Part shown: positions 1 through 64,000 of the stretch, one piece after another | Layout: each line of letters begins with the position of its first letter | Position numbering within the stretch: position 1 is the first letter of the stretch | Origin: Candidatus Poribacteria bacterium | GTDB lineage: Bacteria; Poribacteria; WGA-4E; WGA-3G | Direction: 5' to 3' | DNA: 64,000 nucleotides | NCBI GenBank assembly: GCA_965198235.1 | Contig: OZ240248.1 | Location: 3,136,001 to 3,200,000 of the forward strand | Notes under the pieces: model-generated | Databases searched by the model: none | The model's input: the letters and a program-made list of their open reading frames with translations, nothing else | Told to the model about the DNA's origin: nothing | Made by a program: the position numbers and the translations under genes

Positions 1-221
1 TGAAGTTTGTCGTGGATACACCTAAAGATTTAGCGGAGATCCAAGCGTTACAGACGGAGATTGATATTCCTGCCGAGACAATCCTTTTGATGCCGCAAGG
101 AACAACACCCGCCATGCTACAACAGAAACAGGAGTGGTTGGTGGATCTTTGCAAAGAGAACGGATATCGCTATTCCCCTCGTGTGCACGTGGATATATGG
201 GGCGATAAACGCGGTGTCTGA
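1..221 (+). CDS. queE: 7-carboxy-7-deazaguanine synthase QueE, C-terminal part (truncated by window edge)
   Basis: C-terminal ILLMPQG...YRYSPRVHVDIWGDKRGV is typical of QueE radical SAM proteins. Confidence 0.8.
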   Translation, partial: KFVVDTPKDLAEIQALQTEIDIPAETILLMPQGTTPAMLQQKQEWLVDLCKENGYRYSPRVHVDIWGDKRGV

Positions 222-249
222 CTTCTTACCTATTAATGTTTATTTTTCT

Positions 250-318
250 GTAGGAGCGAGCTCTGCTCGCGATCCTGACTGATAGCCGACAGCTGATGGT
301 TATTCTACTGACAGCCCA
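250..318 (+). repeat. GTAG-type REP hairpin followed by heptamer (CTGAYAG-like) short repeats
   Basis: GTAGGAGCGAGCTCTGCTCGCGAT, near-identical copy at 10197-10220; followed by ctgactgatagccgacagctgatgg. Confidence 0.7.
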
Positions 319-330
319 TGAGGGACGGAA

Positions 331-1446
331 ATGAATTATGATATTCTACTAAAAGGTGGCACTGTCATTGATGCCGCACAGAACTTGAATACAGTCTGCG
401 ATGTCGCAATTACTGGCGGTGTCATCGCGGCTATTGAACAGGATATTCCCGAAGGTGCAGCGACACAGACCATCAATGTTAAGGATAAATTCGTGACACC
501 CGGACTCGTTGATATCCACACGCATGTCTATTACGGTGTAACGACATGGGGCATCAGAGCCGACGGGGTTTGCCCAACAGCCGGAACGACCACCGTTGTC
601 GATGCTGGCAGCCCAAGTTGGGTGACATTCCCCGGCTTCCGTGAATTCATTGCTGAACCCGCGCAGACGAACATTCTCACCTATATCCACATCTCCGGGA
701 TTGGGCTTGTCTATGGACCTATCGGTGAAATGCACGATATAGCTTATGCCAACCCGGGACGCGTTGCGGAGACTTTACAAGCACATCGGGATATGACCGT
801 CGGTGTCAAGGTGCGTCAGGGTAAAATGCAGGTTGGCGATAACGGCGTTGAACCGCTGAAACTTGCCATTGAAGCCGCCGAACGCGCAGAAACGCCCGTC
901 ATGTGCCATATCGGTGCCGGCGTGCCGCTTCCTGACATTCTACGGTTACTGCGTCCGGGCGATGTTATTACCCACTGCTTCCAAGGCAACGGTGATAATA
1001 TTGTTGACGAGAAGGGGAGAGTGATTCCTGAAGCCTGGAAGGCTCGCGAAGATGGTATTATCTTTGATGTTGGGCACGGAGCAGGTAGTTTCCGTTATGA
1101 GATCGCACAACGCGCGATGGAACAAGGCTTCATCTCTGATGTTATCAGTACCGATCTCCACACGGGCAACATCAACGGACCCGTCTACGATTTACCGACC
1201 GTCCTATCGAAGTTGATGCACTTGGGACTCTCGCTTGAGGACGTGATTGAGAAGGCGACTTTCAGTGCCGCAAAGGCTATCCGGCGTGAGGAGCAACTCG
1301 GTCACCTGAAAGTTGGAACCGTCGCCGATGTCGCAGTCTTTGAAGTCCTGGACGGTGAATTTGAATTCTTTGACACACACGGCACTAAGTTTATCGGCAA
1401 TAAAAAATTGAAAGCGGCGTTGACAATACGTGAAGGAAAAGTTTAA
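331..1446 (+). CDS. amidohydrolase / dihydroorotase-like metallohydrolase
   Basis: PGLVDIHTH metal-binding motif, GTTTVVDAGS, DVGHG, ISTDLH. Confidence 0.85.
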   Translation: MNYDILLKGGTVIDAAQNLNTVCDVAITGGVIAAIEQDIPEGAATQTINVKDKFVTPGLVDIHTHVYYGVTTWGIRADGVCPTAGTTTVVDAGSPSWVTFPGFREFIAEPAQTNILTYIHISGIGLVYGPIGEMHDIAYANPGRVAETLQAHRDMTVGVKVRQGKMQVGDNGVEPLKLAIEAAERAETPVMCHIGAGVPLPDILRLLRPGDVITHCFQGNGDNIVDEKGRVIPEAWKAREDGIIFDVGHGAGSFRYEIAQRAMEQGFISDVISTDLHTGNINGPVYDLPTVLSKLMHLGLSLEDVIEKATFSAAKAIRREEQLGHLKVGTVADVAVFEVLDGEFEFFDTHGTKFIGNKKLKAALTIREGKV

Positions 1447-1454
1447 ATACAAAC

Positions 1455-1856
1455 ATGGCGAGTACGAACAAAAAACTAAGCGGGTGTTATAGACGGGTAC
1501 TGACTTTCGTGTTAGCGATTGTGGCTGTCGGTTTAATCGCGGGTGGCGTGATTTACCGCCGAGTCGGCGGTCCTGAAGGCGGACGCTATTGGATGGCAGA
1601 ACGTGCACTGAGCGGTGTAGAAAAGCATCTTAAGTCAAAAAATCGGCCCGATGGTATCTCAGAAGATCAGGTCATTGCAGTCTTTGCGAACGTGCGCGAG
1701 GCAGTCAAGAAACGGAAAGTTGACCTAACATCCCTTTACAGGGTGCTGAAATTGTATCAGACCGAGTTTCATACCACAAAACCCTCGACTCCTGAAGTAC
1801 AAGTGTTTCTTATCGAACTTGAGAGGACAATTCTTAAGGATACAATTAAAGAGTGA
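1455..1856 (+). CDS. hypothetical membrane-anchored protein
   Basis: 133-aa ORF immediately after the amidohydrolase, one N-terminal hydrophobic helix. Confidence 0.6.
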   Translation: MASTNKKLSGCYRRVLTFVLAIVAVGLIAGGVIYRRVGGPEGGRYWMAERALSGVEKHLKSKNRPDGISEDQVIAVFANVREAVKKRKVDLTSLYRVLKLYQTEFHTTKPSTPEVQVFLIELERTILKDTIKE

Positions 1857-1934
1857 TGCTTAACACCACCTACGTCCACACCTAAGTGAATTTTCCCAAC
1901 GCCGCGGCTCTTAGATGGACGACGTGCCTTTCTT

Positions 1935-2010
1935 CGCTGGCGGGGTTTCCTGGGGAAATCCGCAGAAATACCTCGCCTACTGATAACTGACGACTGAACA
2001 CTGAAAACTC
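1935..2010. repeat. REP hairpin with C/A-module-expanded loop plus heptamer repeats
   Basis: cgctggcggggtttcc-tggggaaatccgcagaaata-cctcgcctac followed by ctgataactgacgactgaacactgaaaact. Confidence 0.7.
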
Positions 2011-2014
2011 AGAT

Positions 2015-3076
2015 TTATGCACCACCCTCGCGTTGATTGGCAATCATCTCTCGAATTTGAGTTGTGTGAACGTCGTCGCTCAGATCCGTATGAGTAACCT
2101 GCCTAAGTGCCCTTTGATATCTCACCTTGGGATCACCCCATGCCTTGAGGAGTGTTCTGCCTCCGGAGGCTTCCGGTTGTGCCACTGCCCGTAAAATTTG
2201 ATGAATAACCGAGAGGTAAAAGAGGAGATGATGACTATCAACACGTGCCGCGATCTCCGCAGGTGAACAGGTTTCACGGTGAGAGGTAACCCACTCCGTA
2301 TAAGCGTCGACCAATTCTCGATTTAACAGTGAGACGAAGTTTGCCCCTTCCTGGTTTGCCCCGATACTATTAAAAAATTGGACCAACCGCCGTTCCTGCC
2401 AATCCCAACCAACACTCGAAAAGTCAATTAAAAAAGGGATTTCATCGGAAATCACGATGTTCCGGCACTGATAGTCGAGACTATCGAGTGTCGGCGGTGC
2501 CGTTCGGAGTCGGTTCAAAAGAGCAGTCCATGCCGCATCAAGATGTGCCGTTTGTGATGAGGTCATAGAGTTACCGAGATAACTGAGTGTTTTTCTGCCG
2601 TGTTCAAGGAAACGGTTCAGGGTAATGTCCAGATCATAACGAAAGACGTACGGCGTAAGAAGTTCCGTGTTTTCTGCGAAAACGGTTTCAATCCGGCAGA
2701 GTTCCATAAGTGCGGTCCGCAAAATCGGTTTGAGAGTAGATACCGGTCTGCTTTGTGCCATGGCATCGAGCGTCAATTCGCCGCACCATTCCAACAATAG
2801 GACATGAGAGCCTTCCGATTTCCAAATAATTTTCGGGACACGACACGCATTGCGATGTAATATTGACAGGACGGTGGACTCAATTTGACAAGGGGTATAG
2901 CCGGCGTTAACAACCGGTGTGGTGATGTCGTGTTGTTTGAGCAGGTAGCTCACAGAACCGAGTTTTAGACGACAGACATTGTGTTTTTGCTGACTGCCAT
3001 GCTGAATCGGTTCAAGTTTCAGAGCATCTACCTCTGTTTTGAAATGCGCTGCGATCTGTTCAATAAGATGTTTCAT
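2015..3076 (-). CDS. aminoglycoside/choline-kinase-like phosphotransferase (APH family)
   Basis: YLLKQ, LLLEWCG, DYQCRNIV and FLIDF kinase-like motifs; AGGAGAG RBS upstream. Confidence 0.65.
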   Translation of the reverse strand: MKHLIEQIAAHFKTEVDALKLEPIQHGSQQKHNVCRLKLGSVSYLLKQHDITTPVVNAGYTPCQIESTVLSILHRNACRVPKIIWKSEGSHVLLLEWCGELTLDAMAQSRPVSTLKPILRTALMELCRIETVFAENTELLTPYVFRYDLDITLNRFLEHGRKTLSYLGNSMTSSQTAHLDAAWTALLNRLRTAPPTLDSLDYQCRNIVISDEIPFLIDFSSVGWDWQERRLVQFFNSIGANQEGANFVSLLNRELVDAYTEWVTSHRETCSPAEIAARVDSHHLLFYLSVIHQILRAVAQPEASGGRTLLKAWGDPKVRYQRALRQVTHTDLSDDVHTTQIREMIANQREGGA

Positions 3077-3131
3077 CTTTGTCTCTCCTGTTGTTTTATA
3101 TCACAGAACCCGTCCCGAATCTACAATTTTC

Positions 3132-3191
3132 TTGACATCAGTTAAGACGTGTGTTATAAATACTTGAAATTCAATCGTTTCTGTGGTAAAA
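3132..3191 (+). promoter_or_regulatory. tandem sigma70 promoters for the rpsB operon
   Basis: TTGACA-17 nt-TATAAA (3132-3160) and TTGAAA...TGTGG-TAAAAT (about 3164-3192). Confidence 0.6.
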
Positions 3192-3249
3192 TATTTACAT
3201 CAACTCTGATGAAAAACGTTCATCGGGAGTTACACAATCAATACTGGAT

Positions 3250-3373
3250 ACGACACACCTCTCGATCTGCACAGTGGGTTCTCTCGTGTTGAGAGTCTGA
3301 TGCAGATGTGAAGGAGGTGGACGCGAAAACCCGGTAGGGGCGGCGTTGCCCCTGCAAACTTAGGAGGTTTTTT
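3250..3373 (+). promoter_or_regulatory. structured rpsB 5' leader (putative S2 autoregulatory RNA)
   Basis: Nested stems ATCTGCA/TGCAGAT and CTCTC/GAGAG, CACAC and GGAGG motifs, then AGGAGG RBS before the TTG start. Confidence 0.5.
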
Positions 3374-4279
3374 TTGGCAGTTACAATGAAAGAACTCCTT
3401 GAATGTGGAGTTCACTTCGGACATCAAACCCGTCGTTGGAATCCGAAGATGGCAGAGTACATCTTCGCTGAACGAAACGGGATTTATATTATTGATTTGC
3501 AAAAGACGCTACGAATGCTTGAAACCGCCGTTGATTTCGTTGCAGAAATCGCGTCGAAGGGTGGTGGCGTATTATTTGTCGGCACGAAACGGCAATCCCA
3601 AGAAGCCGTGCGAGGCGAGGCGGTTCGGTCTAGCATGTACCACGTAAATCATCGGTGGCTCGGCGGTATGCTGACGAATTTCCAAACCATCCGTCGGAGC
3701 GTCAACCGGTTGGATAAACTGGATGCTGATGAAGTCAACGGGATTTTTGATCAGATGCCCAAAAAAGAAGTAATGCGTCTGAGACGTGAGAAAGGCAAAC
3801 TCGACAACAACCTTAGTGGAGTTAGAGAGATGAAGAAGCTCCCTGAAGTCGTCATTGTTACCGACACGCGGAAAGAGCATACAGCTATCGCAGAGGCAAA
3901 CAAACTCGGCATTCCAATCATCGCTATCGTTGATACCAACTGCGATCCTGATCCGATTGACTTGCCGGTTCCGGGTAACGATGACGCTATCCGTTCGATT
4001 CGTCTCATCTGCACTGTCTTAGCCGATGCAGTCATTAATGGCAGAGGAGATGCCTTGGAAGGCGCAGAGGTCGCAACGGAAACAGAGCAGCCCAAAAAGG
4101 CTGTGGCACAGGTAGATGCTATAATTGAAGTGGAAAAGCACGAGGAAGAAAGTGCCGCGATTCTGGAACAAGCGCAACTGTCCGCAGAGCCAGAGGCGAT
4201 TGGCGATGGGGAACAGCGTCAGACACGGGCGCCACGTCAACGACGGAGGGGAAGGGCACCTCGGCGACAGCCTCAATAA
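3374..4279 (+). CDS. rpsB: 30S ribosomal protein S2
   Basis: [34 protein letters not shown]; TTG start with RBS. Confidence 0.98.
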
Positions 4280-4294
4280 ATTTCTATGAAGCAA

Positions 4295-4480
4295 AGATAG
4301 CCGTCAGCAGTCAGGGCGTTCGCTACCCTCACTCTCAGCGGTCAGACTTCGGCAATCAGCCTTCGGTAAGAGAATCTGGGGACAGGTAGGTAGTATCTGT
4401 CTCCCACAACTGCTGAAGGTTTCCGATACGCTGATTGCTGAAAGTGAACGAAGTGAGCGTGCTGACAGCCGATAGCTAAA
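4295..4480. repeat. intergenic heptamer/REP repeat cluster
   Basis: gatagccgtcagcagtcag, gctgattgctg, gctgacagccgatagct; same units at 275-318, 10180-10270 and 53077-53175. Confidence 0.55.
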
Positions 4481-4501
4481 GATAAAATAAGAGGAGGATA
4501 A

Positions 4502-5095
4502 ATGGCAATTACAGCAAAGCTTGTTAGCGACCTCCGTTCGCGCACGGGGGCAGGGATTATGGACTGCAAAAAGGCGCTAACAGAGACGAACGGAAATATT
4601 GACGAAGCGATTCAGAAATTACGGGAGCAGGGATTGAAAGCTTCCGAGATCAAAGGCGGTAGACCGGCAGAAGAAGGATTGATTGTTTCCTATATCCATC
4701 CCGGTAGCCGTGTCGGTACGTTAGTCGAACTGAATTGCGAAACCGATTTCGTCGCACGAACGGAGCCATTCCAAAAGTTGGCGAAAGAGATCGCGATGCA
4801 GGTCGCAGCCGCAAAACCGAAATATATTAAATCGGAAGATGTACCTGCCGAAGATCTTGAAGCAGAGAAAACGATTCTGAAAGCACAAGCCGAGCAGGAG
4901 GGTAAACCTGCCCACATCGCTGAACGGATTGTTGAAGGCCGAATCTCTAAATACTATACGGAGACCTGTCTTCTACAGCAGCCTTATATCCGAGATTCAG
5001 ACAAAACCGTCGATACCCTCGTAAAGGACGCAATCGCCCAATTGGGTGAGAACATTGTCGTCAAACGTTTTGTGCTCTATGTACTTGGACAGTAG
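4502..5095 (+). CDS. tsf: elongation factor Ts (short form)
   Basis: LRSRTGAGIMDCKKAL, ELNCETDFVA; GAGGAGG RBS. Confidence 0.98.
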   Translation: MAITAKLVSDLRSRTGAGIMDCKKALTETNGNIDEAIQKLREQGLKASEIKGGRPAEEGLIVSYIHPGSRVGTLVELNCETDFVARTEPFQKLAKEIAMQVAAAKPKYIKSEDVPAEDLEAEKTILKAQAEQEGKPAHIAERIVEGRISKYYTETCLLQQPYIRDSDKTVDTLVKDAIAQLGENIVVKRFVLYVLGQ

Positions 5096-5173
5096 AGGTC
5101 CAGGAGCATTTATGGTGAATTGTCAAAATATATAGAATTTCAGTCGGTAGGGGTCTAACATATACTTCTCCTC

Positions 5174-5285
5174 CGCTGGCGAGGTTTCATGAGGTTTCAG
5201 AAAATATTTCATTAATTCTATCCCAAAAAATCACTGTAGGGGGGTTTTGCTTGGGGGTTTCCCCAAGTCTTGTGCCTGCCCACAC
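5174..5285. repeat. REP hairpins with modular inserts (occupying the usual pyrH position)
   Basis: cgctggcgaggtttc and gtagggggg-ttttgcttgggggtttccc-caagtcttgtgcctgccc, matching 8419-8464 and 16626-16650. Confidence 0.7.
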
Positions 5286-5483
5286 ATTACTATGGTTTGG
5301 TGGCTTGTGTATGGATTACACTCATAGTTTCGAGTTCGAGGCTACGAGTTGACTGAAGGATACTAACTGAAAAGGTAAAAGCACTTCTTCCATCGCGACC
5401 CTTGCAGCCAACTGTTATGGGACCCTCGTGGGTTCTTTGTATTGTTGCATAGGCGTTCGCGATGTCTCATAGGGAAAAATCAG

Positions 5484-6071
5484 ATGCAACAACAAATTCT
5501 TCAACAGACTGAGTCCCGGATGAAGAAGACAGTCGAAGCAACAGTAGCGAAATTGTCGCATGTGCAAACAGGGCGTGCTACACCGGCACTCTTGGATCAG
5601 GTTAGCGTTACTTATTACGGTAGCAAAAGTCCGCTGAGTCAGGTCGGCACGATTACCACCCCTGAGCCCCGGCTGCTTGTCATTCAACCTTGGGACAAAA
5701 CGCTAATTACAGAAATTGAGAAAGCAATCGCTCACTCGGATTTGGGACTCTCAACGAGCAATGACGGAAACGTTATCCGAATCCAAGTTCCCGAACTCAC
5801 ATTGGAGCGCAGGACCGAGCTAACGAAGGTCGTACGTAAACTTGCCGAAGAGGGTAAGGTCGCAATTCGGAATATCCGCCGCGATGCCAACGAAGCCGTT
5901 AAAAAAGGTGACGGTAGCGATACGAGTGGCAGCGGTAAAAGCAGAGGTCGTGGTGGTGATAAGAAGCGTGGAAAAGCGAGCGCGGATCCCGTTCAGCAGC
6001 TTACGGATAGGTACATCGACCAGATTAACGAGTTGACGGAGGCGAAAGAATCCGATTTATTAGAAACTTAG
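5484..6071 (+). CDS. frr: ribosome recycling factor
   Basis: TGRATPALLD, QPWDK, VAIRNIRRDAN; start placed at ATG 5484. Confidence 0.95.
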   Translation: MQQQILQQTESRMKKTVEATVAKLSHVQTGRATPALLDQVSVTYYGSKSPLSQVGTITTPEPRLLVIQPWDKTLITEIEKAIAHSDLGLSTSNDGNVIRIQVPELTLERRTELTKVVRKLAEEGKVAIRNIRRDANEAVKKGDGSDTSGSGKSRGRGGDKKRGKASADPVQQLTDRYIDQINELTEAKESDLLET

Positions 6072-6150
6072 ATTGCGGTGGCTATAATGATACGCGTGAT
6101 CATTCCTTGTGCGCGGTGTAGGGGACCTTCTTAAAAAAAGCGTATAAGTT

Positions 6151-6226
6151 CCCAGTCGCGTCGGAATTAATCGGAAACCATCATGTTTCGTAGAAATATG
6201 ATGCGCGGAGGCCCCATAGTTAAAAA
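6151..6226 (+). repeat. MITE-like terminal arm abutting the cdsA start
   Basis: cccagtcgcgtcggaattaa...ccatagttaaaaa immediately before ATG. Confidence 0.7.
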
Positions 6227-7057
6227 ATGTTTTGGCGGCGAGCCTTGAGTGTGGTTGTGCTGGTACCGTTAGTCCTCCTAATTGTTTATACGGGGGATTG
6301 GCTCTACCTGATACTTGTATCTGTCGCCGTGGTGATGATGCAAGTCGAGTACTGTCGTTTAGCACAGCACTTCACGGAAAAATTGAATCCAGTGATACCG
6401 GCACTCTTGACAGGTGTGTTCTGTTTATTCGCGTATTTTTTGCCTGCACTTACACAGACAGCGTCTGCCTCGACGGTAATATTCAGTTACTTTACCTTCG
6501 TATTCATTTATATTTTCGCAGAAAGTATTTTTAGGGCGAAGGTCGCCGGTGAATTGCTCGCTGTCACGCTGAAGCTAACCGGTATTTTAACGATCGGTTG
6601 GGCATTAGGCTACCATCTCATCTTGCTCCGAAATGCGGAACCAATCGGTAGGCAACTTATTTTCCTATTGGCTGGAATCATTTGGTGTAGCGATACCGGC
6701 GCGTATCTTGTTGGCAGAGCGTTCGGTAAACACAAACTCGGCACGCCAGTCAGTCCACGAAAGACGATTGAGGGGACTATTGGTGGATTGGTTGTAGGCA
6801 CTTTGACGAGTTTCCTGCTGAGTGCAATCCTTCTCAAAGGAACGCTCTCTTGGGGGAACGCCGTCTTTATTGGACTCCTACTGAGCGTTTTGGGACAACT
6901 TGGAGATCTCAGTGCCTCTCTGATGAAGCGAACTGCTGGTGTTAAGGACTCCGGACACGTTATCCCTGGACACGGTGGATTCATTGATAGGTGCGACAGC
7001 CTAATTTTTAGCACACCCGTGCTCTATTACTATCTGGCATTGACGGGACACTTTTAA
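6227..7057 (+). CDS. cdsA: phosphatidate cytidylyltransferase
   Basis: SDTGAYLVG, SPRKTIEG, GDLSASLMKR..GVKDSG..IPGHGGFIDRCDS. Confidence 0.95.
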   Translation: MFWRRALSVVVLVPLVLLIVYTGDWLYLILVSVAVVMMQVEYCRLAQHFTEKLNPVIPALLTGVFCLFAYFLPALTQTASASTVIFSYFTFVFIYIFAESIFRAKVAGELLAVTLKLTGILTIGWALGYHLILLRNAEPIGRQLIFLLAGIIWCSDTGAYLVGRAFGKHKLGTPVSPRKTIEGTIGGLVVGTLTSFLLSAILLKGTLSWGNAVFIGLLLSVLGQLGDLSASLMKRTAGVKDSGHVIPGHGGFIDRCDSLIFSTPVLYYYLALTGHF

Positions 7058-7237
7058 ACTATTAACTCTGGGCGTTGTTCCACTTCGTTTCACAACGGTT
7101 TTTGGTGAAGTCTAACCGTCTCTGGATGATGAGCGGATAAAAAGTCTTAAAAACTGTACATTTCCCCGGTCGCGTTGGAATTAACCAGACACCATCGTGG
7201 AACGATGTCCAGGGACCCATAGTTAAAAGTTAAAAAA
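7052..7237. mobile_element. MITE-like element with ~60-bp imperfect terminal inverted repeats filling the cdsA-dxr spacer
   Basis: Left arm TTTTAAACTATTAACTCTGGGCGTTGTTCCAC...TGGTGAAGTC; right arm reads TTTTAACTATGGGTCCCTGGACATCGTTCCACGATGGTGTCTGGTTAATTCC on the reverse strand. Confidence 0.65.
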
Positions 7238-8398
7238 ATGAAGCACATCGTCATACTTGGTAGCACGGGTTCTATTGGGAAGAATACCCTCAGCGTTGTT
7301 GAAACGCATGCTGACGAATTTAAGGTAGTCGGTCTCGCAGCGAACCGGGATGTTGATACCCTTGAACAACAGATTCGGCGGTATCGTCCTGCGTTGGTGG
7401 CTTTAAATGAACCCAAAGCAGCGGCACAACTCCGAGAACGAATCCGAGATCTCAACTGCACACAAGTGCTCGCTGGCACCGAGGGGCTTGAAGCCGTAGC
7501 GACGATGCCGCAAGCGTCCCAAGTCCTGGATGGAATGGGCGGGAGTGCAGGTTTGCTACCGACTTTGGCAGCGATTAACGCCGGCAAGGACATCGCTTTT
7601 GTAAATAAAGAGGTAATGGTGATGGCAGGACCTCTTGTTAATGCGGCTGTCCAAAAGAACGGTGTTAATTTGATACCGATAGATGGTGAAATGAGTGCCA
7701 TTTTCCAATGCTTGGAGGGCACACGCGACCAGCAGACAGATATCCATCGACTCCTGATTACTGCGTCAGGAGGACCGTTCCGAGAGGTGCCGAAAGAGAC
7801 ACTCTATTCCGTCACACCACAGCAAGCACTCCGGCACCCAAATTGGAAGATGGGACAGAAAATAACAATCGACTCCGCAACAATGATGAACAAAGGACTG
7901 GAGGTCATTGAGGCGAAATGGTTGTTTGATATAGAACTCTCGAAGATTGACATCGTCGTTCATCCGGAGAGTATTGTCCATTCTATGGTGGAATGGACAG
8001 ATGGCTCCACACTCGCACAACTGGGACCCACAGATATGCGTATTATGATCCAATACGCTTTAACCTATCCCCGTAGACTCTCAACACCAGTGCCACGTTT
8101 GGATTTGATGGAGGCACGCACACTACACTTTGAACCGGTTGACTTTGAGAAATTTCCATGCCTCTCACTGGCGTATACCGCCGCAGAAGTCGGGGGCACA
8201 CTCCCTGTAGTGCTCAGTAGCGCAGATGAGGTGGTCGTAGCGGCTTTTCTTGATACATGCATCGGATTTATGGATATTCCCGCGATCCTCGCGCGTGTGA
8301 TGGATGAGCATGAGGTGATCACTGACCCAACACTTTCGGATATCCTTGAGGTTGACCGGTGGGCAAAATCAACAGCACATTCAATAATAAAAAAATAA
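7238..8398 (+). CDS. dxr: 1-deoxy-D-xylulose 5-phosphate reductoisomerase
   Basis: LGSTGSIG, TASGGPF, HPNWKMGQKITIDSATMMNKGLEVIEA. Confidence 0.97.
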   Translation: MKHIVILGSTGSIGKNTLSVVETHADEFKVVGLAANRDVDTLEQQIRRYRPALVALNEPKAAAQLRERIRDLNCTQVLAGTEGLEAVATMPQASQVLDGMGGSAGLLPTLAAINAGKDIAFVNKEVMVMAGPLVNAAVQKNGVNLIPIDGEMSAIFQCLEGTRDQQTDIHRLLITASGGPFREVPKETLYSVTPQQALRHPNWKMGQKITIDSATMMNKGLEVIEAKWLFDIELSKIDIVVHPESIVHSMVEWTDGSTLAQLGPTDMRIMIQYALTYPRRLSTPVPRLDLMEARTLHFEPVDFEKFPCLSLAYTAAEVGGTLPVVLSSADEVVVAAFLDTCIGFMDIPAILARVMDEHEVITDPTLSDILEVDRWAKSTAHSIIKK

Positions 8399-8418
8399 CA
8401 CACGATCTAATAAACTTT

Positions 8419-8464
8419 GTAGGGGGTTTTTGCTTGGGTATTTTCCCAGGTCTTGTGCCTGCCC
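8419..8464. repeat. GTAG REP with modular insert
   Basis: gtagggg-gtttttgcttgggtattttcc-caggtcttgtgcctgccc versus the unexpanded gtaggggcaggtcttgtgcctgccc at 16626. Confidence 0.75.
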
Positions 8465-8491
8465 ATAATAAAAAAAGAGGTAATAAACATC

Positions 8492-10180
8492 ATGGAATTC
8501 TTCGTTGACCTGATTGGCTCCATTATTCCGTACATCAAAACGGCGTTTCTCGCCATTATTCCTCTCGGATTTATTATTTTTATTCATGAACTCGGTCATT
8601 TTTATGCCGCGAAACGGTGTGGTATTAAAGTAAACACCTTCTCCCTCGGCTTCGGTCCGAAGCTCATTGGATTTCAGCGAGGTGAAACAGAATATAGAAT
8701 CTCACTATTGCCATTTGGTGGCTATGTTCAAATGGAAGGCGAGAGTCCAACCGAGCAAACCGGTGCACCGGGTGAATTCGCGAGTGCCCCGATCGGCAGT
8801 CGCGCGTTTGTCGCCGCCGCGGGTCCCGCGGTGAATCTCTTGTTTGGCGTGTTGGTATACTGGCTTGTCTTTGCGACTGGGATTAACACGGATTCCGCCC
8901 GGTTAATCGGTGGATTAACAGGCTTACCTCTCGGTGAAAAAGAGGCAATTCAGATCGGATGGGTTGCTGATGATGGACCCGGCGCGCTGGGTGGGATAAT
9001 GCCTGGCGATACAATTGTTTCCGTCAATGGTGCCCCGATTAGCCATTGGGCGATGTTCCAAACAAGGATTTTCACCAGTGCGAATAAACCGCTTGATCTC
9101 GTTGTGGAACGCGATGGTGAACGCAAATTCCTCTCTGTTAAACCCGATGCTGAGCCGAGTGTCAGAGGAGATATAGGTATAATTCGGGTGAGTAGTAGAA
9201 CCGAGACGATCGTCAGTCATATCGAAGAAGGAAGTCTCGCGGCACAAATGGGGGTCCAAATCGGCGACCAAATTGAAAGCATCAACGGTAAAAAACTCCA
9301 CAACGTTCCGTATTTTGGGTATGGTGTCTGGCACGCTTCCGAAGATTGGCGTAATGAGAAATATCAGGCACTTTATCAAAGTATTAACGAAAACCAAGAA
9401 GCGTTGACACTCGGTATCCGCCGTGGTGATGAGACGCTCACGCTCGAACTGCCGGTACGCTGGCGTGTGAAGGCGAGTATCCAAGAGGATAGCATCGCAC
9501 AAAACGTTGGGATTCAAGATGGGGACGTGCTTGTGACGCTTAACGGGATGTCAGTAGACAATGCAACGCTCTACTCGGAACTCAAGACGATGGCAAGTCA
9601 ACCGATCGAAGTCGGATTGATGCGAGAGGGTAGCCTGAAAAAAGTAACACTCGCCTCAGAGATTCAAAGCCCAGAGGCTGATACCGACGGAGCATTCTTT
9701 GGATTGGCGTGGCAGACCTCCTTAAGTGGGATGGAATTCGCTGCAAAAACAGCACCTTTTCCAGATTATAACTTTTTTACAGGGTTCGGGAAAGGCGTTG
9801 AAGCAACGTGGTTGACGTTTACAACTGTCGGCAGAACCTTGCAACAGTTGGTAGGTGGGGAGGTGTCCCCGAAACATCTCGCCGGTCCAATCGGTATCGC
9901 GAACGCCACGAGTCGTATGTTTGACCGGGTCGGGTTGAGTAGTGTTCTCTTTTTTATTGGATTCATTAGTATCAATCTTTGCATCGTCAATCTGTTACCG
10001 ATTCCGATTGCTGACGGGGGGCAGCTACTGTTTTTTGCTGTTGAGAAAATCCGTGGCAGACCCATGCCTCGGAGAGCACAAGAAGTTGTTCAACAGGTTT
10101 GTATTGTTCTCTTGATTGCGCTCTTCCTGTACATCACGTGGTTCGATGGGATGTCCCTGATTCACGATCTACGCAATTAG
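8492..10180 (+). CDS. rseP: RIP metalloprotease RseP with multiple PDZ domains
   Basis: HELGH, AGPAVN, NLLPIPIADGG; three PDZ-like GD-I/L segments; GAGGT RBS before ATG 8492. Confidence 0.93.
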   Translation: MEFFVDLIGSIIPYIKTAFLAIIPLGFIIFIHELGHFYAAKRCGIKVNTFSLGFGPKLIGFQRGETEYRISLLPFGGYVQMEGESPTEQTGAPGEFASAPIGSRAFVAAAGPAVNLLFGVLVYWLVFATGINTDSARLIGGLTGLPLGEKEAIQIGWVADDGPGALGGIMPGDTIVSVNGAPISHWAMFQTRIFTSANKPLDLVVERDGERKFLSVKPDAEPSVRGDIGIIRVSSRTETIVSHIEEGSLAAQMGVQIGDQIESINGKKLHNVPYFGYGVWHASEDWRNEKYQALYQSINENQEALTLGIRRGDETLTLELPVRWRVKASIQEDSIAQNVGIQDGDVLVTLNGMSVDNATLYSELKTMASQPIEVGLMREGSLKKVTLASEIQSPEADTDGAFFGLAWQTSLSGMEFAAKTAPFPDYNFFTGFGKGVEATWLTFTTVGRTLQQLVGGEVSPKHLAGPIGIANATSRMFDRVGLSSVLFFIGFISINLCIVNLLPIPIADGGQLLFFAVEKIRGRPMPRRAQEVVQQVCIVLLIALFLYITWFDGMSLIHDLRN

Positions 10181-10429
10181 CGGTCAGCTGTCAGTTGTAG
10201 GAGCGAGTTGTGCTCGCGATTGTAGAGATTTTCGTTTAGAAGCAACCTCTTGTGACTGACTACTAACAATCGGTAACCGCTTCCTCCTATGGCGTAGAAA
10301 AATCGGACATCTCGTGAGGCTTCCGGTACGAAATCTTCTTAATTGTTCATGTTCCCATTCACGCTGGAATTGACCAAACACCATCGTGGAACGTAGTGGA
10401 ACGATGCTCAGATTCCTATAGTTTAAAAT
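10180..10429. repeat. REP, heptamers and MITE arm abutting the udg start
   Basis: gtaggagcgagttgtgctcgcgat; ...ccatcgtggaacgtagtggaacgatgctcagattcctatagtttaaaat then ATG. Confidence 0.7.
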
Positions 10430-11149
10430 ATGGATAGAGACAGCCTCAAAAAAGATTATGTAGAACTTGTTGCAAGTGTGAGGGAATACGTGGAAGAACA
10501 ACTTCAACTCGGTTTCATAGAATCAGAACTAAGCGAACCTGAGCAGGAATCGCCCTACGCGAACCTTGATCTACCCGCGCTGGCGACCGATGCCGCGGGT
10601 TGCACCAAATGTCCGTTGCACGAAACACGGAATAGTGTCGTTTTTGGTGTCGGCAACACGAACGCTGACCTTATGTTCATCGGTGAAGCGCCGGGGGCTG
10701 ATGAGGATCAGCAGGGCGAACCTTTTGTCGGTAGAGCCGGTCAATTGCTGACACAAATCATTGAGGCAGGGATGAAACTCAAGCGCGAGGATGTCTATAT
10801 CACCAATGTGCTTAAGTGTCGTCCCCCGGGCAACAGAAACCCTGAATCCGATGAGGTCGAAACCTGTAGCCCTTATTTGGTGCGTCAGATAGAACTCATT
10901 CAGCCGAAGGTGATTGTGGCACTCGGAAGTTTTGCTGCACAGATGATGCTTGGGACAAAAATCGGTATTACAAAACTCCGCGGGGAGTTCCATGCGTGTA
11001 ATGTAGCAGGACTCCGCGTCCTTCCACATAGGAAACCACCAATGGTCATGCCGACATTTCACCCGGCGTATCTGCTCAGAAACCCGAATGCCAAACGTGA
11101 CGTGTGGGAAGACGTTAAAAAGGTGCTTGCTTTTTTAGCAGATTTTTAA
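10430..11149 (+). CDS. udg: uracil-DNA glycosylase family 4 (Fe-S)
   Basis: [41 protein letters not shown]. Confidence 0.92.
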
Positions 11150-11421
11150 ATAATTGGCCTCCGCGCTGTGCTCCATTACATTCCGCACAGGTCTCTGATT
11201 TGTTCAGCTACGTTTCACGATGGTTTATAGTCAATTTTGCGGCGTACTCGCCCATAAGCGATCTGCTTCAAGGGAGACTGAACCCCGTAGGGTGTTTTTG
11301 CTTGGGGTTTTTGATAGGGTGTTTCTGCGGATTTTTGTGGATTTCTTCAAAATCTCTGTAGGGGAACAACGCCCAGATTCAATAGTTTAAAATATGACCA
11401 GATTCAATAGTTTAAAATATG
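11143..11421. mobile_element. MITE-like element with nested modular REP filling the udg-priA spacer
   Basis: Left arm contains the udg TAA; C/A modules at 11287-11348; right arm unit ccagattcaatagtttaaaatatg duplicated (11373-11396, 11398-11421). Confidence 0.65.
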
Positions 11422-13988
11422 CAAACATCGCTTTTCCGTTATCGGTCGATCAAGTATTCACCTACGGTGTACCGCCGCAGATGGATGCAGTTTTACAACT
11501 CGGAACCCGGGTGTTAGCACCTTTCCGTGGGACAAATCAGGAAGGGATTGTCGTTGAACGACTCGATGAAACCGATCTTGATCCTGATGTTATCAAGAAT
11601 ATTTCCAACTGCCTTGATGAAACCCCGACCTTCTCTACGGATTTGCTCGCGCTGACCAAATGGATGGCGGAATATTATGTCTGCTCGTGGGGTGTCGCGC
11701 TCTTTTGTGCTGTGCCGGCTGCTGTGCGAACGCAGAAAGAACAGAAGGTACGGCTCTTGTCAGGAGCACCTACACCGCAAGGAAAGGTGCAAAAGGAACT
11801 CGTCGCACTTTTGGAAGCAGAGGGTGAGCTGTCTCTCAATCAACTTGCCCGACGTGTTGGTGTAAGTTACCAGAATCTCCGTCCGAGGATTACCGCGCTA
11901 AAAGAAAAAGGTATCGTTAGCCTTGATGTCACCCACAAACCGAAAGCCAACACGCAGTTAACCTCTGTAGCAACTTTAGCTTTACCGCCAACTGATATTG
12001 AAGCGGAAATTGATCGACTCAGAGGTGAGGCGGACGGTTCCGAAGATTCATCTGGTTCCCGACCGAACAATCGTCGGCACGTTGCCGCTGCTAAGCATGC
12101 CGAAATTCTGCAACTCTTGCTTGATGAAGGTGCCCCTTTGGCGACAGCCGGCCTAACCAAACGGGTGAATGCCAGCATCTCACTACTCCGCACACTTGAA
12201 AGACGTGGCTTTGTTCATATCACACGTGCACAAGCCGTTCGTAATCCCTTGAGTTCTGAACCGATCGCTGCAACACAGCCGCTTCACTTGAACTCTGCAC
12301 AATCGATGGCGTTCGCGGAGATTCAAAATATACTCGTTCCACATACGATGGACGCGTCATTTTTTCCTGCTACTGAACGTCCGCTTACCTTTCTGCTCCA
12401 CGGCGTAACCGGGAGTGGAAAAACCGAGGTCTACATGCAAGCAATGACAGAAGTTCTTGGAAACGGGAAAGCTGTCATCGTATTAGTGCCAGAAATATCG
12501 CTCACACCTCAGACTGCCTCCCGATTTGTTGGGCGATTCGGGGAACGGGTGGCGTTGCTGCACAGCCGATTGAGTGATGGGGAACGCCATGATCAGTGGC
12601 ATCGTATCCAAAAGGGTGAAGCGGACATTGTGATTGGACCGCGTTCTGCCGTCTTTGCCCCAGTGAAAGAACTGGGTATGCTGATTATAGACGAAGAGCA
12701 TTCGGATTCCTATAAGTCAGATACCGTCCCGCGTTACCACGCACGGGATGTCGCGCAGAAGCGGGGTGAACTCGCAAACTGTCCTGTTCTACTTGGGAGC
12801 GCGACACCGTCCCTTGAGAGTTTTCATCGTGCGAAAAATGGGCGTTATCGGCTTCTCAGTCTGCCAGACCGTGTTCTTAATAGAAAAATGCCCGATGTTC
12901 ACATTGTTGATATGCGGACTGAATTGAAAAAGGGCAACAGGACTATCTTCTCCGATGTCCTCCGAAGTTCGATTGAAGAACGATTGGAAAGGCGAGAACA
13001 AATTATCCTATTTCTCAACAGACGTGGGCATTCTACCCATGTGTTTTGCCGGACTTGTGGTTATGTCGAACGCTGCGAAAATTGCTCTATCTCATTGACT
13101 TTTCACTTTGAGACGAAACTTCTCGTTTGTCACCACTGCGGTGATAAACGTCCGACACATCCGACCTGCCCGCAGTGTAGCAGCCCTGCCATTCGATATT
13201 TTGGGTTGGGGACAGAGGCGGTTGAACAAGAGGTGAGGAAAGCGTTCCCACAGGCACGTGTGAAGCGATTTGATGCCGATTCAACTGCACGGAAAAACGC
13301 ACATCAGCAGATTTTGGGGACATTTGAGCAGCAGAAGATTGATATTCTGATAGGCACACAAATGGTATCAAAAGGGTTAGACTTCCCGAATGTCACGCTT
13401 GTCGGGGTCATCGCCGCGGATACCAGTTTGAATCTACCCGACTTTCGGGCGGGTGAACAGACGTTTAGCCTGTTGACACAGGTCGCTGGACGTTCGGGAC
13501 GCGCCGAGCTTGAAGGGAAGGTCGTCATTCAGACCTATATGCCTGAGCACTACTGTATTTCTGCCGCGCAAAAGCACGACTATCTCGGTTTCTATGCGCA
13601 GGAGGTTGAAGCACGCGGCGCGTTACGATATCCACCTTTCTCGCATGTCGGGACGCTTCTGCTCCGTGGCAAGGATGAGAAACAGGTTGAAGAGGCTGCG
13701 CATGCTGTCCGAGATCAACTTCAGATTTGGCTGACAGGTCAAGCACCTGCCGATCAGCCAGATGAGAAAGAAGACGATGTTGGAGGGACCGCAGTAGAAA
13801 TCCTCGGTCCCGCGCCAGCACCGCTCTCGAAAATCGAAGGAAAATTTCGGTGGCATTTTTTACTTCGAAGCAGCTCCGTTGAAAGAATCAGTCAACTTCT
13901 TAAGCAATTAACTGATGAGCCACCTGTCGCTATTAAATCGAATGCTATTGAGTTTGTGATAGACATCGATCCAACGAGTATTCTATAG
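11394..13988 (+). CDS. priA: primosomal protein N' (replication restart helicase)
   Basis: GVTGSGKTEVY, DEEH, four CxxC pairs, QVAGRSGR, IDIDP terminus. Confidence 0.97.
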   Translation: MTRFNSLKYANIAFPLSVDQVFTYGVPPQMDAVLQLGTRVLAPFRGTNQEGIVVERLDETDLDPDVIKNISNCLDETPTFSTDLLALTKWMAEYYVCSWGVALFCAVPAAVRTQKEQKVRLLSGAPTPQGKVQKELVALLEAEGELSLNQLARRVGVSYQNLRPRITALKEKGIVSLDVTHKPKANTQLTSVATLALPPTDIEAEIDRLRGEADGSEDSSGSRPNNRRHVAAAKHAEILQLLLDEGAPLATAGLTKRVNASISLLRTLERRGFVHITRAQAVRNPLSSEPIAATQPLHLNSAQSMAFAEIQNILVPHTMDASFFPATERPLTFLLHGVTGSGKTEVYMQAMTEVLGNGKAVIVLVPEISLTPQTASRFVGRFGERVALLHSRLSDGERHDQWHRIQKGEADIVIGPRSAVFAPVKELGMLIIDEEHSDSYKSDTVPRYHARDVAQKRGELANCPVLLGSATPSLESFHRAKNGRYRLLSLPDRVLNRKMPDVHIVDMRTELKKGNRTIFSDVLRSSIEERLERREQIILFLNRRGHSTHVFCRTCGYVERCENCSISLTFHFETKLLVCHHCGDKRPTHPTCPQCSSPAIRYFGLGTEAVEQEVRKAFPQARVKRFDADSTARKNAHQQILGTFEQQKIDILIGTQMVSKGLDFPNVTLVGVIAADTSLNLPDFRAGEQTFSLLTQVAGRSGRAELEGKVVIQTYMPEHYCISAAQKHDYLGFYAQEVEARGALRYPPFSHVGTLLLRGKDEKQVEEAAHAVRDQLQIWLTGQAPADQPDEKEDDVGGTAVEILGPAPAPLSKIEGKFRWHFLLRSSSVERISQLLKQLTDEPPVAIKSNAIEFVIDIDPTSIL

Positions 13989-14169
13989 ACATATCACCCT
14001 TACGGGGTTTTAATCTGAATAAAGAGAAATGTTTAAACATCATTCTTTTTAAGCACTCTAACGGAGTGCCATATTTATCTAACCTTCCGAGACTAAAACC
14101 CAATCCTTTAGGTTTGGGATACAGTCTCGCCGTTGTGAATTAGACCAGGGGTCTCTGTTAAAAAAAGAC

Positions 14170-14198
14170 TTGACTTTCGGTGAAAAATGTGGTATAAT
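14170..14198 (+). promoter_or_regulatory. sigma70 promoter for tnpB
   Basis: TTGACT-17 nt-TATAAT with an extended -10 TG. Confidence 0.7.
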
Positions 14199-14295
14199 TA
14201 AAGTATCAAGTTGGCAGACATGAACAGCGTAACCGCAAGGTTACGTGTCTGCCTACCCACTGTTCAGGGGTTAAGAACTTGAAACTTGAGATACC

Positions 14296-15507
14296 ATGCG
14301 AAACACCACACATAAACTTTTTCGTGATACCTCTTTGAAGCATCTCCAGGATGACCTGAATATCTGTGGCGTTGTTCGGAATCATTTCAATGCGTTGTCT
14401 CGGCGATATTACCGTCGGTATGGTAAGGACTTGTCGTATTCCAAGATGTCGAAACATTTGACGCGGCTGAAAAAGCTTGAGAAATACCAACATTGGAATA
14501 TCCCTTACGCGTGGAGTCTTCAGAATATGCTCAAACGCTTGGCACAGAGTTTCAAAGAAATGAAAACACTTGGCAGAGGTCACCCGAAGTTCAAGAAGTG
14601 CAAGAAACACAAAGGGATGACGTTCTCTGGTGAACAAGTTGCGTTGGAGAAAGTGCTTGACGCGCAGAAGAACGAAAGAAACCACCCGACCTATAAGATA
14701 AGACTGAATGGACGTTGGTATCGTTTCGCGTTGCACCGTGAAATACAAGGTGCTATCAAACAGTTTCATGTTAAGAGGGACGCACTCGGAGATATGTATA
14801 TTACGCTGACAGAAGACTATACCGAAATTAAAATTGAACCCAAGACGGGTCAAGCTGAAGGGTTTGATTTTGGTATCAAAGACTTCCTGACTGGCAGTGA
14901 TGGTCATAGATATACGTCTCCAATGTTCTACAAACTCAACGCTGAAAAGTTGGCGGAAGCACAAAAGGTATATTCCCATAAAGTCAAAGGTTCTCGGAAT
15001 CTCGAACGAGAACGTAAGAACGTTGCCCGTATCCATAAGAAAACGGCGAATCAAAGGACAGACCACCACTATAAACTTGCTATAAAGTTGTGTCGGCAGT
15101 TTGATATCCTGTTCTTTGAAGACCTCAACCTTCGCGGTATGAAAAAACTTTGGGGTCAACAGGTATCTGACCTCGCCTTCGGTGAGTTTCTGCAGAAGCT
15201 GAAACACCAGAGCAAAAAGCGTATCCGTTCTGTGCTGAAGATTCATCGCTGGTCGCCGACCACAAAGTGCTGTTCTGTTTGTGGACATAAAAATCAAAAC
15301 CTCACGCTATCAGATAGAGACTGGACGTGTCCAAAGTGTGAGACACACCTCGACCGCGACGAGAACGCTGCTATGAACATTCTTAAGGAAGGGGTAGCTT
15401 CCTTTGGGTTAGGAGTTGTAAGACCTATTGTTTTGTTTAACAAAATCGTAGGCACCTCCGTTGAATCGAACCATCCGATTCTGAATTCCACAAATGCTTC
15501 TGCTTAA
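14296..15507 (+). CDS. tnpB: RNA-guided endonuclease TnpB
   Basis: RuvC triad GFDFG / FEDL / DRDENAAMNI and CSVC..CPKC zinc ribbon. Confidence 0.95.
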   Translation: MRNTTHKLFRDTSLKHLQDDLNICGVVRNHFNALSRRYYRRYGKDLSYSKMSKHLTRLKKLEKYQHWNIPYAWSLQNMLKRLAQSFKEMKTLGRGHPKFKKCKKHKGMTFSGEQVALEKVLDAQKNERNHPTYKIRLNGRWYRFALHREIQGAIKQFHVKRDALGDMYITLTEDYTEIKIEPKTGQAEGFDFGIKDFLTGSDGHRYTSPMFYKLNAEKLAEAQKVYSHKVKGSRNLERERKNVARIHKKTANQRTDHHYKLAIKLCRQFDILFFEDLNLRGMKKLWGQQVSDLAFGEFLQKLKHQSKKRIRSVLKIHRWSPTTKCCSVCGHKNQNLTLSDRDWTCPKCETHLDRDENAAMNILKEGVASFGLGVVRPIVLFNKIVGTSVESNHPILNSTNASA

Positions 15508-15565
15508 TGATTGCAGAAGCCCAAGTCTTTAGGCTTGGGTCTATCACAGTATCTAAAAGATCCGT
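15350..15565 (+). ncRNA. putative TnpB omegaRNA (reRNA); guide begins at 15548, 5' boundary approximate
   Basis: Established TnpB architecture: RNA overlaps the tnpB 3' end and right-end hairpin, and the guide comes from the flank (AGTATCTAAAAGATCC...). Confidence 0.55.
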
Positions 15566-15656
15566 ATAGGATGATCGGGAATCTGCGCGAAACATTGTCC
15601 CGCAAGCCTCTATAGGCTTGCGCAAGGAGCGCAGCCCAGGAGGCCATAAATTAAAA

Positions 15657-16616
15657 ATGGGTAACCGGATATTTGACAAACTTGCTGATACTGACTTACT
15701 TGCACATAGCCCGATTCTGGTTTTTGCTGCCGATCCACTCGCATCTGCCGGGATTAAGGGGCTCGGACAAGTACAACACCCGAAACCGCACTACCGAACA
15801 CACGCAGAGTTTTTGCAACTCCAGCGCGACCTCGTTGCAGATGGCCAGTTGGACGGGCTCCTGATGACACCCGCTGATGCGGAAATCCTTGCACTTGAAG
15901 AAAATCTGTTTGAAGACACGCCGATTACGCCAATCGTCCGGATGAACTCGGAGACGGCTATCTGGAATCCGAGGTTTGGCATCTATACCTCGCGGCTGTC
16001 GATGCCGTTTCAAACCGTGTTTCCAGAGGACATGCAGCGCTATTGTGAGGCACTCATCGGTCCCGCACTTGAATGTCGAGTCAACCTTGGGTTGTATTCC
16101 ATTACGCTCAACAACGATCCGATCGCTGATGAGCGAATGTTACAAGCGTATGTGCAGTTCGCACACGTCGTCGGTGAAATCGAGGGATTCGATCATCTCT
16201 TAGAGGTGTTTTTACCGAATATAAAAATGCCGGGAATGGATGAGGAGAAACGGGGCATGTATGTCGCCGATTCTATCGTCCGAACGATGAGTTATCTCCG
16301 AAAACACCAACGCCCGCGTTTTATCAAAACGGCATATACGACCGCCGAAGTCTGGATCGAGTTGTGCCAGTTCGACACGACGCTGGTGATCGGCGCATTG
16401 GGGGGTCCCCGTCAAAATGCGCGTAGCACATTTGCACTTGCGCACAATGTTGTCAGCAACGGCGGACGCGCTACCCTATTCGGGCGCACCATCTTCGGTG
16501 AAGATGAACCGATCGGCTTTGTGCAGTGCCTGCGGCGCGTCCTTGATGGTGAGGATGATCCACAGAATGCCCATGCGGAGTATCAGAAATTGTTACGAGG
16601 TTCCCGGACGGGTTAG
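15657..16616 (+). CDS. class I aldolase-like TIM-barrel protein
   Basis: HLLEVF, RFIKTAY (candidate Schiff-base Lys), ALGG, TLFGRTI phosphate-binding motif. Confidence 0.55.
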   Translation: MGNRIFDKLADTDLLAHSPILVFAADPLASAGIKGLGQVQHPKPHYRTHAEFLQLQRDLVADGQLDGLLMTPADAEILALEENLFEDTPITPIVRMNSETAIWNPRFGIYTSRLSMPFQTVFPEDMQRYCEALIGPALECRVNLGLYSITLNNDPIADERMLQAYVQFAHVVGEIEGFDHLLEVFLPNIKMPGMDEEKRGMYVADSIVRTMSYLRKHQRPRFIKTAYTTAEVWIELCQFDTTLVIGALGGPRQNARSTFALAHNVVSNGGRATLFGRTIFGEDEPIGFVQCLRRVLDGEDDPQNAHAEYQKLLRGSRTG

Positions 16617-16625
16617 CGACATCCC

Positions 16626-16786
16626 GTAGGGGCAGGTCTTGTGCCTGCCCGCATGTAGGGCTTAAAAATCACATATCCCCAGTCGCGTCGGAATTAACCA
16701 GACACCACCGTGAAACATAGGGGAACGGTGACCAGATTCGATAGTTTAAAAAATGGAACGATGCCCAGATTTAATAGTTTAAAAAA
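16626..16786 (+). repeat. GTAG REP plus MITE arm with duplicated terminal unit
   Basis: gtaggggcaggtcttgtgcctgccc; cccagtcgcgtcggaattaaccagacacc...ccagattcgatagtttaaaaaa...ccagatttaatagtttaaaaaa. Confidence 0.7.
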
Positions 16787-18203
16787 GTCGTTAGAAGAAT
16801 CGCGTGTCCTCCTGCTCCTTCCGACACGGACTTACCGAGCGACGGATTTCCTTGAAGCAGCCCTGAAGTTGAACGTAGAAGTAATTGTTGCATCGGAGGA
16901 AGCGGCGACGACAGCAGACCTATCGCCGCGACATACACTCGTGCTCGACTTCAGCGCGCCAACTGCCGCAACACAGACAATTGTTGAATTTGCCGAAACT
17001 TATCCGATCGCAGCAATAGTTGGTGTTGATGATGATACAACGCTGCTCGCAACGGCTGCGTCAGAGGCGTTAGGGCTCCCGCACAACCCGGTTAATTCCG
17101 CAAAAGCGACACGCAACAAGTATCTCTTGCGGCACACATTGGCGACAAACGGAGTGTCGGTGCCTGCCTATCAACGCGTTTCCATTGAAGACGATCCTGC
17201 CGAGATAGCCGCAAAACTTTCGGAAGCACGCCATCACGATGATAGTGATCGCGGGACTTCCGAAGGTACAGATACGCTTCCCCCACAACATCTACTTTCG
17301 CAAAAGCAAAGCACTTCACCAGATACCACTGTGGGAGGGGTTTGTAACCCCGATTTCTGTAGTGGAAGGGTGCCCAGACCTAATAAATTAAAAATCAGTT
17401 TTCCATGTATTATCAAGCCGTTGTCCCTCTCCGCCAGCCGCGGGGTCATCAGGGCAGACACACCTGCCGAATTCATCGAAGCCTTCCAGCGGACAACGAA
17501 ACTCCTGCATGCCTTACAAGAATCCACGGATCCTCCCGCACAATATCTACTCGTTGAGGACTATATTCCGGGCATAGAAGTGGCATTGGAGGGTATCCTG
17601 TTAGACGGTGAGTTGAAGACACTCGCGCTTTTCGATAAACCCGATCCACTGGAAGGTCCCTTTTTTGAAGAGACCCTCTATGTTACACCTTCCCGTCTGT
17701 CGATGAAGGTTCAAGGGGCATTGCATCGGGCAACTGCGGAGGCTGCTGACGCTTTAGGGTTAAGACATGGACCGATCCATGCCGAACTGCGCTATAATGA
17801 TAAAGGTGCGCACCTTATTGAGATCGCTGCTCGGACGATTGGTGGACTCTGTGCCAGGACACTGCGGTTCGGAACAGGGATGTCGCTTGAGGAACTCGTT
17901 ATTCGACATGCGATCGGGCAGCAGGTGGAAGAATTACAGCGTGAACAGCAGGCAGCAGGTGTAATGATGATCCCTGTACCGAAGGCGGGTATCTTGGGCG
18001 AGGTGCGTGGTAAAACGGCGGCGCATTGTGTAGACGGAATCGTGGAGGTCAACATCACAATCCCTATTGGTGGGGAGGTTGTTCCACTGCCGGAGGGCGC
18101 GCGGTATCTCGGTTTCATTTTCGCTCGTGCTGAAACACCGGAGGCGGTGGAATCGGCATTGCGTGAAGCGCATCGACAATTGGAATTTGTAATTTTAGCG
18201 TAG
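16761..18203 (+). CDS. ATP-grasp domain protein (L-amino acid ligase-like) with a repeat-derived insertion
   Basis: TRNKY, IIKPLSLSASRGV, VEDYIPG.E, HAELR, IEIAAR; start uncertain (GTG 16710 or ATG 16761, both inside the repeat). Confidence 0.8.
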   Translation: MPRFNSLKKSLEESRVLLLLPTRTYRATDFLEAALKLNVEVIVASEEAATTADLSPRHTLVLDFSAPTAATQTIVEFAETYPIAAIVGVDDDTTLLATAASEALGLPHNPVNSAKATRNKYLLRHTLATNGVSVPAYQRVSIEDDPAEIAAKLSEARHHDDSDRGTSEGTDTLPPQHLLSQKQSTSPDTTVGGVCNPDFCSGRVPRPNKLKISFPCIIKPLSLSASRGVIRADTPAEFIEAFQRTTKLLHALQESTDPPAQYLLVEDYIPGIEVALEGILLDGELKTLALFDKPDPLEGPFFEETLYVTPSRLSMKVQGALHRATAEAADALGLRHGPIHAELRYNDKGAHLIEIAARTIGGLCARTLRFGTGMSLEELVIRHAIGQQVEELQREQQAAGVMMIPVPKAGILGEVRGKTAAHCVDGIVEVNITIPIGGEVVPLPEGARYLGFIFARAETPEAVESALREAHRQLEFVILA

Positions 18204-18326
18204 GAGAGGGTTGTTTATCGTATTTTTCGCTGGCGAGGTTTCCTTGAGGAAATCCCCAAGCAAAACCCCTATCAAAAACACCTCGCCACCTCCAATCCGG
18301 TAGATGCGGTTTCTAACCGCACCGAA
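18200..18326. repeat. REP cluster with modular insert
   Basis: cgctggcgaggtttcc...ccccaagcaaaacccctatcaaaaacacctcgcc; gtagatgcggtttctaaccgcaccg. Confidence 0.7.
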
Positions 18327-18358
18327 ATTATAGGCTTTACAATATTTGGCATAATGCT

Positions 18359-20056
18359 ATGTTTACTAAGCCATACGCTATAACACTCATCCTCATTACA
18401 CTATGTTTATGGACAGTGCAGGCGGAAACAGATAAACCCTTTTTTACGGAAGTGACCGCTGTGCTCGGTTTCACACAGACAGATACGCCTTGGCAGGCAG
18501 GGACGTACGCCCTACCGGAAGTAATCGGGAGTGGGGTTGCACTGTTCGATTACGATAACGATGACGCACTTGATGTCCTGCATGTCCGATTTCCGCCACC
18601 CGGAGAAGCGGATGCTCCCGCACCGAATCGGCTTTTTCGGCAACAATCTGATGGAACGTTTCTTGACGTTACGGAAACCGCTGGCATCGGACATGAAGGC
18701 TACGGACAAGGTGTCGCAATCGGGGATGTGGACAATGATGGGGATGCGGATGTCTATGTAACGAACTATGGTGCTGATGTGTTCTACCGTAACAACGGCG
18801 ATGGGACGTTTGCATTACAAGAGGCGGGACTCTCAAACGAAGCGTGGGGGACATCTGCGACCTTTGGCGATTATGACAGGGACGGATACCTCGATCTCTA
18901 TGTAGCGACCTACGTTCAGTTCGATCCAGAAGCGGTGTGTCGAGGGAAACATGGTGCCCCGGATTATTGCAATCCGCAGGTTTTTGAACCCGTAGCGGAT
19001 CGGTTGTTCCGAAACAACGGCGACGGCACTTTCACAGATGTAACGCAACAGGCGGGAATCGCTGCAATGCCCGGCAGAGGTCTCGGTGTTGTGTGTCTTG
19101 ATTTGACAGGCGATGGTTGGGCGGATTTTTATGTCGCGAACGACGGGGAAGCGAACCAACTCTGGGTAAATCAGACGGATGGCACTTTTGTTGAGGAAGC
19201 CATATTGCACGGGGTGGCGTTTAACGCCTATGGACAACCTGAGGGGAGTATGGGCATCGCTGTCGGTGATGTCAACGGTGATACGCGTCCAGACCTGTTT
19301 GTGACACACTTGTCAGGTGAAACAAATACGCTTTATGTCGCTTCTACCTACGCTGTATGCGTTGATACGACTGAAATGGCGGGATTCGCCGGACGCGATC
19401 TACCCTTTACAGGGTTTGGGTGCGGTTTCGTGGATTTCGATAATGATGCCGATCTGGACATTGCACTCGTCAACGGTCGGGTGAAGCGCGGTGCTGTTCT
19501 TGAGGGTGCGAACACCGGTGAGTTTTGGAACTTCTATGCTGAACCGAATCTTCTCTTTCAAAATTCTCGGGCACGACTTGTAGGGAAAACCGGTCTTGTG
19601 CCTGCCCAGAGTATTGCTTTCACCGATGTGAGTTCGCGCGCGCTCGATTTCACGGGACGGGTTGAAGTGAGCCGCGGAATGGCTTTCGGTGATGTCGATA
19701 GAGATGGCGATGTTGATATGATAGTGAGCGGTCTCGACAATCGGCTCCGCTTTTTCCGAAACGATGCCCCCTCACCACAACATCATTGGCTTTCTGTTCA
19801 GGCGATCACCCAACATCGCGATGCGCTTGGTGCGCAAGTGACGCTTCGGACCGCATCGCAGACATTGACGGGTTACGTGTTATCGGGGACCGGTTATCTC
19901 AGCAGCAGTGAACCGAATGTACATTTCGGATTAGGGACAATCGATACAATTCAGGCGATTGAGGTCTACTGGCAAGATGGAACTCGTGAAAAGTTTCCTG
20001 GCACAACAACCAATCAACGCGTGACGGTTTATCAAGGGAAGGGGGTGTCTTTTTGA
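18359..20056 (+). CDS. CRTAC1-family secreted protein (FG-GAP/VCBS repeats plus ASPIC/UnbV)
   Basis: Signal peptide, repeated GDxDxDGxxD motifs, C-terminal GYLSSSE..VHFGLG. Confidence 0.88.
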   Translation: MFTKPYAITLILITLCLWTVQAETDKPFFTEVTAVLGFTQTDTPWQAGTYALPEVIGSGVALFDYDNDDALDVLHVRFPPPGEADAPAPNRLFRQQSDGTFLDVTETAGIGHEGYGQGVAIGDVDNDGDADVYVTNYGADVFYRNNGDGTFALQEAGLSNEAWGTSATFGDYDRDGYLDLYVATYVQFDPEAVCRGKHGAPDYCNPQVFEPVADRLFRNNGDGTFTDVTQQAGIAAMPGRGLGVVCLDLTGDGWADFYVANDGEANQLWVNQTDGTFVEEAILHGVAFNAYGQPEGSMGIAVGDVNGDTRPDLFVTHLSGETNTLYVASTYAVCVDTTEMAGFAGRDLPFTGFGCGFVDFDNDADLDIALVNGRVKRGAVLEGANTGEFWNFYAEPNLLFQNSRARLVGKTGLVPAQSIAFTDVSSRALDFTGRVEVSRGMAFGDVDRDGDVDMIVSGLDNRLRFFRNDAPSPQHHWLSVQAITQHRDALGAQVTLRTASQTLTGYVLSGTGYLSSSEPNVHFGLGTIDTIQAIEVYWQDGTREKFPGTTTNQRVTVYQGKGVSF

Positions 20057-21648
20057 AGAAATTATCCTCTTATATCATTGGTTTTTTTCTTCTCATACTG
20101 TTCAGTGTCCGTATTTTTGCTGGTGGCGACATTGATATTCCCGAACCTGCTGATCTTGACTTGGTTGAGGAAAAATTGCTTTTGAAGGCTATTGAAACTG
20201 CGCAGGACAAGGTCCGGCGTTCGCCTGACAATGCCGATGTTTGGGGACAATTGGGGCATGTCTACCTCAGCCACGGGTGGGAGATTCCAGCGATACCGTG
20301 TTATCACCGGGCAAGTCAACTTGCTCCAAAGGAATTCCGGTGGTACTACTTACTCGGAAGACTAAACGAGCAGCACCAGCCTGAGGCAGCTGTTGAACAT
20401 CTCACCCGCGCGCTCGCTTTGCACCCAACATACGTGCCTGCGCATCTTTATCTCGCTTCCGCACTCCGCATTTTAGGACGGCTTGATGAAGCCCGGCACC
20501 ATCTGGAGCGAGCGAGGCAACTCCAATCTGATAATCCGTTTTCTGAACTTTGGCTCGGTGAAATCGCGCTGACGAAACAGCAGGTGAAACTCGCTCGGAC
20601 GCATTTAGAGAAAGCACTCCGCTTGAACCCAGGACAAAGTGAAGCGCACGCACTGATGGCGCAAGTCGCTGTTGTCCTCGGGGATAAGCCAACGGCAAAA
20701 CAGCACGCGGAAGCATCGCGCCATCCGAGCGAATACGGTGAGTTACCGGATCCCGTCTGGTTGGAAGTCTTGGAAGCCGGTGTTACTGCTTCGCTGTATG
20801 CAGAACGCGGTAGGCGTTATATGTCAGCCGGAGACTATGTCCGTGCTATTGCTGAATTTGAGCCGCTTATCTCAGACGCACAGAAAGATATAAAGGTCTG
20901 GTTCGACTATGGCGTTTCACTCCTCTATACGACACGGCACAACGAAGCCTTAGCAGTATTAGAACACCTCCTGTCGCTACTCGACAAGGATATTGAGGTG
21001 CAGAAGAAGAGAAGTGCGGAGGAGATAGCCTACTTGAAAGCGCAGGCACATAACTATATAGGACAGATCTATTATGAAACCGGACAGACTGCTGCAGCGA
21101 TCCGTGCCTGCCGAACGGCACTTCAGTTTAAAAAAAATAAAACAGATAGCGAATCTCAGGGACAGTTGAACCCTTCGAATTACGACACTTTTTTCTCAAA
21201 TGTACACGCGGATCTTGCGACAATGTATGAAAACACAGGGCAGCTTGGAGAGGCAATTCGGCACTATCAGGAGGCACTTGAACTCGCGCCATCTCAACTG
21301 TCCGTGCATCGCGATCTTGCTGGTGCCTATTGGAAAAAATGGCGTTATACGGCAGCCGAGCCACACTACAAACAGGTCATCACCCACGACGCAACGGATG
21401 TCCAAGCCGTTTATAGACTCGGTTTAATTTCTCTGATGAAGGAGGACTATCTCCAAGCCGTCTCACTGTTTCAGAAGGTTATCGCAATTGAGGCGACGCA
21501 CGTTCGCGCATACGGCGTATTAGGTGTTGCTTATCAGGAACTTGGAAATATCCCAGAGGCGATTGGTATCTTTGAACGGGTTTTAGAATTAGAACCGGGG
21601 AATAAGGTTGCGTTAGACAAACTCAGGGAACTGCATGAATCAAAGTAG
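20053..21648 (+). CDS. secreted tetratricopeptide-repeat protein
   Basis: Signal peptide and many 34-aa TPR units (A..HLERA..L.P); overlaps the CRTAC1 stop codon. Confidence 0.85.
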   Translation: MKKLSSYIIGFFLLILFSVRIFAGGDIDIPEPADLDLVEEKLLLKAIETAQDKVRRSPDNADVWGQLGHVYLSHGWEIPAIPCYHRASQLAPKEFRWYYLLGRLNEQHQPEAAVEHLTRALALHPTYVPAHLYLASALRILGRLDEARHHLERARQLQSDNPFSELWLGEIALTKQQVKLARTHLEKALRLNPGQSEAHALMAQVAVVLGDKPTAKQHAEASRHPSEYGELPDPVWLEVLEAGVTASLYAERGRRYMSAGDYVRAIAEFEPLISDAQKDIKVWFDYGVSLLYTTRHNEALAVLEHLLSLLDKDIEVQKKRSAEEIAYLKAQAHNYIGQIYYETGQTAAAIRACRTALQFKKNKTDSESQGQLNPSNYDTFFSNVHADLATMYENTGQLGEAIRHYQEALELAPSQLSVHRDLAGAYWKKWRYTAAEPHYKQVITHDATDVQAVYRLGLISLMKEDYLQAVSLFQKVIAIEATHVRAYGVLGVAYQELGNIPEAIGIFERVLELEPGNKVALDKLRELHESK

Positions 21649-21698
21649 AGGTGCCGGTATGTGTGAGGCGTGGGAACGTCAACGGGAAGGTTACTCAT

Positions 21699-21919
21699 CA
21701 AAATCTTCAGGTTGGAAACCCCTGAATTCATTCAGGCGAGGAAACCCCGCCTCCTTTGTTAATAATAAGTGCAGGCTGTATTTTACCTCGCGCCTGCAAC
21801 GAGTACCCACTATTAATATCGCCGTGGGGAGGCGACCTGTAGTCAGCGGTTTAACTTGTGGAGTGGACGTTTGGCGGACGCTTCGCACAAGCCCCCGAAT
21901 TTATTCGGGGGTTACTGAC
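21699..21919 (-). mobile_element. 221-bp non-autonomous IS200/IS605 element of the IscB/HEARO (omegaRNA) type
   Basis: Minus strand starts GTCAGTAACCCCCGAATAAATTCGGGGGCTTG, ends GTTTCCTCGCCTGAATGAATTCAGGGGTTTCC...TTTTG, followed by ATGA; no credible ORF. Confidence 0.75.
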
Positions 21920-21979
21920 AGACGCACTGTGGAATTTACCATAACCCAGTACGTCTACGAGCGTCGAAAAAAGGAGCGG

Positions 21980-22750
21980 TTATTGGTTGATATGATGCGT
22001 TGCTTTAATATGCCCCCAGGTTGTACCGAGTTTACCTTCGGGATCGACTGCCAAGTATTGCTGAAATCCCTCCATCAGCACCTCAATGTCTTCTTGTTCC
22101 AGTGCCGAGTGGAAGATAGCGACTTCATCCATCGCTCCCGGAAAGAAGTTGCCGTTTGGATCCCAGACGCCGCATCCACCGATATTGACGTTAAAGGCAG
22201 ACGTGCCATGATTTGCCCAACCACCTTTTTTCTCGACGTATTCACCATCAATATAGGTATGGACGTATTCCGTCGTAGCGACACAACCCACGTGATGCCA
22301 TTTACCATCATCGTGTTTGAATTCCCAAGGCTTCTGTGTGCCACCAGCGGTAGGTGTCCAGAGGTTGACCGCTTGGGGAGTGATGAACCCGAATTCAGGG
22401 GAGTCGTTCTGTCCGACGAGTCCCGTACGGTTGGCGTTGACATCACCGGTTTGCACCCAAGTAATAATGGTGAACTCTTCGAGATTGTCAAGAAGTTTCT
22501 GACCTGTTTTGACGCAGCTGGCTTTTCCATCAAATCTAAGTGCCGTGCCGAACTTGCCCTTTACCCATTCAGGAGATTTCTCTAAGTCGGCGTCGTTTCC
22601 TTCAGGAGAAAGGTCTGTAGCGACAGCCCCTTTGCCCTCATCGAATAACCATATACCGACTGCTGTTTCGAGGTCGATCTCGGCGGTGCTAACATGAACA
22701 GCAATGAGGCTGAAACACACCACACCGAGTGTTAATAACACTTTTTTCAT
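21980..22750 (-). CDS. secreted LamG/concanavalin A-like domain protein with C-terminal TTWG tail
   Basis: Signal peptide, GIWLFDEG, GKFGTALRFDG, WHHV, MDEVAIF..AL; ends AVDPEGKLGTTWGHIK. Confidence 0.85.
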   Translation of the reverse strand: MKKVLLTLGVVCFSLIAVHVSTAEIDLETAVGIWLFDEGKGAVATDLSPEGNDADLEKSPEWVKGKFGTALRFDGKASCVKTGQKLLDNLEEFTIITWVQTGDVNANRTGLVGQNDSPEFGFITPQAVNLWTPTAGGTQKPWEFKHDDGKWHHVGCVATTEYVHTYIDGEYVEKKGGWANHGTSAFNVNIGGCGVWDPNGNFFPGAMDEVAIFHSALEQEDIEVLMEGFQQYLAVDPEGKLGTTWGHIKATHHINQ

Positions 22751-22772
22751 GATGTCTCCTTCCAATGTTACC

Positions 22773-22800
22773 GATCGCGTGCTTGGAACGCGCGCCTACG
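22773..22800 (-). repeat. GTAG REP hairpin
   Basis: Minus strand GTAGGCGCGCGTTCCAAGCACGCGATCG. Confidence 0.55.
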
Positions 22801-22976
22801 GGGTTGAGATTCATATTCTACCTCCAATTATAATAGCGTATATAACACAAAATTGCAAGAAAAACCTGATTCAGTAAAGCCCTCTGTGTTTGTGCACATT
22901 GTGACTTCTCTAAATCAGGTTTAAGAATGTTATCTGAGAATTTCCTGCTACTACAGGGTAAGGAGATTCTCAACGT

Positions 22977-23753
22977 CTAATAACTATCTTTCAGGTGTCC
23001 CCAGATTGTGGGTAGTTTGTTAGCGGGTTCAACGGCGAGTGCTTGGGCATTGAGGAGTTTGGCATCACCAATCGCAGAATGGTCGCAACCGATTCCGTCG
23101 CTGCCATCACCCATGATGATTTCAAGTTCTTTCGCGTTGGCAGGAAGGTCAATTTCCACTTTGACGGCTTCAACCTGTTTTCCGCCATCGGTGCCTTGAA
23201 GTGTATCGGATTTGAAAACCTGTTTTCCGTCAACACTGAAAATGAAATCGCTGCTGCCGCCGTGGTTACATTCTGCTGGGTCTTTCTCGTCTGCCATGCC
23301 GACGTAGCCTTCAAATTTGAGGTAATCATCTCCACTTAGATCGTAGACGATGGTTGCAATTGCATGCGAGCCGATGCCACGTTCAAAGTAGATACCACCG
23401 ATGACGATTTCGTTGCGGGTGCCGCCCCCTTCGCCGATAGTCGCATTGTCTACATCAAGGGGACCACCCCAACCCGTCCATTCAGCTTCAGGGTTTTTGG
23501 GATTAAGCCCGCACTTATTCGGTTTAGGTTGGTTACCGCCAATGAAGGCGAGGTAGGTAACACCCTTGCGGTCATCTTCTTCGACGACCTCGTCGTAGTC
23601 GTTCTGCTTACCAGCATCTTCCTTACCAACCTCTTTAATAGGTTTCGCGCCGTCGCCATCTATGTTTTCACAGTCGGCTTTACCAGCATAGGCACTGAAG
23701 GCAAATCCAACGGTAAGCATGAGGATGCGCGCGCATACGTTAAGAGCTTTCAC
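22977..23753 (-). CDS. secreted NPCBM/NEW2 carbohydrate-binding protein with C-terminal TxWG tail
   Basis: FERGIGSHA..IVYDL, F.VDGKQVF, DGIGCDHSAIGDAKL; ends AVEPANKLPTIWGHLK; GGAGG RBS. Confidence 0.8.
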   Translation of the reverse strand: MKALNVCARILMLTVGFAFSAYAGKADCENIDGDGAKPIKEVGKEDAGKQNDYDEVVEEDDRKGVTYLAFIGGNQPKPNKCGLNPKNPEAEWTGWGGPLDVDNATIGEGGGTRNEIVIGGIYFERGIGSHAIATIVYDLSGDDYLKFEGYVGMADEKDPAECNHGGSSDFIFSVDGKQVFKSDTLQGTDGGKQVEAVKVEIDLPANAKELEIIMGDGSDGIGCDHSAIGDAKLLNAQALAVEPANKLPTIWGHLKDSY

Positions 23754-23865
23754 TTGTTTTGACCTCCATCTGTTTTTCGTGTTTTTTGCACAAGTGTTCT
23801 CGAACGAGATTTTTGGTAATTAATTGTACCTACTAAATAAAAAAACGCCTCTTGATGTGTGTCAG

Positions 23866-24330
23866 TTATACCGCCGAAGGGTGCAGGATCGCTTCGTCGA
23901 TTCGATGATATTTATAGCGTTCATCGGGTGCAAACACGATCTCCAATTCACGCTGCGCACTCATCGCAGAGTCGGAAGCGTGCACAATGTTATGTGTGAT
24001 ATTGATTGAGAAATCGCCTCGGATACTTCCGGGTTGTGATTTCTTTGGGTCGGTTTCCCCATTAATAATGCGGACTAATTCTATTGCGCCCCGTCCCTCA
24101 ATGGCTAAAGCGACGATAGGTGCTGAGGTTATGAATTCGATAAGTACATCGTAAAAAGATTTGCCTTGATGGACAGCGTAGAGTTCCTCTGCTGTGTTGC
24201 GTGGGAGCTGCAACAATTTCATTCCAACGATTTTGAGTCCTTTGCGTTCATAGCGAGCAATGACTTCACCGATAAGCCCACGTTGAACACCGTCCGGTTT
24301 GATGAGAACCAGCGTCTGTTCTGTTTCCAT
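23866..24330 (-). CDS. ndk: nucleoside diphosphate kinase
   Basis: TLVLIKPDGVQRGLIG, PGSIRGDF, NIVHASDS. Confidence 0.96.
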   Translation of the reverse strand: METEQTLVLIKPDGVQRGLIGEVIARYERKGLKIVGMKLLQLPRNTAEELYAVHQGKSFYDVLIEFITSAPIVALAIEGRGAIELVRIINGETDPKKSQPGSIRGDFSINITHNIVHASDSAMSAQRELEIVFAPDERYKYHRIDEAILHPSAV

Positions 24331-24492
24331 AGTCCCTCCATTTTAACCTTGGCACGTGCTAACACAGCACGCCCATATTAACGCTCTGGGATACAAGCAT
24401 TCGGGCTTGACATCAAGCCACTTTAAGTATACCATATTTTTCACGGTGTTTTCCAATTTTATTTTACCGAAATCGATCCAGTAGAGGTAGTT

Positions 24493-25470
24493 ATGTACGA
24501 TAAACTCGGAGAGGTAGGACTCAAGACAAAAGAACGGATGGAAGTCGGTGTGATTACTGCGCCGGATATGCTCCATGCCGAAGAGATGAAGCAGTTCCTT
24601 GGACATAAGCCGGGCAACTATAAGTGGCATATTGAACGGTGTGTTACAGAAGTGCTTGATGCGTTAGAAACCCGTTTCTATGTCGGTAAACTTGACGGAG
24701 ATGTGATTACCAACATCATGACGGTCGAGTACGAAGGAGTCGGTATTTTAGGGCACGTTTTTACGCTCCCGCAACAGCGGAGGAAGGGTGCGTGTAAAGG
24801 CGTGATGGCGTATCAGATGGAAGATTTCCGGCAGCGGGCAGGCGGCGCGCTCTATCTCGGTACAGGCTACAATAGCCCGCCGTATTACATCTATCATAGT
24901 TTCGGATTTGAAAGTGTGTTTCCAGAATCCGGTTTTATGAAGTATTATGTAAATGGAGACTTCGAAGAACGCTACTTCGCACCTACGTCCGCACATCCGA
25001 AACCTGTGGAATGGCACGATTGGCCGAAAGTCACGGTGTTGTCAGGCATTGTTGGGTGGGACACGCTGCGGAGTCTTAAATGGGCAGTTTACGGTCCCAT
25101 GAACCTTGAAGGTGGTTTTCTCAGTTTCAAACACGATTTGGAAGCCGAAGATACCTATGCTGATGCGAAGTTGCTGATTTCGTCGGGTGGTGCGATCGTC
25201 GGATGGGCGACTGTCGGTCGCGATGCGCGCTGGCGACCGGCGACTGCGGTGTTGGATCTCTTCTTTCATCCGAATTTTGCAGACGATGTTCCTGCGTTGC
25301 TTTCAGCGGTAACGTTCCCTAATGTGAAGGTTCAGTGTTATGTTGACAGCGGTGCTGAGAAGAAGGCGGAGATTTTGGAAACTGCCGGATTTACCTGCGA
25401 AGGACGGTTTAAAAATCAGTTTGCGTATCAAGGGCAGAATTATGACGTTTTGGTATTTGCACGGGAATAA
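24493..25470 (+). CDS. GNAT-family acetyltransferase (tandem GNAT-like)
   Basis: GHVFTLPQQRRKGAC motif A, IYHSFGFE, second LETAGFTCEG; upstream TTGACA-17 nt-TACCAT. Confidence 0.75.
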   Translation: MYDKLGEVGLKTKERMEVGVITAPDMLHAEEMKQFLGHKPGNYKWHIERCVTEVLDALETRFYVGKLDGDVITNIMTVEYEGVGILGHVFTLPQQRRKGACKGVMAYQMEDFRQRAGGALYLGTGYNSPPYYIYHSFGFESVFPESGFMKYYVNGDFEERYFAPTSAHPKPVEWHDWPKVTVLSGIVGWDTLRSLKWAVYGPMNLEGGFLSFKHDLEAEDTYADAKLLISSGGAIVGWATVGRDARWRPATAVLDLFFHPNFADDVPALLSAVTFPNVKVQCYVDSGAEKKAEILETAGFTCEGRFKNQFAYQGQNYDVLVFARE

Positions 25471-25615
25471 CAGTGGAAATGTGCTTGTGTACTTGTACAT
25501 TTTAAGTTGATAAATTTTTAACATCTGTGGTATGATAAAATCAGAGTTGAGATTGTGCAATGCTGCTTACCGAGCAACCTCGTACCATCCTCCCTGCTAC
25601 ACGGAATAAATAGCC

Positions 25616-27571
25616 ATGGTAACATATGAACAATGGAACAAAGCAATCATCTCCTACTTTTTTGAAGATTGTGAGCCAAATCAAATTGTCTTTTTGCAGA
25701 CCAATGCTGAAATGCTTTCTGAAATCGCTGAACTTTCTGATTTTGACGTAGCGGATGCTACTGAGAGTTTAAAAATGGCTGTGCGGCATGAAGTTGTCCG
25801 CAGCGACGCAGTTAACTTTCAGGGAATCAAGCCAACTTTGTGGAAAGACTATTCCAAAGAAGAGCCGCCTCAAGTTGCTTTTCTCGCTTTCACAGTGCTC
25901 GCCGCGAGTTTGATGGATTCTGAAAGTTCCGTTGGCTCTCAGAATTATTATATTCGTCTCAATGAGTTATTGTTTGGGCAGTCGGTTAAAGGGGCACCAC
26001 AAGGTTTTAAGCACCCGCAATTTGAAGGGTTTTGGAAACATATCCGAAGATGGTTACGCGATCAGCATGGTGTTGTACTTTATTTAACCGAAGGTTCATC
26101 AAACCGAAGGTACGTTTGGTACCCGATTTCGCAATGCTTGATAAGCAAGCGGGATCGACGGCTCATTTATCGCTTTTTTCGTGACCATGAATTAGTGCCA
26201 TTTTCAAGAATCCCGGATAACCAACTTGAAAGAGATCTTCGTGCTTGGTTAAGACAATCAGCCGGACCTACCAAAATTGAGCGTTATTTTTCCAACGAAT
26301 CCTATAAGCAGTCTATCCTTAGTCAAGTCAAATCACTGCTGGAACACTGGAATGGTGAAATTCCACCTGAGCCTCCTCACGGTGAGAAACAGACAACTGC
26401 CTCAGTCAACGTTGAAATCCGATTTGATCCGTTTGACAATGATGTAGAAATTCGTTACTGGTTCCCCACGCGTGGAAGAGACAAAACGAGATGTAAGACT
26501 AACTCTTTGGGGATTCAGGACCTACAACCATCGCATTTAAAAAAGTGGTTTCGGCCAGTCACTGATAACGAAGGGACATTTTGGAATTGGAATTTATTGA
26601 ATTGCTTGCAATTGCAAACACATGAAACCAATTCGATAATTTACACACTGGGTCTTTCCGATGTCTGGGTTTTTCGAGAAGATTCTGAACGGGACGACGG
26701 TTGGCTGTCTCAGCGAAACATGCAGCGGTATGAAGATCACTTAATAATATTTCGTAAGAGGCTTGTTAGTCAGGTCATAGATTGTTTAAGGCAAACTTGT
26801 GAACAAGAATTTGAAGAACCCAGTCCTATCTATGTTGATGGGAAAGAAAATGATTGGCTGTACCTGCGAGCTGAACCTACCAAATTTGTATCTTTTTCCG
26901 AACAAAATCTCTGGAAACTTTCTGTCGTTTCGAGTGAGCGGATAGGTCTTATTGGTGGGCTATCGGTCAAAAATCAAGATGGTCGCAAGGCTTACCTTGA
27001 TTTCTGTCTTCCCAGTGTTTTCGTCCCTGATTCTGGGCTTCCTGATGAAGAGTTTTTGTGGATTGATGAACAAGCGTTTGCAGTTGACGCAGATCGGGTT
27101 GTTAAGTTAGATGGTGTACTGGATCCGGGTTCTCATTTGCTTACCTATGGGAGGCAAACAAGAGAATTACAGGTTATATCTCCCGAATGCTCGTTGGAGC
27201 ATCATAACCGAACCTTAATCATCTCTATATTTGAAGATCAAGCATCAATGCCTACTTATACCATAAAAGAGATTCCGGAAATTTCAAAGCGATCTGGGAT
27301 CTGGCTCACTGGCGCGCAGATTTTCGGAGACATCCCACCACCTCCACCATCAGACAAATTTTCCAAAGTTTCTGCGCATATCATCTCGTCAGTTGTGAAA
27401 GTTGCAATCGATTTCAAGAAAGGAAACACCTCCGTGCCAGAGTGGTTTGACGAAGCGATTGAATACTTGGAACAGAATGTAGGTCTCCAAACCATGGTTA
27501 AGAAAAAGTTGAACCTTTATCACGAAACGGCTCTGTCCTACGTAGAACTCCGCAAACAAATAGGTAAGTAG
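25616..27571 (+). CDS. hypothetical defence-island protein (Druantia DruF/DruH-N-like, inferred)
   Basis: 651 aa, first gene of an AT-rich coupled operon upstream of a DUF1998 helicase. Confidence 0.6.
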   Translation: MVTYEQWNKAIISYFFEDCEPNQIVFLQTNAEMLSEIAELSDFDVADATESLKMAVRHEVVRSDAVNFQGIKPTLWKDYSKEEPPQVAFLAFTVLAASLMDSESSVGSQNYYIRLNELLFGQSVKGAPQGFKHPQFEGFWKHIRRWLRDQHGVVLYLTEGSSNRRYVWYPISQCLISKRDRRLIYRFFRDHELVPFSRIPDNQLERDLRAWLRQSAGPTKIERYFSNESYKQSILSQVKSLLEHWNGEIPPEPPHGEKQTTASVNVEIRFDPFDNDVEIRYWFPTRGRDKTRCKTNSLGIQDLQPSHLKKWFRPVTDNEGTFWNWNLLNCLQLQTHETNSIIYTLGLSDVWVFREDSERDDGWLSQRNMQRYEDHLIIFRKRLVSQVIDCLRQTCEQEFEEPSPIYVDGKENDWLYLRAEPTKFVSFSEQNLWKLSVVSSERIGLIGGLSVKNQDGRKAYLDFCLPSVFVPDSGLPDEEFLWIDEQAFAVDADRVVKLDGVLDPGSHLLTYGRQTRELQVISPECSLEHHNRTLIISIFEDQASMPTYTIKEIPEISKRSGIWLTGAQIFGDIPPPPPSDKFSKVSAHIISSVVKVAIDFKKGNTSVPEWFDEAIEYLEQNVGLQTMVKKKLNLYHETALSYVELRKQIGK

Positions 27572-27573
27572 AT

Positions 27574-29613
27574 ATGGAAGGGAAACCTTATCCAGAAGCG
27601 AAGCGAAGAATTTTAATAGAGTTAAGTACAGCAGATTTTATCAAATTCTTGAAAGAAGTAACAGATCAGAAAGGCAAACTGTTTATACAAAATCAATTGC
27701 TTCAACGTAGGGTCCCCGGATTTCGAGACGGGCGTGCTCCATTCACACGAACGGTTCCGCAGTTGATTACTAAACTAAAAAGCGAACGGGAGCTTACGAA
27801 TTCCGATTCTGCTATCTGGAATTCGTTCGCGGATGTTTGGAGGTACTGGGTTAAATCGCACCAAGAATTGGATAATACCCTAACTGCCTTCGATAATAGA
27901 GCAGATTTTGATGAGAATCACAATTGTATAACGCCACTGAATAGCGAATTAGATATTGAGTGCTTCAAGTTTTTGTTAGAAGCAAGTCACAACACCTTGA
28001 TTCATCGGGAAATGATCAGACGCTTTTATGAGTATGGTTACTTCAATGAAGATGAACGGATCCAAAATTTAATCAACCAAGTGCCCTCACGCGAAGGAAT
28101 TGAACTGAGAGAACAATTAGCAGTGCTCCCTGGTAAGGTCGATGAATTGTTTCAGACTGTTGACAGATTATCTCAAAATGTTGCAGACCTTAATTCGCGA
28201 GTTCCTGCTATGAGATCTGCCGATGAATTGGAGCAAGAACTTATTGAACAAATGGCAAAGGAACGTCACTACTTTGATACTGAACTTCAAAAGCTTAAGC
28301 AAACAATCATAGACAAGCACAGCCAGTTTGATGATCGAATTTCCAGTATAATGTCGCATTCTACCCAATTAGTTGATTTGGTGAATTGGATTAGTTCGCT
28401 TGGATCAAGGTTCTCTGAACTTCAGGGATCAATCAATTCATTTGAAAACAAACTTACTGAAATTCAATCCCTTAATGAACAGGAAATTAGTCAATTGGTA
28501 GACCAGAGAATGCAAAATGGGATCAAGCAGTTAGATTCGAGAATCCTGGGGGAGATTGGAACTCTGAAAGCGAAACTTAATGCAGCAGAGAACACAATTT
28601 CCGAAATTAAATCGAAAATGACTGATGAACCGAGAATCATCGCTCAAGCTCTGAAACTCGGGGAATGGTACAAGGCTGGATTAAAGGAAAAAACAGAACG
28701 CTACACAGACGAAAATGAATATTTGGACGATTTTCGCCATTATCTACGGAGATTTGGTATAACGAATTTTGAAGATGAAGAAATGGCGGTGGCTATTCAT
28801 ATAGCGTTGAAAGCCTTTCCTGCGGTTGAGATTGCCGATCCTCGAATAATTAAAGTTTGGGAATTAATGTGCGATAACCACTTCTACGACACAACAATCA
28901 ATGTAGAAATGGGATGGCTTGGATTACAAGATTGGTTTCCAGAGCTTTTTGCCGAAGAGTGCTTTGGAATAAGACTAGAACGAGTTGAGTTGGAAGCTTC
29001 AATTGAGAAAATGCTTGAAATCGGAGATATGCCATGGGTAATATGTTTTTGCGATTGTGACAGATCATTTCCGGAGACTTACTTGCCAGGTTTTCTGGAT
29101 TGGATTAGCGGCTTTTGTCATAGTAGTGTTAGAATCCTGCTAATACGTTGTTCTGGAACCAATCGTTGCAAGACAAATGAGAATTTTTATGAACGAGTAG
29201 CCCGTTTGCCCAAACCTAAGTTCCGAGAACCTATTGAGTCGCGGGACCTGATATCCTCAGGAATCCCCCTTACGTTGTCTGAATGGGAATCTTGGTGCCA
29301 ACCGAATCTTGACATTGACTCCGAATACAAAATATACTATGATTTTCTGGAAGAACTCAGATCGACTGTTGAAAATAGGAATATGCAAGTTCCAATAGAA
29401 CTTCTTCGGGAAATTCGACATTATCTTCGACTTTCACATAACATTCTGGCAAAGACCAGCGCGCTTGATTGGGCGTTGACTATACGTTTGTTACCGTGGA
29501 TTGGAAACCGACGTAGGTTAATTGATGCAGTACTAAATCTAGTTAATGATGGAAACCAAGAATTACCTCATTTCCGAGAGGGATTACAAGTAGCAAGCGA
29601 GACAGATGAATGA
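27574..29613 (+). CDS. coiled-coil protein with a degenerate McrB-like AAA+ C-terminal domain
   Basis: Heptad-rich region (about aa 175-350); INVEMGW, CFCDCDRSFPETY and ALDWALTIRLLPWI echo McrB-type motifs; no Walker A. Confidence 0.55.
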   Translation: MEGKPYPEAKRRILIELSTADFIKFLKEVTDQKGKLFIQNQLLQRRVPGFRDGRAPFTRTVPQLITKLKSERELTNSDSAIWNSFADVWRYWVKSHQELDNTLTAFDNRADFDENHNCITPLNSELDIECFKFLLEASHNTLIHREMIRRFYEYGYFNEDERIQNLINQVPSREGIELREQLAVLPGKVDELFQTVDRLSQNVADLNSRVPAMRSADELEQELIEQMAKERHYFDTELQKLKQTIIDKHSQFDDRISSIMSHSTQLVDLVNWISSLGSRFSELQGSINSFENKLTEIQSLNEQEISQLVDQRMQNGIKQLDSRILGEIGTLKAKLNAAENTISEIKSKMTDEPRIIAQALKLGEWYKAGLKEKTERYTDENEYLDDFRHYLRRFGITNFEDEEMAVAIHIALKAFPAVEIADPRIIKVWELMCDNHFYDTTINVEMGWLGLQDWFPELFAEECFGIRLERVELEASIEKMLEIGDMPWVICFCDCDRSFPETYLPGFLDWISGFCHSSVRILLIRCSGTNRCKTNENFYERVARLPKPKFREPIESRDLISSGIPLTLSEWESWCQPNLDIDSEYKIYYDFLEELRSTVENRNMQVPIELLREIRHYLRLSHNILAKTSALDWALTIRLLPWIGNRRRLIDAVLNLVNDGNQELPHFREGLQVASETDE

Positions 29614-30497
29614 ACCCAGCGGAAACTAATGTTTTTGATAAGTTGCTTTATTACCTATCGCATGTAGGAGGACTAAGTTGGGAGAATTTCAAGCAAAAAA
29701 CCAAACTGCTGACAAGAGATGATTTAGATTTTAAAGCGTCCACTTATCTTTTATCTCTTGCCCGTTTGGGACATCTTGATTTTGACCCGATGAAGTTATC
29801 CTATGTCACTATTGCTCCCGCTGTTCTTGTGAAAACAACGGTTGAAAGCCGATATGTTCTTGCAGGTAGTCGGATACCTAATTTTCTTGAGGAGGTTAAA
29901 AAGTGTGTTTCTGAAAATGGTGGGGAATTTCGGTCAATCCCGGAAAAATATGCTCCGATGACTATTGTACTGAGCAAATTGACGGAAAAAACATTTTCAG
30001 ATCTTGAAAGCTTGGATGTCCACATTAGTTGGGATTTTTCGGCGAAACTATCACAAATACTACCCCGCCCAAGGCTCATGAGCATCCATCCTGAACTATC
30101 TTTTGTCGCTAATTTGGAGAAAAAGTTTAATCCTATTACCCTGGATTATGAATCAGTAGGTCATGGAGAGAGCACGGACGGACTTTACCAAATTTCACAA
30201 CATGGTCCCGACGTTTACGCCTTGAGATCTGGCAACCATCAACGAAAAGTTCCACGGGATTGGGCAGAATGGAATGTGCTTGCTGGAACTCCCGGGCTAA
30301 TTTATTATGAGGAAAAATCTCAAAAATGGCGAGTTAGAAGCAAATTGCTCGTACCACTAATTGTAGACCGGTGTGCGACGCTCTGTTCAGGCTATCCGTC
30401 AAAGTTAACAGGTAATTTTGTTTGCTATTCTGACGTACCAATTGACATCGCGAAGCGATTAACGAAATCACTTTATCAAAACTGGGAGGTAATTTGA
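29610..30497 (+). CDS. hypothetical defence-island protein (DruH-C/DruG-like, inferred)
   Basis: 295 aa, ATGA-coupled to the previous gene; LARLGHLD..IAPAVL and RCATLCSGYP motifs. Confidence 0.6.
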   Translation: MNPAETNVFDKLLYYLSHVGGLSWENFKQKTKLLTRDDLDFKASTYLLSLARLGHLDFDPMKLSYVTIAPAVLVKTTVESRYVLAGSRIPNFLEEVKKCVSENGGEFRSIPEKYAPMTIVLSKLTEKTFSDLESLDVHISWDFSAKLSQILPRPRLMSIHPELSFVANLEKKFNPITLDYESVGHGESTDGLYQISQHGPDVYALRSGNHQRKVPRDWAEWNVLAGTPGLIYYEEKSQKWRVRSKLLVPLIVDRCATLCSGYPSKLTGNFVCYSDVPIDIAKRLTKSLYQNWEVI

Positions 30498-33400
30498 TGT
30501 CTGATACTATTAAAACTGATCCATTTAAAACACATAAACTACTTTGTGATGACTATATCCGTTACATACAGACGATATTAGGTTTTAATAATGTGTGCTT
30601 AGAGAAAGAGCGGAAAAAGTTGTTAGAGAAAAATGGTTTGCTTTTCCAACCACCACGTTTTGAGCCGATTTTTCCTTATCCTTCTTCCGGCAAAACGCTA
30701 TCCGATTTGTGTCATAATTCACAATTACCGTCCGAACTTGGAGAATTTCTCGCAGCAGGAGGGAACGAGGGGCTTGCACCAATAGATCGCACACTCTATG
30801 AACATCAGGCAGAAGCAATTAAAGCATCAGTTGTTAATAGTGAGGATGTTGTTGTTACAACCGGCACGGGTTCTGGAAAGACGGAATGCTTTTTACTGCC
30901 AATTTTTAGTTATCTTATCAAGGAGTCCCAAAACTGGAACGTTTACGGAGAAAGGAATCCAGAGCATCCATGGTGGCGAAATCAACAGAGGCGTGTTCCG
31001 CAGCGTGAAGGCGAAAACCGTCCAGCTGCTACCCGAGCGTTGATTTTGTATCCGCTTAATGCCCTTGTAGAAGACCAATTGATGAGGCTTCGGCGCGCTT
31101 GCGATAGTCCGAAGGCACGTCAATGGCTCACTGACAACAGAGGTGATAACCGATTCTACTTCGGACGATACACTGGATTGACTCCAGTGCCCGGTCAAGA
31201 AAAAAGTGAAAAAAATACAAATCCAAACATCCGAAGACTCCAAAACCAACTTGAGAAACTACAGAAGCAAGCTGAAAAAGCTAAGGAAAACGAAGAAACG
31301 CGTTATTTCTTCCCCTCCACCGATCCTGACGCGTCTGAAATGTGGTCTCGTTGGGACATGCAAGATCACCCACCTGATATTTTAATCACAAACTATTCAA
31401 TGCTGAACATTATGCTCACCCGCGATTTGGAACAACCAATCTTTGAGAAAACCAAGGAATGGCTAAAAGAATCAGATAGTGTTTTCCATCTCGTTGTTGA
31501 TGAACTGCATTCCTACCGAGGTACAGCAGGTTCAGAGGTTGCCTATCTACTTCGGACACTGTTTAACCGTCTCAACCTTGATCCTAATTCGCCGAAATTA
31601 CGGATCATTGCGTCAAGTGCCTCCCTTGAAGGAAATGAAGGTCGCGAGTACCTTCGCCAATTTTTTGCACGAGAGAAAAACTTCAAAATTATTGGTTCGC
31701 CTCCGCATCCTGATAAAAGTGCTGAACTTCAGGAATGTCTCAAATACTCAGAACATTTTGAAACATTTAATTCAAGTGGCGATTCTACTCAGTTAGACAG
31801 GGTTTCAAAAGATATAGTCAAATCTGCGGTAGCACAACTTTGCAACTGTAATGGTAAACTGTACGCCTCAACGATTGAAGATATGCATCAGGCTGCAAAC
31901 AAAGTAGCTTCAACACCAATTTCCGAAGATGCGATTCATGGACTAATTCGCTACCTAATCCAACAGAAGGAGGGTCCAAATACAAAGAGGGCGTTGTTGC
32001 CGCTGCGTGTGCATTATTTCTTTAAAAACTTTGAAGGATTATGGGCATGTAGCAATCCAAATTGTCAAGATGGAAACGATGAAACGCCCATTGGAAAACT
32101 GTTTGCGAATCGACGTGTCCTATGTGATGAGTGTGGTTCACGAGTCATGGAATTGTTAACCTGTGAAACGTGCGGGGACATCTTTCTTGGGGGATACAAA
32201 CAAAAGATATCGGAAGATGCGCCAGGTTGGTATCTCAGCGGTGATTATCAAGATTTATCGGGTCTGCCTGAAAAGGGAATTAGAGATCGGAGTTATGATA
32301 CCTATGCCGTTTTTTGGCAGAAGACGCAAACGCCGGTTCAAAAGAATCCTTGGACAAAAAACGGTATTAAAAGACAGTGGGCACCTGCTGTGTTTTCACA
32401 TTCTGATGGGGCACTTATTCCGGATGCCTCGTCTAATGCTAACGGTTATTACTACAAAATTAATGATTCAGACGATTGGTGCTCGGAAATTCCTAAGTTT
32501 TGTCCTAATTGTGGTGATTTACGGGATTACAAATCGGAAAAGATCCTTGTCAATGGAAAAGAACAAGCACCTTCCACGCTTCGAACCAGTAGAACAGGTT
32601 TGCAAAAAATTATTCAAATTTTCACCCAAACCTTACAGACGACTATCAAAGAACAGTTAGATCGGAAAACGATTATCTTCTCTGATAGTCGGCAAGATGC
32701 AGCGAAATATGCTGTGGGTATCCAGTGGTCGCATTACCAGGACATGATTCGGCTTATCGCTGTCGAAGCAATGAAAAGGCAGTCGGAAGATAAGGATCTG
32801 GCAATCGTTCGTAATTTTCAAAATCCACGACCTGTTTTTAGAGAGTCAATTCGGCGGCTCCATAGAAGATTTCCCGATCAACGGGAATTGTTTGATTCAA
32901 TTGAAGATGCTTTTTATGATGAAGAACCTTTGAAGTCTGATGATGAAAATCAACTTAGGGCACTTGGAGGCAATTATCCGTTCACGGCTCTTCAGGATGA
33001 CTGTTTTAATGCATTTATCAACCTCGGTATGAACCCTGGAGGCTATGGTAACAAAGTGGAAATCTCTCGGGAAAAGGGTAGACTGGGTACATGGATTGAG
33101 CATAAATGGGAGGAAGTCCTCAAGTGGGATGAACATCCAGTATCAATACGTCCGCCACATCTGCTTGAAAGTCATCAAAAACAACTTGTGACAAACATCC
33201 AAGCCGAATTAAAAAGAATGATAACGGAACAGCTTCTGTTCGCACGAAGAGATATGGGATTAGAGGGGCTTGGACTCGCTTGGTGTGAACCCTATACTGA
33301 TTCGGACAAATGGCAAATTAATGAAATTGATGTTTCTGAAATGATGTCCGCCGTTACCCGAATCCTTGCTGAACGCAGATATACAAGGATTTACTATCCC

Positions 33401-35914
33401 TATACCGACCAAATGAAAAATCCTGCGTTTCTCCGAGACTATGTCAGGAAATCAGCGGAACAAATTGGGTATCCTGAGGATGAACTCATCAGAGCAGTTG
33501 AGGAACAGCAAGAATCATCAGAGAGTTTTGAAAATTGTCTCGTTCTTGTTGAAAAACTCAATCTTCGTCTTTCCCAAGGAGACACGATCTTTCGGTGTTC
33601 CAAATGCCGGCGTAAACACCTTTACAAGGCAGGAGGAATTTGCACAAATACAGTGTGCTTGGGAAAATTGGAGGAAATTGATAAGAAGAAAGACTCGTTT
33701 GAAAAATATGGTGGTTACTACGCCATTCAAGCTGATGCAGATAGACCTGAGATTCAACCTTACCGTTTTCACTGTGAAGAATTGACGGCACAAACAGATT
33801 CAGAAGAACGTCCTACCCGGCAACGGTGGTTTCAAAATGTAATACTTGATGATGAAAATCAGAAAACGGACGAGATTGACCTACTTAGCGTGACAACAAC
33901 GATGGAAGCGGGTGTTGATATTGGTGCGCTCTCAATAGTTTTGTTGGGTAACGTTCCCCCTCAACGTTTCAATTATCAACAGCGCGTTGGGCGCGCTGGA
34001 CGGCGTGGAGAACCTGTTGCATCCTCTTTGACACTTTGCCGCCTTAGAACCCATGATGATCACTACTTTTCCCATACAGATGAAATTACAAATACCCCAA
34101 CACCCTCACCGTATCTGGACCTTCGGAGTCCGGACATTATCAGAAGGGTACTGGCGAAGGAAGTCTTGTTCCATGCTTTCCCGAAACAGTCCATTGAAAC
34201 TTTAAACGAGAGAAACGTCCACGGCGAATTTGGAAAAGTCTCAGATTGGTCTACTAATTGGGAAAAACTATCCGAATGGATCAAAACGCAACAAGGACAG
34301 ATTCAGCGAATCGTACGGGTGCTTACCGCACAAACGGAATTAGACCTCCAAAACGGGACAGATGAACTGATAAATTGGGTTACCAACGAACTTGAAACTG
34401 ATATTAACGATTGCATCGAGAATCATGAACATAAGGACGATGATTTAAGCCAAGTCCTTGCGGAATCCGGCTTGCTACCAATGTTTGGATTTCCAACAGG
34501 TGTGCGTTTATTGTATCATCAACAACCCCGTATTTCCAATTGGCCTCCAACATCAGGTGTCGTTGACCGCGACATTGAACTTGCGATCAGCCAATTTGCT
34601 CCCGGTTCAGAAACCATCAAGGATAAAAAAATCCATACCTCAATAGGTATTGTATCCTACAAACGAGAGCAAAACCAAGTCGTACCTGACAAAGGTATCG
34701 CGCATAAAAAAACGATAGGTTTCTGTGAAAATTGCAAAGCGGTTTTTGAGAATGCTGATAAAGATGATAATGTCTGTGAAATTTGTGGATATGAAAAATA
34801 TAAGCCAATTCAAGGGATTGAGCCAAAGGGATTTTTGACTAATTTCATGCCTGATGATGCCCATGAATCTTTCAATTGGACACCCCGTTCAACATATTCT
34901 CGCCTACCTTCGGACACACTTACAGACCTAAAACAGGAACGCAATTTCTTATGGGAAACAGCAGAAAAATTGAAACTGCTTTCAATTAACACGAACAGCG
35001 ATCGGTTGTTTACTCTGCAAAAAGTACGAAATAGCGAAGCACTTGTATCTCCTGAAGTCTGCCATGAATTGAATGTAGAACGCGATTTGGCAGAAGAAAA
35101 ATACGTAGCCGCACTTTACGCTGCTAAGACTACAGACGTTTTGTTAATCCAGGTTAACGAAATTCCAGCAGGTATTCTGCAAAATCAAGGTGAAGAATAC
35201 TGGCGAGCTGCGCTTTACTCTTTTGGGTTCCTGTTCCGACAATTTGTGGCAAGTCAACTGGATGTATCCCCTGACGAGCTGCGAGTTGAGATTCGACCCA
35301 TGCCTGTGGAAGAGGAAGGAACATACAAACAACAAATCTTCATCGCCGATGCTTTAGCAAATGGAGCAGGATACTGCCGTCATATTGGTGAGACTGATTC
35401 GGAAGGAAAACCATTCCGATTGGTTAAGTATTTACGTAATATGGTTGAGACTAAGAATGATTTTGCAAAAGGGTTGATTGCACACGGAAATGATTGCGAT
35501 TCTTCTTGTTACAACAAAGGTTGTATGCGTGATTACTCCAATATGCCTTACCATCCGTTTCTGGATTGGAGGTTAGGGCTTGATGTAGCACAGCTTTGCT
35601 TACAAGAAAACTATCAGATGGATCTCCAAAAAGACTATTGGTCTCCACTCGTAGACTTGGTTGAAAAGAACCTCAAAGAACTTCATCGAAGTCTTGACCG
35701 TAAGGATTATGACGGTATGCCTGTTTTTGAGGATCAAGAGCGGGCTTTTATTTTACATCATCCGTTGGCTGCAATCGGAGATTGGGCAGGGGCACACATT
35801 GCCTCTGTAATTGTTGATCTTGAGGACGCTGGATTTAAAGTAGGATATATTAACATTTTTGATGCTATTCGTAGGGTGAGTGTCGTGATGAATACACTGA
35901 ATGAAAAACGATAA
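30494..35914 (+). CDS. large DEAD/DEAH helicase with zinc fingers and C-terminal DUF1998 (DruE-like)
   Basis: TGTGSGKTE, LYPLNALVEDQ, DELH, SAS, TTTMEAGVDIG, QRVGRAGRR, DALANGAGY...CDSSCY..C; 1806 aa. Confidence 0.9.
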   Translation: MMSDTIKTDPFKTHKLLCDDYIRYIQTILGFNNVCLEKERKKLLEKNGLLFQPPRFEPIFPYPSSGKTLSDLCHNSQLPSELGEFLAAGGNEGLAPIDRTLYEHQAEAIKASVVNSEDVVVTTGTGSGKTECFLLPIFSYLIKESQNWNVYGERNPEHPWWRNQQRRVPQREGENRPAATRALILYPLNALVEDQLMRLRRACDSPKARQWLTDNRGDNRFYFGRYTGLTPVPGQEKSEKNTNPNIRRLQNQLEKLQKQAEKAKENEETRYFFPSTDPDASEMWSRWDMQDHPPDILITNYSMLNIMLTRDLEQPIFEKTKEWLKESDSVFHLVVDELHSYRGTAGSEVAYLLRTLFNRLNLDPNSPKLRIIASSASLEGNEGREYLRQFFAREKNFKIIGSPPHPDKSAELQECLKYSEHFETFNSSGDSTQLDRVSKDIVKSAVAQLCNCNGKLYASTIEDMHQAANKVASTPISEDAIHGLIRYLIQQKEGPNTKRALLPLRVHYFFKNFEGLWACSNPNCQDGNDETPIGKLFANRRVLCDECGSRVMELLTCETCGDIFLGGYKQKISEDAPGWYLSGDYQDLSGLPEKGIRDRSYDTYAVFWQKTQTPVQKNPWTKNGIKRQWAPAVFSHSDGALIPDASSNANGYYYKINDSDDWCSEIPKFCPNCGDLRDYKSEKILVNGKEQAPSTLRTSRTGLQKIIQIFTQTLQTTIKEQLDRKTIIFSDSRQDAAKYAVGIQWSHYQDMIRLIAVEAMKRQSEDKDLAIVRNFQNPRPVFRESIRRLHRRFPDQRELFDSIEDAFYDEEPLKSDDENQLRALGGNYPFTALQDDCFNAFINLGMNPGGYGNKVEISREKGRLGTWIEHKWEEVLKWDEHPVSIRPPHLLESHQKQLVTNIQAELKRMITEQLLFARRDMGLEGLGLAWCEPYTDSDKWQINEIDVSEMMSAVTRILAERRYTRIYYPYTDQMKNPAFLRDYVRKSAEQIGYPEDELIRAVEEQQESSESFENCLVLVEKLNLRLSQGDTIFRCSKCRRKHLYKAGGICTNTVCLGKLEEIDKKKDSFEKYGGYYAIQADADRPEIQPYRFHCEELTAQTDSEERPTRQRWFQNVILDDENQKTDEIDLLSVTTTMEAGVDIGALSIVLLGNVPPQRFNYQQRVGRAGRRGEPVASSLTLCRLRTHDDHYFSHTDEITNTPTPSPYLDLRSPDIIRRVLAKEVLFHAFPKQSIETLNERNVHGEFGKVSDWSTNWEKLSEWIKTQQGQIQRIVRVLTAQTELDLQNGTDELINWVTNELETDINDCIENHEHKDDDLSQVLAESGLLPMFGFPTGVRLLYHQQPRISNWPPTSGVVDRDIELAISQFAPGSETIKDKKIHTSIGIVSYKREQNQVVPDKGIAHKKTIGFCENCKAVFENADKDDNVCEICGYEKYKPIQGIEPKGFLTNFMPDDAHESFNWTPRSTYSRLPSDTLTDLKQERNFLWETAEKLKLLSINTNSDRLFTLQKVRNSEALVSPEVCHELNVERDLAEEKYVAALYAAKTTDVLLIQVNEIPAGILQNQGEEYWRAALYSFGFLFRQFVASQLDVSPDELRVEIRPMPVEEEGTYKQQIFIADALANGAGYCRHIGETDSEGKPFRLVKYLRNMVETKNDFAKGLIAHGNDCDSSCYNKGCMRDYSNMPYHPFLDWRLGLDVAQLCLQENYQMDLQKDYWSPLVDLVEKNLKELHRSLDRKDYDGMPVFEDQERAFILHHPLAAIGDWAGAHIASVIVDLEDAGFKVGYINIFDAIRRVSVVMNTLNEKR

Positions 35915-37034
35915 TATGAAACTTCAACCACTCCCAAAACTTCAACCTATCACAAGATTGTCTCCAACACTCTTTTCAACTTTAAAACAGTGTCAGTTGA
36001 GGGCAGGATTAAGCCAAGCAAGAGCACAACGGACGACCAGAAGTTCAACAGCAGCACTGTTAGGGACGATCGCGCACCGCGTCTTAGAAAGGGCAGGTTC
36101 AATCAATGGAGATGAAGAGGATTTACGAATCCAAGCAGGAGCAATATGGGATAAGGCTGTAGAGCAAATGGAGGAAGATTTACAGACTTCACCCCTTGAC
36201 AGGAGTTTGTTGCCAATTAAAAGGTGGAAAAAATACTTCCTGTTGCAACAGCGGACCGTTCGCCGATACGAAGATATTGTATCAAGTCAGGGAAGGTCTG
36301 AAACGCAGGTTGTCGCGAGTGAACGTAAATTCGATAGTGTTAAAAATGGGTTTACTGGTAAACCTGATCTTATTCTCCGTAGAGAAATTGGTCTTGTGAT
36401 TATTGACTATAAGAGTGGCGAACTCCCTGATGATTCGGAAAGTCGGGAAGAGAAGATTGAGTTGTGGCAACACCAGATTTTGTTCTATGCCACAATTGTT
36501 AAGGAAGAATTTGGGGAATGGCCAGTGGAAGGGGAAATTAGATTACTGAACACAGAAGTAATCCCTATCCAAATTGACCGACAAAAAGCGGTCGCACTTG
36601 TAGAGGAAGTTCAGGCTTTAAAAGGAAATTATAACGCGAAAATTGCTGCAGGAGTGCCACTTTCAGAATTGGCACAATATTCTGTCGACAATTGTAGATT
36701 CTGCGAATTTAAAGGAGTTTGCGGCACATTCTGGAAAGAAAATCCACAGCCTGTTCCGGGAACCGACAAGTATGGATATTTGAGCGGTCGAGTCTTAAGG
36801 CTTACAATTGGTCAAAATAACAGACACTCTATAGTAATTGCCTCCGAAAAATTGGGCGAAACCTCACAGGAATGGCAAATTTCAGGTTTGTCAACTGAAC
36901 AATTTGGGAATTTAGAAGAACTGGGGCAAGGAACTCTTGTTCGATTGATTAATTTTAAAATAGAATCTGATGGATCCTACCGGGCAAAACCGACTCAAGA
37001 TTCTGTAATTTGGGAAGTTCCAGAGAGTTTCTGA
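35901..37034 (+). CDS. PD-(D/E)XK nuclease, Cas4/AddB-like with predicted 4Fe-4S cluster
   Basis: LSPT...QC, GTIAH, GKPDL, IIDYKSG, Q..FYA, CRFCEFKGVC; start 35901 or 35916. Confidence 0.85.
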   Translation: MKNDNMKLQPLPKLQPITRLSPTLFSTLKQCQLRAGLSQARAQRTTRSSTAALLGTIAHRVLERAGSINGDEEDLRIQAGAIWDKAVEQMEEDLQTSPLDRSLLPIKRWKKYFLLQQRTVRRYEDIVSSQGRSETQVVASERKFDSVKNGFTGKPDLILRREIGLVIIDYKSGELPDDSESREEKIELWQHQILFYATIVKEEFGEWPVEGEIRLLNTEVIPIQIDRQKAVALVEEVQALKGNYNAKIAAGVPLSELAQYSVDNCRFCEFKGVCGTFWKENPQPVPGTDKYGYLSGRVLRLTIGQNNRHSIVIASEKLGETSQEWQISGLSTEQFGNLEELGQGTLVRLINFKIESDGSYRAKPTQDSVIWEVPESF

Positions 37035-37053
37035 TACGCTCACGCATTTTAAT

Positions 37054-37083
37054 TTGACAAACCATTAACCCTTGTGGTATCCT
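37054..37083 (+). promoter_or_regulatory. sigma70 promoter
   Basis: TTGACA-18 nt-TATCCT with an extended -10 TG. Confidence 0.55.
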
Positions 37084-37089
37084 ATTATT

Positions 37090-37212
37090 AGGTTCACAAG
37101 GAAACCTCCAGTCCGCGGGAAGGGTCCAACCTGCCTTGTTTCTACCGAACAACTCAAATCTTCTTTCTTTGCCTGTAAATGCGGACGATAGGTGTAACGA
37201 GAGGAGATTCTC
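37090..37212 (+). ncRNA. candidate structured leader RNA upstream of the ankyrin-like gene
   Basis: Long-range stem GTCCGCG(37111)/TGCGGAC(37180), hairpins AGGTT/AACCT and TTGTT/AACAA. Confidence 0.4.
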
Positions 37213-38748
37213 ATGCAACATAAGCAATTTCCCCCCAATCCGAGCCTTGAACATCTTAAGTCCCAAGCCAAGCAGCTCCTTAAGGCGCATAAGGAAGGCT
37301 CTCCTGATGTGCTCCAGCGTATTCGTTCATTTTTTCCAAAACTCTCCGATGCCACAGACGCAGAAATCCAGGATGCCGCATTCGGTTTGCAAGACGCACA
37401 ACTCGTCATTGCCCATGAATATGGGTTCGCAAGTTGGACGCGTTTAAAGGAAGAGATCCTGCATCAGGAACGAGAGACGGAATCAACATCCGCCGAAGAC
37501 CTCTTGTTCCAAATACTCCGCACCTCCGATCTAACGCAGGCGGATATTCAACGCGTAGACGATCTGCTAACTGCCGACCCCTCGCTTGTCTCTGTGAGAG
37601 ATGAGAGCGGACGAACACCGATCCAAGCCCTCGCTTCTCGCAAAATCATAGATTTCGGCAAAGAGCAGTGGTATAATCCGATACGGCAACTCTATCAGCT
37701 CCTTAGGGAACATGGGGCAGAAACGAATATCGTCGCGGCGATTCGAATGGATGACCGTGAACAGGTTCAAGCGGACATCAGAAACAACTCCCAAGTGCTT
37801 AAGCAAGGGTTTGACATTCCGGGGAACTGGCGGGGCATGAACCTCCTTGCAGTTGCCGCGGGATGCGCTCGCACAGAGATCGCCAAAATCCTGATTGAAG
37901 CAGATCCGTCGTTGGTGACGGGAGGACAGGCTGAAGGTAAAGCCCCGATGGATTTACTCGTGAAACCGTGGCACCACTCCGCTTTTGACGTTGAGCCGCG
38001 AAAACCGCTCTACGACCTCTTGATTGAAAACGGGGCAGTGCCGAATTTAGGTGCCGCAATTATAATGGATGATGAGGTCAGAGTTGTAGAATACATCTGG
38101 AGCGACCCCAAGCTGTTTGCGCAGCAGTTTGTTTGTGGCAATCAGATTGTATTTCGCCCCATTGAAATCGCTGCGGCTTATGGGCACGACTTCATCCTTG
38201 GTGTTCTGTGTAATCTCGCATCGGCGCACGAAGTAGACATTACACAGGATTTAGCATCCGCCTTGACGCAAACCTTTGCTTTGGACGTAACGGAACGACT
38301 GCTTGAAGCCACTAAACCATCAGCTCCAGTTTTGACGAATGCCCTTGCTTTTGCATGTGAGGTATATCAGCCTGAAAAAGTTCTCTTGTTGCTCAAATAC
38401 GGTGCCGATCCGAGCGCGCCCTTTAAGGCGAAGTTTCGCTACGATGTTGGGCAGAACTTGAAGCCGAGTGACAATGCGTCTGTACACATAGAGATGTCTC
38501 CGCTCCTTGTGGCGATTGGGACGTGGTATGGGGTGAGAGAGTCGGTACCCGCACTCGACGAATGTCTGGAAATCGTTGAAGCACTCCTCGAAGCGGGGGC
38601 AGATTTGCATCGGAGTTATAGGGTGGATATAGATGGTGAGATTTTGGAGCTGACACCGCTGACGTATACACAGAAACTCGCGTCCTTGTTCCCGGATAAG
38701 CCGTTTAAAAGGATAATCGAAGTTCTCTCCGCAGGTGATGCAACTTGA
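37213..38748 (+). CDS. ankyrin-repeat protein with conserved N-terminal helical domain
   Basis: PSLEHLKSQAKQLL..LQDAQLVIAHEYGFASW N-terminus; GRTPI, LLKYGADP, LLEAGAD ankyrin-like units; GAGGAG RBS. Confidence 0.75.
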   Translation: MQHKQFPPNPSLEHLKSQAKQLLKAHKEGSPDVLQRIRSFFPKLSDATDAEIQDAAFGLQDAQLVIAHEYGFASWTRLKEEILHQERETESTSAEDLLFQILRTSDLTQADIQRVDDLLTADPSLVSVRDESGRTPIQALASRKIIDFGKEQWYNPIRQLYQLLREHGAETNIVAAIRMDDREQVQADIRNNSQVLKQGFDIPGNWRGMNLLAVAAGCARTEIAKILIEADPSLVTGGQAEGKAPMDLLVKPWHHSAFDVEPRKPLYDLLIENGAVPNLGAAIIMDDEVRVVEYIWSDPKLFAQQFVCGNQIVFRPIEIAAAYGHDFILGVLCNLASAHEVDITQDLASALTQTFALDVTERLLEATKPSAPVLTNALAFACEVYQPEKVLLLLKYGADPSAPFKAKFRYDVGQNLKPSDNASVHIEMSPLLVAIGTWYGVRESVPALDECLEIVEALLEAGADLHRSYRVDIDGEILELTPLTYTQKLASLFPDKPFKRIIEVLSAGDAT

Positions 38749-38812
38749 TGTGGGTTTGACTTAAGGGTTTACTAAGCTTTGGACAATCCGTATCACATTG
38801 CGGATGAGCGGA

Positions 38813-38868
38813 AACACAGGCTAACAGCCTATGCTACACAGAGACACAGGCTAACAGCTTATGCTGCA
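38813..38868 (-). repeat. tandem GTAG REP pair
   Basis: cacaggctaacagcctatgctac repeated twice (minus strand GTAGCATAGGCTGTTAGCCTGTG). Confidence 0.75.
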
Positions 38869-38918
38869 AAGGGGGCAACTTGCGTTAGGAATTAGCAAAA
38901 CCTGTGAGTCTTTAGAGG

Positions 38919-39040
38919 AATCGGGGGAATCCGTAGAGGAAACACCCTATCAATACGCAGAAATACCCAAGCAAAAACACCCCAAGCAATACGCAGAAAC
39001 ACCCTATCAAAAACACCCCCAGCAAAAACACCCCTCCTAC
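38919..39040 (-). repeat. GTAG REP whose loop carries ~100 nt of shuffled C/A-rich modules
   Basis: Arms AATCGGGG...ACCCCTCCTAC of the REP AATCGGGGTTACAAACCCCTCCTAC enclose modules CACCCTATCAA, TACGCAGAAA and CCCAAGCAA. Confidence 0.8.
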
Positions 39041-39099
39041 ACAGGTTTAGCGATTTTAGGCATGAGGAATTGTTATGGATCCGGGGTTGGATAGTCATA

Positions 39100-39921
39100 C
39101 TATTCAAGAATGCGCCATTCCCCGCTTTCTCGGAGTTCCAAGACGAAAATCATGCGTCCTGATGGATTGGACAGCCCATGCGCTGTAGAGGCGAGTTTGA
39201 GGTCGTAATCATAGTCAACTATAGCGAGCGTCTCACTCAAGAATTCGATATCTCCATTCTTAGAAAGACTCAGGTCGATGGTATGGTTGGCCTCGAACAT
39301 GTTCAATGCCCCTTCACGCTCCTGTGAACCGCCCCGAAATATTATATCATCACCGAGATTATCGGGTGTGCCCATATCACTGACATAGAAGAAGCCGTCA
39401 TCCGATATCGCGGACATATATCCTTCAATATCGTGAGTTTCGAGACTATTTCTCCATTGTTCCTCAATCACGGAGTTTATCACGGATTTCTCTAAATCGT
39501 AGTCGATTTCATCATCTTCTACATTGAAATTCTCCTGTTCTATTTCCTCAGTAGTATCCTCCTCAAGGATCGAAGAAAGCCATGCTTGAAATTCTCTGAT
39601 TTCATCATCGTTGCTCTGAGCCGTGGGCACGCTTTCTGGAACAGGAGGCGTTTCCATCTTAGAAAGCTCAATGTTTGTATCTTCTTGTGGTGTGTCCGTT
39701 ACCGTTTCATCGACGACTGTTTCTGGTATGTTTTTGACGAAAGGAGACATAGTGATTCGCCGACTCACTGGCCTTCGGGAATCGGAATTCCCTCCTACGA
39801 CGACATGTTGTGGTTCCTCTACGTCAGGCGACTGGACTTTCAGCACTTGAAACCCAATGAAACCGACAACAAGAATGCCAACGATACCAATGATGATTTT
39901 GGTGTTCGTTGCTACTTTCAC
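39100..39921 (-). CDS. membrane-anchored protein with C-terminal SnoaL/NTF2-like domain
   Basis: GTG 39921 with AGGAGG RBS, N-terminal TM helix, acidic linker, W..SLETHDIEGYMSAISDD..GEWRILE. Confidence 0.65.
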   Translation of the reverse strand: MKVATNTKIIIGIVGILVVGFIGFQVLKVQSPDVEEPQHVVVGGNSDSRRPVSRRITMSPFVKNIPETVVDETVTDTPQEDTNIELSKMETPPVPESVPTAQSNDDEIREFQAWLSSILEEDTTEEIEQENFNVEDDEIDYDLEKSVINSVIEEQWRNSLETHDIEGYMSAISDDGFFYVSDMGTPDNLGDDIIFRGGSQEREGALNMFEANHTIDLSLSKNGDIEFLSETLAIVDYDYDLKLASTAHGLSNPSGRMIFVLELRESGEWRILE

Positions 39922-39970
39922 GAAGACCTCCTGAAATCGATTCGCAAGCGTTGCGAATTTCGCGTCACAG

Positions 39971-42900
39971 CTACTTCCGCACGGCGATTTTTCCGACCTT
40001 TTGTTTCCGGACATCCCCTTTGCGAGCGGTAAATTTGTAGAGGTAAACCCCATTCGCAAGCGGTTCGCCGTCACCGTCGTAACCATCATAGTAGAATTCG
40101 TTGAAAGAGACGGACGCATCGAGTGTGTCAATGGCGATAATGCGGCGACCTGTAATCGTGTAGATTTTCAGACTGACCTCGTCTGCACTTTCCGTGAGGT
40201 AATAAGCGAAATGCGTGCCGCTTCCCGGTACAAATGGATTCGGGAAGTTGGCAATATTTTTGATTTCAAATTCCCCAGCTACAGTCGCAGTGCGATCGGT
40301 GTCTGAGATATTGCCGTTTGCGTCCTGTGCCTGTAACCGGATGCGGTATTCGCCGGGTTCCAAGACAGGGGTATAGGTGATCAGGAGTAAGTTATTGTTC
40401 GTAGGAGATGCCGCAATTACATATTCGTCTTGCGACACGTTTTCACCGTTTTTGGTGAGGATTATATTCTCCGGACGTGAATCAATCCCGTTTGCATCCT
40501 CAATCTGTGCCGAGATGGTTGGTGTATCAGAGACATAGTCGCCATCTACGAAACCTTGGTGGTCAAAGGTTAACGCAAGTGCGGGTGGACTTGTGTCACT
40601 GTGTGAGAGCAGAGCAAATGTCCCGGGCAGTTTTACCTCCGCAGAGATAAGGTCTCCACTCGTTGTTGCCTCGCCGACCCGAATCCAATTTCCGTTGTCA
40701 TTGTCCCGCCGATAGATATGGGCATCGCCGTTCCTTTCTTTTTGGAAAGTGGCGGTTACTGTCAGTGTAGGAGGGGTTTGCAACCCCGATTCCTCCAAGT
40801 CAAATTGATAGGCGAGTGCCGATGTTGAGAGTGCCGCTGTAATATCGGGCTGATTTGTAATGGTAAGGGCTTCTTCGGCATAAGTCAGAACGGTACTCGT
40901 TTGCACACTGCCGGACGGAACAGCGATACGAAAGATACCGTCTGGACTCTGAATCGGTTGATCGAGCGTTTCGGGTGTAAGAATAATACGGTTGCCCGAA
41001 AACCGCCGCGATGTCCAGTTATTCCTTTCACGTTCTTCAATGATACTTCCCTGTGGGTGTTCGGCGGATGGTGGATCTACGTAGACGGTGACGAGATATT
41101 CACCAGGGGGTGGTTGCCAAGGAACATGGACGACAACTTGGCTACCGGGTAGAACTTCGGGAAGTATTTGGAGATCCCCGATTGGAGTAGCGTTCTGGAG
41201 TTCTTGGAGTATCGCCGCAACGCTGACGTTTGTATTGGTGGGGGTATCGGTGTTACCGCTCAACGCTTTTACAAAGAACTGAACGGGTACGTTTCGAGCT
41301 GTTTGGTTCTCTCGGTTTCGGACTTGTGCTGAGAGTGTAAACGGAGGTGTTGTGTCCCATGTAAGGGTTTGATCCAAAACGACGAGGTCAATGTCAATTT
41401 CATCATATCCTACATCGTAGGTGACTAACTCTGTGTGAAATGTTCGCCCACTTTTAACTTTGATCTCGGCGTAATAATCGATAATTTCTCCGTAGGGATA
41501 TCCCGGAATAGGTCGCTCGCTTCTGTAGGTGGTGCCGGTATGCGGCACAACAGGAATCGTGAAAAATTCGTGACCATCCAGACTCCAAAACAGCGTCATT
41601 TCGTCAATAGCATTTTCGTCGGCGACTTCTACGTAAAGGTGCGCCGGTTGGTTCGGTGCAACAGGAAACGGAACAAGGCGTACGTTATTGACATATCGAG
41701 ATAGGATGTTGTAGGTTGCATGCCCCAAAGCCTCTTCATCTGCATTCCATGCGTAAATCTGGACAGCACCGACATCAAAGTCAGGATCAGCAGAGACTCG
41801 TATTTCTGTGCTAACCTGTCCATTGACGATAGAAACGATTTCCGGTTTCAGTTTTATGTTTTTTGAGATTGCGGTTTCAGTTGTCGGAACAACGGTAATT
41901 TCGGCATCTCCACTAAAGTTCCGATCGGGTAGCGTTCCAGAAACGGAGAGAAGGGTATCTCCTTGAGAAGCGTTTCGCCCTTGCTCGGCACTGATGTCGG
42001 CTGTGACTTGTATTTTGTTGCTCGGTATTTTCAAGTTTGTCGCTGGATCCCCGAAAAGCGTGAAGACCTCGGCGAGATCGAGGAATCTGGGTGTGTTGAT
42101 GAGGAACTGGGTTTTTGCCTGCGCAAGGATGGCACCGAAGTTGTACATTTCTTTGTTGAAGATAACGTCAAAAATTTCGGCGTTCAGATAATAGTCGCCA
42201 TCAAGCAGTCCGATACTGGTTGCGCCGATGACAGCGACGGCACCGCCATTTTCGGAGCGGAGGAGTTCTTCAGCGAGACTGTTTTTGTTCCCGTCAAACG
42301 AGCCGGTATAGCAGGTCATGCTGATAACCAAGGGGAGTTGTGAAATATTGGTTAAGTTCTGTTCCGGGTCTGCAAAGTCGAGCATCCGACTGGAAGCCCA
42401 TCTACCGCCACCGCCGTGTCCGATATAGTTGACGATACTGGCTCCGTCGTTAAAGCCGTCGATAACCCGTCTACCGATAGGTGTGAGGATATTGTCGTCG
42501 CTCAAAGTCGGTTCGTCCGTATGGGGCGCGTAGATACGTTGGGTTTCGTATCTGCCAATCAGCTGATTGTGGGAAATGAGTTGGGTGGTTTGCCAGTGGA
42601 ATCTCAAATCTGATCCTGCGAGCATGAGGAACCGCTTATGCCAAGAACCGACTGGCGCAGATGTCTCGTAGTTGATGGTGCGTTCGATAAATATGCGGAG
42701 ATCCACGCGATTATTAGCCGGCATTCTACCGATGAGCATGTCTGGAAAACTATCTTCTCCTCGAAATGTAACGAATTGGTGGTCCGATGCACCCGATCCG
42801 TAGCCTGGGATTTGCACCTGGATCGTTGGGACAAAATTGGGTTTATTTTTAATGTCGATATTTGTATCGCCTATGAGAAAGACATAGGTCGGAGCAGGAG

Positions 42901-45127
42901 GCTGCCAATTGTGGTAGGCGTAATTGAGGAATTCACGGATGGCTTTAGGATTGAGGATACCGTGGTTAAATTCATCGTAGATGTTTTGGACATCGACGAC
43001 TTTAGTGCGTAGTCCTTGTTGCGTGCGATGGTCGGCAAGGGGCTGAACGTCCTGAATAAAGTGATTATGTGTAATGATAATGTAGTCTGCTGCGTTGTGA
43101 GAGCTGCGCAGATCGGATGGAGCGTCTACCGAAATTTTCGGTTTTCGGAATTGGTTACGGGTAAGGGCAATGTATTGGATTGTAGGATCGCCCGTATCCT
43201 TAGGACGGATTTGGGTTGAACGGAAGGGAATTCTATAAGTACCAGGCACTTTAGGGTCAGTGAGCGCGGATAAGCCTACGTAGCGAGTGCCATCGATGCC
43301 GTAAATTTCGATGTCTGGTGTGGTAAAGTTTTTTAATTCGACTTTGAAGTTTGAGTTCACAGCACCTGTTTCGTCACGGAACGGAGTAATTGCAAAGGGT
43401 AGCACATCCGCTTTTGCTTTAAAATCTCGCCAGTAGTCGATTTGGAGCCAATTGAACAGGATGATATCGATAGGAGCTTCAGGGTTACCGGGATTTGTAA
43501 TCCGAATCGTGTTCTGTCCATTATTAAGAAAGGACTGCGGGATATCCTGATTATGAATTTGGTATTCGGTTTCGCCATTCCAGCGTGCTTCTCCAAATTC
43601 GATTTTATCGTTTAGCCAAATAGTGCATAGGTGCGGTGTATTGGATCTACCGTGGAGGCTGACTCGGACCCTTGTAGGTAGAGCAGTCTCGGAAACGCTG
43701 GGCAGATTGAAGTTAAATGTTTTTAATGCGGGAGCAGTCAGTTGTGCCCAGAACCAGCTGTCGTCTGGGAGGGGTGGCAGCTCCGTCAAACGGAACTGAC
43801 GCTGTAGTAACCCTTGACTAAATTCTGTATATGTCTGGCGTTCTGTAAGGTTTACATGACGGAAGTGCCTGAACTTTAGGTCTTTCTCGATATGTGCGCG
43901 CGTGAGGAAACGCTGGTAAGATTGCGTGTTACTTGTATTTGGGAGTGGCGTTTTCGTTCCCATCCGGATCCCTGGTCCCGCACCCCAGGAGAGCCAATAG
44001 ATGTTCTCATTGGAGTAAGGGTCGATGTAACTGGTCTCTCCGTGCTGGCGTTCGCCATAGAAAATAATTTCGTCTGTTGGGTTGAATCTTTGGGCGTCTT
44101 CGCCACGGACAAAAATTGGTATCTGCTTCCCTTTATTTGTTAGCGTTAAAGTCGCTGGAGCAATAGTCTCTAAATTGGCACCCGCAGCTGCGAGATCCTG
44201 CGCCGTAACGCTGTACATACCGGATTCGGTGACATTGATTTTATAACGCGGTCCTGTGAATGGAACGCTTGGTGCTGCAGGGGAACGCGCTTTTACAGAT
44301 GAAATGGGGGAAGAACGCCATTTAGTGGCACTCTGTGGGTTAACAAGCATATCGGCGAAGATTGCGTCATAAGCAGCAGATTCAGTATGTAAACCGCTTG
44401 GTATAGTAGATAACACAGTAGGCTGTGCAGACATCCCAGTTCTGCTAAAGCGTACCTCTACCACGAGTCGGTGGTAGAGTCTCACTTCACGGCGGGCAGG
44501 ATTGTACTGGACAGGATTCAGTTGGATCGGGAGGACGCGGTTCTCTCGGATCCAACCGGCTTTTCTGATTTCTACGAGACGCTCTGGGAAAAAACTATCT
44601 CTTTGCTTGCTTGAAGTGGACGCAATTGCTTCTATCTTACGCGTGCTAAAATCCCTATCGATCACCCGCAATTGGAAATCTACATCGGGTGGGACACTAA
44701 TGAGCGTAGATTGCATCGGAAGGCGCAGTGTTCCGAATTCGGTGGTGAAGTTACATCCGGGGAAAGATATGGTTGGACCTGCGGTGTTAGAGACCTGCAA
44801 GTTAGTGCCTAATTGCTCGGCTGATCCTATTCCGACACCACTATTATCGAAAAGGAAATCGGATTTAGGGATGACGAGTTGGATGGTTACGCCTTGCGAG
44901 GTACTACTGACTAATTCAATCTCTCTTTGGGTTTTTGCGCTGTTATTTGTTGAAGCACGAGCGCGTTGGTTTCTTAGGGTAATCGGTGCTGCAGCCGCGA
45001 TTCCAAAAGAGCGATCCGAGTTCGGGATAGGCAGCGGAGATGTTTTCAAGCAGAGGAAAAGAGCTATTAATAGTAGTGATAACCGTTTATAGGCAGGCGC
45101 GTGCAGTGCTATGGGACGAATTTGCAT
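39971..45127 (-). CDS. C25 (gingipain/PorU-like) cysteine peptidase with CARDB-like and FlgD-Ig C-terminal domains
   Basis: Propeptide PVQYNP, IYDEFNHG, catalytic NYIGHG and SMTCYTG, LFGDPA, NFPNPF...LANGVYLYK. Confidence 0.88.
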   Translation of the reverse strand: MQIRPIALHAPAYKRLSLLLIALFLCLKTSPLPIPNSDRSFGIAAAAPITLRNQRARASTNNSAKTQREIELVSSTSQGVTIQLVIPKSDFLFDNSGVGIGSAEQLGTNLQVSNTAGPTISFPGCNFTTEFGTLRLPMQSTLISVPPDVDFQLRVIDRDFSTRKIEAIASTSSKQRDSFFPERLVEIRKAGWIRENRVLPIQLNPVQYNPARREVRLYHRLVVEVRFSRTGMSAQPTVLSTIPSGLHTESAAYDAIFADMLVNPQSATKWRSSPISSVKARSPAAPSVPFTGPRYKINVTESGMYSVTAQDLAAAGANLETIAPATLTLTNKGKQIPIFVRGEDAQRFNPTDEIIFYGERQHGETSYIDPYSNENIYWLSWGAGPGIRMGTKTPLPNTSNTQSYQRFLTRAHIEKDLKFRHFRHVNLTERQTYTEFSQGLLQRQFRLTELPPLPDDSWFWAQLTAPALKTFNFNLPSVSETALPTRVRVSLHGRSNTPHLCTIWLNDKIEFGEARWNGETEYQIHNQDIPQSFLNNGQNTIRITNPGNPEAPIDIILFNWLQIDYWRDFKAKADVLPFAITPFRDETGAVNSNFKVELKNFTTPDIEIYGIDGTRYVGLSALTDPKVPGTYRIPFRSTQIRPKDTGDPTIQYIALTRNQFRKPKISVDAPSDLRSSHNAADYIIITHNHFIQDVQPLADHRTQQGLRTKVVDVQNIYDEFNHGILNPKAIREFLNYAYHNWQPPAPTYVFLIGDTNIDIKNKPNFVPTIQVQIPGYGSGASDHQFVTFRGEDSFPDMLIGRMPANNRVDLRIFIERTINYETSAPVGSWHKRFLMLAGSDLRFHWQTTQLISHNQLIGRYETQRIYAPHTDEPTLSDDNILTPIGRRVIDGFNDGASIVNYIGHGGGGRWASSRMLDFADPEQNLTNISQLPLVISMTCYTGSFDGNKNSLAEELLRSENGGAVAVIGATSIGLLDGDYYLNAEIFDVIFNKEMYNFGAILAQAKTQFLINTPRFLDLAEVFTLFGDPATNLKIPSNKIQVTADISAEQGRNASQGDTLLSVSGTLPDRNFSGDAEITVVPTTETAISKNIKLKPEIVSIVNGQVSTEIRVSADPDFDVGAVQIYAWNADEEALGHATYNILSRYVNNVRLVPFPVAPNQPAHLYVEVADENAIDEMTLFWSLDGHEFFTIPVVPHTGTTYRSERPIPGYPYGEIIDYYAEIKVKSGRTFHTELVTYDVGYDEIDIDLVVLDQTLTWDTTPPFTLSAQVRNRENQTARNVPVQFFVKALSGNTDTPTNTNVSVAAILQELQNATPIGDLQILPEVLPGSQVVVHVPWQPPPGEYLVTVYVDPPSAEHPQGSIIEERERNNWTSRRFSGNRIILTPETLDQPIQSPDGIFRIAVPSGSVQTSTVLTYAEEALTITNQPDITAALSTSALAYQFDLEESGLQTPPTLTVTATFQKERNGDAHIYRRDNDNGNWIRVGEATTSGDLISAEVKLPGTFALLSHSDTSPPALALTFDHQGFVDGDYVSDTPTISAQIEDANGIDSRPENIILTKNGENVSQDEYVIAASPTNNNLLLITYTPVLEPGEYRIRLQAQDANGNISDTDRTATVAGEFEIKNIANFPNPFVPGSGTHFAYYLTESADEVSLKIYTITGRRIIAIDTLDASVSFNEFYYDGYDGDGEPLANGVYLYKFTARKGDVRKQKVGKIAVRK

Positions 45128-45404
45128 TTTTTTAATTATTGGGTTTCTGCTCCGATTGGTCTTACAGCCCAATCGGGTTTTCGATGCATTTTTGAGGCAT
45201 CGGTGGTGATTAAAGGGTTTAAAGGCTTACCGTCAATAATATATGTGCCTTAAGGCTAATGTGTGTATTTTATGGTTTTAGTTCCGATTATAGTCTTTGT
45301 TGTGGGTCGTCTCATTTTTCTTTAAGTAATGTGAGGGGTATAGAGAACCGAGAGGTAAATGCTCCTGACTTTAGACATATAGGATTGCTTGTTCGGCGCG
45401 CCTG

Positions 45405-45500
45405 CCGAGCGAGGTATTTCTGCGGATTTCTCCGGGGGTCTCGCTGGTAGGGGTTGGTTAACCCAACCCCTACTGGTAGGTGTGCGATTGGAGGTCGCAC
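45405..45500. repeat. REP cluster with modular insert
   Basis: gcgaggtatttctgcggatttctcc; gtaggggttggttaacccaacccctac; gtgcgattggaggtcgcac. Confidence 0.65.
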
Positions 45501-46094
45501 TTACTTGTTTTCAGCGAGATGATAGATCTCAATTTCTCGAATTTGGGCGATCGCGGGTTGCATGACGCGATAGTGTGGATAGTATTGACCCACAAGGGTC
45601 GTCCGACGATCGACGATTTTGTCTCCCGGTTCTGCCACTATTTTATTCACAATGACATCATCAACGGTTCGGGTAACGGCGACGCGAATCATTTTCGTCC
45701 GGAAGTTCAATCTATCAAAGATGAACTCGGCTTGCGCGCGGTCGTCGCCAATATTGCGCCGCTGAATGATTGTATCAAAAGTCTCCCATTCACCGGTTTC
45801 AGGGTTCAGATAGTCCATCTTGAACCGGAATAGGTTGCTGTTGTGAATAATGATTTTTCGGACGGGATGGACCTCAGCGAATCTGATGATGAAATTCCGT
45901 TCATTGCGCGCTGGGAGTGTTGCCAACGTTTTCAGATTTCCATCGTTCATGCCGGGGTGATTCGCTTCGGTGCCGTAGGCGGCACTCGCTATATTTTCAC
46001 TGTACTGTGTGGATAACACCTGTGCAACTCTACACGCATTGAGGTATAAGCCCATGGCTATGAGGCAGCAGATAGTTAAAGTCATGCGTTTCAC
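45501..46094 (-). CDS. lipoprotein with discoidin/F5-8-like fold
   Basis: Lipobox-like LNAC, MNDGN, C-terminal IREIEIY. Confidence 0.55.
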   Translation of the reverse strand: MKRMTLTICCLIAMGLYLNACRVAQVLSTQYSENIASAAYGTEANHPGMNDGNLKTLATLPARNERNFIIRFAEVHPVRKIIIHNSNLFRFKMDYLNPETGEWETFDTIIQRRNIGDDRAQAEFIFDRLNFRTKMIRVAVTRTVDDVIVNKIVAEPGDKIVDRRTTLVGQYYPHYRVMQPAIAQIREIEIYHLAENK

Positions 46095-46378
46095 GTTAGT
46101 TCCTCCTGAAGTGTTATATCGACCCGATCAACAATCCCCATGACGAGTTCTCGGATAGGTGCATCTTCAATGCCGAATACCTCTTGTGCAACACCCGGAC
46201 CTGCACCGACTATCACTGTGTCTCCTTCGCCGGCACCGACATAGTCGACAGCAATCGTTGGGGTGCGAACGAGTTCAGATTTGACGCTCAACGGTTGGAT
46301 GAGCAGCAGTGTGCGGTTTTCGTATGCAGAATGTTTAACGATAGAAACGACTTTTCCGATTACTTTGGCGATGTACAT
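46091..46378 (-). CDS. eutN: bacterial microcompartment vertex protein (EutN/CcmL family)
   Basis: AKVIGKVVS..K, IAVDYVGAGEGDTV, GIVD. Confidence 0.9.
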   Translation of the reverse strand: MYIAKVIGKVVSIVKHSAYENRTLLLIQPLSVKSELVRTPTIAVDYVGAGEGDTVIVGAGPGVAQEVFGIEDAPIRELVMGIVDRVDITLQEELT

Positions 46379-46458
46379 TTTTTAACTATGAGCCTCTGGA
46401 CATTGTTCCACTACGTTCCACAATGGTTTCTGGTTAATTCCAACGCGACTGCTGATGG

Positions 46459-46761
46459 CTATTCTTCTGACTGCTGACCGCCATTCTTTGTGTCAACCAG
46501 CGAAATAGAATCGACGATGCCAACGATGGCAACATCGACCGGCATCCGCTTACCCGGGATGACACTGACTGCATCGCCACCGGTAACGAAATAGACGGTT
46601 TCACCAACGCCTGCGTCGTGTAGCGTATCCACAGCGACGAGTGGTTCAGAAATGGGGTTGCGTTTCTCGTCTAAGGGTTGCACGATGAGGAGACGTGAGC
46701 CTTCTAAGCTCGGGTCTTTTCGTGTTGCGACGACGGTTCCAATAACTTTTCCTAAATCCAT
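46459..46761 (-). CDS. eutN: bacterial microcompartment vertex protein (EutN/CcmL family)
   Basis: GKVIGTVVATRKD, VAVD...AGVGETV, PVDVAIVGIVD. Confidence 0.93.
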   Translation of the reverse strand: MDLGKVIGTVVATRKDPSLEGSRLLIVQPLDEKRNPISEPLVAVDTLHDAGVGETVYFVTGGDAVSVIPGKRMPVDVAIVGIVDSISLVDTKNGGQQSEE

Positions 46762-46815
46762 TTTTTTAAACGATAGCCTCTTGCTCTCAGCTTAGGTGTT
46801 AATAGTTTAAAATCA

Positions 46816-48237
46816 TCATGAAACGAGATTGTACTCAACAAGTTTTGTATGGAGCGTATTCCGGTTAATGCCGAGGATATCTGACGCTTTACTCCGATTT
46901 CCTTTGGTGTGCTCAAGCACGATTTTAAAGAGCGGCTTCTCAAAGATCGCTCGGATTTCAGCATAAAGCTCATCTGGCGATGTTTCGGACTCCATATAGT
47001 GTTGAACGTACGTTTGAAGCAGATTATAAATTTGTACGTCAAGATTTCCCGGCTCACTGGCAGGGGTCGATTTTTCGAGTATCGGATCGAAATGCTCGGG
47101 CAATAACATTTGTCCTGAGCACATCACGAGTGCTCGCTTGATTGCGTTCTCTAATTCGCGCACGTTCCCGGGCCACTCATGAGTCGTGAGAAGTTTAGCA
47201 ACTTCCGCGGAGATGCCGATTTCGGAAAGTTGGTATTCTTCGATGAACCGACGCGCGAACAAATCTATGAGTTCTGATATGTCCTCTTTTCGTTCTCGGA
47301 GAGGTGGCAAGGAGATGGGAATGACGTTGAGACGATAGTAGAGGTCCTCCCTGAAGGCTTTCTGCTCAATCGCGGTTTCAAGCCGTCGGTTGGTTGCAGC
47401 GATGATTCTGACATCGACAGCGTGGATCTCGGTTCCGCCCATCGGTTCGACCTCTCGTTCTTGGAGGACGCGCAACAATTTCATCTGAACTTCAATCGGC
47501 AGTTCTCCGATTTCATCGAGGAAGATGGTCCCGCTGTCTGCTTGTTGGAATTTTCCCTTCCTTGCGGTGTGCGCATCGGTATACGCACCTTTGACGTGTC
47601 CAAAGAGCGCACTTTCGATAAGACTCGAAGGCATGGCACCGCAATCGACGACGACGAACGGATTGTCGGCTCGGTCGCTGTTTTGATGGATGAGTTGGGC
47701 GACAAGTTCTTTACCTGTGCCGCTTTCACCGAAAACGAGGACGGTTTCGTCACTGACAGCGGCGCGTCCAATCTTATGGTAGACCTCCTGCATTGCCGGA
47801 CTCTGCCCGACCATTCTCCCCTGTCCCTCAACATCAATGGAGGTTGTGGATGTCTTGACGTTTTTCGTTTGGTTGCTGGCATCTGCAGCGCGCGAGACGA
47901 GGTCGAGCAAGTGCCGCTGATCGATCGGTTTTGTGAGGTATCCGTAGGCGCGTTGCTTTGCTGCGTCAATGGCAGTCTGTGTGGTTCCGTGTGCCGTGAT
48001 TATAATAATCGAGGCGGTGTTATTGTAACCCTGAATGTCCTCGATGAGTTCAATTCCGTTGGCATCCCCTAACCAAATGTCGAGCAGAATGACATCAACG
48101 TTCGTTTTCTTGATACAGGCAAGCGTCTCCGCTCCATTTCGGGCTTTTAGCGTCTCATAGCCTGCCCTCTGGAGAGTAGCGGCGAGTATTTGTCGGAGGC
48201 TGTCGTCATCGTCAGCGATAAGCACAAAATTTGACAT
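46816..48237 (-). CDS. sigma54-dependent response regulator (NtrC family)
   Basis: Receiver DDD/D/K, GESGTGKE, GAYTDA loop, FLDEIGE, WPGNVREL, Fis-type HTH. Confidence 0.92.
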   Translation of the reverse strand: MSNFVLIADDDDSLRQILAATLQRAGYETLKARNGAETLACIKKTNVDVILLDIWLGDANGIELIEDIQGYNNTASIIIITAHGTTQTAIDAAKQRAYGYLTKPIDQRHLLDLVSRAADASNQTKNVKTSTTSIDVEGQGRMVGQSPAMQEVYHKIGRAAVSDETVLVFGESGTGKELVAQLIHQNSDRADNPFVVVDCGAMPSSLIESALFGHVKGAYTDAHTARKGKFQQADSGTIFLDEIGELPIEVQMKLLRVLQEREVEPMGGTEIHAVDVRIIAATNRRLETAIEQKAFREDLYYRLNVIPISLPPLRERKEDISELIDLFARRFIEEYQLSEIGISAEVAKLLTTHEWPGNVRELENAIKRALVMCSGQMLLPEHFDPILEKSTPASEPGNLDVQIYNLLQTYVQHYMESETSPDELYAEIRAIFEKPLFKIVLEHTKGNRSKASDILGINRNTLHTKLVEYNLVS

Positions 48238-48442
48238 TTTTTTAATTATTAAATCTGGTCACCGTTCCAAATGTAAAGCAAAGACAAATTATGCCATTTA
48301 AGGAAACCTAATTTCATTTCACGGTGGTGTCTGGTGAAGTCAGAAACCTTTCAGCACCTGGAGCTGGTTGGAATTCACCGATTCCCATAGTTAGCAAATC
48401 ATTTCATAGGGGTTTCTGGTAGTCGGTGCTATGGATATATCT

Positions 48443-50014
48443 TCAATGGACAGGAAGGGACATAACAAACGCTGTACCGACTTCGAGGTTCGCATCGACT
48501 TCAATGCCGCCTCGGTGTTCGGCGAGAATTTTTTGGCTGATGTAAAGTCCCAACCCGGTTCCTTTCTGTTTAGTGGTATAAAACGGATCGAACAGCATCG
48601 GTATATCTTCAGGTGAAATCCCGGGTCCGTCATCTTGAACTCGTACATGCACAATTTCCGTTTCTGGAACGTATTCTGTCTGAATTGTCAAAATTCCGTC
48701 TGTGTCCATTGCTTCTATGGCGTTGTAAAATAGATTCAGAAGCACTTGTGTGATTCCGTCCTCATTTACATTGACCTCTGGACAGTCGCCGTATTGCGTG
48801 ATGACTGTGGTAGCGCGAAGCTCCAACTCTGGTCGGCAGATAGCCAGGCTATTATCAAGAAGTTGATGGATATCGCTCTGTTTTGCGACTTCCATTGTGG
48901 GTTTACTGAAGGCGAGTAATTGTTCAATGAATCGGTTCAGCCTGTCCACCTCTTTTATAATGATCCCTGTGTATTCCTTAATCTCATTTTGAGAGAGTTG
49001 GCCGTTTTTGAAATAAGTTTCGACTTGTGAACCGAACTCTACATCGCTGTGTTGGAGCAGTTGTGTGCCGAGTCGGATGCTACCTAAAGGATTTCGGACC
49101 TCGTGTGCTATAGTTCGGACCAACCGACCAAGGGTCGCCATCCGTTCAGATTCAACGAGGGCGTCGATGGTCTGTTGGATTTTGACGCGCTGTGCAATAA
49201 TAGAGGCGATAATTGTCAAGAGCCGCCGATCATCCTCTGCGGAAAATTCATCTGAGGCTTTGTCTATCGTTAGTGTACCGATGACGTTTTCTTCTACAAT
49301 AATTGGGATGCACCAAAAGGCGATCACATCTTTGGATTCAACCCGTTCCGGCTCGAAGAGTTTGACGTAGCTGCGTGGGCTTCGGGTTTGTGGGACACCC
49401 ATCGCTTTCCCGGATGCAAGTACCTGTTTCTGGATGTCTTCCATCTGATTGTCAGTACCACGTTTCATCTCTGCTGGTGTCAGTCCTAAAACGGCTTCTG
49501 TGGAAGTAACGATCTTCCCGTTTTCATAGAGATGCAGAGCCCCGCGATAGATACCGAGTCGCTTGGATAAAATTTCAATGATACGCTGAAAGAGTCCCTC
49601 CAGATCGAGGTTGGTGTTCGCTGATTGGCTCACCTCAAAAAGCGTGGAGATGTCTCGGACCTGTTTTTCTAAATTTGCGTTGACACTGTTGATCTCTTCT
49701 ATCTGTTCGACCCCACTGCGTCTCTGGATTTGGAAGTGACGGATAATGCGGATAACGCCATAGACCACAAACGGATAGAGCAATGCTATGATAATACTTT
49801 CAGTATGATTCGGATAGCGGAAGACGTAAATCCAATTGGCTACAGCAGTAATGCCAAACAAAACGTTCTGCCCGCGAGGTTTCGCGTAGAGAACTGAGAG
49901 AACGATCACCCCGTAGTAGCAGTGACTCACCGCGGGATAGTATTCCGATATCTGAAACAGATGCGTACTGACGTTAATGAGAAGCACAAAGAGTGCGAGA
50001 AAGAACGTTAGCAT
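48443..50014 (-). CDS. membrane sensor histidine kinase with GAF domain
   Basis: N-terminal TM helices, GAF (CIPI..IGTL), AHEVRNPL, NAIEA, DDGPG, GTGLGL. Confidence 0.9.
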   Translation of the reverse strand: MLTFFLALFVLLINVSTHLFQISEYYPAVSHCYYGVIVLSVLYAKPRGQNVLFGITAVANWIYVFRYPNHTESIIIALLYPFVVYGVIRIIRHFQIQRRSGVEQIEEINSVNANLEKQVRDISTLFEVSQSANTNLDLEGLFQRIIEILSKRLGIYRGALHLYENGKIVTSTEAVLGLTPAEMKRGTDNQMEDIQKQVLASGKAMGVPQTRSPRSYVKLFEPERVESKDVIAFWCIPIIVEENVIGTLTIDKASDEFSAEDDRRLLTIIASIIAQRVKIQQTIDALVESERMATLGRLVRTIAHEVRNPLGSIRLGTQLLQHSDVEFGSQVETYFKNGQLSQNEIKEYTGIIIKEVDRLNRFIEQLLAFSKPTMEVAKQSDIHQLLDNSLAICRPELELRATTVITQYGDCPEVNVNEDGITQVLLNLFYNAIEAMDTDGILTIQTEYVPETEIVHVRVQDDGPGISPEDIPMLFDPFYTTKQKGTGLGLYISQKILAEHRGGIEVDANLEVGTAFVMSLPVH

Positions 50015-50140
50015 TCTTTTAATTATTGAGTTTTCGTTCCGTTTTGTCCCCCCTTCCCAGTAACGGGTGAGGACCCCTGTCCAAAACGGGTTTTCGATAA
50101 ATTTATGCTATCATTGTAATGAATTAGCGGCTTTCTTTAG

Positions 50141-50761
50141 TTAAAGGGTCAAAAAGTTATTGAGCATCTTTAACCCGACGCGCCCACTTTTTTCAAGGTG
50201 GAACTGTGTTGCAATGAGATTATCGTGAGCAATCGCACTACAGAATTCAAGTCCATACTTCGTCCTTCCGATTATGATGTCCTCTGTCTCTGGCTCAGGA
50301 TAGTAGGAATTGACGAAATAGAAGTGTGCGGGGTTCGGAACACCTTCAAAGATTGCGTGCGGTTTTGTCTGATACACTTCGTTCCAACCGATTTGCGGGA
50401 CCTTTAGTGTCTCGGTTTGTGTTTCTGTATCAGTCGCTGGATATTTCTTTACACATCCCGGTAGCAGATTTAAGCATTCGGCATCCTCTTCCTCACTGTG
50501 TTCAAAGAGGATCTGGATACCGATACAGATACCGAGCATAGGTTTGCCGGTACGGAAGAAGTCTGCGAGGACCTGGTTCAATCCGCGTTTCTGCAACGTT
50601 TGCATCGTGGCTTTTGCGGCACCGACACCGGGAAAAATAATACGTTCAGCGTCGAGTATCGTTTCTGCGGTGGATGTAATCTCGTTTTTATAACCGAGGT
50701 GTGTCAAGGCTCTCGCAACACTCGTAAGGTTCCCCGCTTCGTAATCTATAATTGCAATCAT
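50141..50761 (-). CDS. hisH: imidazole glycerol phosphate synthase glutamine amidotransferase subunit
   Basis: IIDYEAGNL, PGVG, GICIG, VPQIGWN, QFHLEKS. Confidence 0.95.
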   Translation of the reverse strand: MIAIIDYEAGNLTSVARALTHLGYKNEITSTAETILDAERIIFPGVGAAKATMQTLQKRGLNQVLADFFRTGKPMLGICIGIQILFEHSEEEDAECLNLLPGCVKKYPATDTETQTETLKVPQIGWNEVYQTKPHAIFEGVPNPAHFYFVNSYYPEPETEDIIIGRTKYGLEFCSAIAHDNLIATQFHLEKSGRVGLKMLNNFLTL

Positions 50762-51015
50762 ATTTTTAACTCTTAACTCTGGGCATCGTTCCATTACATT
50801 CCACGATGGTTCCTGGTGAAGTCAGAAACCTTTGAGCCCCTGGAGCAGTTTAACCCTCACCTCGCCTCCGTTATAAATGTTAAAGCACGAGTGTTTTTGC
50901 TTGGGGTTTTTGCTTGGGTGTTTCTGCGGATTTCTTCGATGGTTAACAGATTCCCAGAGTTAGAAAATTTCACGGTGGTTTCTGGTGTAGGAGTGAGGTC
51001 ACCTCGCCCTTACGA
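50762..51015. repeat. MITE arm, C/A modules and GTAG REP
   Basis: atttttaactcttaactctgggcatcgttcc...; gtgtttttgcttggggtttttgcttgggtgtttctgcggatttcttc; gtaggagtgaggtcacctcgcccctac. Confidence 0.7.
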
Positions 51016-51042
51016 CTGGATTATAAAAGATTTCTTAACGAT

Positions 51043-51522
51043 TCAGATTCCGGTTTTGTCAATCGCTTTATGAAGGTTAACTGTCTCAATTCCTGCGATA
51101 GCGGCTTCAGAGCCTTTGTTTCCTGCCTTGATGCCGGCGCGCTCAAGTGCTTGTTCTATGGTATCTGTGGTGATGACGCCGTAGATAACAGGGATGTTGG
51201 TGCTGGAGGATATGTTAGCGATTCCCTTCGCGCTTTCGGCGGCGACATAATCAAAATGGGGGGTCGCACCTCGGATAACAGCACCGAGGCAGAGGACAGC
51301 ATCATAGCGTTCGCTTTCTGCGAGACGTTTGGCAATTCCCGGAATTTCGAAGGCACCGGGGGTCCAGAAAACATCGACAGTGTCCAAGTCGACACCGTGC
51401 CGTTTCAGGGCATCCAGCGCACCCGCAAGGAGTTTTTCAGTAACGAAACTATTGAATCGACTGACGACAATACCGAATGTGAGACCTTCACCGAGGAGAT
51501 GTCCTTCATAAACGTTTGGCAT
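51043..51522 (-). CDS. ribH: 6,7-dimethyl-8-ribityllumazine synthase
   Basis: [31 protein letters not shown]. Confidence 0.97.
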
Positions 51523-51840
51523 TTTTTAATTTATGGCTCCTGGTCTGTTTTTTAATCATGGTACTCCTGGACTGCTCTCCACTTCGTTACGAGCAGGTTC
51601 TTAGTGAATTGCACGTTCCTTCAACCTGCCATATTCCCTTTATCAGCGGGCAGTCGGACGTAGGGTTCACCGAGAACCCCCGCGTAATGTAATGGAGCGG
51701 TGCACAGGTGGCTATAGTTAGAAAATTTCGCGCAGGTTTTCGGTTAATTCGCGACTGGATTTAGGAATCTGTTCGCGATTTATAACTTGGTTATGCTTTT
51801 CTAATTTTCCGTGCCGTTCCTTGCTGATGGTTCCCGACGG

Positions 51841-53073
51841 CTATTCCTCATGTAGGAGGAGGTGGCCGAGTTTGGAACGTTTTGTTTCTAAATATCGGCG
51901 GTTAAATGTATTCGGTTTGGTTTGCAAGGGAACACGCTCGACGATTTCAAGCCCGTGCCCGGACAATCCTGTAACTTTTTGCGGGTTGTTTGTCATGAGT
52001 CGCATCTTTTGAACCCCTAAATCGGCTAATATTTGTGCACCGATGCCGTAGTCTCGCAAATCTGCGGGGAACCCAAGATGTTCATTCGCTTCGACGGTGT
52101 CTAATCCATCGTTGTCCTGCAACTGATATGCCCTGAGTTTCTCTTTGAGTCCCATGCCTCTGCCTTCTTGCCGCATATAGACGAGTACGCCCCTGCCTTC
52201 CTTCTCAATAGTTTTAAGGGCGGTTTCGAGTTGTTCGCCGCAATCGCATCTGAGGGAGCCAAAGACATCGCCAGTGAGACATTGCGAGTGCACGCGGACT
52301 AAGAGTGGGGCTGGATCGGTGAGATCGCCTTTTGTGAGTGCAATATGCGTTTTATCTGCCTCAACGGTTTCACCCCCTGTATCGGTACTTTCGTAGGCAT
52401 AAAGTTTGAACTCACCGTGTGCGGTTGGTATATCAGCGGTTGCGATGCGTCTAATCAGTGTCTCTGTCTCACGACGGTATGCGATGAGGTCGGTGATCGT
52501 GATGATTTTGAGTTGATGTTGCGCGGCGAACTCCATCAGTTCAGGAACGCGTGCCATGGTACCGTCTTCGTTGAGTATCTCACAGAGGACACCCGCCGGG
52601 TATAGTCCAGCCATACGTGCTAAATCGACGGTGGCTTCGGTATGTCCTGCTCGCCGGAGGACGCCCCCCGGTTTCGCCTCTAAGGGGAAGATATGTCCGG
52701 GGCGGACGAAATCTGAGGGGACAGCGTCAGAATCAACGAATTTCTGGATGGTATAGGCGCGTTCTTGTGCGGAGATGCCGGTTGTCACCTCTTTCGCATC
52801 AATGGTGACCGTGAAGGCGGTCTGCATTTGCGCCGTGTTGGCTGCCACCATGGGGTGAAGTTCAAGTTCGGCGAGGCGTTCCGAACAGGTAGGTAAGCAT
52901 ATCAACCCCCTGCCGTATTTCGCCATGAAATTAATCTGCTCTGCTGTCACCTTTTCAGCCGCCATGATGAGATCGCCTTCGTTCTCGCGATCGGGTTCAT
53001 CAACGACGATGATCATATCCCCATTTTGGATTGCAGAGAGTGCTTCAGGAATGGTATTAAATGTATTTGGCAT
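51841..53073 (-). CDS. ribBA: bifunctional DHBP synthase / GTP cyclohydrolase II
   Basis: [38 protein letters not shown]. Confidence 0.97.
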
Positions 53074-53076
53074 AAT

Positions 53077-53235
53077 GGCTATCGGCTATCGGCTATCGGC
53101 TGTCAGCCAGAGATCGTTGCGGGAATTGCAAGCGTTAGCAACTGCCACACACTCTACTGATTGCTGATTGCTCAGACGCTCCCACGCGCTTCAAAAGCTT
53201 TGTATCAGTAGGCGTGGGCGCGTCTGCTCTGACGG
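53077..53235. repeat. heptamer tandem repeats and REP
   Basis: (GGCTATC)x3 GGCTGTC, ctgattgctgattgct, cagacgctcccacgc...gcgtgggcgcgtctg. Confidence 0.65.
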
Positions 53236-53907
53236 CTATTCGATATAGCCGTGTTTCGCTAAAAAATTCAAATTAAGGGTTTCGGAAGAGGACTGTTTGG
53301 TCCACTCCGTCTTATCTGCGGTATTTTTAAGTAGCGTTTCAAGATAACGCGCGACGATGTCGACTTCGAGGTTAACCTTAGCACCGTTCCGTTTCGTTCC
53401 GAAGGTCGTAACGTCCTTTGTATGCGGGATCAGAGTGACTTCAAAGGCATCTGCAAGCACGTTTGATACCGTTAAACTGACACCATCGATCGTGATGGAT
53501 CCTTTGTATGCGACATAGGGTTTGGTGGTGCTACTCATTGTAACCTGCATCACAGAGGCATCACCCTCATCTTTCCATGAACGGATTGTCGCGACCTCAT
53601 CGACGTGTCCCAGTACGAGATGCCCACCTAATCTATCGCTGAGCCGAAGTGAACGCTCTAAATTGACGTGCTCTCCTACCTTCCGTTCACCCAAGGTTGT
53701 GTGGCGTAAGGTCTCAGCGGATACATCCACAATGAATGTTTCCGATGTGAGAAAGCGGATCGTAAGACAGGCACCGTCAATGGCGATGCTATCGCCGACT
53801 TTCGCATCACTGAGAACGTCATTCGCCTGAATCTCAAGGGTCGCATCTTGAGATTTAACCTGAAGGCTTCTAATCGTTCCGAGTTCCTCAACGATCCCGG
53901 TGAACAT
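53236..53907 (-). CDS. ribE: riboflavin synthase
   Basis: MFTGIVEE start, GDSIAIDGACLT, GGHLVLGHVD, VNLEVD. Confidence 0.96.
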   Translation of the reverse strand: MFTGIVEELGTIRSLQVKSQDATLEIQANDVLSDAKVGDSIAIDGACLTIRFLTSETFIVDVSAETLRHTTLGERKVGEHVNLERSLRLSDRLGGHLVLGHVDEVATIRSWKDEGDASVMQVTMSSTTKPYVAYKGSITIDGVSLTVSNVLADAFEVTLIPHTKDVTTFGTKRNGAKVNLEVDIVARYLETLLKNTADKTEWTKQSSSETLNLNFLAKHGYIE

Positions 53908-53908
53908 G

Positions 53909-55009
53909 CTATAGATACCCCTCAATTAGAATGTCGTGTTCAGGAAGCGGTGTGACGCTAATTCGCCGTAGGTTCGCTGCATCGCTCAAACTGCGGATTC
54001 CTACACCGCCGATCGGTCCAGGTGCATTCTGTCCGCCGATGAGTCTGGGTGCGATGAAACACATAACCTTATCCACGATACCTGCTGCGAGAGCTGAGGC
54101 GTTGATTTCGCTACCACCTTCTATTAGGACGCTTGTTATCTCACGTTTCCCTAATATTTCCATCAAACTCTTGAAACAGACCTTACCGTATACCGCAGGA
54201 ACGGTTATCACTTCTGCGCCAGCCTTTTCGAGGACCTCAACGTTTTCAGAGGGTGCCTCTGGCGTTACAGCCACGATAACACCAGCCTCGCTTTCGGCGT
54301 TGAAAATGCGTGCATCCGTGCGCGTTCTCCCGTGTGAATCTAACACAATCCGGAGTGCGTCCTGTCCCTCTCTGCCCTGAAGCCGCGTTGTGAGTGCGGG
54401 GTTATCGCGTGCGACTGTACCTCTACCGACGAGAATCGCATCCACCGCGTCCCGAACCTCATGTCCCCGCTGTCGCGATGCTTCGGACGTAATCCATTGT
54501 GATTCCCCAGAAGCCGTGGCGATTTTCCCATCGAGGCTCATAGCGGTTTTGAGAATCACAAACGGTTTGCCGGTTTGAATGTATTTCCGATGCACCTCGT
54601 TTAGGTCTGACGCTTCTTGTCTGCGGACGCCTACGTGGACGTTTATACCCGCGTTTTGGAGTTGTTGAACACCCTTGCCGGCGACACTCGGATTCCGATC
54701 AACCTCTGCGACATAGACCTGCGCGATACCTGCGCGAATCAATGCCTCTGTGCAGGGGGGTGTCCGTCCCCAATGGCAGCACGGCTCAAGATTTGTGTAA
54801 AGCGTCGCGCCTTTGGCATCCTCGCCTGCGGCGTTAAGCGCATGGACTTCGGCGTGTGGAGTTCCTGCTTTCTGATGATATCCTTCACCGATAACCTTTC
54901 CGTTTTTTACAATGACCGCGCCAACGAGAGGGTTAGGACTCGTGCGTCCTTTTGCCCGCCGTGCTAAATCCAGCGCACGTTGCATAAAGGCTATATGTGT
55001 TTCGTCCAT
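53909..55009 (-). CDS. ribD: bifunctional diaminohydroxyphosphoribosylaminopyrimidine deaminase / reductase
   Basis: PNPLVG, HAE, LEPC.H.GRTPPC, SLDGKIA, IEGG. Confidence 0.97.
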   Translation of the reverse strand: MDETHIAFMQRALDLARRAKGRTSPNPLVGAVIVKNGKVIGEGYHQKAGTPHAEVHALNAAGEDAKGATLYTNLEPCCHWGRTPPCTEALIRAGIAQVYVAEVDRNPSVAGKGVQQLQNAGINVHVGVRRQEASDLNEVHRKYIQTGKPFVILKTAMSLDGKIATASGESQWITSEASRQRGHEVRDAVDAILVGRGTVARDNPALTTRLQGREGQDALRIVLDSHGRTRTDARIFNAESEAGVIVAVTPEAPSENVEVLEKAGAEVITVPAVYGKVCFKSLMEILGKREITSVLIEGGSEINASALAAGIVDKVMCFIAPRLIGGQNAPGPIGGVGIRSLSDAANLRRISVTPLPEHDILIEGYL

Positions 55010-55084
55010 GGCGATGCGTTATCTACACCCGAAGATCTATTTTTTTAAATTATATCATATTTCGATAAGAAATCAAAATCATTT

Positions 55085-55576
55085 TTAAAGTACTGCGACC
55101 TCTTTCAGGGATTCGAGGATTTCTGTCTGTTTTGCGAGATCAAATTGATGCGTGCCGATATACATATATCTAATAATCCCTGTTTCGTCAATGATAAATG
55201 TTGCCGGACGTGCGATGTTGTAAGCCTCTAAACTGAGCCAGTGGTAGACCCCGTAGCTTTTGATGATGTTTCTTGTTTTATCTACCAGTAGCGGGAATGT
55301 GATGCCGTTTTTCTCGGCATAACCTCGAAGTTCACGGGGCCACTGCCCTGCAATGGCGAGCGGCGTGCCTGTATATGCTGCGTACGCTTTGAAGTTTTCT
55401 TGCACTGCTGTCAACTGACGACGGCTGTTCGGTCACCATGTCCCTCGAAAGAAGGTTAGGATGACGTGTTGCGTTCCGCGATACGTTTCAAGCGATACCT
55501 CTCCGCGTTGATGCGATGGGAGCGTGAATAGCGGCGCAGTATCGCCGATGTTGAGAACCTTGTTTTTCCGTGGCAT
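55085..55576 (-). CDS. AhpC/TSA peroxiredoxin-like protein, probable selenoprotein (in-frame TGA at 55433-55435)
   Basis: From ATG 55576: ...IGDTAPLFTLPS..VSL..YRG..VILTFFRGTW-TGA-PNSRRQL, in frame with the FPLLVD...RPATFIID ORF. Confidence 0.8.
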
Positions 55577-55688
55577 AGGCACACTGTATCAAAAATTGCG
55601 GTGAATGTCAAGCGTTTAGTAGATGGCTATCGGATTTCAGCAATCGGCGATTGGGTGTTTATTGTCAGAATCAGGATTTACAGGGTTA

Positions 55689-55950
55689 TCTGAATCGCGG
55701 ATTTATCAGATTACACGGATTACGCGGATTTTGGGAGTTGTGTGTATTCTGGTGTCTTCAGCCTTGTAGGAATGGTATCTGTGTGAAGACAGGCAGAATG
55801 AAAAATAAGCCCCGTAGGGGCGGTATCTGTGTAGAAAAGATGTCCGCTCCGAAAAAATAGCTTTCTTCGCATTGGATTTTAGCGTTTGCGGGGCGACATG
55901 TGTATAGAAAAGCGTTTCAGAAAAGATAAAGCCCCAGCGGGGCGGCATGT
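55689..55950 (+). repeat. REP-like array (GCCCC-N4-GGGC hairpins with ATGTKTATAG tail)
   Basis: gccccgtaggggcggtatctgtgtag, gcggggcgacatgtgtatag, gccccagcggggcggcatgtg. Confidence 0.7.
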
Positions 55951-55995
55951 GAGCAGATGCAGGATGCGCGAGGCACGGGCCCTAACAACTCTGGT

Positions 55996-56217
55996 TTATG
56001 AAATTTTTTGCTGGTGCTCGGCGATGATTTTTCCTAATGCTCTCAAGGCATCGTTAACGGATTTCGCGTCCGGGAACATTTCGGCTACGTCGTCATCAAG
56101 CCGAATCAGGTTTGTTCCTGCGTGGTATCGCTCCGCATATTTGCCCCGAACCCCTTTACTGAAATCATATTCATCGAGCATATCTGGGTCATGTTGATTG
56201 GATGTTGCTTGACTCAT
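55996..56217 (-). CDS. putative BrnA-like antitoxin (no adjacent toxin)
   Basis: MLDEYDFSKGVRGKYA..Y...IRLDDDVAEMF.DAKSVNDALR; AAGGA RBS. Confidence 0.7.
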   Translation of the reverse strand: MSQATSNQHDPDMLDEYDFSKGVRGKYAERYHAGTNLIRLDDDVAEMFPDAKSVNDALRALGKIIAEHQQKIS

Positions 56218-56425
56218 AGGTTTTCCTTTATAGAAAAAGTCAACGGTATTTGCCCTGAATTATAGCAGATTCACTTATGGAAATCAAATTAGTATGGAAA
56301 TCAAATTAGGAGGTTCGGTTGGATTGCAGTCCTTCCTTGAATGCCCTCATCAAATATGCTATGCTTTTAAAAAGTAAGGATAACGATGTCCATGAATACT
56401 CTAAAGCTTATTTTGAGGGTAAGGA

Positions 56426-56641
56426 ATGAACAAAAAATCATATAGCAGATACCGAAAATCAAGACGATGGCAAACCAAACGCCAAACGGTTATGAAGCGT
56501 GCGGGCTACAAATGTCGGAAATGTGGAAACAGACGTGCAACGCAGGTGCATCACGAAACTTATAGACGCGTCGGCAGAGAACGACTCAGCGACCTAACCG
56601 CGGTGTGCGGCGGGTGTCATAAACGGATTCATGGGAAGTAG
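56426..56641 (+). CDS. small HNH endonuclease-family protein
   Basis: W..KR..V.KR..Y.C..C...ATQVHH.TY......DL..VC..CH..IH; AAGGA RBS. Confidence 0.8.
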   Translation: MNKKSYSRYRKSRRWQTKRQTVMKRAGYKCRKCGNRRATQVHHETYRRVGRERLSDLTAVCGGCHKRIHGK

Positions 56642-56649
56642 CAGATAAT

Positions 56650-56882
56650 CCTATAAACATGCCGCCCTTACAGGGCTTGTTTCTATCTACTGAGACGCGT
56701 TCTATAAACATGCCGCCCCTATGGGGCTGGTATTTATTAGATGTGTATGTGTTTTTTTCTATCCGGTGCGATTTCAAACCGCATCTACCGCGATTAAAAA
56801 CCGTTCGGATTTGGAAACCTCACCGATGAAAATGGGACAAGAAGAAGGCAAAGGGAGTCGGGGTTACAAACCCCTCCCACAA
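56650..56882 (-). repeat. REP array (reverse orientation)
   Basis: ctataaacatgccgccc x2, ccggtgcgatttcaaaccgcatctac, gtcggggttacaaacccctcccac. Confidence 0.7.
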
Positions 56883-56893
56883 GAAGAATTCCG

Positions 56894-59800
56894 TTACAAT
56901 GGGGGTAACCCGTTAACAATCTGCACTGTCTTCAAACTGACGGTGATGACGCGGGCAATTAAATCCACAATATACCGTGGCTCCGACGCTCGGTTCGGAT
57001 CGTTGACAATCCCACTCCGCTTGTCTGTCTTGACACGATACTGATCCACCACCCACTCCAACGCAGAACGGTTACCGAGTTTATAGTCATAGACCTCTGG
57101 CGGGATGCCGTCCAGTGTGAGGAAATCGTTGTATTTCAACTGCGTCTTGTCTTTGGACAATCTCATCTTCTCGACGCGCCAATCTACGGTCATACCTTCC
57201 GTTTCGATGTATTTCAGTCCATCGTATTTTGGAGCGGATTCATAGTTGACGTGTAAATCTGCTAACGCCGCACCTGCATTGGCGAAGCCCCAGAAATCTT
57301 CGGCGAAGGGGATATGCGGGAGGTCGCGTTTGAGGTTCATCTCGTATTTCTCACGATAGGTCGGATGGTGCAGGAGACCGTAGTTGTAGTGGAAGATGTC
57401 CCACTTGGAGATGGTGTCGTCGCCGTAACGGGTTTGGAATTCCGTCAACGCCCAATCGGTGATGTTCTCTTGCCGGTTCGTGCCGTCCTCGTTGTAGGTG
57501 TAGAAAGGGAAGCATTGGGAATCGCCTGTAAGATGAAGATCTGGAATTACATCAACTATCAGTAATTGAAAAGGTTTGTCACTTCCAATGCCACTGACAC
57601 AGATTATCCGATTTTCTGATTCCGTCTCAGGTGTTGGTAAAATTCGGTGCTGTTGGTAACGTTCCTCATTCCAGAAATTATCAAAGTAGAGGTATTTCTG
57701 ACAGAAGGGACGATACAGCGATGTACGGAAGTGAGCCTCTTCATAACTACTTGACTCCAGTTTTTTTAGTGATGCTTTAACTTGGCGAGTCCATTTAATG
57801 CGCGGGTCAGTCGCGTCAATGAAACTGTCAACTGGGGCTTTAGGATTATGCCTTCGCTTCCGATCAACAGTAGTGTTGTATAGTTCAATAAATGTGTGAA
57901 CCCGCTCTTGTAGTAGTGCAAGGTCAAAAGAATAAGCCAAAATATCTCTGTTTGTAGCAACCCCCAGAGAATAGAGGTTAAAAATAGTCTTTCTATCCTT
58001 TGTGTTTTTCACTTCCTTACTTCCCATAGGGATAAAGGTGTCAAATTCGACATCAAGTCCTTCGGTGAGCCACGTATGCTTTTTGTCAATAGTAATCTGT
58101 TTCATCGGGACGTTTCTATAATCCCCAAAGTCGCTTAAAAATTTCTGCTTCTCACGTGCTTTCAGATAGTCGCTAACAGAATAAATCCATATCTCGGTTT
58201 CCGTGTCAGATGTTGCCCTTGCTTTTTTGATGAAGAAACTAATCCCTACACCGACCCGAATTTGATCGTCAAAAACGTTGCCTCCCTCTTTTCGTCGGCG
58301 TTCACCAGAGGTACGGGCATTTCCTTTGAAATTGATGTGATAAATTTTGGTGAAGTCCTGTGCGATGTGTTTCCGCATACCGTCGAACGCTATACCGTTG
58401 AGAAAACCGTTGTTCGTTACAAAGGCAACTACCCCTTCCTCGCCAATCCGGTCAGATGCCCATCGAATCGCTTTCACGTAGGGATCGTATAGTTTATTTC
58501 TGAGCGTCGCTTTAGAATCTGCAACATAAGTCTCCGCAATCCGCTTGTCCATCGCGGGGTACTTGCGATTTTTGTTGTTATCGTTCTCATTCACCTGCCC
58601 CATGTTGTAGGGCGGATTGCCGATGACGACGAACATATCCGCCGTCTTCTGTCGTTCCACGCGTTCTGTGTTTTCCTGTGTGAAGAGTTCCCCTTGCTGC
58701 TGCTCAAGCAACTCAAATGTGTCGGCAAGCGCGATCCCCTCGAACGGCAGATACGTCCCTGTCCGTTGGAAGTATTCCTGTTCGATGTTGAGACTGGCGA
58801 TGTAGTAGGGCAGGAGCATCACCTCGTTGCAATGCAACTCGTGGCGGTATTTCGCCTCCAACGTCGTGCCTTGGATGTCCTGCATGAGCCGGACGATGAA
58901 GTTGCCCGTCCCGACGAACGGGTCAATGATATGCACGCCGGTATCTGACAATGACCGACCGAATTCGGTTTCCGAGATGTGTGCGACGCTGTTCACCATG
59001 AAATCGACGATCGGTTGCGGTGTATAGACGATGCCGTGTGTGTCGGCTACGTCCTCAGAGAATCCTTGAAAGAATTTCTCGTAGAATGTGTTGAGGAAGT
59101 GCTGTTTTTGGGAGAAGTCTTTGCAGAGCATCGCGGCTTGTTCAATTGCGACATAGAACCGATCTAACGGTTTGAGAAATTCCTCGCGACTGAACGCCTG
59201 TCGGATGAGTTCATCCACGACGTTTTCAATCTCACGTGCGATAATATTTCGGCGGGTGAAGGCGGAGTTATTAAAGACGGTGCGGAAGATGCGTTCGGTG
59301 AGGATATGTTGGATGAGCATCTCCTCGACGGCGTCCTGTGAGAGTTCCGGGTTGATGGAGGTGCGGCAGGTATCGTAGAAATCGGTGAACGCCTTTTTGA
59401 AGGCTGGGTCGGTTTCGTGGCGTTGCTCAATGAGTTCTTTGAGTCTGTTGGCGAGGTCTGGCACATGTTCCCTGAAATCAGTGACGGCGGTCTGCCAGTT
59501 GTCGAGTGCGGGTGGGACGTAAGCGAATAGGTATTGAAGTGCGGCAATCAGGTTGGCGGGTTCGGTGATGTTGAGATCGAGCACCTCCGCTCCGTTCTGA
59601 TACAGGATGACGCGTTGCGGTGTTTGGAAGAGGATGTTGTCGAGCGGGTAGCCCGCTTCGCGTTTCTCTTGCACGGACTGTGATAGGTCGTCGTCTATGT
59701 CTTTCGCTTCCCAGTAGGAGAGCGGGAGTCCGTATTCGTCGATGATTGCGCCGTCAATAACGATGCGATTTCCTTTTGGGGCGCGCATCGGGTATTGCGG

Positions 59801-59962
59801 GATGAAGGTGGCGTTCACCTGTTTTGCGCAGGCGTGCAGGAGCGTATCAAAGGGTGAGCTGACCGCGCCTTCGTGTGTGATGTCGTGTTGTTCGTATTGC
59901 TGCAGTGTGGCGTAATAGTCTCGGATTGCTTTGTGATTGGGTTTGAGGTTGAGTTTCGGCAT
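56894..59962 (-). CDS. single-chain restriction-modification enzyme (type ISP/IIG-like: nuclease, N6-adenine MTase, C-terminal specificity domain; no helicase)
   Basis: IDG..WEAKD nuclease motif, GIVYTP, DPFVGTG, GNPPY, YRPF, Y.LGNRSALEWV. Confidence 0.88.
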   Translation of the reverse strand: MPKLNLKPNHKAIRDYYATLQQYEQHDITHEGAVSSPFDTLLHACAKQVNATFIPQYPMRAPKGNRIVIDGAIIDEYGLPLSYWEAKDIDDDLSQSVQEKREAGYPLDNILFQTPQRVILYQNGAEVLDLNITEPANLIAALQYLFAYVPPALDNWQTAVTDFREHVPDLANRLKELIEQRHETDPAFKKAFTDFYDTCRTSINPELSQDAVEEMLIQHILTERIFRTVFNNSAFTRRNIIAREIENVVDELIRQAFSREEFLKPLDRFYVAIEQAAMLCKDFSQKQHFLNTFYEKFFQGFSEDVADTHGIVYTPQPIVDFMVNSVAHISETEFGRSLSDTGVHIIDPFVGTGNFIVRLMQDIQGTTLEAKYRHELHCNEVMLLPYYIASLNIEQEYFQRTGTYLPFEGIALADTFELLEQQQGELFTQENTERVERQKTADMFVVIGNPPYNMGQVNENDNNKNRKYPAMDKRIAETYVADSKATLRNKLYDPYVKAIRWASDRIGEEGVVAFVTNNGFLNGIAFDGMRKHIAQDFTKIYHINFKGNARTSGERRRKEGGNVFDDQIRVGVGISFFIKKARATSDTETEIWIYSVSDYLKAREKQKFLSDFGDYRNVPMKQITIDKKHTWLTEGLDVEFDTFIPMGSKEVKNTKDRKTIFNLYSLGVATNRDILAYSFDLALLQERVHTFIELYNTTVDRKRRHNPKAPVDSFIDATDPRIKWTRQVKASLKKLESSSYEEAHFRTSLYRPFCQKYLYFDNFWNEERYQQHRILPTPETESENRIICVSGIGSDKPFQLLIVDVIPDLHLTGDSQCFPFYTYNEDGTNRQENITDWALTEFQTRYGDDTISKWDIFHYNYGLLHHPTYREKYEMNLKRDLPHIPFAEDFWGFANAGAALADLHVNYESAPKYDGLKYIETEGMTVDWRVEKMRLSKDKTQLKYNDFLTLDGIPPEVYDYKLGNRSALEWVVDQYRVKTDKRSGIVNDPNRASEPRYIVDLIARVITVSLKTVQIVNGLPPL

Positions 59963-60017
59963 GGGGATATGATAGCAGATTTTGAGGTGTAAATCAAGGG
60001 AATTTGGGATGGAGGGA

Positions 60018-60270
60018 CACACATGTCGCCCCTCTGGGGCTTGAGTGTATGGGGGCGCTTTTCTATAAACATATCGCCCCTACGGGGCTGGAGACGTAGT
60101 GGTACAAACCTGTGAAAATCCACGCAATCTGTGTAATCCGCGATTCAGACGAAAAATGACCATGTCGCCCCTCTGGGGCTTTGTTTTTTCAGGAGATGCG
60201 TTTCTACACAGATGGGGTTTCTCCGCTGGGGCTGAGGGAGTTCGGGGTTGGAAACCCCTCCCACAGGTCG
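60018..60270 (-). repeat. REP array (reverse orientation)
   Basis: catgtcgcccctctggggc x2, ctataaacatatcgcccctacggggc, aatccgcgattcaga, ttcggggttggaaacccctcccac. Confidence 0.7.
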
Positions 60271-60498
60271 TTCCTACAGCAGACGTGGTGTGACTACCAC
60301 TATGTTGTGTTTTGGAAGAGAGTTTTATTTAAAAATAATGGTGCTGGAACTGGCGGCAACCCTCTCTCAACCGCGTTGCAGCATAAGCATATTCATTACA
60401 AAATGATAACAGATTTAGGAAAAATAGTCAAAATCAAACCGCACCTACCTTATTAGGGGACCTGTGAACCAACGTTTATGAGATAGGTTCTATAAAGG

Positions 60499-61623
60499 TT
60501 ACATCAATTCGACGAAGACTTCGTTTGCGAGGAAGAGTCCGCGAGGTGTGAGGCGGAGATGGGTGGAGGTTTGTTCTAAAAGTTGTAAATCTAACCATTT
60601 TTTGAGGATGTTCCCGAACGCGGCTTCGATGTCTTCGCCGAAACGGTTTCGATACCCTGCCAGGGAGATACCTTCGCGCTTCCGAAGTGCGAGCATGAGC
60701 GTTTCTGCCTTCTCAGCGGGTCCTGTCATGCGTTCGGTGTCGGCGATCGGTTTATGACGTTGGGAGAGTTTGTTAATGTAGGGCGCGATACCCCGAATGT
60801 TGGTATAACGCACGCCGTTTATATACCCACACGCTCCCACACCGAGTCCGATGCACGGTTGATTGTTCCAGTAGACGAGGTTGTGCCTCGCGAAGTGGTT
60901 CGGTTTGGCGAAGTTACAGATTTCATAATGCGTATACCCGTGCATGGTGAGTGTCTCAATGGTGTATTGGAACATATCCGCTTCGGTGTCCTCGGTAGGG
61001 AGGTGGAGTTCACCGGCTTGCCACCATTCATAAAACGGTGTCGTTTCCTCCATGACGAGGTTATAGACTGAAATATGATTCGGTTCAAGGGAGATTACTT
61101 CGTTGAGGGTGTGGTGCCACGCTTCCATCGTTTGGTCAGGCAGTGCGAAAATGAGGTCGACGTTGATGTTCTCAAAGCCGCCTTCGCGGGCGAGGCGATA
61201 ACTCTGCAGAAATTCAGCAACAGTGTGGATTCTGCCTAACTGTTTCAAGGTGTCGTCTTGCATGGCTTGTAGCCCGAAACTGAGCCGATTCACGCCGTTG
61301 TTTTGCATCACCTTCAGCTTCTCACCATCGACGGTTCCCGGATTACATTCTACAGTGATTTCAGCGTTCGGGGTTATTTGGAAATGCCGGTGGATGTCGG
61401 CGAATAACTGTGCCAAAGCGTCCGCAGAGAGGATAGAAGGAGTGCCACCCCCGATGAAAACTGTTTGTAACGGGTCGGTTTCAGAGGCGTAGAGTTCCAT
61501 CTCTGTTCGGAGTGCCGCTAAGTATGCTTTCGCCTCGTCTTTATGGAAGGTATACGTATTGAAGGCGCAGTAGTAGCACTTCGTGGCGCAAAATGGGATA
61601 TGGATGTAGACGGAGGAAGCCAT
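60499..61623 (-). CDS. hemW: radical SAM heme chaperone HemW
   Basis: YIHIPFC...C.YC, FIGGGTPS, YEICNFA..HN..YW. Confidence 0.9.
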   Translation of the reverse strand: MASSVYIHIPFCATKCYYCAFNTYTFHKDEAKAYLAALRTEMELYASETDPLQTVFIGGGTPSILSADALAQLFADIHRHFQITPNAEITVECNPGTVDGEKLKVMQNNGVNRLSFGLQAMQDDTLKQLGRIHTVAEFLQSYRLAREGGFENINVDLIFALPDQTMEAWHHTLNEVISLEPNHISVYNLVMEETTPFYEWWQAGELHLPTEDTEADMFQYTIETLTMHGYTHYEICNFAKPNHFARHNLVYWNNQPCIGLGVGACGYINGVRYTNIRGIAPYINKLSQRHKPIADTERMTGPAEKAETLMLALRKREGISLAGYRNRFGEDIEAAFGNILKKWLDLQLLEQTSTHLRLTPRGLFLANEVFVELM

Positions 61624-61624
61624 T

Positions 61625-62728
61625 TTATTCTGTAAATTCCAACCCGACTCGGATTGCCTCGCCGCTATCGGCGTAAGAGAACGCTTCGTTAATGTCGCTG
61701 AACGGAAAGGTGTCAGAGATGATTTTGTGGAACGGATACCTGTCTCGTGTTCGGCTTAGGAAATCGAGGGCACGCGGGATGACCCACGGCTCATAAACGA
61801 TTATGCCGCGAATCGCTTTACTGCAGCGGACGATGTTACCGGGATCAATCTCTGTAGGGAATCCGAGATTGATGTTACCGATCCAGAGATAACGGCCACC
61901 CCATCGGAGCATCTCCACCCCTTCGGCAAGGACGCGCGGCGATCCGACAAACTCGGCGACGAGGTCTGCCCCGATGCCGCGGGTCTGGTCGAGGACGTAT
62001 TCGACACGTGATTTCATATCAACTTCGTCGACGTTGAGGGTCTCATCTGCGCCGAACTCCTGCGCGAGTGCGAGGCGTGCGGGTAGCCGATCGAAAACGA
62101 TGATTTTTCCGGCACCCATCTCCCGTGCGACCGCTGTCGCGTAGAGTCCGAGTCCGCCGGCACCTTGGATGACCACAGTATCACCGAGTGTGATACCGAT
62201 CTGGTTCAGTCCGTAAATGACTTCGGACAAGGCGCAGTTGATGGGGGATACGAGCGCGTCAGGGAGTGCGTCGGGAACTTTGAACACCCAATGTCCGGGT
62301 TTCATGTAGTAGTACTCACCGTAGGCACCGTGGAAATGAGGTGGCTGCTCGCTGGAGACACCGAGCCAATCTCGGTAGCGGTCAGGACATCCCGGTTTTC
62401 CGTTGAGACACATCCAACAGTGTTGACACGGTTTGAAATAGGAGTAGGCGATGCGATCGCCTTCGGTTAACGGTTGTCCAGTGCTATCCATTGTGATATT
62501 GCGTCCCATTGCTTCAATCGTGCCGATCATTTCATGTCCGAGCACTTGGGGGATACCGCTCTCGATTTTGGGTCCATGTCCGCGCCAAAAGTGTAGGTCG
62601 GAACCGCAGATATTTGCCATACGGATCCGTACGAGCAGGTCGTCGGGTGTGACGGATGGAATCGGGTATTCCCGGAATTCCATGGGCGTTTGCGCTTGTG
62701 TGAAGATGGCGACTTTTCCAGTTTTCAT
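61625..62728 (-). CDS. zinc-dependent alcohol dehydrogenase (MDR family)
   Basis: CGSDLH, LGHE, CxxCxxC...C, GAGGLG. Confidence 0.9.
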   Translation of the reverse strand: MKTGKVAIFTQAQTPMEFREYPIPSVTPDDLLVRIRMANICGSDLHFWRGHGPKIESGIPQVLGHEMIGTIEAMGRNITMDSTGQPLTEGDRIAYSYFKPCQHCWMCLNGKPGCPDRYRDWLGVSSEQPPHFHGAYGEYYYMKPGHWVFKVPDALPDALVSPINCALSEVIYGLNQIGITLGDTVVIQGAGGLGLYATAVAREMGAGKIIVFDRLPARLALAQEFGADETLNVDEVDMKSRVEYVLDQTRGIGADLVAEFVGSPRVLAEGVEMLRWGGRYLWIGNINLGFPTEIDPGNIVRCSKAIRGIIVYEPWVIPRALDFLSRTRDRYPFHKIISDTFPFSDINEAFSYADSGEAIRVGLEFTE

Positions 62729-62791
62729 TGTAAATCTCCAGAGAACAGCCGTGTTTTTTGTGTAGTGGTGGTTAGGCCTAAGCAGAATGTC

Positions 62792-63127
62792 TCAGACAGC
62801 AGTCGAGATGTTAATCTCGGCTGGAGGAGTATCAGCAGGCCTCTCTCGGACAACAATTTCAATGTCGCGATCCAATTGTCTGAGCAGGACAAATAGGCGT
62901 TCGATCGAAAAGTCGTCAAGCCTGCCGTTTAGAAGTGCCGTGACTTCGGACTTACTAATACTAAGCTGCGTAGCTGCCTTGCCAGGCTTAAGTTTCCTTT
63001 CGGTTATAATATCATAGATTATTAAGGCAAGACGGGTTTTCGCGAGGTATTCCTCTGGATTGGGAATTTCTAAATCCTTGAATACATTACCGCTGCCTAC
63101 TTCGTATTCAATTTTTTCCTTAGTCAT
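62792..63127 (-). CDS. XRE-family HTH antitoxin (HigA-like)
   Basis: GSGNVFKDL, HTH, FSIERL; overlaps the toxin stop codon. Confidence 0.85.
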   Translation of the reverse strand: MTKEKIEYEVGSGNVFKDLEIPNPEEYLAKTRLALIIYDIITERKLKPGKAATQLSISKSEVTALLNGRLDDFSIERLFVLLRQLDRDIEIVVRERPADTPPAEINISTAV

Positions 63128-63470
63128 TTTCGTTCTCCTTTTGAGCAAGTTCTTTTGCTGAGTTCAAACGCTTGCGAATTAGATCGATTTCCTTCTTCGG
63201 AGTTTTTATCCTAAATTTCGATTTTTTCTGGAAACAATGAAGCACATAAATCATCTCTCCCAGATTGACTGCGTAAATTGCCCGATAGGTGTCCCGATCA
63301 TAATTACTCACAATTTCATACACGCCCGAGAATCTTCGTAAGGGCTTTGCCTTGTGATGTGTTAAGCCAGCCTGTGCTCCTTCCAAGACAAAGCCAATCT
63401 CACGCCGCACATTGGCGGGAAATGTTAAAAGCCGCTTTTTGGAGTCCGCAACCCAGAAAACGGATTTCAT
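63120..63470 (-). CDS. RelE/HigB-like toxin (phage Gp49/DUF891 type)
   Basis: FPANVRREIG..L, YRAIY, IYVLHCFQKKS...KTPK.EI. Confidence 0.85.
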   Translation of the reverse strand: MKSVFWVADSKKRLLTFPANVRREIGFVLEGAQAGLTHHKAKPLRRFSGVYEIVSNYDRDTYRAIYAVNLGEMIYVLHCFQKKSKFRIKTPKKEIDLIRKRLNSAKELAQKENEND

Positions 63471-63512
63471 TTTTTTTCTTGCATAGATACATTCCGTCAG
63501 AATTGTAACGCC

Positions 63513-63905
63513 TTAATACTCGTCGAAATTGACCACTTTCCATCGTCCATCAATCTGTTCGGTGTTAATAATGACGTTTCGGGTGTGCGTTGTCGTGCCT
63601 CTGGTTTTGATGGTGAGCCTGTAGTTGAATAATACGTGTGTTGAGTCCTCTTCTTTGCCGATAGGTTCGTATTCGATTTTCGGCATCTCATCCATCTGTT
63701 GCCCTGGAGACCGGACTTCACGCACACGAGCGATTTCATCTTCTAATTTTTCTGCCGCAAGCCCGTGGCTGAGTTGTAACGCCGCCGCTTGGTCAGCCCG
63801 CTGGTAGTAGTTATAGATAAAGTCTTCGCTGACACCGCGCGGTGTGTTTCTGTTTGAACACGCAAGTATTAACAGGATGAGCAGTAAGAGGTATCTCTGT
63901 TTCAT
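63513..63905 (-). CDS. hypothetical lipoprotein (DUF4878/NTF2-like)
   Basis: Lipobox ILAC, TP..V...F, C-terminal DGRWKV. Confidence 0.6.
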   Translation of the reverse strand: MKQRYLLLLILLILACSNRNTPRGVSEDFIYNYYQRADQAAALQLSHGLAAEKLEDEIARVREVRSPGQQMDEMPKIEYEPIGKEEDSTHVLFNYRLTIKTRGTTTHTRNVIINTEQIDGRWKVVNFDEY

Positions 63906-63959
63906 TTTTCTAATTTACCTTGCGGCGTGCTGGCGTGGTTTTAGCAGGCACGTGCCTTT

Positions 63960-64000
63960 GAAAAATCTGAAGAAATACGCAGAAATACGCAGAAACACCC
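63960..64000 (+). repeat. C/A-rich modular repeat (runs off window edge)
   Basis: gaagaaatacgcagaaatacgcagaaacaccc. Confidence 0.65.

Follow-up and report, generated by a model that had tools for sequence, protein, structure and literature searches.

A hairpin-bearing repeat whose A-rich tail lies directly against many start codons in a Candidatus Poribacteria genome

The window, a stretch of 64,000 nucleotides from the genome of a sponge-symbiont Candidatus Poribacteria bacterium (contig OZ240248.1, positions 3,136,001 to 3,200,000), contains the genes cdsA, dxr, udg, priA, an ATP-grasp gene, a C25 peptidase gene, two eutN genes, hisH, ribH and genes for an NtrC-type regulator and a histidine kinase, beside which lie copies of a small hairpin-bearing repeat (Table 1) that has about 400 copies in the genome. 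The preliminary description had placed an end motif directly 5' of the ATG of twelve genes, and it is present at all twelve, nine having the canonical form, [C/A/T]ATA[G/A][T/A]T followed by an A-run, and three being variants, namely dxr (motif 9 nt further upstream, GTTAAAA duplicated), the second eutN (ATCGTT) and hisH (AAGAGTT). Pfam supports 11 of the 12 gene names; the gene called an aldolase (ATG 15657) had no Pfam match at 1e-5. As Pfam domains begin at residues 1-5 in cdsA, dxr, both EutN proteins, the NtrC-type regulator and hisH, the ATGs at which the repeat is docked are the true starts of these genes.

Table 1. Copies of the repeat in the window and their relation to neighbouring genes.
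Element	Position	Strand	Relation to genes
Single arm, variant loop	6150..6226	+	Tail ends at -1 of cdsA ATG (6227); too diverged for the nhmmer census
Left doublet arm	7051..7110	-	Tail contains cdsA TAA (7055-7057)
Right doublet arm, short loop, duplicated GTTAAAA	7165..7237	+	Ends at -1 of dxr ATG (7238)
Single arm with 5' extension	10331..10429	+	Ends at -1 of udg ATG (10430)
Inverted arm	11143..11240	-	Tail gives udg TAA (11147-11149) and last codon; C-terminus differs from relative G035
Arm 3' half and tandem second tail	11357..11418	+	First tail docked at priA ATG (11394)
Arm, nested mini-hairpin in loop	15575..15656	+	Tail ends at -1 of ATG 15657
Arm, then tandem second 3' half	16665..16788	+	At start of ATP-grasp gene
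Arm, nested repeat in loop	17300..17394	+	In frame inside ATP-grasp gene, within an insert of ~53 aa absent from G035
Tail only	45128..45150	-	At -1 of C25 peptidase ATG (45127)
Single arm	46379..46456	-	Ends at -1 of eutN ATG (46378)
Mini copy, two tails back to back	46762..46813	.	One tail at second eutN ATG (46761)
Arm with ~45-nt loop insert, and doublet centre	48238..48369	-	Tail ends at -1 of NtrC-type regulator ATG (48237)
Tail only	50015..50040	-	At -1 of histidine kinase ATG (50014)
Arm	50762..50851	-	Ends at -1 of hisH ATG (50761); orthologous arm kept in G035
Tail, then left doublet arm nested in older arm	51523..51608	-	Tail at -1 of ribH ATG (51522)
Right arm of ribH-side doublet	51666..51725	+	Partner of the doublet in 51523..51608

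The complete copies said to fill whole spacers (a doublet at 7051-7237 and a composite at 11143-11396) and the mini copy were found as described, the second tail of the mini copy stopping 2 nt short of the TGA of the regulator gene (46816-46818). The stop codons of cdsA and udg both lie inside an inverted tail, and the claim that the arm supplies them held for udg, the C-terminus of which is unlike that of the relative, and failed for cdsA, the TTTTAA of which is also present in relatives without the arm (L005) and is thus native. At the dxr site, arms are present at the same position in three relatives (L001, L002, L024). The second tail at priA is translated as the N-terminus of PriA, and PriA and the ATP-grasp protein have the tail-encoded N-terminal sequence MxRFNSLK. 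Such behaviour is that of a minority, with read-through in 9 of 386 arms and an ATG within the arm in 19 of 386; regarding arms in frame, that of the ATP-grasp gene was verified against the G035 ortholog and eight others are candidates.

A census of the 5.17 Mb genome by nhmmer, using a repeat HMM seeded with start-docked copies, detected 402 arms of about 75 nt, each with a short 5' part, followed by a DNA hairpin and by a tail of about 30 nt that terminates in CATAGTTAAAAAA (tail consensus CCCAGGAGCC-CATAGTTAAAAAA). The hairpin is made up of a stem of 6 Watson-Crick base pairs, three oppositions of purine to purine, an A-T pair, a further pair that is either C-G or T-A, and a triloop of the form G-N-A; the 13-nt loop region is conserved and the stem covaries. 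The A-run belongs to the element, as positions -5 to -2 are 93-100% A in all classes of arm, that of the 116 copies distant from genes included. Some arms stand alone and others form inverted doublets of about 165 nt, the tails facing outward in 79 of 97 close pairs (<400 nt apart; modal gap 33-43 nt), and these figures bear out the description of a MITE-like, multi-copy inverted-repeat element; arms and doublets are small and non-coding. Among 314 units, 242 are single arms with one end only and 72 are doublets, of which 47 lie between a stop and a start. The arms of a doublet usually differ from each other in stem sequence, and the two doublets of the window that were folded gave long hairpins (z = -6.1 and -5.3). 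Rfam gave no match at gathering score in the whole window and none at E up to 5 in 5000-18000. Among 233 arms no pair was at least 98% identical (nearest-neighbour median 90%), and there is thus no sign of very recent transposition in this genome.

Regarding gene boundaries, for which crude ORF-based gene models were made, 106 of 386 arm ends lie exactly at -1 of an ATG that begins an ORF of 100 aa or more, in 57 of 386 a converging ORF has the TTA of the tail as its stop codon, and about 40% are directed at the 3' end of a gene converging on them or face nothing. A census independent of the ATG gave 539 tails, of which 147 lie at starts and 66 provide the stop of a converging ORF. Over the whole genome, 317 ATGs lie at offset 12 from the core hexamer (142 of them beginning an ORF of 100 aa or more) vs 125-202 at the other offsets between 6 and 20, while the exact 11-mer alone is a weak signal (4 matches vs 1.16 expected, 4 being reached by 1 of 100 shuffles). 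Compared with free TTAAAAA-type 7-mers in non-coding DNA, docking at starts is enriched 4-fold (115/386 vs 148/1532, OR 4.0, p = 2e-21) and docking at stops less strongly (OR 1.9, p = 2e-4), so that the ends are enriched beyond what AT-rich targeting explains, and the docking pattern is real and beyond chance. Docked starts are nearly all ATG. A co-directional gene lies upstream of 100 of the 106 start-docked arms vs 3037 of 4112 of all genes (p = 9e-8), which counts for the operon punctuation proposed earlier, and divergent junctions are nearly free of arms.

The hairpin covaries strongly, 99.1% of 320 stem cells being paired with 86 double-sided changes, a result matched by none of 500 shuffles, and RNAalifold gives the same structure. 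Among 84 stem variants in 282 arms, G-T oppositions numbered 24 vs 31 A-C (6 vs 8 in start-docked and 8 vs 10 in stop-docked arms); the covariation has no G-U tolerance in the transcribed sense and no class of arms is asymmetric. As pairing is strand-symmetric and G-T is no commoner than A-C, the hairpin is to be read as a DNA feature and not an RNA motif, which points to a palindrome kept at the DNA level. Stem mismatches amount to 6.6% in copies far from genes vs 3.4-4.2% in docked ones.

Docked genes have no Shine-Dalgarno (SD) sequence at normal spacing because the tail occupies -13 to -1, as had been claimed; regarding the genes set against them, rpsB and tsf do have a clear SD and rseP has a weaker one. 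Replacement of the SD can be seen at cdsA, where an arm-poor congener has AAGGAGG at the place of the tail in this genome. SDs are detected at about 47% of starts in this organism. A-rich starts without an SD form a native class, which comprises 330 of 2814 starts vs 21 of 3197 among control ATGs. GGAG is present at -19 to -16 in about half of the tails, docked and undocked copies alike, and may act as a long-spaced SD.

Every one of the 26 genomes of the genus has the family, the number of scored copies ranging from 1 to at least 78, and in the 34 genomes from the other five genera it is lacking or almost so; two congeners have 1-2 copies only. Spacers are non-homologous between species with genes about 88% identical, and turnover of the element between species is fast. 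The A-run is kept before the same ATGs in congeners, and beside dxr the tail alone is present in three relatives (L007, L008, L010). The proposed targeting of TTAAAA/AAATG junctions found no confirmation, as the comparison with G035 gave neither a clean empty site nor a target duplication, the spacers there being wholly replaced, and the flanks of doublets have no consistent direct repeat. Nor was the autonomous transposase or recombinase with the same ends found among the Y1/DDE_Tnp_1 genes or in the 58 intervals of 0.5-4 kb that lie between outward tails, none of these intervals having a second copy. Of 22 Y1/DDE_Tnp_1 genes, 20 have no arm within 2.5 kb and the other two are not flanked, no arm lies alongside IS605-type or DDE genes of this genome or adjoins the 29 best-scoring IS200-type Y1 loci of relatives, and the three RAYT-like Y1 genes have another family of palindromes on their flanks.

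With moderate confidence, the repeat is taken to be a genus-specific, non-autonomous palindromic element of the MITE/REPIN kind, the docked tail of which would serve as an A-rich leader lacking an SD. The hairpin, as single-stranded DNA, would serve the spread or upkeep of the element itself via some enzyme, and copies would insert or persist at T/A-run boundary sequences, of which the A-run before start codons and stops formed by a T-rich codon and TAA are native instances. Once docked, the unstructured, A-rich tail would be the region where ribosomes land for the gene downstream, initiation proceeding on polycistronic mRNA without SD pairing, so that a repeat of selfish appearance would now provide this region for many housekeeping genes. 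Selection would then keep tails at starts even after loss of the remainder of the arm. The repeat may plausibly have been domesticated as a signal, while restriction to one genus, two near-empty congeners, the DNA-type hairpin and the roughly 40% of ends off starts count against a conserved host signal. It is possible, although on the doubtful side, that a mobile palindrome with a portable SD-independent start region at each end has rewired initiation in about 3-4% of the genes of this Poribacteria genus. If so, essential genes (dxr, cdsA, ribH, priA) would be among those rewired, SDs would have been displaced in some genes, with stop codons, C-terminal residues and N-terminal peptides sometimes donated, and the driver would be an enzyme reading a DNA hairpin with a G-N-A triloop.

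Much of this would also follow if the repeat were purely selfish, inserting beside TTAAAA-type sequences, which on this account occur often immediately upstream of an ATG and at TAA stops, with deletion bias trimming spacers and the tail merely tolerated. Free 7-mers of this type do lie often at starts (148) and stops (127) among 1532 non-coding sites, the A-run is already present in orthologous genes without the arm, two congeners manage nearly without the family, the higher mismatch of far copies is also expected from age differences, and 25% of intergenic DNA is multi-copy. The 4-fold excess of docked starts over the free-site rate, the persistence of lone tails at starts and the near-exclusion from divergent junctions, which targeting alone does not predict, nevertheless make neutral insertion rather unlikely as the whole explanation.

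Two further accounts place the function in the transcript or the promoter. A doublet reaching from stop codon to A-run could punctuate a polycistronic mRNA as a hairpin, for processing by RNase III/RNase E or for stabilisation of the flanking cistrons, in the manner of Correia and ERIC elements, and it would fit with the 47 of 72 doublets between stop and start, with folded doublets leaving only the A-run and AUG unpaired, with RNA-library contigs that span arms at 5945-6256, 6785-7096 and 15709-17231, and with the reported binding of RNase III by Correia elements (PMC2649163). This is quite improbable, however, given that 242 of 314 units are single arms incapable of a long hairpin, that the stems of the two arms of a doublet are usually unlike and that stem covariation has no G-U tolerance in the transcribed sense; moreover, contigs cannot reveal cleavage and DNA carry-over in RNA libraries is possible. 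Very improbable is a leaderless promoter module, with CATAGT as -10 hexamer, the A-run as discriminator and transcription from the ATG or 1 nt before it, a transcript start with which the RNA data, being assembled contigs, are compatible. The hexamer ends 7-8 nt 5' of the A of the ATG, docked starts are nearly all ATG, the tRNA promoters of this genome (TATAAT/TATACT followed by a TAAAA-like sequence) resemble the tail, and two tRNA genes have a tail in front of them, at a distance of 10 and 18 nt to the mature 5' end. Yet the genome's own promoters carry TTGACA at 17 nt, often with TG, where the arm has its hairpin loop, and a sigma-70 scan of 5000-18000 gave 9 sites vs 13.4 expected with no tail among them. 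Furthermore, about 40% of tails face either nothing or a converging gene at its 3' end, arms are scarce at divergent junctions, where promoters must lie, and, as weak evidence, RNA-library contigs traverse arms.

Repeats touching gene boundaries are known from other bacteria. MIRUs of mycobacteria and REPs near stop codons in E. coli are intergenic operon repeats with ends touching or overlapping flanking stop or start codons; MIRUs are arranged in direct tandem, contain small ORFs and are not known to have hairpin arms or an A-rich tail. The arm in frame inside the ATP-grasp gene resembles the Rickettsia palindromic elements (RPE) and other in-frame MITEs as reported (PMC10969869; PMC2229807), although in-frame copies are a small minority here and most arms lie at a gene boundary outside coding sequence. 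Elements of the IS200/IS605 type transpose as single strands and have subterminal hairpins (PMC6006769). The repeat, too, has a subterminal hairpin, which lies about 24-30 nt from an end sequence that is constant, and its strand-symmetric pairing would agree with a hairpin recognised in single-stranded form. Unlike in IS200/IS605, there is no Y1 transposase beside the arms here or in the 29 IS200-type loci of relatives. The doublets also have inverted ends, which IS200/IS605 elements are not known to have.

Correia elements of Neisseria (CREE/NEMIS), reported to be about 100-160 bp long with transcripts forming long stem-loops and with ends that create promoters and bind IHF and RNase III (PMC2649163; PMC2229807), are likewise gene-adjoining MITEs with inverted ends and termini affecting the neighbouring gene. 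The tail described here, however, fails the sigma-70 scan (5000-18000), lacks TTGACA at 17 nt and ends exactly at -1 of the ATG, and TA duplication is not seen. The Kozak-like, SD-independent initiation reported for Bacteroidetes (Baez et al., 2019; PMC6847099) similarly has an A-rich unstructured sequence before the AUG in place of the SD, but SDs occur at about 47% of starts here, and the A-rich leader is brought by a repeat and is not the general rule. REP/REPIN sequences, as reported, are also short palindromes in hundreds of copies, single or as inverted doublets, which are extragenic, non-autonomous and able to form long hairpins, with the palindrome kept at the DNA level, and they are mobilised by RAYT transposases (Bertels and Rainey, 2011; PMC3116915; PMC3337134). 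Unlike them, the arms flank no RAYT gene, the RAYT-like genes here lying amid another palindrome family, there are no identical master copies, and the arm differs in its tail of about 30 nt, which docks at start codons.

The preliminary description had placed a repeat end motif directly 5' of twelve ATG codons, and this motif was present at all twelve, in canonical form at nine and as variants at dxr, the second eutN and hisH. Of the 12 gene names, 11 were supported by Pfam. Many of the domains begin at residues 1-5, so that these ATGs are the true starts; the start of priA is 11394, the ATG at 11419 being out of frame. The contrast that had been drawn with genes preceded by Shine-Dalgarno (SD) sequences held for rpsB and tsf, which have strong SDs, while the SD of rseP is weaker. 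The TAA said to be supplied by an inverted arm is so supplied in udg, where the C-terminus (..ADF*) differs from that in the main comparison genome, the congener G035 (..AE*), so that the tail gives the last codon and the stop, but not in cdsA, where TTTTAA is also found in relatives without the arm. The genome of the window (G000) comprises 5.17 Mb in two contigs (C1 and C2) with 48% G+C, and the 80 best relatives of its Dxr are from Poribacteria or sponge-type MAGs throughout, with identities of at most 97%.

Regarding the structure of the element, a repeat search of the window revealed several families built from the arm unit in both orientations. When ATGs were counted across the genome at offsets 6 to 20 from the core ATA[AG][AT]T, offset 12 had 317 and each of the others 125-202; ORFs of at least 100 aa are opened by 142 of these 317, and the region 5' of these 142 starts is modular (see table). 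The narrow 11-mer alone is weak (4 matches against 1.16 expected). A rigid hairpin regular expression, which found only 24 sites, was replaced by an HMM built from 39 copies (cut-off E up to 0.01). It detected 402 arms in the genome (192 plus-strand, 210 minus-strand), at densities of 0 to 26 per 100 kb, the window falling in the second-densest bin (n=23). Arms separated from a neighbour by less than 400 nt form 97 pairs, with tails outward in 79 and inward in one, and the modal gap of outward-facing pairs is 33-43 nt; thus, the full element is an inverted doublet of about 165 nt. A slightly different count gave 72 doublets and 242 single arms. The fold of the doublets is a long hairpin (z = -6.1 and -5.3) in which the A-run and AUG alone are unpaired. 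Of the intergenic bases of G000, 25% match at least three other intergenic segments, against 0.7% in length-matched coding controls. An Rfam search of the window gave no match, and a candidate, the 'Poribacteria-1' motif, was not traced in the literature searched and was dropped.

Modules of the arm in 5' to 3' order, and classes of arm ends by their position relative to gene boundaries
Feature	Sequence or definition	Ends
Arm module 1 (5'-most)	..AACCAGAAACC lead-in	
Arm module 2	6-nt stem half	
Arm module 3	conserved 13-nt loop region, GAAACGAAGTGGA or GTAATGAAATGGA	
Arm module 4	complementary stem half	
Arm module 5	CCCAGGAGCC	
Arm module 6	CATAGTTAAAAAA	
Arm module 7 (3'-most)	ATG	
Start, exact	start codon precisely in the model's ATG column, opening an ORF of 100 aa or more	106
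Start, near	start within -9 to +12 of the ATG column	42 further
Stop, exact	converging ORF (100 codons or more) whose stop falls on the tail's TTA, offset -7 or -8	57
Stop, near	such a converging stop within -16 to +12	65 further
Distant	start or stop more distant	90
None	no boundary within 150 nt	25

The 386 arm ends were classed after projection of each arm onto the HMM; the seed of this model was start-docked and included the ATG columns, and the census was repeated with an ATG-independent tail expression, which gave 539 tails, 147 at starts and 66 supplying a stop. Targeting of AT-rich DNA, which the preliminary description had named as the explanation that could dispose of its reading, does not account for the docking on its own. 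Among 1532 TTAAAAA-type 7-mers in non-coding or boundary DNA outside arms, which served as the null, 148 lie directly 5' of a start and 127 supply a stop; relative to these, arm ends show a 4.0-fold excess at starts (p = 2e-21) and a 1.9-fold excess at stops (p = 2e-4). Start docking is therefore far above the target-availability null, and the tail persists alone at starts. The A-run is part of the element, with 93-100% A at -5 to -2 in all classes, including 116 far copies, and conservation ends at -1. The GGAG in the tail was rejected as a start-specific SD, its frequency being similar in docked and undocked copies.

Regarding start contexts in general, an SD-like tetramer precedes 1315 of 2814 well-bounded first ATGs compared with 234 of 3197 internal control ATGs; at least five A in the last six positions were found at 330 first ATGs compared with 21 controls, and the tail core at 121 compared with two. 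These counts indicate that A-rich starts without an SD are a native class in which the tail is one source. Judged by its position, the tail is the putative translation start region of essential genes.

The gene context bears on whether the tail could instead act in transcription. The exactly start-docked arms lie behind a co-directional gene in 100 cases (median 210 nt) and face a divergent gene in six, which differs from the 3037 to 1075 ratio of co-directional to divergent among all genes (p = 9e-8), and, of the doublets, 47 have a stop on one side and a start on the other, 10 have stops and 2 have starts on both sides, and 13 lack a boundary on one side. The elements are thus intercistronic or behind a gene and avoid promoter regions. 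That the tail is a sigma-70 promoter for a leaderless start, as its resemblance to a -10 hexamer plus discriminator and its suitable spacing might suggest, is quite improbable, as the position of the -35 is taken up by the hairpin loop, no tail passes a sigma-70 consensus scan of 5000-18000, and about 40% of tails are aimed at a converging gene or at nothing. The tRNA promoters of G000 are canonical (TTGACA, 17 nt, TATAAT or TATACT, often with TG before). Arm tails also occur 5' of tRNA-Met and tRNA-Gln genes (C1:78021 and C1:1634262), 10 and 18 nt from the mature 5' end, and no canonical promoter was seen within the 90 nt shown for tRNA-Gln. The RNA data for the stretch consisted of assembled contigs from four metatranscriptome runs of one study, with breaks on repeats and possible DNA carry-over; contigs beginning about 50 nt past two docked ATGs were not accepted as transcript starts. 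Genes with arms at both ends, which would be cassette-like, number 10 against 4.4 expected, too weak an excess to build on, and arm orientation relative to replication was dropped because the cumulative GC skew lacks a clean V shape.

Regarding the hairpin, in 40 high-scoring arms chosen independently of pairing, with at most three per stem type, 99.1% of 320 cells are paired and 86 have changes on both sides; none of 500 shuffles reached the observed pairing, slid controls pair to at most 60%, and RNAalifold, unaided, returned the same eight pairs. The inner pair is C-G (28) or U-A (12) around a G-N-A triloop. Mini-hairpins of the C-GNA-G type have an unusually high stability as DNA. Across 282 arms with 84 stem variants, Watson-Crick cells make up 1573 of 1692, and G-T (24) is not commoner than A-C (31), likewise in start-docked, stop-docked and far arms separately. 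An RNA of one sense is expected to tolerate G-U but not A-C, so the observed symmetry argues for a palindrome kept at the DNA level.

Comparison with relatives, for which a covariance model of the arm was run on sampled genomes of six genera, gave matches in all 26 genomes of the own genus, from 1-2 copies (G017 and G047) up to at least 78, and 1-2 weak matches each in four of 27 genomes of a second genus; none of the seven genomes sampled from the four other genera matched. Between G000 and G035, genes are about 88% identical and nearly all spacers are non-homologous, the stop codon and the A-run 5' of the ATG being where homology returns, and spacer turnover is likewise seen across the 80 best dxr loci. 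Among these loci, arms lie 5' of dxr only in L001, L002 and L024; in L007, L008 and L010 just a 22-25-nt tail separates the cdsA stop from the dxr ATG, and at the loci of other species the spacers are short or carry different repeats. Some arms, for example that at hisH, are orthologous and conserved, and the stem of the ribH arm differs by one compensated pair. The arm-poor G017 has AAGGAGG at cdsA where G000 has the tail, and none of the three genomes compared has an SD at the dxr and udg starts, which are A-rich throughout. Within G000, the median pairwise identity of arms is 69% and the median to the nearest neighbour 90%, with none of 233 reaching 98%; judging by these identities, there has been no very recent burst of arms. 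C2 (44 kb) repeats C1 stretches letter for letter around 32803 and 8550, for example the C1:808218 doublet with its flanks, and may be an assembly duplicate.

Arms also enter coding sequence, with in-frame read-through in long frames in nine of the 386 and an in-arm ATG opening a long ORF in 19. PriA and the ATP-grasp protein share the N-terminus MxRFNSLK, encoded by the arm tail (11394-11418; 16753-16788), and in G035 the ATG within the stem half ACGATG serves as the start codon. The ATP-grasp ligase has an in-frame insert of about 53 aa (17225-17399), not in the G035 ortholog, which is built from an arm whose loop holds another small, nested repeat. The loop is especially prone to nested inserts (15590-15625, 48270-48320 and G035 spacers), including a mini-hairpin of about 31 nt and, in many arms genome-wide, an insert of about 45 nt, and at 51547-51726 a whole doublet lies inside an older arm.

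Other repeats share the spacers. G/T-rich short-period repeats (D7, D10, D16, D18, I11-I19; 11291-11349, 18243-18287, 38952-39037, 50888-50943 and 63961-64000) often adjoin arm tails, sometimes replacing the hairpin 5' of the tail. Another family, of short ..CAGT/..ACTG-type periodic units with long hairpins (1990-2030, 10181-10260, 53076-53229), also fills most G035 spacers; its end (..AACTATTAAAAA) likewise abuts ATGs in relatives, so that docking may be common to several families. A 1.67-kb insertion not in G035 (13982-15648) has IS605-type end hairpins, and a 403-aa TnpB/Cas12f-like ORF (OrfB_IS605 and TNB domains). No other strong sigma-70 site was seen in the region than the one that it contains (14170-14198). 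In one RNA-library contig, 13981 is joined directly to 15649, so that alleles lacking the insertion exist. Two stretches, 25474-37039 (low G+C, 40-43%, with large ORFs including one of 1806 aa) and 55687-60497, are not alignable with G035.

Regarding a mobilising enzyme, G000 has six Y1 genes, three IS605-type (two with a tnpB-like frame downstream, read by eye) and three RAYT-like, and 16 DDE_Tnp_1 genes. None of these 22 genes is flanked by arms, and IS605-type and DDE partners were rejected on this ground; arms flank none of the best 29 Y1 loci of relatives (IS200 type), and there is no second copy of any of the 58 intervals bounded by outward tails. A RAYT/REPIN link was rejected in G000 as the three RAYT-like genes (C1 near 606918, 1898775 and 3853757) are flanked by another palindrome, D2, present in the window at 13983-14018, 56651-56737 and 60015-60189. 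The D2 palindromes are probably the classic REP-RAYT system of G000, separate from the arms.

If the tail were a transposable ribosome landing pad, it would be a natural selfish repeat rewriting translation initiation genome-wide and, if so, a compact SD-free leader testable as a part. Gene callers that rely on an SD will set wrong starts in these genomes, and arms within or at the ends of genes alter N- and C-termini. The near-complete replacement of spacers between congeners makes the repeats useful as strain markers for uncultivated sponge symbionts.

Thus, the arm element is a MITE/REPIN-like repeat, although it was not placed in either family as the membership tests needing a partner enzyme failed. 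Start codons, Shine-Dalgarno sequences and ribosome binding are unmentioned in two MITE reviews (PMC10969869, PMC2229807), and searches on Poribacteria, one of them broad and of little weight, brought up no article on repeats of this kind; in the literature searched, the docking behaviour therefore appears undescribed. The A-rich sequence before the start resembles the A-rich 'Kozak-like' leaders reported for Bacteroidetes (PMC6847099). The unusual part is the arm tail, which stops at precisely -1 relative to the ATG of over 100 genes.

What the first reader, a model, noticed from the sequence alone, without database searches (positions are those of the whole stretch)
25616..37034. Five-gene Druantia-like operon with a Cas4-like nuclease and a dead McrB-type AAA+ protein: candidate new defence system
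Seen: five co-oriented, translationally coupled genes (2-bp gap, ATGA and TTGATG overlaps) that are visibly more AT-rich than the flanks, inserted between a GNAT gene and an ankyrin gene. The core is a 1806-aa SF2 helicase with several CxxC fingers and a DUF1998 tail. Known: this size and architecture match Druantia DruE, whose described types are DruABCDE, DruMFGE and DruHE. Inference: no methylase is present, ORF1 and ORF3 look like a DruH/DruF-type partner in two pieces, and both a coiled-coil/AAA-like ORF2 and an overlapping Fe-S PD-(D/E)XK nuclease are added. I do not recognise this combination as a named subtype.
Basis: partly seen in the sequence, partly recalled or inferred. Interest (0 to 1): 0.85.

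Follow-up and report, generated by a model that had tools for sequence, protein, structure and literature searches.

The report
Druantia type IV defence operon variant
This is a real, intact five-gene anti-phage operon of the already catalogued Druantia type IV kind, in a sponge-symbiont-like (Poribacteria) genome, that carries one extra gene for a dead ATPase with a long coiled coil, which makes it a lineage-specific variant and not a new system.

Summary
The five co-oriented, tightly coupled genes exist as described. At GC 0.420 the operon is lower than all 2572 same-size windows sampled from the genome.

All five hit PADLOC Druantia models:
- ORF1: DruF4
- ORF3: DruL4
- ORF4: DruE4 (1676 bits, full length)
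- ORF5: DruK
- ORF2: the N-half of type I DruC

So four genes are PADLOC's Druantia type IV (Payne 2021), not an unnamed system.

ORF2 folds as a helical domain, a coiled coil and an AAA+ domain with no Walker A. MoxR-type ATPases match best (Z 14.3); McrB scores Z 7.9. This fits the "inactivated CnuB" proteins that Bell 2025 reports for Druantia I/II.

In 78 related loci:
- ORF2 lies between DruF and DruL in 21 of 21 Poribacteria-group loci and in 0 of 41 others.
- Two other loci carry a distant copy elsewhere in the locus.
- DruK is optional: 8 of 21 Poribacteria-group loci, 17 of 46 others.
- Outside Poribacteria, DruK always comes with a C5 methylase (15 of 15).
- This genome has no C5 methylase.

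A complex model supports ORF2-DruL binding.

Verdict: new variant of a known kind, moderate interest.

The parts
25507..25536 (+). Promoter-like site upstream of ORF1 (TTGATA, 18 nt, TATGAT, TG before the second hexamer)
   Evidence: matches 10 of 12 consensus positions. This is a consensus match only. The region gave 31 such sites against 21.0 +/- 5.6 in shuffles, so it is weak evidence.
25616..27571 (+). ORF1, DruF4 family (651 aa), function unknown
   Evidence: PADLOC DruF4 PDLC00052, 3.4e-39, residues 2-520. It also matches the N-terminal 8-294 of the long DruF2 profile. No Pfam or NCBIfam family. A homologue lies next to DruE in 21 of 21 Poribacteria-group loci and 41 of 41 other loci that have at least 6 kb upstream.
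27574..29613 (+). ORF2, DruC/DruG-like protein (679 aa): helical N-domain (1-170), coiled coil (173-348), degenerate AAA+ domain with lid (about 357-678)
   Evidence: DruC1 PDLC00006, 4.7e-21, over residues 8-351; model pLDDT 86.1. MoxR-like 2r44 Z 14.3 (rmsd 3.7, 251 aligned, residues 378-663), RavA Z 12.0, McrB 6hz4_A Z 7.9 (rmsd 3.8, 147 aligned); no GK[ST] anywhere; the P-loop position reads ADPR (421-424); present between DruF and DruL in 21 of 21 Poribacteria-group loci.
29610..30497 (+). ORF3, DruL4 family (295 aa): N-terminal winged helix, remainder of unassigned fold
   Evidence: DruL4 PDLC00057, 3.5e-18, and the C-part (708-859) of DruF2 PDLC00023, 3.4e-05; model pLDDT 89.9, pTM 0.87; best Z 6.3, winged-helix matches within the first ~100 residues (e.g. 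5-70) only; no Foldseek match at E <= 1e-3; predicted to bind the AAA+ domain of ORF2.
30494..35914 (+). ORF4, DruE4 YprA-family SF2 helicase (1806 aa from the TTG; the likely start is ATG 30497)
   Evidence: DruE4 PDLC00051, E = 0, 1676.4 bits, residues 7-1804 on profile positions 3-1825 of 1829. DruE2 scores 1554.6, DruE1 681.2 and DruE3 453.9 bits. GSGKT 126, DELH 336, QQRVGRAGR 1162, six CxxC; solved chains 9wae_A 2e-177, 9tu7_Y (type III DruE) 1.2e-53, YprA 6znp 4.8e-10.
35901..37034 (+). ORF5, DruK, a PD-(D/E)XK nuclease with a Cas4/RecB-type four-cysteine cluster motif (377 aa)
   Evidence: DruK PDLC00060, 8.2e-29. PDDEXK_1, 85.4 bits (cut-off 22); in 22 aligned DruK sequences C31, H59, E141, D156, K171, Q192, Y196, C265, C268 and C274 are invariant, and D169 is conserved in at least 90%. 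TIGR00372 cas4 scores only 28.5 bits against a cut-off of 65.

Best explanation
What it is. The region is an intact anti-phage or anti-plasmid operon of the Druantia family. Its nearest catalogued form is PADLOC's type IV (DruF4, DruL4, DruE4, with the optional nuclease DruK). It carries one extra gene, a DruC/DruG-like protein, inserted between druF and druL. This layout is a variant conserved in Poribacteria.

Likely mechanism (inferred):
- DruE4 is the motor. It is an ATP-driven YprA-type SF2 helicase that loads on exposed single-stranded or forked invader DNA and unwinds it, as shown for type III DruE.
- DruK is a RecB/Cas4-like iron-sulfur nuclease that degrades the strand DruE exposes. 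It is an accessory effector, not an obligatory part.
- The ORF2 protein cannot hydrolyse nucleotides. Its dead AAA+ domain serves as a docking platform for DruL, and its coiled coil and N-domain act as a scaffold that, together with DruF, links sensing to DruE.
- No methylase marks self DNA here. Discrimination would therefore rest on DNA structure, not on modification.
For: Identity:
- All five proteins hit Druantia models. DruE4 matches over its full length at 1676 bits.
- Type IV is defined in PMC8565338 (passages). It is treated as one of four DruE clades, 18% of 566 loci, in preprint 10.64898/2026.05.13.724313 (passages).

Intact catalytic motifs:
- DruE carries its helicase motifs.
- DruK keeps every residue that is invariant across 22 homologues.

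ORF2:
- The model has pLDDT 86.1. Its AAA+ domain matches MoxR-type 2r44 at Z 14.3, rmsd 3.7, 251 aligned.
- No GK[ST] occurs in the window's ORF2. No G-K-[ST] appears at the aligned P-loop positions across the 45 informative rows of alignment A1, which includes type I DruC proteins.
- Bell et al. [quoted passage not shown]

Association:
- ORF2 lies between DruF and DruL in 21 of 21 Poribacteria-group loci with enough upstream sequence.
- Distant copies sit beside DruE-linked genes in L076 (1e-24) and L067 (7.5e-14). The L067 protein hits both DruC1 (7.1e-18) and DruG2 (1.3e-12).

Binding:
- Complex prediction for ORF2 352-679 with DruL scored 0.65; the best of 3 controls scored 0.00. That mark was reached by 58 of 80 solved complexes and 2 of 110 mismatched pairs.
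- The three runs agree in at least 77% of contacts and the partner's pLDDT is at least 83. My own alignments were used, so those counts hold only roughly.
- The interface includes ORF2 residues 496-502. These fall in the family's conserved [ND]-R-S-x-P-E-x-Y motif (S498 in 37 of 45 rows, E501 in 40, Y503 in 38). It also includes DruL positions 85, 87, 249-251 and 254, at or next to the invariant G86, R88, P249 and R254.

Helicase mechanism:
- This is taken from type III work (abstracts, passages). There DruE unwinds 3'->5' from a 3' overhang, acts on forked or ssDNA intermediates, and gives direct, non-abortive defence.
Against: - No experiment exists for type IV, for DruK or for this variant. 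Every mechanistic step is an inference from homology.
- DruK is absent from 13 of 21 Poribacteria-group loci and 29 of 46 others, so the nuclease step cannot be essential to the family.
- Outside Poribacteria, DruK always sits with a C5 methylase (15 of 15). That hints at modification-based self-protection, which this genome lacks. DruK here could therefore be regulated differently, or be harmful or inactive.
- The roles of DruF and DruL are unknown. DruL matched only a generic winged helix at Z 6.3, which lies in the range the tool calls common.
- McrB is a poorer structural match than MoxR.
- The complex score is a model's confidence, not a measurement.
- Whether the C-terminus of DruE4 is an inactivated Vsr domain, as reported for types I and II, was not tested.
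- The locus counts use my own crude ORF calls and come from the best 80 of 284 relatives. Related loci are not independent observations.
Confidence: 0.72

Rival explanations
1. It is a plain PADLOC type IV Druantia, and ORF2 is a passenger gene that happens to sit in the operon without taking part in defence.
For: ORF2-like genes are absent from the operon in 0 of 41 non-Poribacteria loci, so DruF-DruL-DruE can clearly exist without it. Only its N-terminal half hits a PADLOC model.
Against: It lies in the same slot in 21 of 21 Poribacteria-group loci whose DruE identity spans 52-87%. It is coupled to its neighbours by a 2-nt gap and an ATGA overlap. Its homologues are DruC proteins of type I Druantia: 7 of 9 distant relatives tested hit DruC1 at 1e-44 to 1e-64. 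Distant copies also sit in DruE loci of two other phyla. The complex model scored 0.65 against 0.00 for the controls.
Confidence: 0.1
2. The locus is a housekeeping helicase-nuclease module, for example for DNA repair like MrfA/YprA with MrfB, and not an immune system.
For: In 6 Poribacteria-group loci (L002, L007, L008, L013, L016, L017) the operon has the same flanking genes as in the window (NDK/GNAT upstream and/or ankyrin/C25 peptidase downstream). That looks like vertical inheritance at a fixed site. No tRNA, flanking repeats or integrase mark a mobile element. YprA (6znp) is a distant relative (4.8e-10).
Against: The helicase matches DruE4 over its full length at 1676 bits, whereas NCBIfam helicase families all fall far below their cut-offs. 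Bell 2025 places DruE in the defence branch of the YprA family. The operon has the lowest GC of any same-size window in the genome. Several relatives carry broken genes: DruE is split in L018 and L020, ORF2 in L002 and DruK in L009. That pattern is typical of dispensable defence genes. Distribution across phyla is patchy.
Confidence: 0.07
3. The operon is a methylase-less relic whose DruK nuclease is silenced or non-functional, so the locus no longer defends.
For: Outside Poribacteria, 15 of 15 DruK loci also carry a C5 methylase. This genome has none (the assembly is 96.3% complete). DruK has been lost or split in many Poribacteria-group loci.
Against: All five reading frames are intact, and every invariant DruK residue and all DruE helicase motifs are retained. 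Seven other Poribacteria-group loci keep an intact DruK without a methylase. The close coupling of the genes is preserved.
Confidence: 0.08

Closest known systems
Druantia type IV (PADLOC; Payne et al. 2021, PMC8565338)
   Same: DruE4, DruF4 and DruL4 all hit in the order F-L-E, and there is no DruM. The nuclease hits the PADLOC model DruK.
   Different: An extra DruC/DruG-like gene sits between druF and druL. The definition seen in the paper's main text says type IV lacks DruG. DruK is not mentioned in the passages I saw.
Druantia type II (DruM-DruF-DruG-DruE)
   Same: DruE2 models score almost as high as DruE4 (1554.6 against 1676.4 bits). DruF2 models hit ORF1, and ORF3 hits the C-terminal part of the long DruF2 profiles. 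ORF2 belongs to a family whose L067 member hits DruG2.
   Different: There is no methylase in the operon or, for C5 methylases, anywhere in the genome. ORF2 itself does not reach any DruG model at E <= 0.01. DruL and DruK are added.
Druantia type I (DruABCDE)
   Same: ORF2 hits DruC1 (4.7e-21). Its distant full-length relatives are DruC proteins.
   Different: No ORF hits DruA, DruB or DruD. DruE1 scores only 681 bits, and in two stretches.
'Type IV CoCoNuT' reading of Druantia I/II (Bell et al. 2025 preprint, PMC12458937)
   Same: A YprA-type DruE is paired with a coiled-coil protein carrying an inactivated AAA+/GTPase-like domain.
   Different: The passages I saw name types I and II, not type IV or this gene order. 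In my fold searches McrB (Z 7.9) is a weaker match than MoxR (Z 14.3). No McrC-like partner was recognised in DruL. The paper's supplements were not available to me.
Druantia type III (DruH-DruE), the only mechanistically studied type
   Same: The signature helicase is homologous (9tu7_Y 1.2e-53; DruE3 454 bits). It is the source of the unwinding model.
   Different: There is no DruH here. Type III DruE carries its own PLD-type nuclease domains (Bell 2025), whereas here a separate PD-(D/E)XK nuclease gene follows DruE.
Cas4 / AddB / RecB-family iron-sulfur nucleases
   Same: The fold family is PDDEXK_1 at 85.4 bits. The D...D-x-K and Q-x3-Y motifs and the C...C-x2-C-x5-C pattern are present. 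That these motifs define the Cas4/AddB type is recalled knowledge.
   Different: It falls below the Cas4 equivalog cut-off (28.5 against 65 bits). There is no CRISPR context. It has an extra C-terminal region of about 100 residues.

Membership tests
Druantia (any type) | A large DruE signature helicase of the YprA/DUF1998 family | tested here: met
   DruE4, E = 0, 1676.4 bits, covering profile positions 3-1825 of 1829. DEAD, Helicase_C and MZB domains; helicase motifs intact.
Druantia type IV (PADLOC) | DruF and DruL encoded beside DruE | tested here: met
   DruF4 3.4e-39 for ORF1 and DruL4 3.5e-18 for ORF3; same strand, gene order F-(ORF2)-L-E.
Druantia type IV (PADLOC) | Lacks DruM and DruG (as worded in PMC8565338) | tested here: inconclusive
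   DruM is absent: none in the operon, and no PF00145 match in the genome. ORF2 hits no DruG model at E <= 0.01 but does hit DruC1. A relative in L067 hits both DruC1 and DruG2, so a DruC/G-type gene is present.
Druantia type II | DruM cytosine methylase in the operon | tested here: not met
   No methylase among the five ORFs. 0 of 21 Poribacteria-group loci have one. No PF00145 match in the 96.3%-complete genome.
Druantia type I | DruA, DruB and DruD accompany DruC and DruE | tested here: not met
   none of the five ORFs hits a DruA, DruB or DruD model at E <= 0.01. Only DruC1 is hit, by the N-half of ORF2.
Type IV CoCoNuT (Bell 2025) | An inactivated McrB-like (CnuB) GTPase with an extended coiled coil, encoded with a YprA-like helicase | tested here: inconclusive
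   The coiled coil (173-348) and an AAA+ fold without a Walker A motif are shown. McrB 6hz4_A aligns at Z 7.9, rmsd 3.8, 147 residues, but MoxR-type 2r44 aligns at Z 14.3. Direct homology to CnuB was not tested.
Type IV CoCoNuT / Druantia I-II DruE | An inactivated Vsr-like domain at the C-terminus of DruE | not tested
Pfam reported no Vsr family at E <= 0.01, which does not decide the question.
McrB GTPase | A functional P-loop (Walker A) and the GTPase signature motifs | tested here: not met
   There is no GK[ST] in ORF2. The loop after the first strand reads ADPR, and the family consensus there also has no G-K-[ST] run.
Cas4 (TIGR00372 equivalog) | A score above the curated cut-off | tested here: not met
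   28.5 bits against a cut-off of 65. It is a PD-(D/E)XK / RecB-like nuclease (PDDEXK_1 85.4 bits), not a Cas4 proper.
RecB/Cas4-like iron-sulfur nuclease (fold class) | Catalytic D, D/E-x-K and Q-x3-Y motifs plus four cluster cysteines | tested here: met
   D156, D169, K171, Q192, Y196, C31, C265, C268 and C274 are all present and invariant or nearly so in 22 sequences. Metal binding itself cannot be tested here.

The most novel reading that the evidence does not exclude
The Poribacteria operons could be a distinct, so far undescribed Druantia subtype that bridges types I, II and IV. In this subtype a catalytically dead AAA+ coiled-coil protein docks the DruL adaptor through its degenerate nucleotide pocket. 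That sub-complex, and not DNA methylation, would then license the DruK nuclease. This would explain why DruK is always paired with a C5 methylase elsewhere (15 of 15 loci) but never in this lineage (0 of 8, plus the window).
Probability: 0.3. Interest if true: 0.65.

Novelty: new variant of a known kind. Interest (0 to 1): 0.45.

Why it matters
Only type III Druantia has a worked-out mechanism. Types I, II and IV make up about half of known loci (14%, 22% and 18% of 566), and their accessory genes are labelled "unknown function".

This locus offers a compact, intact, methylase-free example in which three points can be tested directly:
- what a dead AAA+/coiled-coil subunit does in a helicase-based defence system;
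- whether DruL is its partner, for which a specific interface is predicted;
- whether the optional DruK nuclease needs a methylase to be safe for the host.

It also shows that the PADLOC categories I, II and IV share parts (DruC/DruG, and DruF/DruL) in combinations that the present naming does not cover. For sponge-symbiont biology, it marks a conserved defence locus in Poribacteria.

Tried and rejected
- ORF2 is not hidden inside the longer DruF proteins of other phyla. Profile-profile comparison of the ORF2 family (A1) with 18 long DruF proteins (A3) gave probability 0.6 and E 0.098. DruL (A2) against A3 gave probability 0.09.
- The ~700-aa ORFs upstream of druF in other phyla, which I suspected to be ORF2 analogues, are mostly C5 methylases: 13 of the 16 upstream ORFs tested. 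One is a PADLOC Orf5/HEC-06 protein, one had no hit and one had only weak helicase-like hits.
- DruL as a McrC-like partner. Foldseek found nothing at E <= 1e-3, and VIA-wide found only winged-helix matches on about the first 100 residues (Z up to 6.3). No McrC appeared. This does not exclude it, because residues beyond about 120 were barely tested.
- Sequence searches of solved structures with ORF1 and ORF3 found nothing useful: one hit at E 0.16, and none. The ORF2 family profile found only coiled-coil look-alikes. ORF5 found nothing below E 0.087.
- The protein atlas for ORF1 gave only unnamed clusters (0.91-0.92) and a YjiT_N lead at 0.88, below the tool's trust level. Pfam gave no family for ORF1.
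- Mobile-element boundaries: no tRNA in the window and no flanking direct repeats around the operon.
- The first profile script timed out. I re-ran it without DruE.
- No paper in the library names PDB entry 9wae.
- "DruK" occurs in no Druantia paper in the library search. "Druantia type IV" occurs in 2 papers.


Full report
**1. The observation**

The window holds five + strand ORFs at exactly the stated coordinates:

| ORF | Coordinates | Length |
|---|---|---|
| ORF1 | 25616-27571 | 651 aa |
| ORF2 | 27574-29613 | 679 aa |
| ORF3 | 29610-30497 | 295 aa |
| ORF4 | 30494-35914 | 1806 aa |
| ORF5 | 35901-37034 | 377 aa |

- ORF1/ORF2: a 2-nt gap.
- ORF2/ORF3: an ATGA overlap.
- ORF3/ORF4: a TTGATG junction. 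GGAGG lies 7-8 nt before the ATG at 30497, so that ATG is the more likely DruE start.
- ORF4/ORF5: a 14-nt overlap.

The operon GC is 0.420. The genome mean is 0.481 (sd 0.0126). No other window of the same length reaches so low: 2572 windows were sampled and the minimum was 0.4218.

The flanks carry weak GNAT and weak ankyrin signatures. Nucleoside diphosphate kinase lies further upstream and a 1733-aa C25 peptidase lies downstream.

**2. What the genes are**

All five proteins hit Druantia models in PADLOC-DB:

| ORF | Best PADLOC model | Score |
|---|---|---|
| ORF1 | DruF4 | 3.4e-39 |
| ORF2 | DruC1, residues 8-351 only | 4.7e-21 |
| ORF3 | DruL4 | 3.5e-18 |
| ORF4 | DruE4, E = 0, profile positions 3-1825 of 1829 | 1676 bits |
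| ORF5 | DruK | 8.2e-29 |

- For ORF4 the other DruE models score 1555 bits (DruE2), 681 (DruE1) and 454 (DruE3).
- ORF1 also matches the first 294 positions of the 1011-position DruF2 profile, and ORF3 matches positions 708-859 of the same profile.
- Pfam adds DEAD, Helicase_C and a borderline MZB/DUF1998 domain to ORF4, and PDDEXK_1 (85.4 bits) to ORF5. It gives nothing for ORF1 or ORF3.
- NCBIfam has no family above its cut-off for any of the five. The Cas4 equivalog scores 28.5 bits against a cut-off of 65.

**3. What is already in print**

- Payne et al. 2021 (PMC8565338; passages) defined Druantia type IV as DruE plus DruF, without DruM or DruG but with DruL. They reported 168 instances in 11 phyla.
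- A 2026 preprint (10.64898/2026.05.13.724313; passages) finds four DruE clades, types I-IV, covering 14%, 22%, 46% and 18% of 566 loci.
- Bell et al. [quoted passage not shown] - "DruK" occurs in no Druantia paper in the library. "Druantia type IV" occurs in two papers.
- Mechanistic work exists only for type III (abstracts, passages). There DruE unwinds 3'->5' from a 3' overhang and acts on forked or single-stranded intermediates. Defence is direct, and type III needs no methylation.
- I could not see any supplements.

**4. ORF2**

*How rare it is.* A full HMMER scan of 1.84 billion representative proteins found only 61 relatives at E <= 1e-3, 14 of them below 1e-30. The distant relatives of about 600-680 aa share mainly the first ~300 residues. 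Of nine tested in PADLOC:
- seven are full-length DruC1 (1e-44 to 1e-64);
- one hits DruC1 weakly (6e-11);
- one has no hit.

*Its fold.* The AlphaFold model, built on 47 sequences, has pLDDT 86.1. It shows:
- a helical N-domain (1-170);
- a long coiled coil (173-348);
- an alpha/beta domain with a helical lid (about 357-678).

Structural matches to the C-terminal half:

| Target | Z | rmsd | Aligned |
|---|---|---|---|
| MoxR-type 2r44 (residues 378-663) | 14.3 | 3.7 | 251 |
| RavA | 12.0 | | |
| BchI | 10.1-10.7 | | |
| MCM subunits | 8-10 | | |
| BrxL | 8.5-8.8 | | |
| McrB 6hz4_A | 7.9 | 3.8 | 147 |

Foldseek alone gave MCM, BrxL and ORC at E 3e-4 to 5e-3.

*Why it is dead.* ORF2 has no GK[ST] anywhere. 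The P-loop position reads ADPR, and none of the 45 informative rows of the family alignment shows a G-K-[ST] run there. "Dead AAA+ with a coiled coil" is therefore right. "McrB-type" is only loosely supported by my searches.

**5. ORF3 (DruL) and its predicted contact with ORF2**

- The DruL model is confident (pLDDT 89.9, pTM 0.87).
- It matches nothing in Foldseek at E <= 1e-3.
- VIA-wide found only winged-helix domains on the first ~100 residues, at Z up to 6.3, a level the tool itself calls common.

A complex prediction of ORF2 352-679 with DruL passed:
- The score was 0.65, and the best of three controls was 0.00.
- That mark was reached by 58 of 80 solved complexes and 2 of 110 mismatched pairs.
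- The runs agree in at least 77% of contacts, and the partner's pLDDT is at least 83.
- My own alignments were used, so these counts hold only roughly.

The ORF2 side of the interface is 445-461, 496-502 and 526-537. It overlaps the family's best-conserved C-terminal motif, [ND]496-R-S-x-P-E-x-Y503, which lies just after the strand where Walker B would sit (S498 in 37 of 45 rows, E501 in 40, Y503 in 38). The DruL side touches residues next to its invariant G86, R88, P249 and R254. This supports binding; it does not prove it.

**6. ORF5 (DruK)**

In 22 aligned DruK sequences these residues are invariant: C31, H59, E141, D156, K171, Q192, Y196, C265, C268 and C274. D169 is conserved in at least 90%. 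The window's protein keeps all of them.

That this pattern (D...D-x-K, Q-x3-Y, C...C-x2-C-x5-C) is the RecB/AddB/Cas4 iron-sulfur nuclease pattern is recalled knowledge, not a tool result.

**7. Related loci**

*The sample.* A scan of one genome per species gave 284 DruE relatives. The best 80 were kept, which made 78 loci.
- L001-L023 have 52-87% DruE identity. Twenty-two are titled Poribacteria and one is titled "uncultured bacterium". I call these the Poribacteria group.
- L024-L078 have 33-37% identity and come from many phyla.

*Method.* I called ORFs crudely (first start after a stop, at least 70 aa). I built profiles from the loci themselves with a 1e-5 threshold.

*Counts in loci with enough flanking sequence* (at least 6 kb upstream for ORF2, methylase, DruF and DruL; at least 1300 nt downstream for DruK):

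| Feature | Poribacteria group | Other phyla |
|---|---|---|
| ORF2 in the operon | 21 of 21 | 0 of 41 |
| C5 methylase upstream | 0 of 21 | 20 of 41 |
| DruF | 21 of 21 | 41 of 41 |
| DruL | 21 of 21 | 40 of 41 |
| DruK | 8 of 21 (one split in two) | 17 of 46 |

*Distant ORF2 copies.* A broader profile that includes type I DruC proteins found two more ORF2-like genes in other phyla:
- In L076 (1e-24) it lies on the opposite strand, next to DruL and downstream of DruE.
- In L067 (7.5e-14) it lies directly after DruK.

The L067 protein hits both DruC1 (7.1e-18) and DruG2 (1.3e-12). DruC of type I and DruG of type II therefore appear to be one family, in line with Bell 2025.

*DruK and the methylase.* With the methylase counted anywhere in the locus, the 38 non-Poribacteria loci with both flanks split as follows (Fisher p = 0.002, not corrected for relatedness):

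| | Methylase present | Methylase absent |
|---|---|---|
| DruK present | 15 | 0 |
| DruK absent | 12 | 11 |

In the Poribacteria group, DruK occurs without any methylase. The window's genome (96.3% complete) has no PF00145 match at all and no match to my own DruM profile.

*Synteny.* Six Poribacteria-group loci share the window's flanking genes.

*Broken genes.* Several relatives carry disrupted genes: DruE is split by an inserted ORF in L018 and L020, ORF2 is in pieces in L002, and DruK is split in L009. Two loci have a short ORF2 of 364-371 aa. A 399-aa representative aligns to ORF2 residues 283-674 only.

**8. How it most likely works**

*Shown by computation:*
- the identity of the genes;
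- intact helicase and nuclease motifs;
- an AAA+ fold without a P-loop;
- a predicted ORF2-DruL interface on conserved residues;
- constant linkage of ORF2 with the operon in one lineage;
- the optional status of DruK.

*Taken from the literature:* the DruE helicase mechanism of type III, and the "inactivated CnuB" reading of types I and II.

*Inferred:*
- DruE4 loads on exposed single-stranded or forked invader DNA and unwinds it.
- DruK, where present, degrades the exposed strand.
- DruF, DruL and the ORF2 protein form the sensing and scaffold part, with the dead AAA+ pocket serving as the DruL dock.
- With no methylase, self is spared by DNA structure and not by modification.

*Weak points:*
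- There are no experiments on type IV.
- DruF and most of DruL have unknown folds and roles.
- The DruK-methylase link seen elsewhere may mean that DruK needs a safeguard this genome lacks.

**9. Novelty and verdict**

Four of the five genes belong to a system type named in 2021. The fifth belongs to the DruC/DruG family known from types I and II. The order DruF, DruC/G-like, DruL, DruE, with or without DruK and without a methylase, is not described in the texts I could read. In my sample it is confined to the Poribacteria group.

I file it as a new variant of a known kind, with interest about 0.45.

The boldest reading still open is that this is a separate subtype in which the dead-AAA+/DruL sub-complex replaces methylation as the safeguard for DruK.

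**10. Context in the window**

- Nothing adjacent to the operon is a PADLOC defence gene.
- A TnpB/Cas12f-like ORF lies at 14296-15507.
- A Type IIG restriction-methyltransferase lies at 56894-60022 on the - strand.
- The window has no tRNA, and there are no flanking repeats around the operon.

Noticed in passing
L024-L078 (loci of other phyla): Among 38 non-Poribacteria loci with both flanks, every DruK-bearing locus also has a C5 cytosine methylase (15 of 15). The methylase also occurs in 12 of the 23 DruK-less loci. This suggests the nuclease is normally kept with a self-marking enzyme. The count is not corrected for relatedness.
   Followed up: partly
L018 10001-16502; L020 10001-16285; L002 4991-9106; L009 15414-16508: Several Poribacteria relatives have broken genes. 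DruE is split in two by an intervening ORF (336 aa on + in L018, 265 aa on - in L020). ORF2 is in three pieces in L002, and DruK in two pieces in L009. The inserted ORFs were not identified.
   Followed up: no
window 14296-15507 (+): A 403-aa ORF hits Cas12f/Cas12u models (1.7e-37). It lies in a local low-GC patch (0.45-0.46) and looks like a TnpB-type transposon nuclease.
   Followed up: no
window 56894-60022 (-): A 1042-aa ORF hits Type IIG restriction enzyme-methyltransferase models (1e-253). It also lies in a lower-GC patch (0.456). It is a second defence gene, about 20 kb from the operon.
   Followed up: no
window 39971-45172 (-): A 1733-aa protein carries a C25 peptidase domain (7.4e-88), a C25 propeptide and a C-terminal FlgD Ig-like domain. 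It is conserved downstream of the operon in L002, L007, L013, L016 and L017.
   Followed up: partly
window 46816-48237 (-): A 473-aa ORF hits the RtcR/PspF-type CARF-AAA-HTH regulator model PDLC01995 (2e-112). It may simply be a sigma-54 activator.
   Followed up: no
L041 876-2966 (+); the neighbouring L042 ORF 2501-4591 (+) has the same size and position but was not scanned: Upstream of the DruM-DruF-DruL-DruE-DruK operon of the Chamaesiphon genome L041 lies a 696-aa protein that hits PADLOC Orf5 (5.2e-189) and HEC-06 models. It is a neighbouring defence gene.
   Followed up: no
PDB entries 9wae, 9waf, 9wds, 9wdu-9wdy: A solved 1970-residue chain named only 'Helicase' matches DruE4 at 2e-177. 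No paper in the library names these entries. It may be a type I or II DruE structure that would serve as a template.
   Followed up: partly

Follow-up and report, generated by a model that had tools for sequence, protein, structure and literature searches.

Small dispersed repeats (SDR4-6) of Nostoc and its relatives, as Elhai et al. reportedly described them in 2008, are nearly invariant elements of 21 to 27 nt that are dispersed and that also occur inside other repeats and conserved sequences. They are said to lack a target duplication and to have no known enzyme. Compared by description only, these SDRs appear to be the closest analogue of the modules that we describe here for the sponge-symbiont lineage Candidatus Poribacteria, wherein a minimal insert of 21 nt, near invariance, dispersal (34 assemblies), nesting within repeats and within a gene, and the absence of a target duplication are likewise seen. 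The two cases differ in phylum, and the Poribacteria units are modular, forming short arrays that follow a grammar. The Nostoc repeats are cited in the portions of PMC5861425 and PMC3116915 on which we draw.

Several other systems share parts of this pattern. REPs are presented, in the consulted excerpts of PMC3733652 and PMC3116915, as short GTAG-tagged hairpins, some of which reside inside genes. The repeats that host the Poribacteria modules resemble the REPs of REP/REPIN-RAYT systems in being short, GTAG/CTAC-tagged, multicopy, and mostly intergenic, and the intergenic regions are mosaics of repeat kinds (BIME-like). The modules themselves, in contrast, are nonpalindromic and untagged and occur as guests inside REPs, and no RAYT was found among 56 ORFs of the window (the whole 64,000-nt stretch of DNA that was analyzed). 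BrickBuilt of Porphyromonas gingivalis is, according to the part of PMC4596501 consulted, a minisatellite within a MITE that carries tandem units of ∼23 nt, a leader, and a tail. It is dispersed, intergenic, and species-restricted, and its tandem units lie between leader and tail much as the modules have a head and a tail. However, BrickBuilt is one element with one unit type and small inverted-repeat ends, whereas the modules are of four unit types, have no inverted ends, mostly occur as single units, and reside in many hosts. More generally, the modules differ from MITEs by having neither terminal inverted repeats nor target-site duplications.

Telomerase and the bacterial system DRT2 are comparable in their strand asymmetry and in short units that end in a run fit for realignment. 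Module arrays differ in being short, ordered, interstitial, and inherited as blocks, with no reverse transcriptase or template found in the window or beside four of the longer arrays, whereas the products of DRT2 are described as extrachromosomal cDNA (PMC12039810, in the excerpt consulted). Finally, template-switch mutation at quasipalindromes is known (PMC7202029 and PMC8794818, both as excerpted) and is similar in that hairpin-prone DNA has a few bases replaced by a templated patch without target duplication. Classical events of this type copy the other arm of the same hairpin, whereas a module would have its donor in a distant array, with a patch of a constant 17 to 44 nt.

A family of short C/A-rich modules

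The genes of the window are of ordinary chromosomal kinds and include rpsB-tsf-frr-cdsA-dxr-rseP, priA, a riboflavin operon, a sigma-54 two-component pair, a C25 peptidase, and a Type ISP restriction enzyme. A cyanobacterial origin was rejected on account of this gene content and of the HIP1 octamer, of which the DNA holds just two copies. The original prediction named a small set of modules (M0 to M3) at nine sites in the window, and modules indeed cluster at all nine places. Counted on both strands and compared with 100 first-order shuffles, the M1 core occurs 16 times (3.0 expected), M2 four times (0.34 expected), and M3 eight times (0.56 expected), and four longer module forms are observed three to seven times against 0.05 to 0.22 expected from 100 shuffles. 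Enrichment of M1 to M3 across the window is 5- to 80-fold. A degenerate pattern for the 21-nt unit, wherein the three-base core is left free, gives seven window matches and 0.00 in 100 shuffles. M0 had also been counted as a module but, when taken alone, occurs at chance level (17 observed versus 15.9 expected, 100 shuffles); it is real as the purine head that precedes arrays.

The snippets are C/A-rich and 10 to 21 bases long, and the unit layout is a purine head with an A-run, then the core, and an A-run at the end. Four unit types can be distinguished, which we call R (M1), K (M3), Y (M2), and Q, the last being a one-base core variant of K. R is ∼10 nt in length, and K, Y, and Q are 13 to 14 nt and differ from one another solely in a three-base core. 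In an insert, a purine head (GRRG) and its A-run are followed by up to three R units, by one to three units of the K, Y, or Q kind, and by a C-rich end. The minimal inserts lengthen their site by 21 nt when the head is joined by one K, Y, or Q and by 17 nt when it is joined by R. The ends of the insert are not inverted copies of each other, and the modules fold without structure, having no hairpin, no tag, and no palindromic character. Searches against Rfam at gathering thresholds matched nothing within the window. Pairing of the core with the bases before the head, which would form a mini-hairpin, was considered and dropped because it was a by-eye fit in only a few copies. The end hairpins of a TnpB element at 14296-15507 have an 8-nt string in common with the complement of the K unit, possibly by chance.

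To define the grammar of these units, we tokenized 100 distinct arrays in 312,631 nt, comprising 86 listed loci (identified below by L numbers) and the window. Single units make up 65 of the 100 arrays, and arrays of two (16), three (11), four (1), five (3), six (2), seven (1, the focal array), and eight (1) units account for the others. The first unit is K in 44 arrays, R in 26, Q in 16, and Y in 14. After R, the next unit is K (20 cases), Y (8), R (8), or Q (2), which covers 38 of 39 R transitions, and a K or Y followed by R was found only five times in the 100 arrays. Unit order is polar, with R ahead of K, Y, and Q. The module orders given in the original prediction hold, but the suggestion that order varies from site to site needs qualification in that M1 precedes M2 and M3.

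Arrays start with a purine tetramer and an A-run, the most common heads being GAAG (34 of 100 arrays), GGGG (24), GAGG (8), and AGGG (7), and they end with C, then A or C, then CC. Arrays that contain only R are seen twice in the window and once in L057; the scan pattern used to collect loci has 15 fixed bases, so that K, Y, and Q units that are intact are favored in the sample and arrays of R alone escape it. Among 95 units in the 86 listed loci, the free three-base core is AAG in 52, TAT in 20, CAG in 16, and something else in seven, such that 88 of the 95 carry one of three cores. The composite R-K-K (M1-M3-M3) recurs in five loci with differing contexts, namely the window at 50894-50937, L005, L020, L049, and L080.

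Module arrays in the window

The focal array of the window lies on the plus strand within a hairpin that we call host J. The left arm of this host (38920..38926) is as in the unexpanded hairpins at 17331-17354 and 40767-40790, and it is followed by a degenerate M1-like unit with the head A-run (38927..38944), wherein two changes and a 2- to 3-nt insertion are evident relative to M1. Seven tokenized units then span 38945..39028 in the order Y (38945-38953), R (38955-38963), K (38966-38977), K (38980-38989), R (38991-38999), Y (39002-39013), and Q (39016-39028), which is the predicted order M2-M1-M3-M3-M1-M2-M3 with the final M3 being a variant. The right arm of host J (39030..39040) ends in a CTAC tag. 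Two fixed flanking anchors are 105 nt apart at this site and 7 to 8 nt apart in the unexpanded hairpins. Tandem Repeats Finder (TRF) assigns the array a period of 36 with 2.4 copies and 86% matches, and folding indicates no stable structure (z = 0.22 and 1.66). The K-R-Y-Q block is 92.6% identical over 68 nt to the L043 array, which is in another species and another host, and the array as compared with that of L069 is 88% identical over 84 nt, again in a different host.

The remaining sites are as follows. A host A hairpin at 1939..1977 (plus strand) contains a single R (1956-1968) and measures 39 nt, versus 17 to 22 nt in 13 empty host A copies; its closing stem is retained (z = −2.6). Likewise, the host A hairpin at 18232..18287 (plus strand) holds K then Y (18254-18278) in an unpaired interior and retains its closing stem (z = −3.5). 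Host B hairpins on the minus strand at 5236..5281 (K at 5245-5257) and 8419..8464 each carry one K, with an anchor gap of 26 nt versus 5 nt in the empty state, and the fold of the latter has mostly lost the original stem. Degenerate R, R, Y, and K units with a head occupy 11295..11348 (minus strand) between two GTAG-tagged arms, in agreement with the order M0-M1′-M1-M2-M3 for the site at 11287. This array and the R-K-K composite with its head at 50894..50937 (minus strand) are 95% identical where compared (11292-11334 versus 50891-50933), and their difference is exactly the Y versus the K core. A single R resides in a degenerate host A-like hairpin at 45417..45429 (minus strand). Last, the site at 63960 (M0-M1-M1) is truncated by the window end; here, a head, two R units, and the start of another unit are present at 63969..64000 (plus strand) in the gene-leader repeat that we call host E. 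Coordinates of the parts were obtained by arithmetic from array and anchor positions.

Empty and filled copies of unrelated hosts

The units are found in at least nine host contexts, which include families A, B, C, F, G, H, and J, further hairpin contexts, and the gene leader of host E. Several hosts are short palindromic hairpins with a GTAG/CTAC tag, a feature that the modules themselves lack: host A is a 20- to 22-nt palindrome, and hosts B, H, and J are CTAC-tagged. Host E is a repeated gene leader that terminates at start codons, and many of its copies carry a unit in the same place.

Empty as well as filled copies are known for at least seven host families. Unexpanded hairpins reported earlier are confirmed at 17331-17354 (host J, minus strand), 40767..40790 (host J, minus strand), ∼56858-56881 (host J, plus strand), and 16626..16650 (host B, minus strand). 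Additional empty copies in the window represent host F (11238..11261, plus strand), host H (10197..10220, minus strand, and a second at 250-273), and host C (56655..56676, plus strand). Distances between fixed anchors reveal defined size steps. For host A, the distance is 20 to 22 nt when empty and 43 to 44 nt in six single-unit copies; for host B, it rises from 5 to 26 nt in four copies. Host C goes from 6 nt to 27 to 28 nt in four copies (L028, L115, L036, and L084; +21/+22 nt) and to 50 nt in one (L005; +44 nt), and host F from 8 nt to 29, 39, 39, and 108 nt in L089, L100, L013, and L011 (+21, +31, +31, and +100 nt). For host H, 4 nt when empty becomes 47 to 48 nt in three copies (+43-44 nt in L038, L049, and L051) and 93 nt in one, and for host J the 7 to 8 nt of the empty state contrasts with the 105 nt of the focal site. 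Two tandem leader copies in L076 are near-identical, their sole difference being 3 versus 24 nt, and the hairpins of L021 and L048 differ in length by 20 nt. These findings uphold the original claim that the same units enter unrelated hairpin families, a pattern that local slippage cannot account for.

In every empty/filled pair, a target duplication is absent and zero to nine target bases are replaced by the insert. In L088, a G-run of the host acts as the head, such that a 6-nt loop becomes 18 nt and the left boundary is shifted. Flanks beyond the unit are conserved. Over 98 arrays, the left flank reads C 43, T 51/C 32, T 46/A 26, and G 69 before the purine head, and the right flank reads C 93, A 58/C 34, C 89, and C 80 before a pyrimidine. 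This conservation reflects either a target preference or homology at the edges.

As had been noted, the C/A-rich strand directly adjoins the 3′ arm of its hairpin host. In host A, the unit is found in both orientations relative to the outer flanks but always between the loop and the 3′ arm of the C/A strand. Placement within the hairpin loop does not apply throughout, as the insert in host B splits the 3′ arm, and the fold predicts that most of the host B stem is lost on filling. Hairpin context as a strict rule was rejected; flanks with at least six consecutive complementary bases occur in 33 of 98 arrays, versus 14% when flanks are swapped.

Array orientation shows no bias relative to flanking genes, with both genes opposite to the C/A strand in 29 cases, both co-oriented in 17, and mixed in 17. 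It also shows none relative to local GC skew, a proxy for the replication strand, which is positive in 30 cases and negative in 37. Elements of the IS200/IS605 type are known to have a strand bias. The modules differ from IS200/IS605-derived elements in this lack of GC-skew bias, in the absence of a subterminal hairpin, and in a loose target consensus.

Modules are a mark of the Poribacteria lineage

The degenerate unit pattern was scanned against 185,579 species-representative genomes and matched at least 116 stretches. Among the 116 matches listed, 82 are titled Poribacteria, and four come from one "uncultured bacterium" assembly that carries the same host repeats. The other 30 are in other taxa as singletons (one per record) and have 22 different cores, as expected by chance. 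Among the matches listed, the modules are thus almost confined to Candidatus Poribacteria, and they mark this lineage. Among the matches listed, and counting 35 sources (34 assemblies plus the window), K is found in 28, Y in 19, Q in 14, and R in 14. Arrays occur in fragmented assemblies and in whole chromosomes alike, and the 34 assemblies are independent, so the concern that the arrays are assembly artifacts can be set aside. The locus closest to the window among the matches listed is an ortholog of the udg-priA region with 77 to 80% identity, and none is near-identical, so the window derives from a Poribacteria chromosome whose species is not represented among these matches.

Array density is 1.1 to 1.4 per 10 kb in the window and ∼0.4 per 10 kb in the flanks of the listed loci (9 arrays in 219,106 nt), from which a genome of ∼5 to 6 Mb would, by extrapolation, hold hundreds of module copies. 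When the focal array was used to search a plasmid collection in a distant mode, only two chance matches in Klebsiella were returned. A limited literature search found no publication on such repeats in Poribacteria, which hints weakly that they are absent from print.

Independent fills, nesting, and a copy within a gene

Comparisons between species reveal that equivalent sites have been filled independently. The flanks of L012 and L089 are 90% identical, yet the units that fill their common host F hairpin differ and lie on opposite strands. In the udg-priA spacer, the window has an array of the R-R-Y-K type on the minus strand, and L108 has one plus-strand K in a different context. The orthologous spacers of L030 and L033 are identical for ∼40 nt that span the unit and the right arm and are otherwise unalignable; the adjoining gene is 79% identical. 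Units as such are near-identical across species whose genes are ∼79% identical, which could reflect either a conserved template or selection on each copy.

Modules also enter other modules. A reversed unit or array is situated inside a K or Q unit in four cases (three in L016 and one in L094), all at one point, and these nested insertions have an edge match on the head side only. L094 additionally carries a private variant in three successive units, a result matched or exceeded in 3 of 2000 shuffles, which suggests local duplication. Private variants were set aside as general evidence for slippage, given that L094 is the only array with them.

A GH2 glycosidase gene in L075 includes, in frame, a K unit and its head, which are read as the seven residues GKHPSKN. 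Among 120 close relatives, 12 have an insert at this place and the other 108 have a short uniform loop, a proportion affected by the ranking of relatives by similarity to the filled query, which enriches filled proteins near the top. About nine of the 12 inserts are of the K form, one is R-only, and two are longer forms that decode from the protein as R plus K-type units in a different frame. On a tree of 113 full-length proteins with the insert site masked, the 12 filled proteins are scattered, with Fitch parsimony giving 11 changes versus a mean of 11.6 for shuffled labels, and empty sister proteins are 91 to 98% identical to filled ones. This scatter reflects either repeated hits at the site or an allele that moved by recombination between lineages.

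Possible routes of module spread

The account that we tentatively prefer, which has a real chance of being correct but is still short of probable, is that the modules are a lineage-specific family of very small, noncoding, nonautonomous copy-and-paste units that spread by template switching or short-patch conversion and are reshaped afterward. An array already present would be copied into a new site, where very short edge matches (∼YTG at the left edge, CC or ACC at the right one) would guide the paste. Zero to nine target bases would be replaced without target duplication, and the event, at a site prone to hairpins, may be a template switch during replication or a short-patch conversion. Whole units would later be gained or lost at common A- and C-runs, as suggested by the period-36 structure of the focal array and by the private variant of L094. 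Several findings argue against patch copying: the reversed nested inserts are all at one point with an edge match on the head side only; eleven independent gains at one codon position of the GH2 gene would represent a very hot spot for a microhomology event; and the near-identity of units across species may instead reflect a conserved template or selection on each copy.

A dedicated enzyme, such as an HUH/RAYT-type nuclease or an unknown integrase, may instead move a discrete unit into ∼YTG^CC with a preference for single-stranded hairpin DNA. We consider this, the main alternative, doubtful, though it deserves serious attention. Four single-unit host families all show the same step of +21 nt, head and tail do not vary, the target has a consensus, and reversed whole units or arrays lie at one fixed point inside other units. 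The regularity of this step, the constancy of the unit ends, and the reversed nested copies fit an enzyme better than they fit patch copying. Several hosts, moreover, are GTAG/CTAC-tagged hairpins, a class tied to RAYTs in the consulted parts of PMC3733652 and PMC3116915, and REPs are known insertion targets judging from titles in the reference list of PMC3116915. Yet such an enzyme would have little to recognize, as the unit is unstructured and has neither a hairpin nor inverted ends; the number of replaced target bases varies, the left boundary shifts in L088, and orientation is unbiased with respect both to flanking genes and to local GC skew. No Y1 transposase domain was found in 56 window ORFs or in eight ORFs beside four of the longer arrays. 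Nuclease and synthesis might also be joined in a dedicated templated-synthesis machine, quite unlikely in our estimation, wherein a nuclease would open hairpins or YTG^CC sites, with synthesis from a conserved R/K/Y/Q template carried out by a polymerase or reverse transcriptase that realigns at A-runs. The original prediction was of a telomerase-like process, in which a reverse transcriptase or polymerase repeatedly extends a nick at a REP, copying a short template and using A-runs for realignment. Strong C/A versus G/T strand asymmetry, the terminal A-run followed by C or T that gives each unit a possible realignment point, the junction of arrays with the 3′ arm of the host, and the conservation of units across species, as from a conserved template, are all consistent with it, and a bacterial reverse transcriptase that builds tandem repeats from a short RNA template exists in DRT2 (PMC12039810, as excerpted). 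Nevertheless, 65 of the 100 arrays are single-unit and the grammar is polar, identical composites recur in differing hosts and species, arrays also turn up within coding sequence and, reversed, within other units, away from any REP, and the repeated variant of L094 points to local duplication. A reverse transcriptase, primase-polymerase, or RAYT gene had been named as something to look for; no such domain was found in 56 window ORFs, only a TnpB. Neither do the eight ORFs beside four longer arrays (L011, L038, L043, and L055) include a reverse transcriptase or primase-polymerase, these being housekeeping genes (TatC, Rho, PrfA, and similar) with no mobile-element genes among them. Repeated addition at a nicked REP, whose expectations on array length, order, and dependence on REPs are not borne out, therefore seems very unlikely, whereas templated copying in some form remains the most economical source of the units.

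Two further explanations concern descent and retention. The modules could stem from a single ancestral composite, a fixed-order MITE, that was coamplified with its hosts and has no mobility of its own, wherein differences between sites are deletions or duplications. The polar order with R before K, Y, and Q, the recurrent R-K-K composite, and the likeness of filled copies within one host family, which may have been amplified as a unit, would be expected on this basis. This reading is already largely refuted, and we regard it as highly improbable: units occur in at least nine unrelated contexts, most with empty copies; K and Y occupy one slot of arrays that are otherwise 95% identical; two species have an orthologous hairpin with the fills on opposite strands; and units are found both within a gene, in frame, and within other units, reversed. 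Alternatively, selection may retain the units for a cell function, for example as a protein-binding site or a leader or 3′-end element, a proposal that is compatible with any spreading mechanism and that we judge unlikely. It draws on the identity of L030 and L033 over the unit and right arm beside a spacer that cannot be aligned, on the three-base core, which departs from the nearest of its three forms in only seven of 95 units, and on the many copies at a fixed place in the repeated leader just upstream of start codons. Counting against it are the lack of orientation bias relative to genes, the absence of an Rfam match in the window, the unstructured nature of the units, and their turnover between close relatives and tolerance inside a protein.

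Implications

In size, the modules rank with the smallest DNA units that show mobile behavior. A question posed since the description of the cyanobacterial SDRs is how a repeat can spread that has room neither to encode a transposase nor even to bind one, and the Poribacteria provide a second, independent case, for which comparison can draw on many complete chromosomes. The modules are anatomically clear to an unusual degree, in that head and tail are defined, size steps are fixed, and copies are found empty and filled, nested, and in frame in a gene. If a dedicated enzyme is responsible, then the unit would be a true minimal transposable element. If a templated-synthesis machine is at work, it would constitute an interstitial, telomerase-like bacterial DNA writer, which would explain the persistence of three cores throughout the lineage.

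For the organisms themselves, the modules remodel at least one protein loop in addition to gene leaders and REP hairpins. They will mislead repeat finders and short-read assemblies, and they mark the Poribacteria lineage so sharply that they are usable as a taxonomic signature.

Repeats that house or adjoin the modules

A repeat of about 60 to 140 nt ends immediately at start codons, and the genes downstream of its copies are unrelated to one another. Within the window, copies of this gene leader lie at positions 7052 to 7112, 11359 to 11421, 16718 to 16788, 46380 to 46440, 50763 to 50823, and 63906 to 63976. The element, which often houses modules, is also present in many of the loci recovered by the genome scan and is conserved across Poribacteria species. 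At one such locus (L076), it occurs as a tandem duplicate.

Other repeats are found beside or around the arrays. Two tandem copies of an approximately 33-nt repeat (38812 to 38875) are located immediately upstream of the focal seven-unit array, and strings akin to this repeat also precede arrays in some scanned loci, such as L013. In addition, runs of tandemly repeated heptamers, which resemble cyanobacterial short tandemly repeated sequences, adjoin some module sites (positions 1979 to 2009 of the window, and loci L072, L102, and L108). These runs are a further host context for the modules. Near positions 1935 to 2030 of locus L057 (minus strand), a small, unrelated hairpin breaks up an array that runs from an R to a Y unit and itself resides in a copy of the host A hairpin repeat. 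This arrangement shows one more layer of nesting.

Other genes of the window

A gene for TnpB (IS605 OrfB/Cas12f-like) spans nucleotides 14296 to 15507, with subterminal hairpins near 14095 to 14120 and 15518 to 15545. An 8-nt string in the stems of these hairpins also occurs in the K unit's complement, a match that may be due to chance. A same-strand run of ORFs (25616 to 37034) resembles a defence-type island; among its products are a DEAD/Helicase_C protein of 1806 residues that bears an MrfA-type zinc domain, a PD-(D/E)XK nuclease, and three that lack Pfam domains. The window also carries a Type ISP restriction-modification enzyme (56894 to 60022), two adjacent EutN/CcmL-family genes for microcompartment vertex proteins (46091 to 46761), and a small Gp49-like (DUF891) and HTH_37 gene pair (62792 to 63470) that resembles a HigB/HigA-type toxin-antitoxin pair.

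Possible hairpin repeats within coding DNA

Alignment of the GH2 glycosidase orthologs revealed a second in-frame insert, a few residues past the module insertion site, in 9 of the 120 relatives compared. This insert comprises 17 residues in six orthologs and takes a shorter, related form in the other three, and its residue sequence resembles a GTAG-type hairpin repeat in translation. Pieces similar to the hairpins of hosts B and A (19580 to 19607 and 21735 to 21751) lie inside long ORFs (18359 to 20056 and 21635 to 22585, respectively) and may represent REP-like sequences in coding DNA. The second GH2 insert suggests that, besides the modules, REP-like repeats too enter coding DNA in these bacteria.
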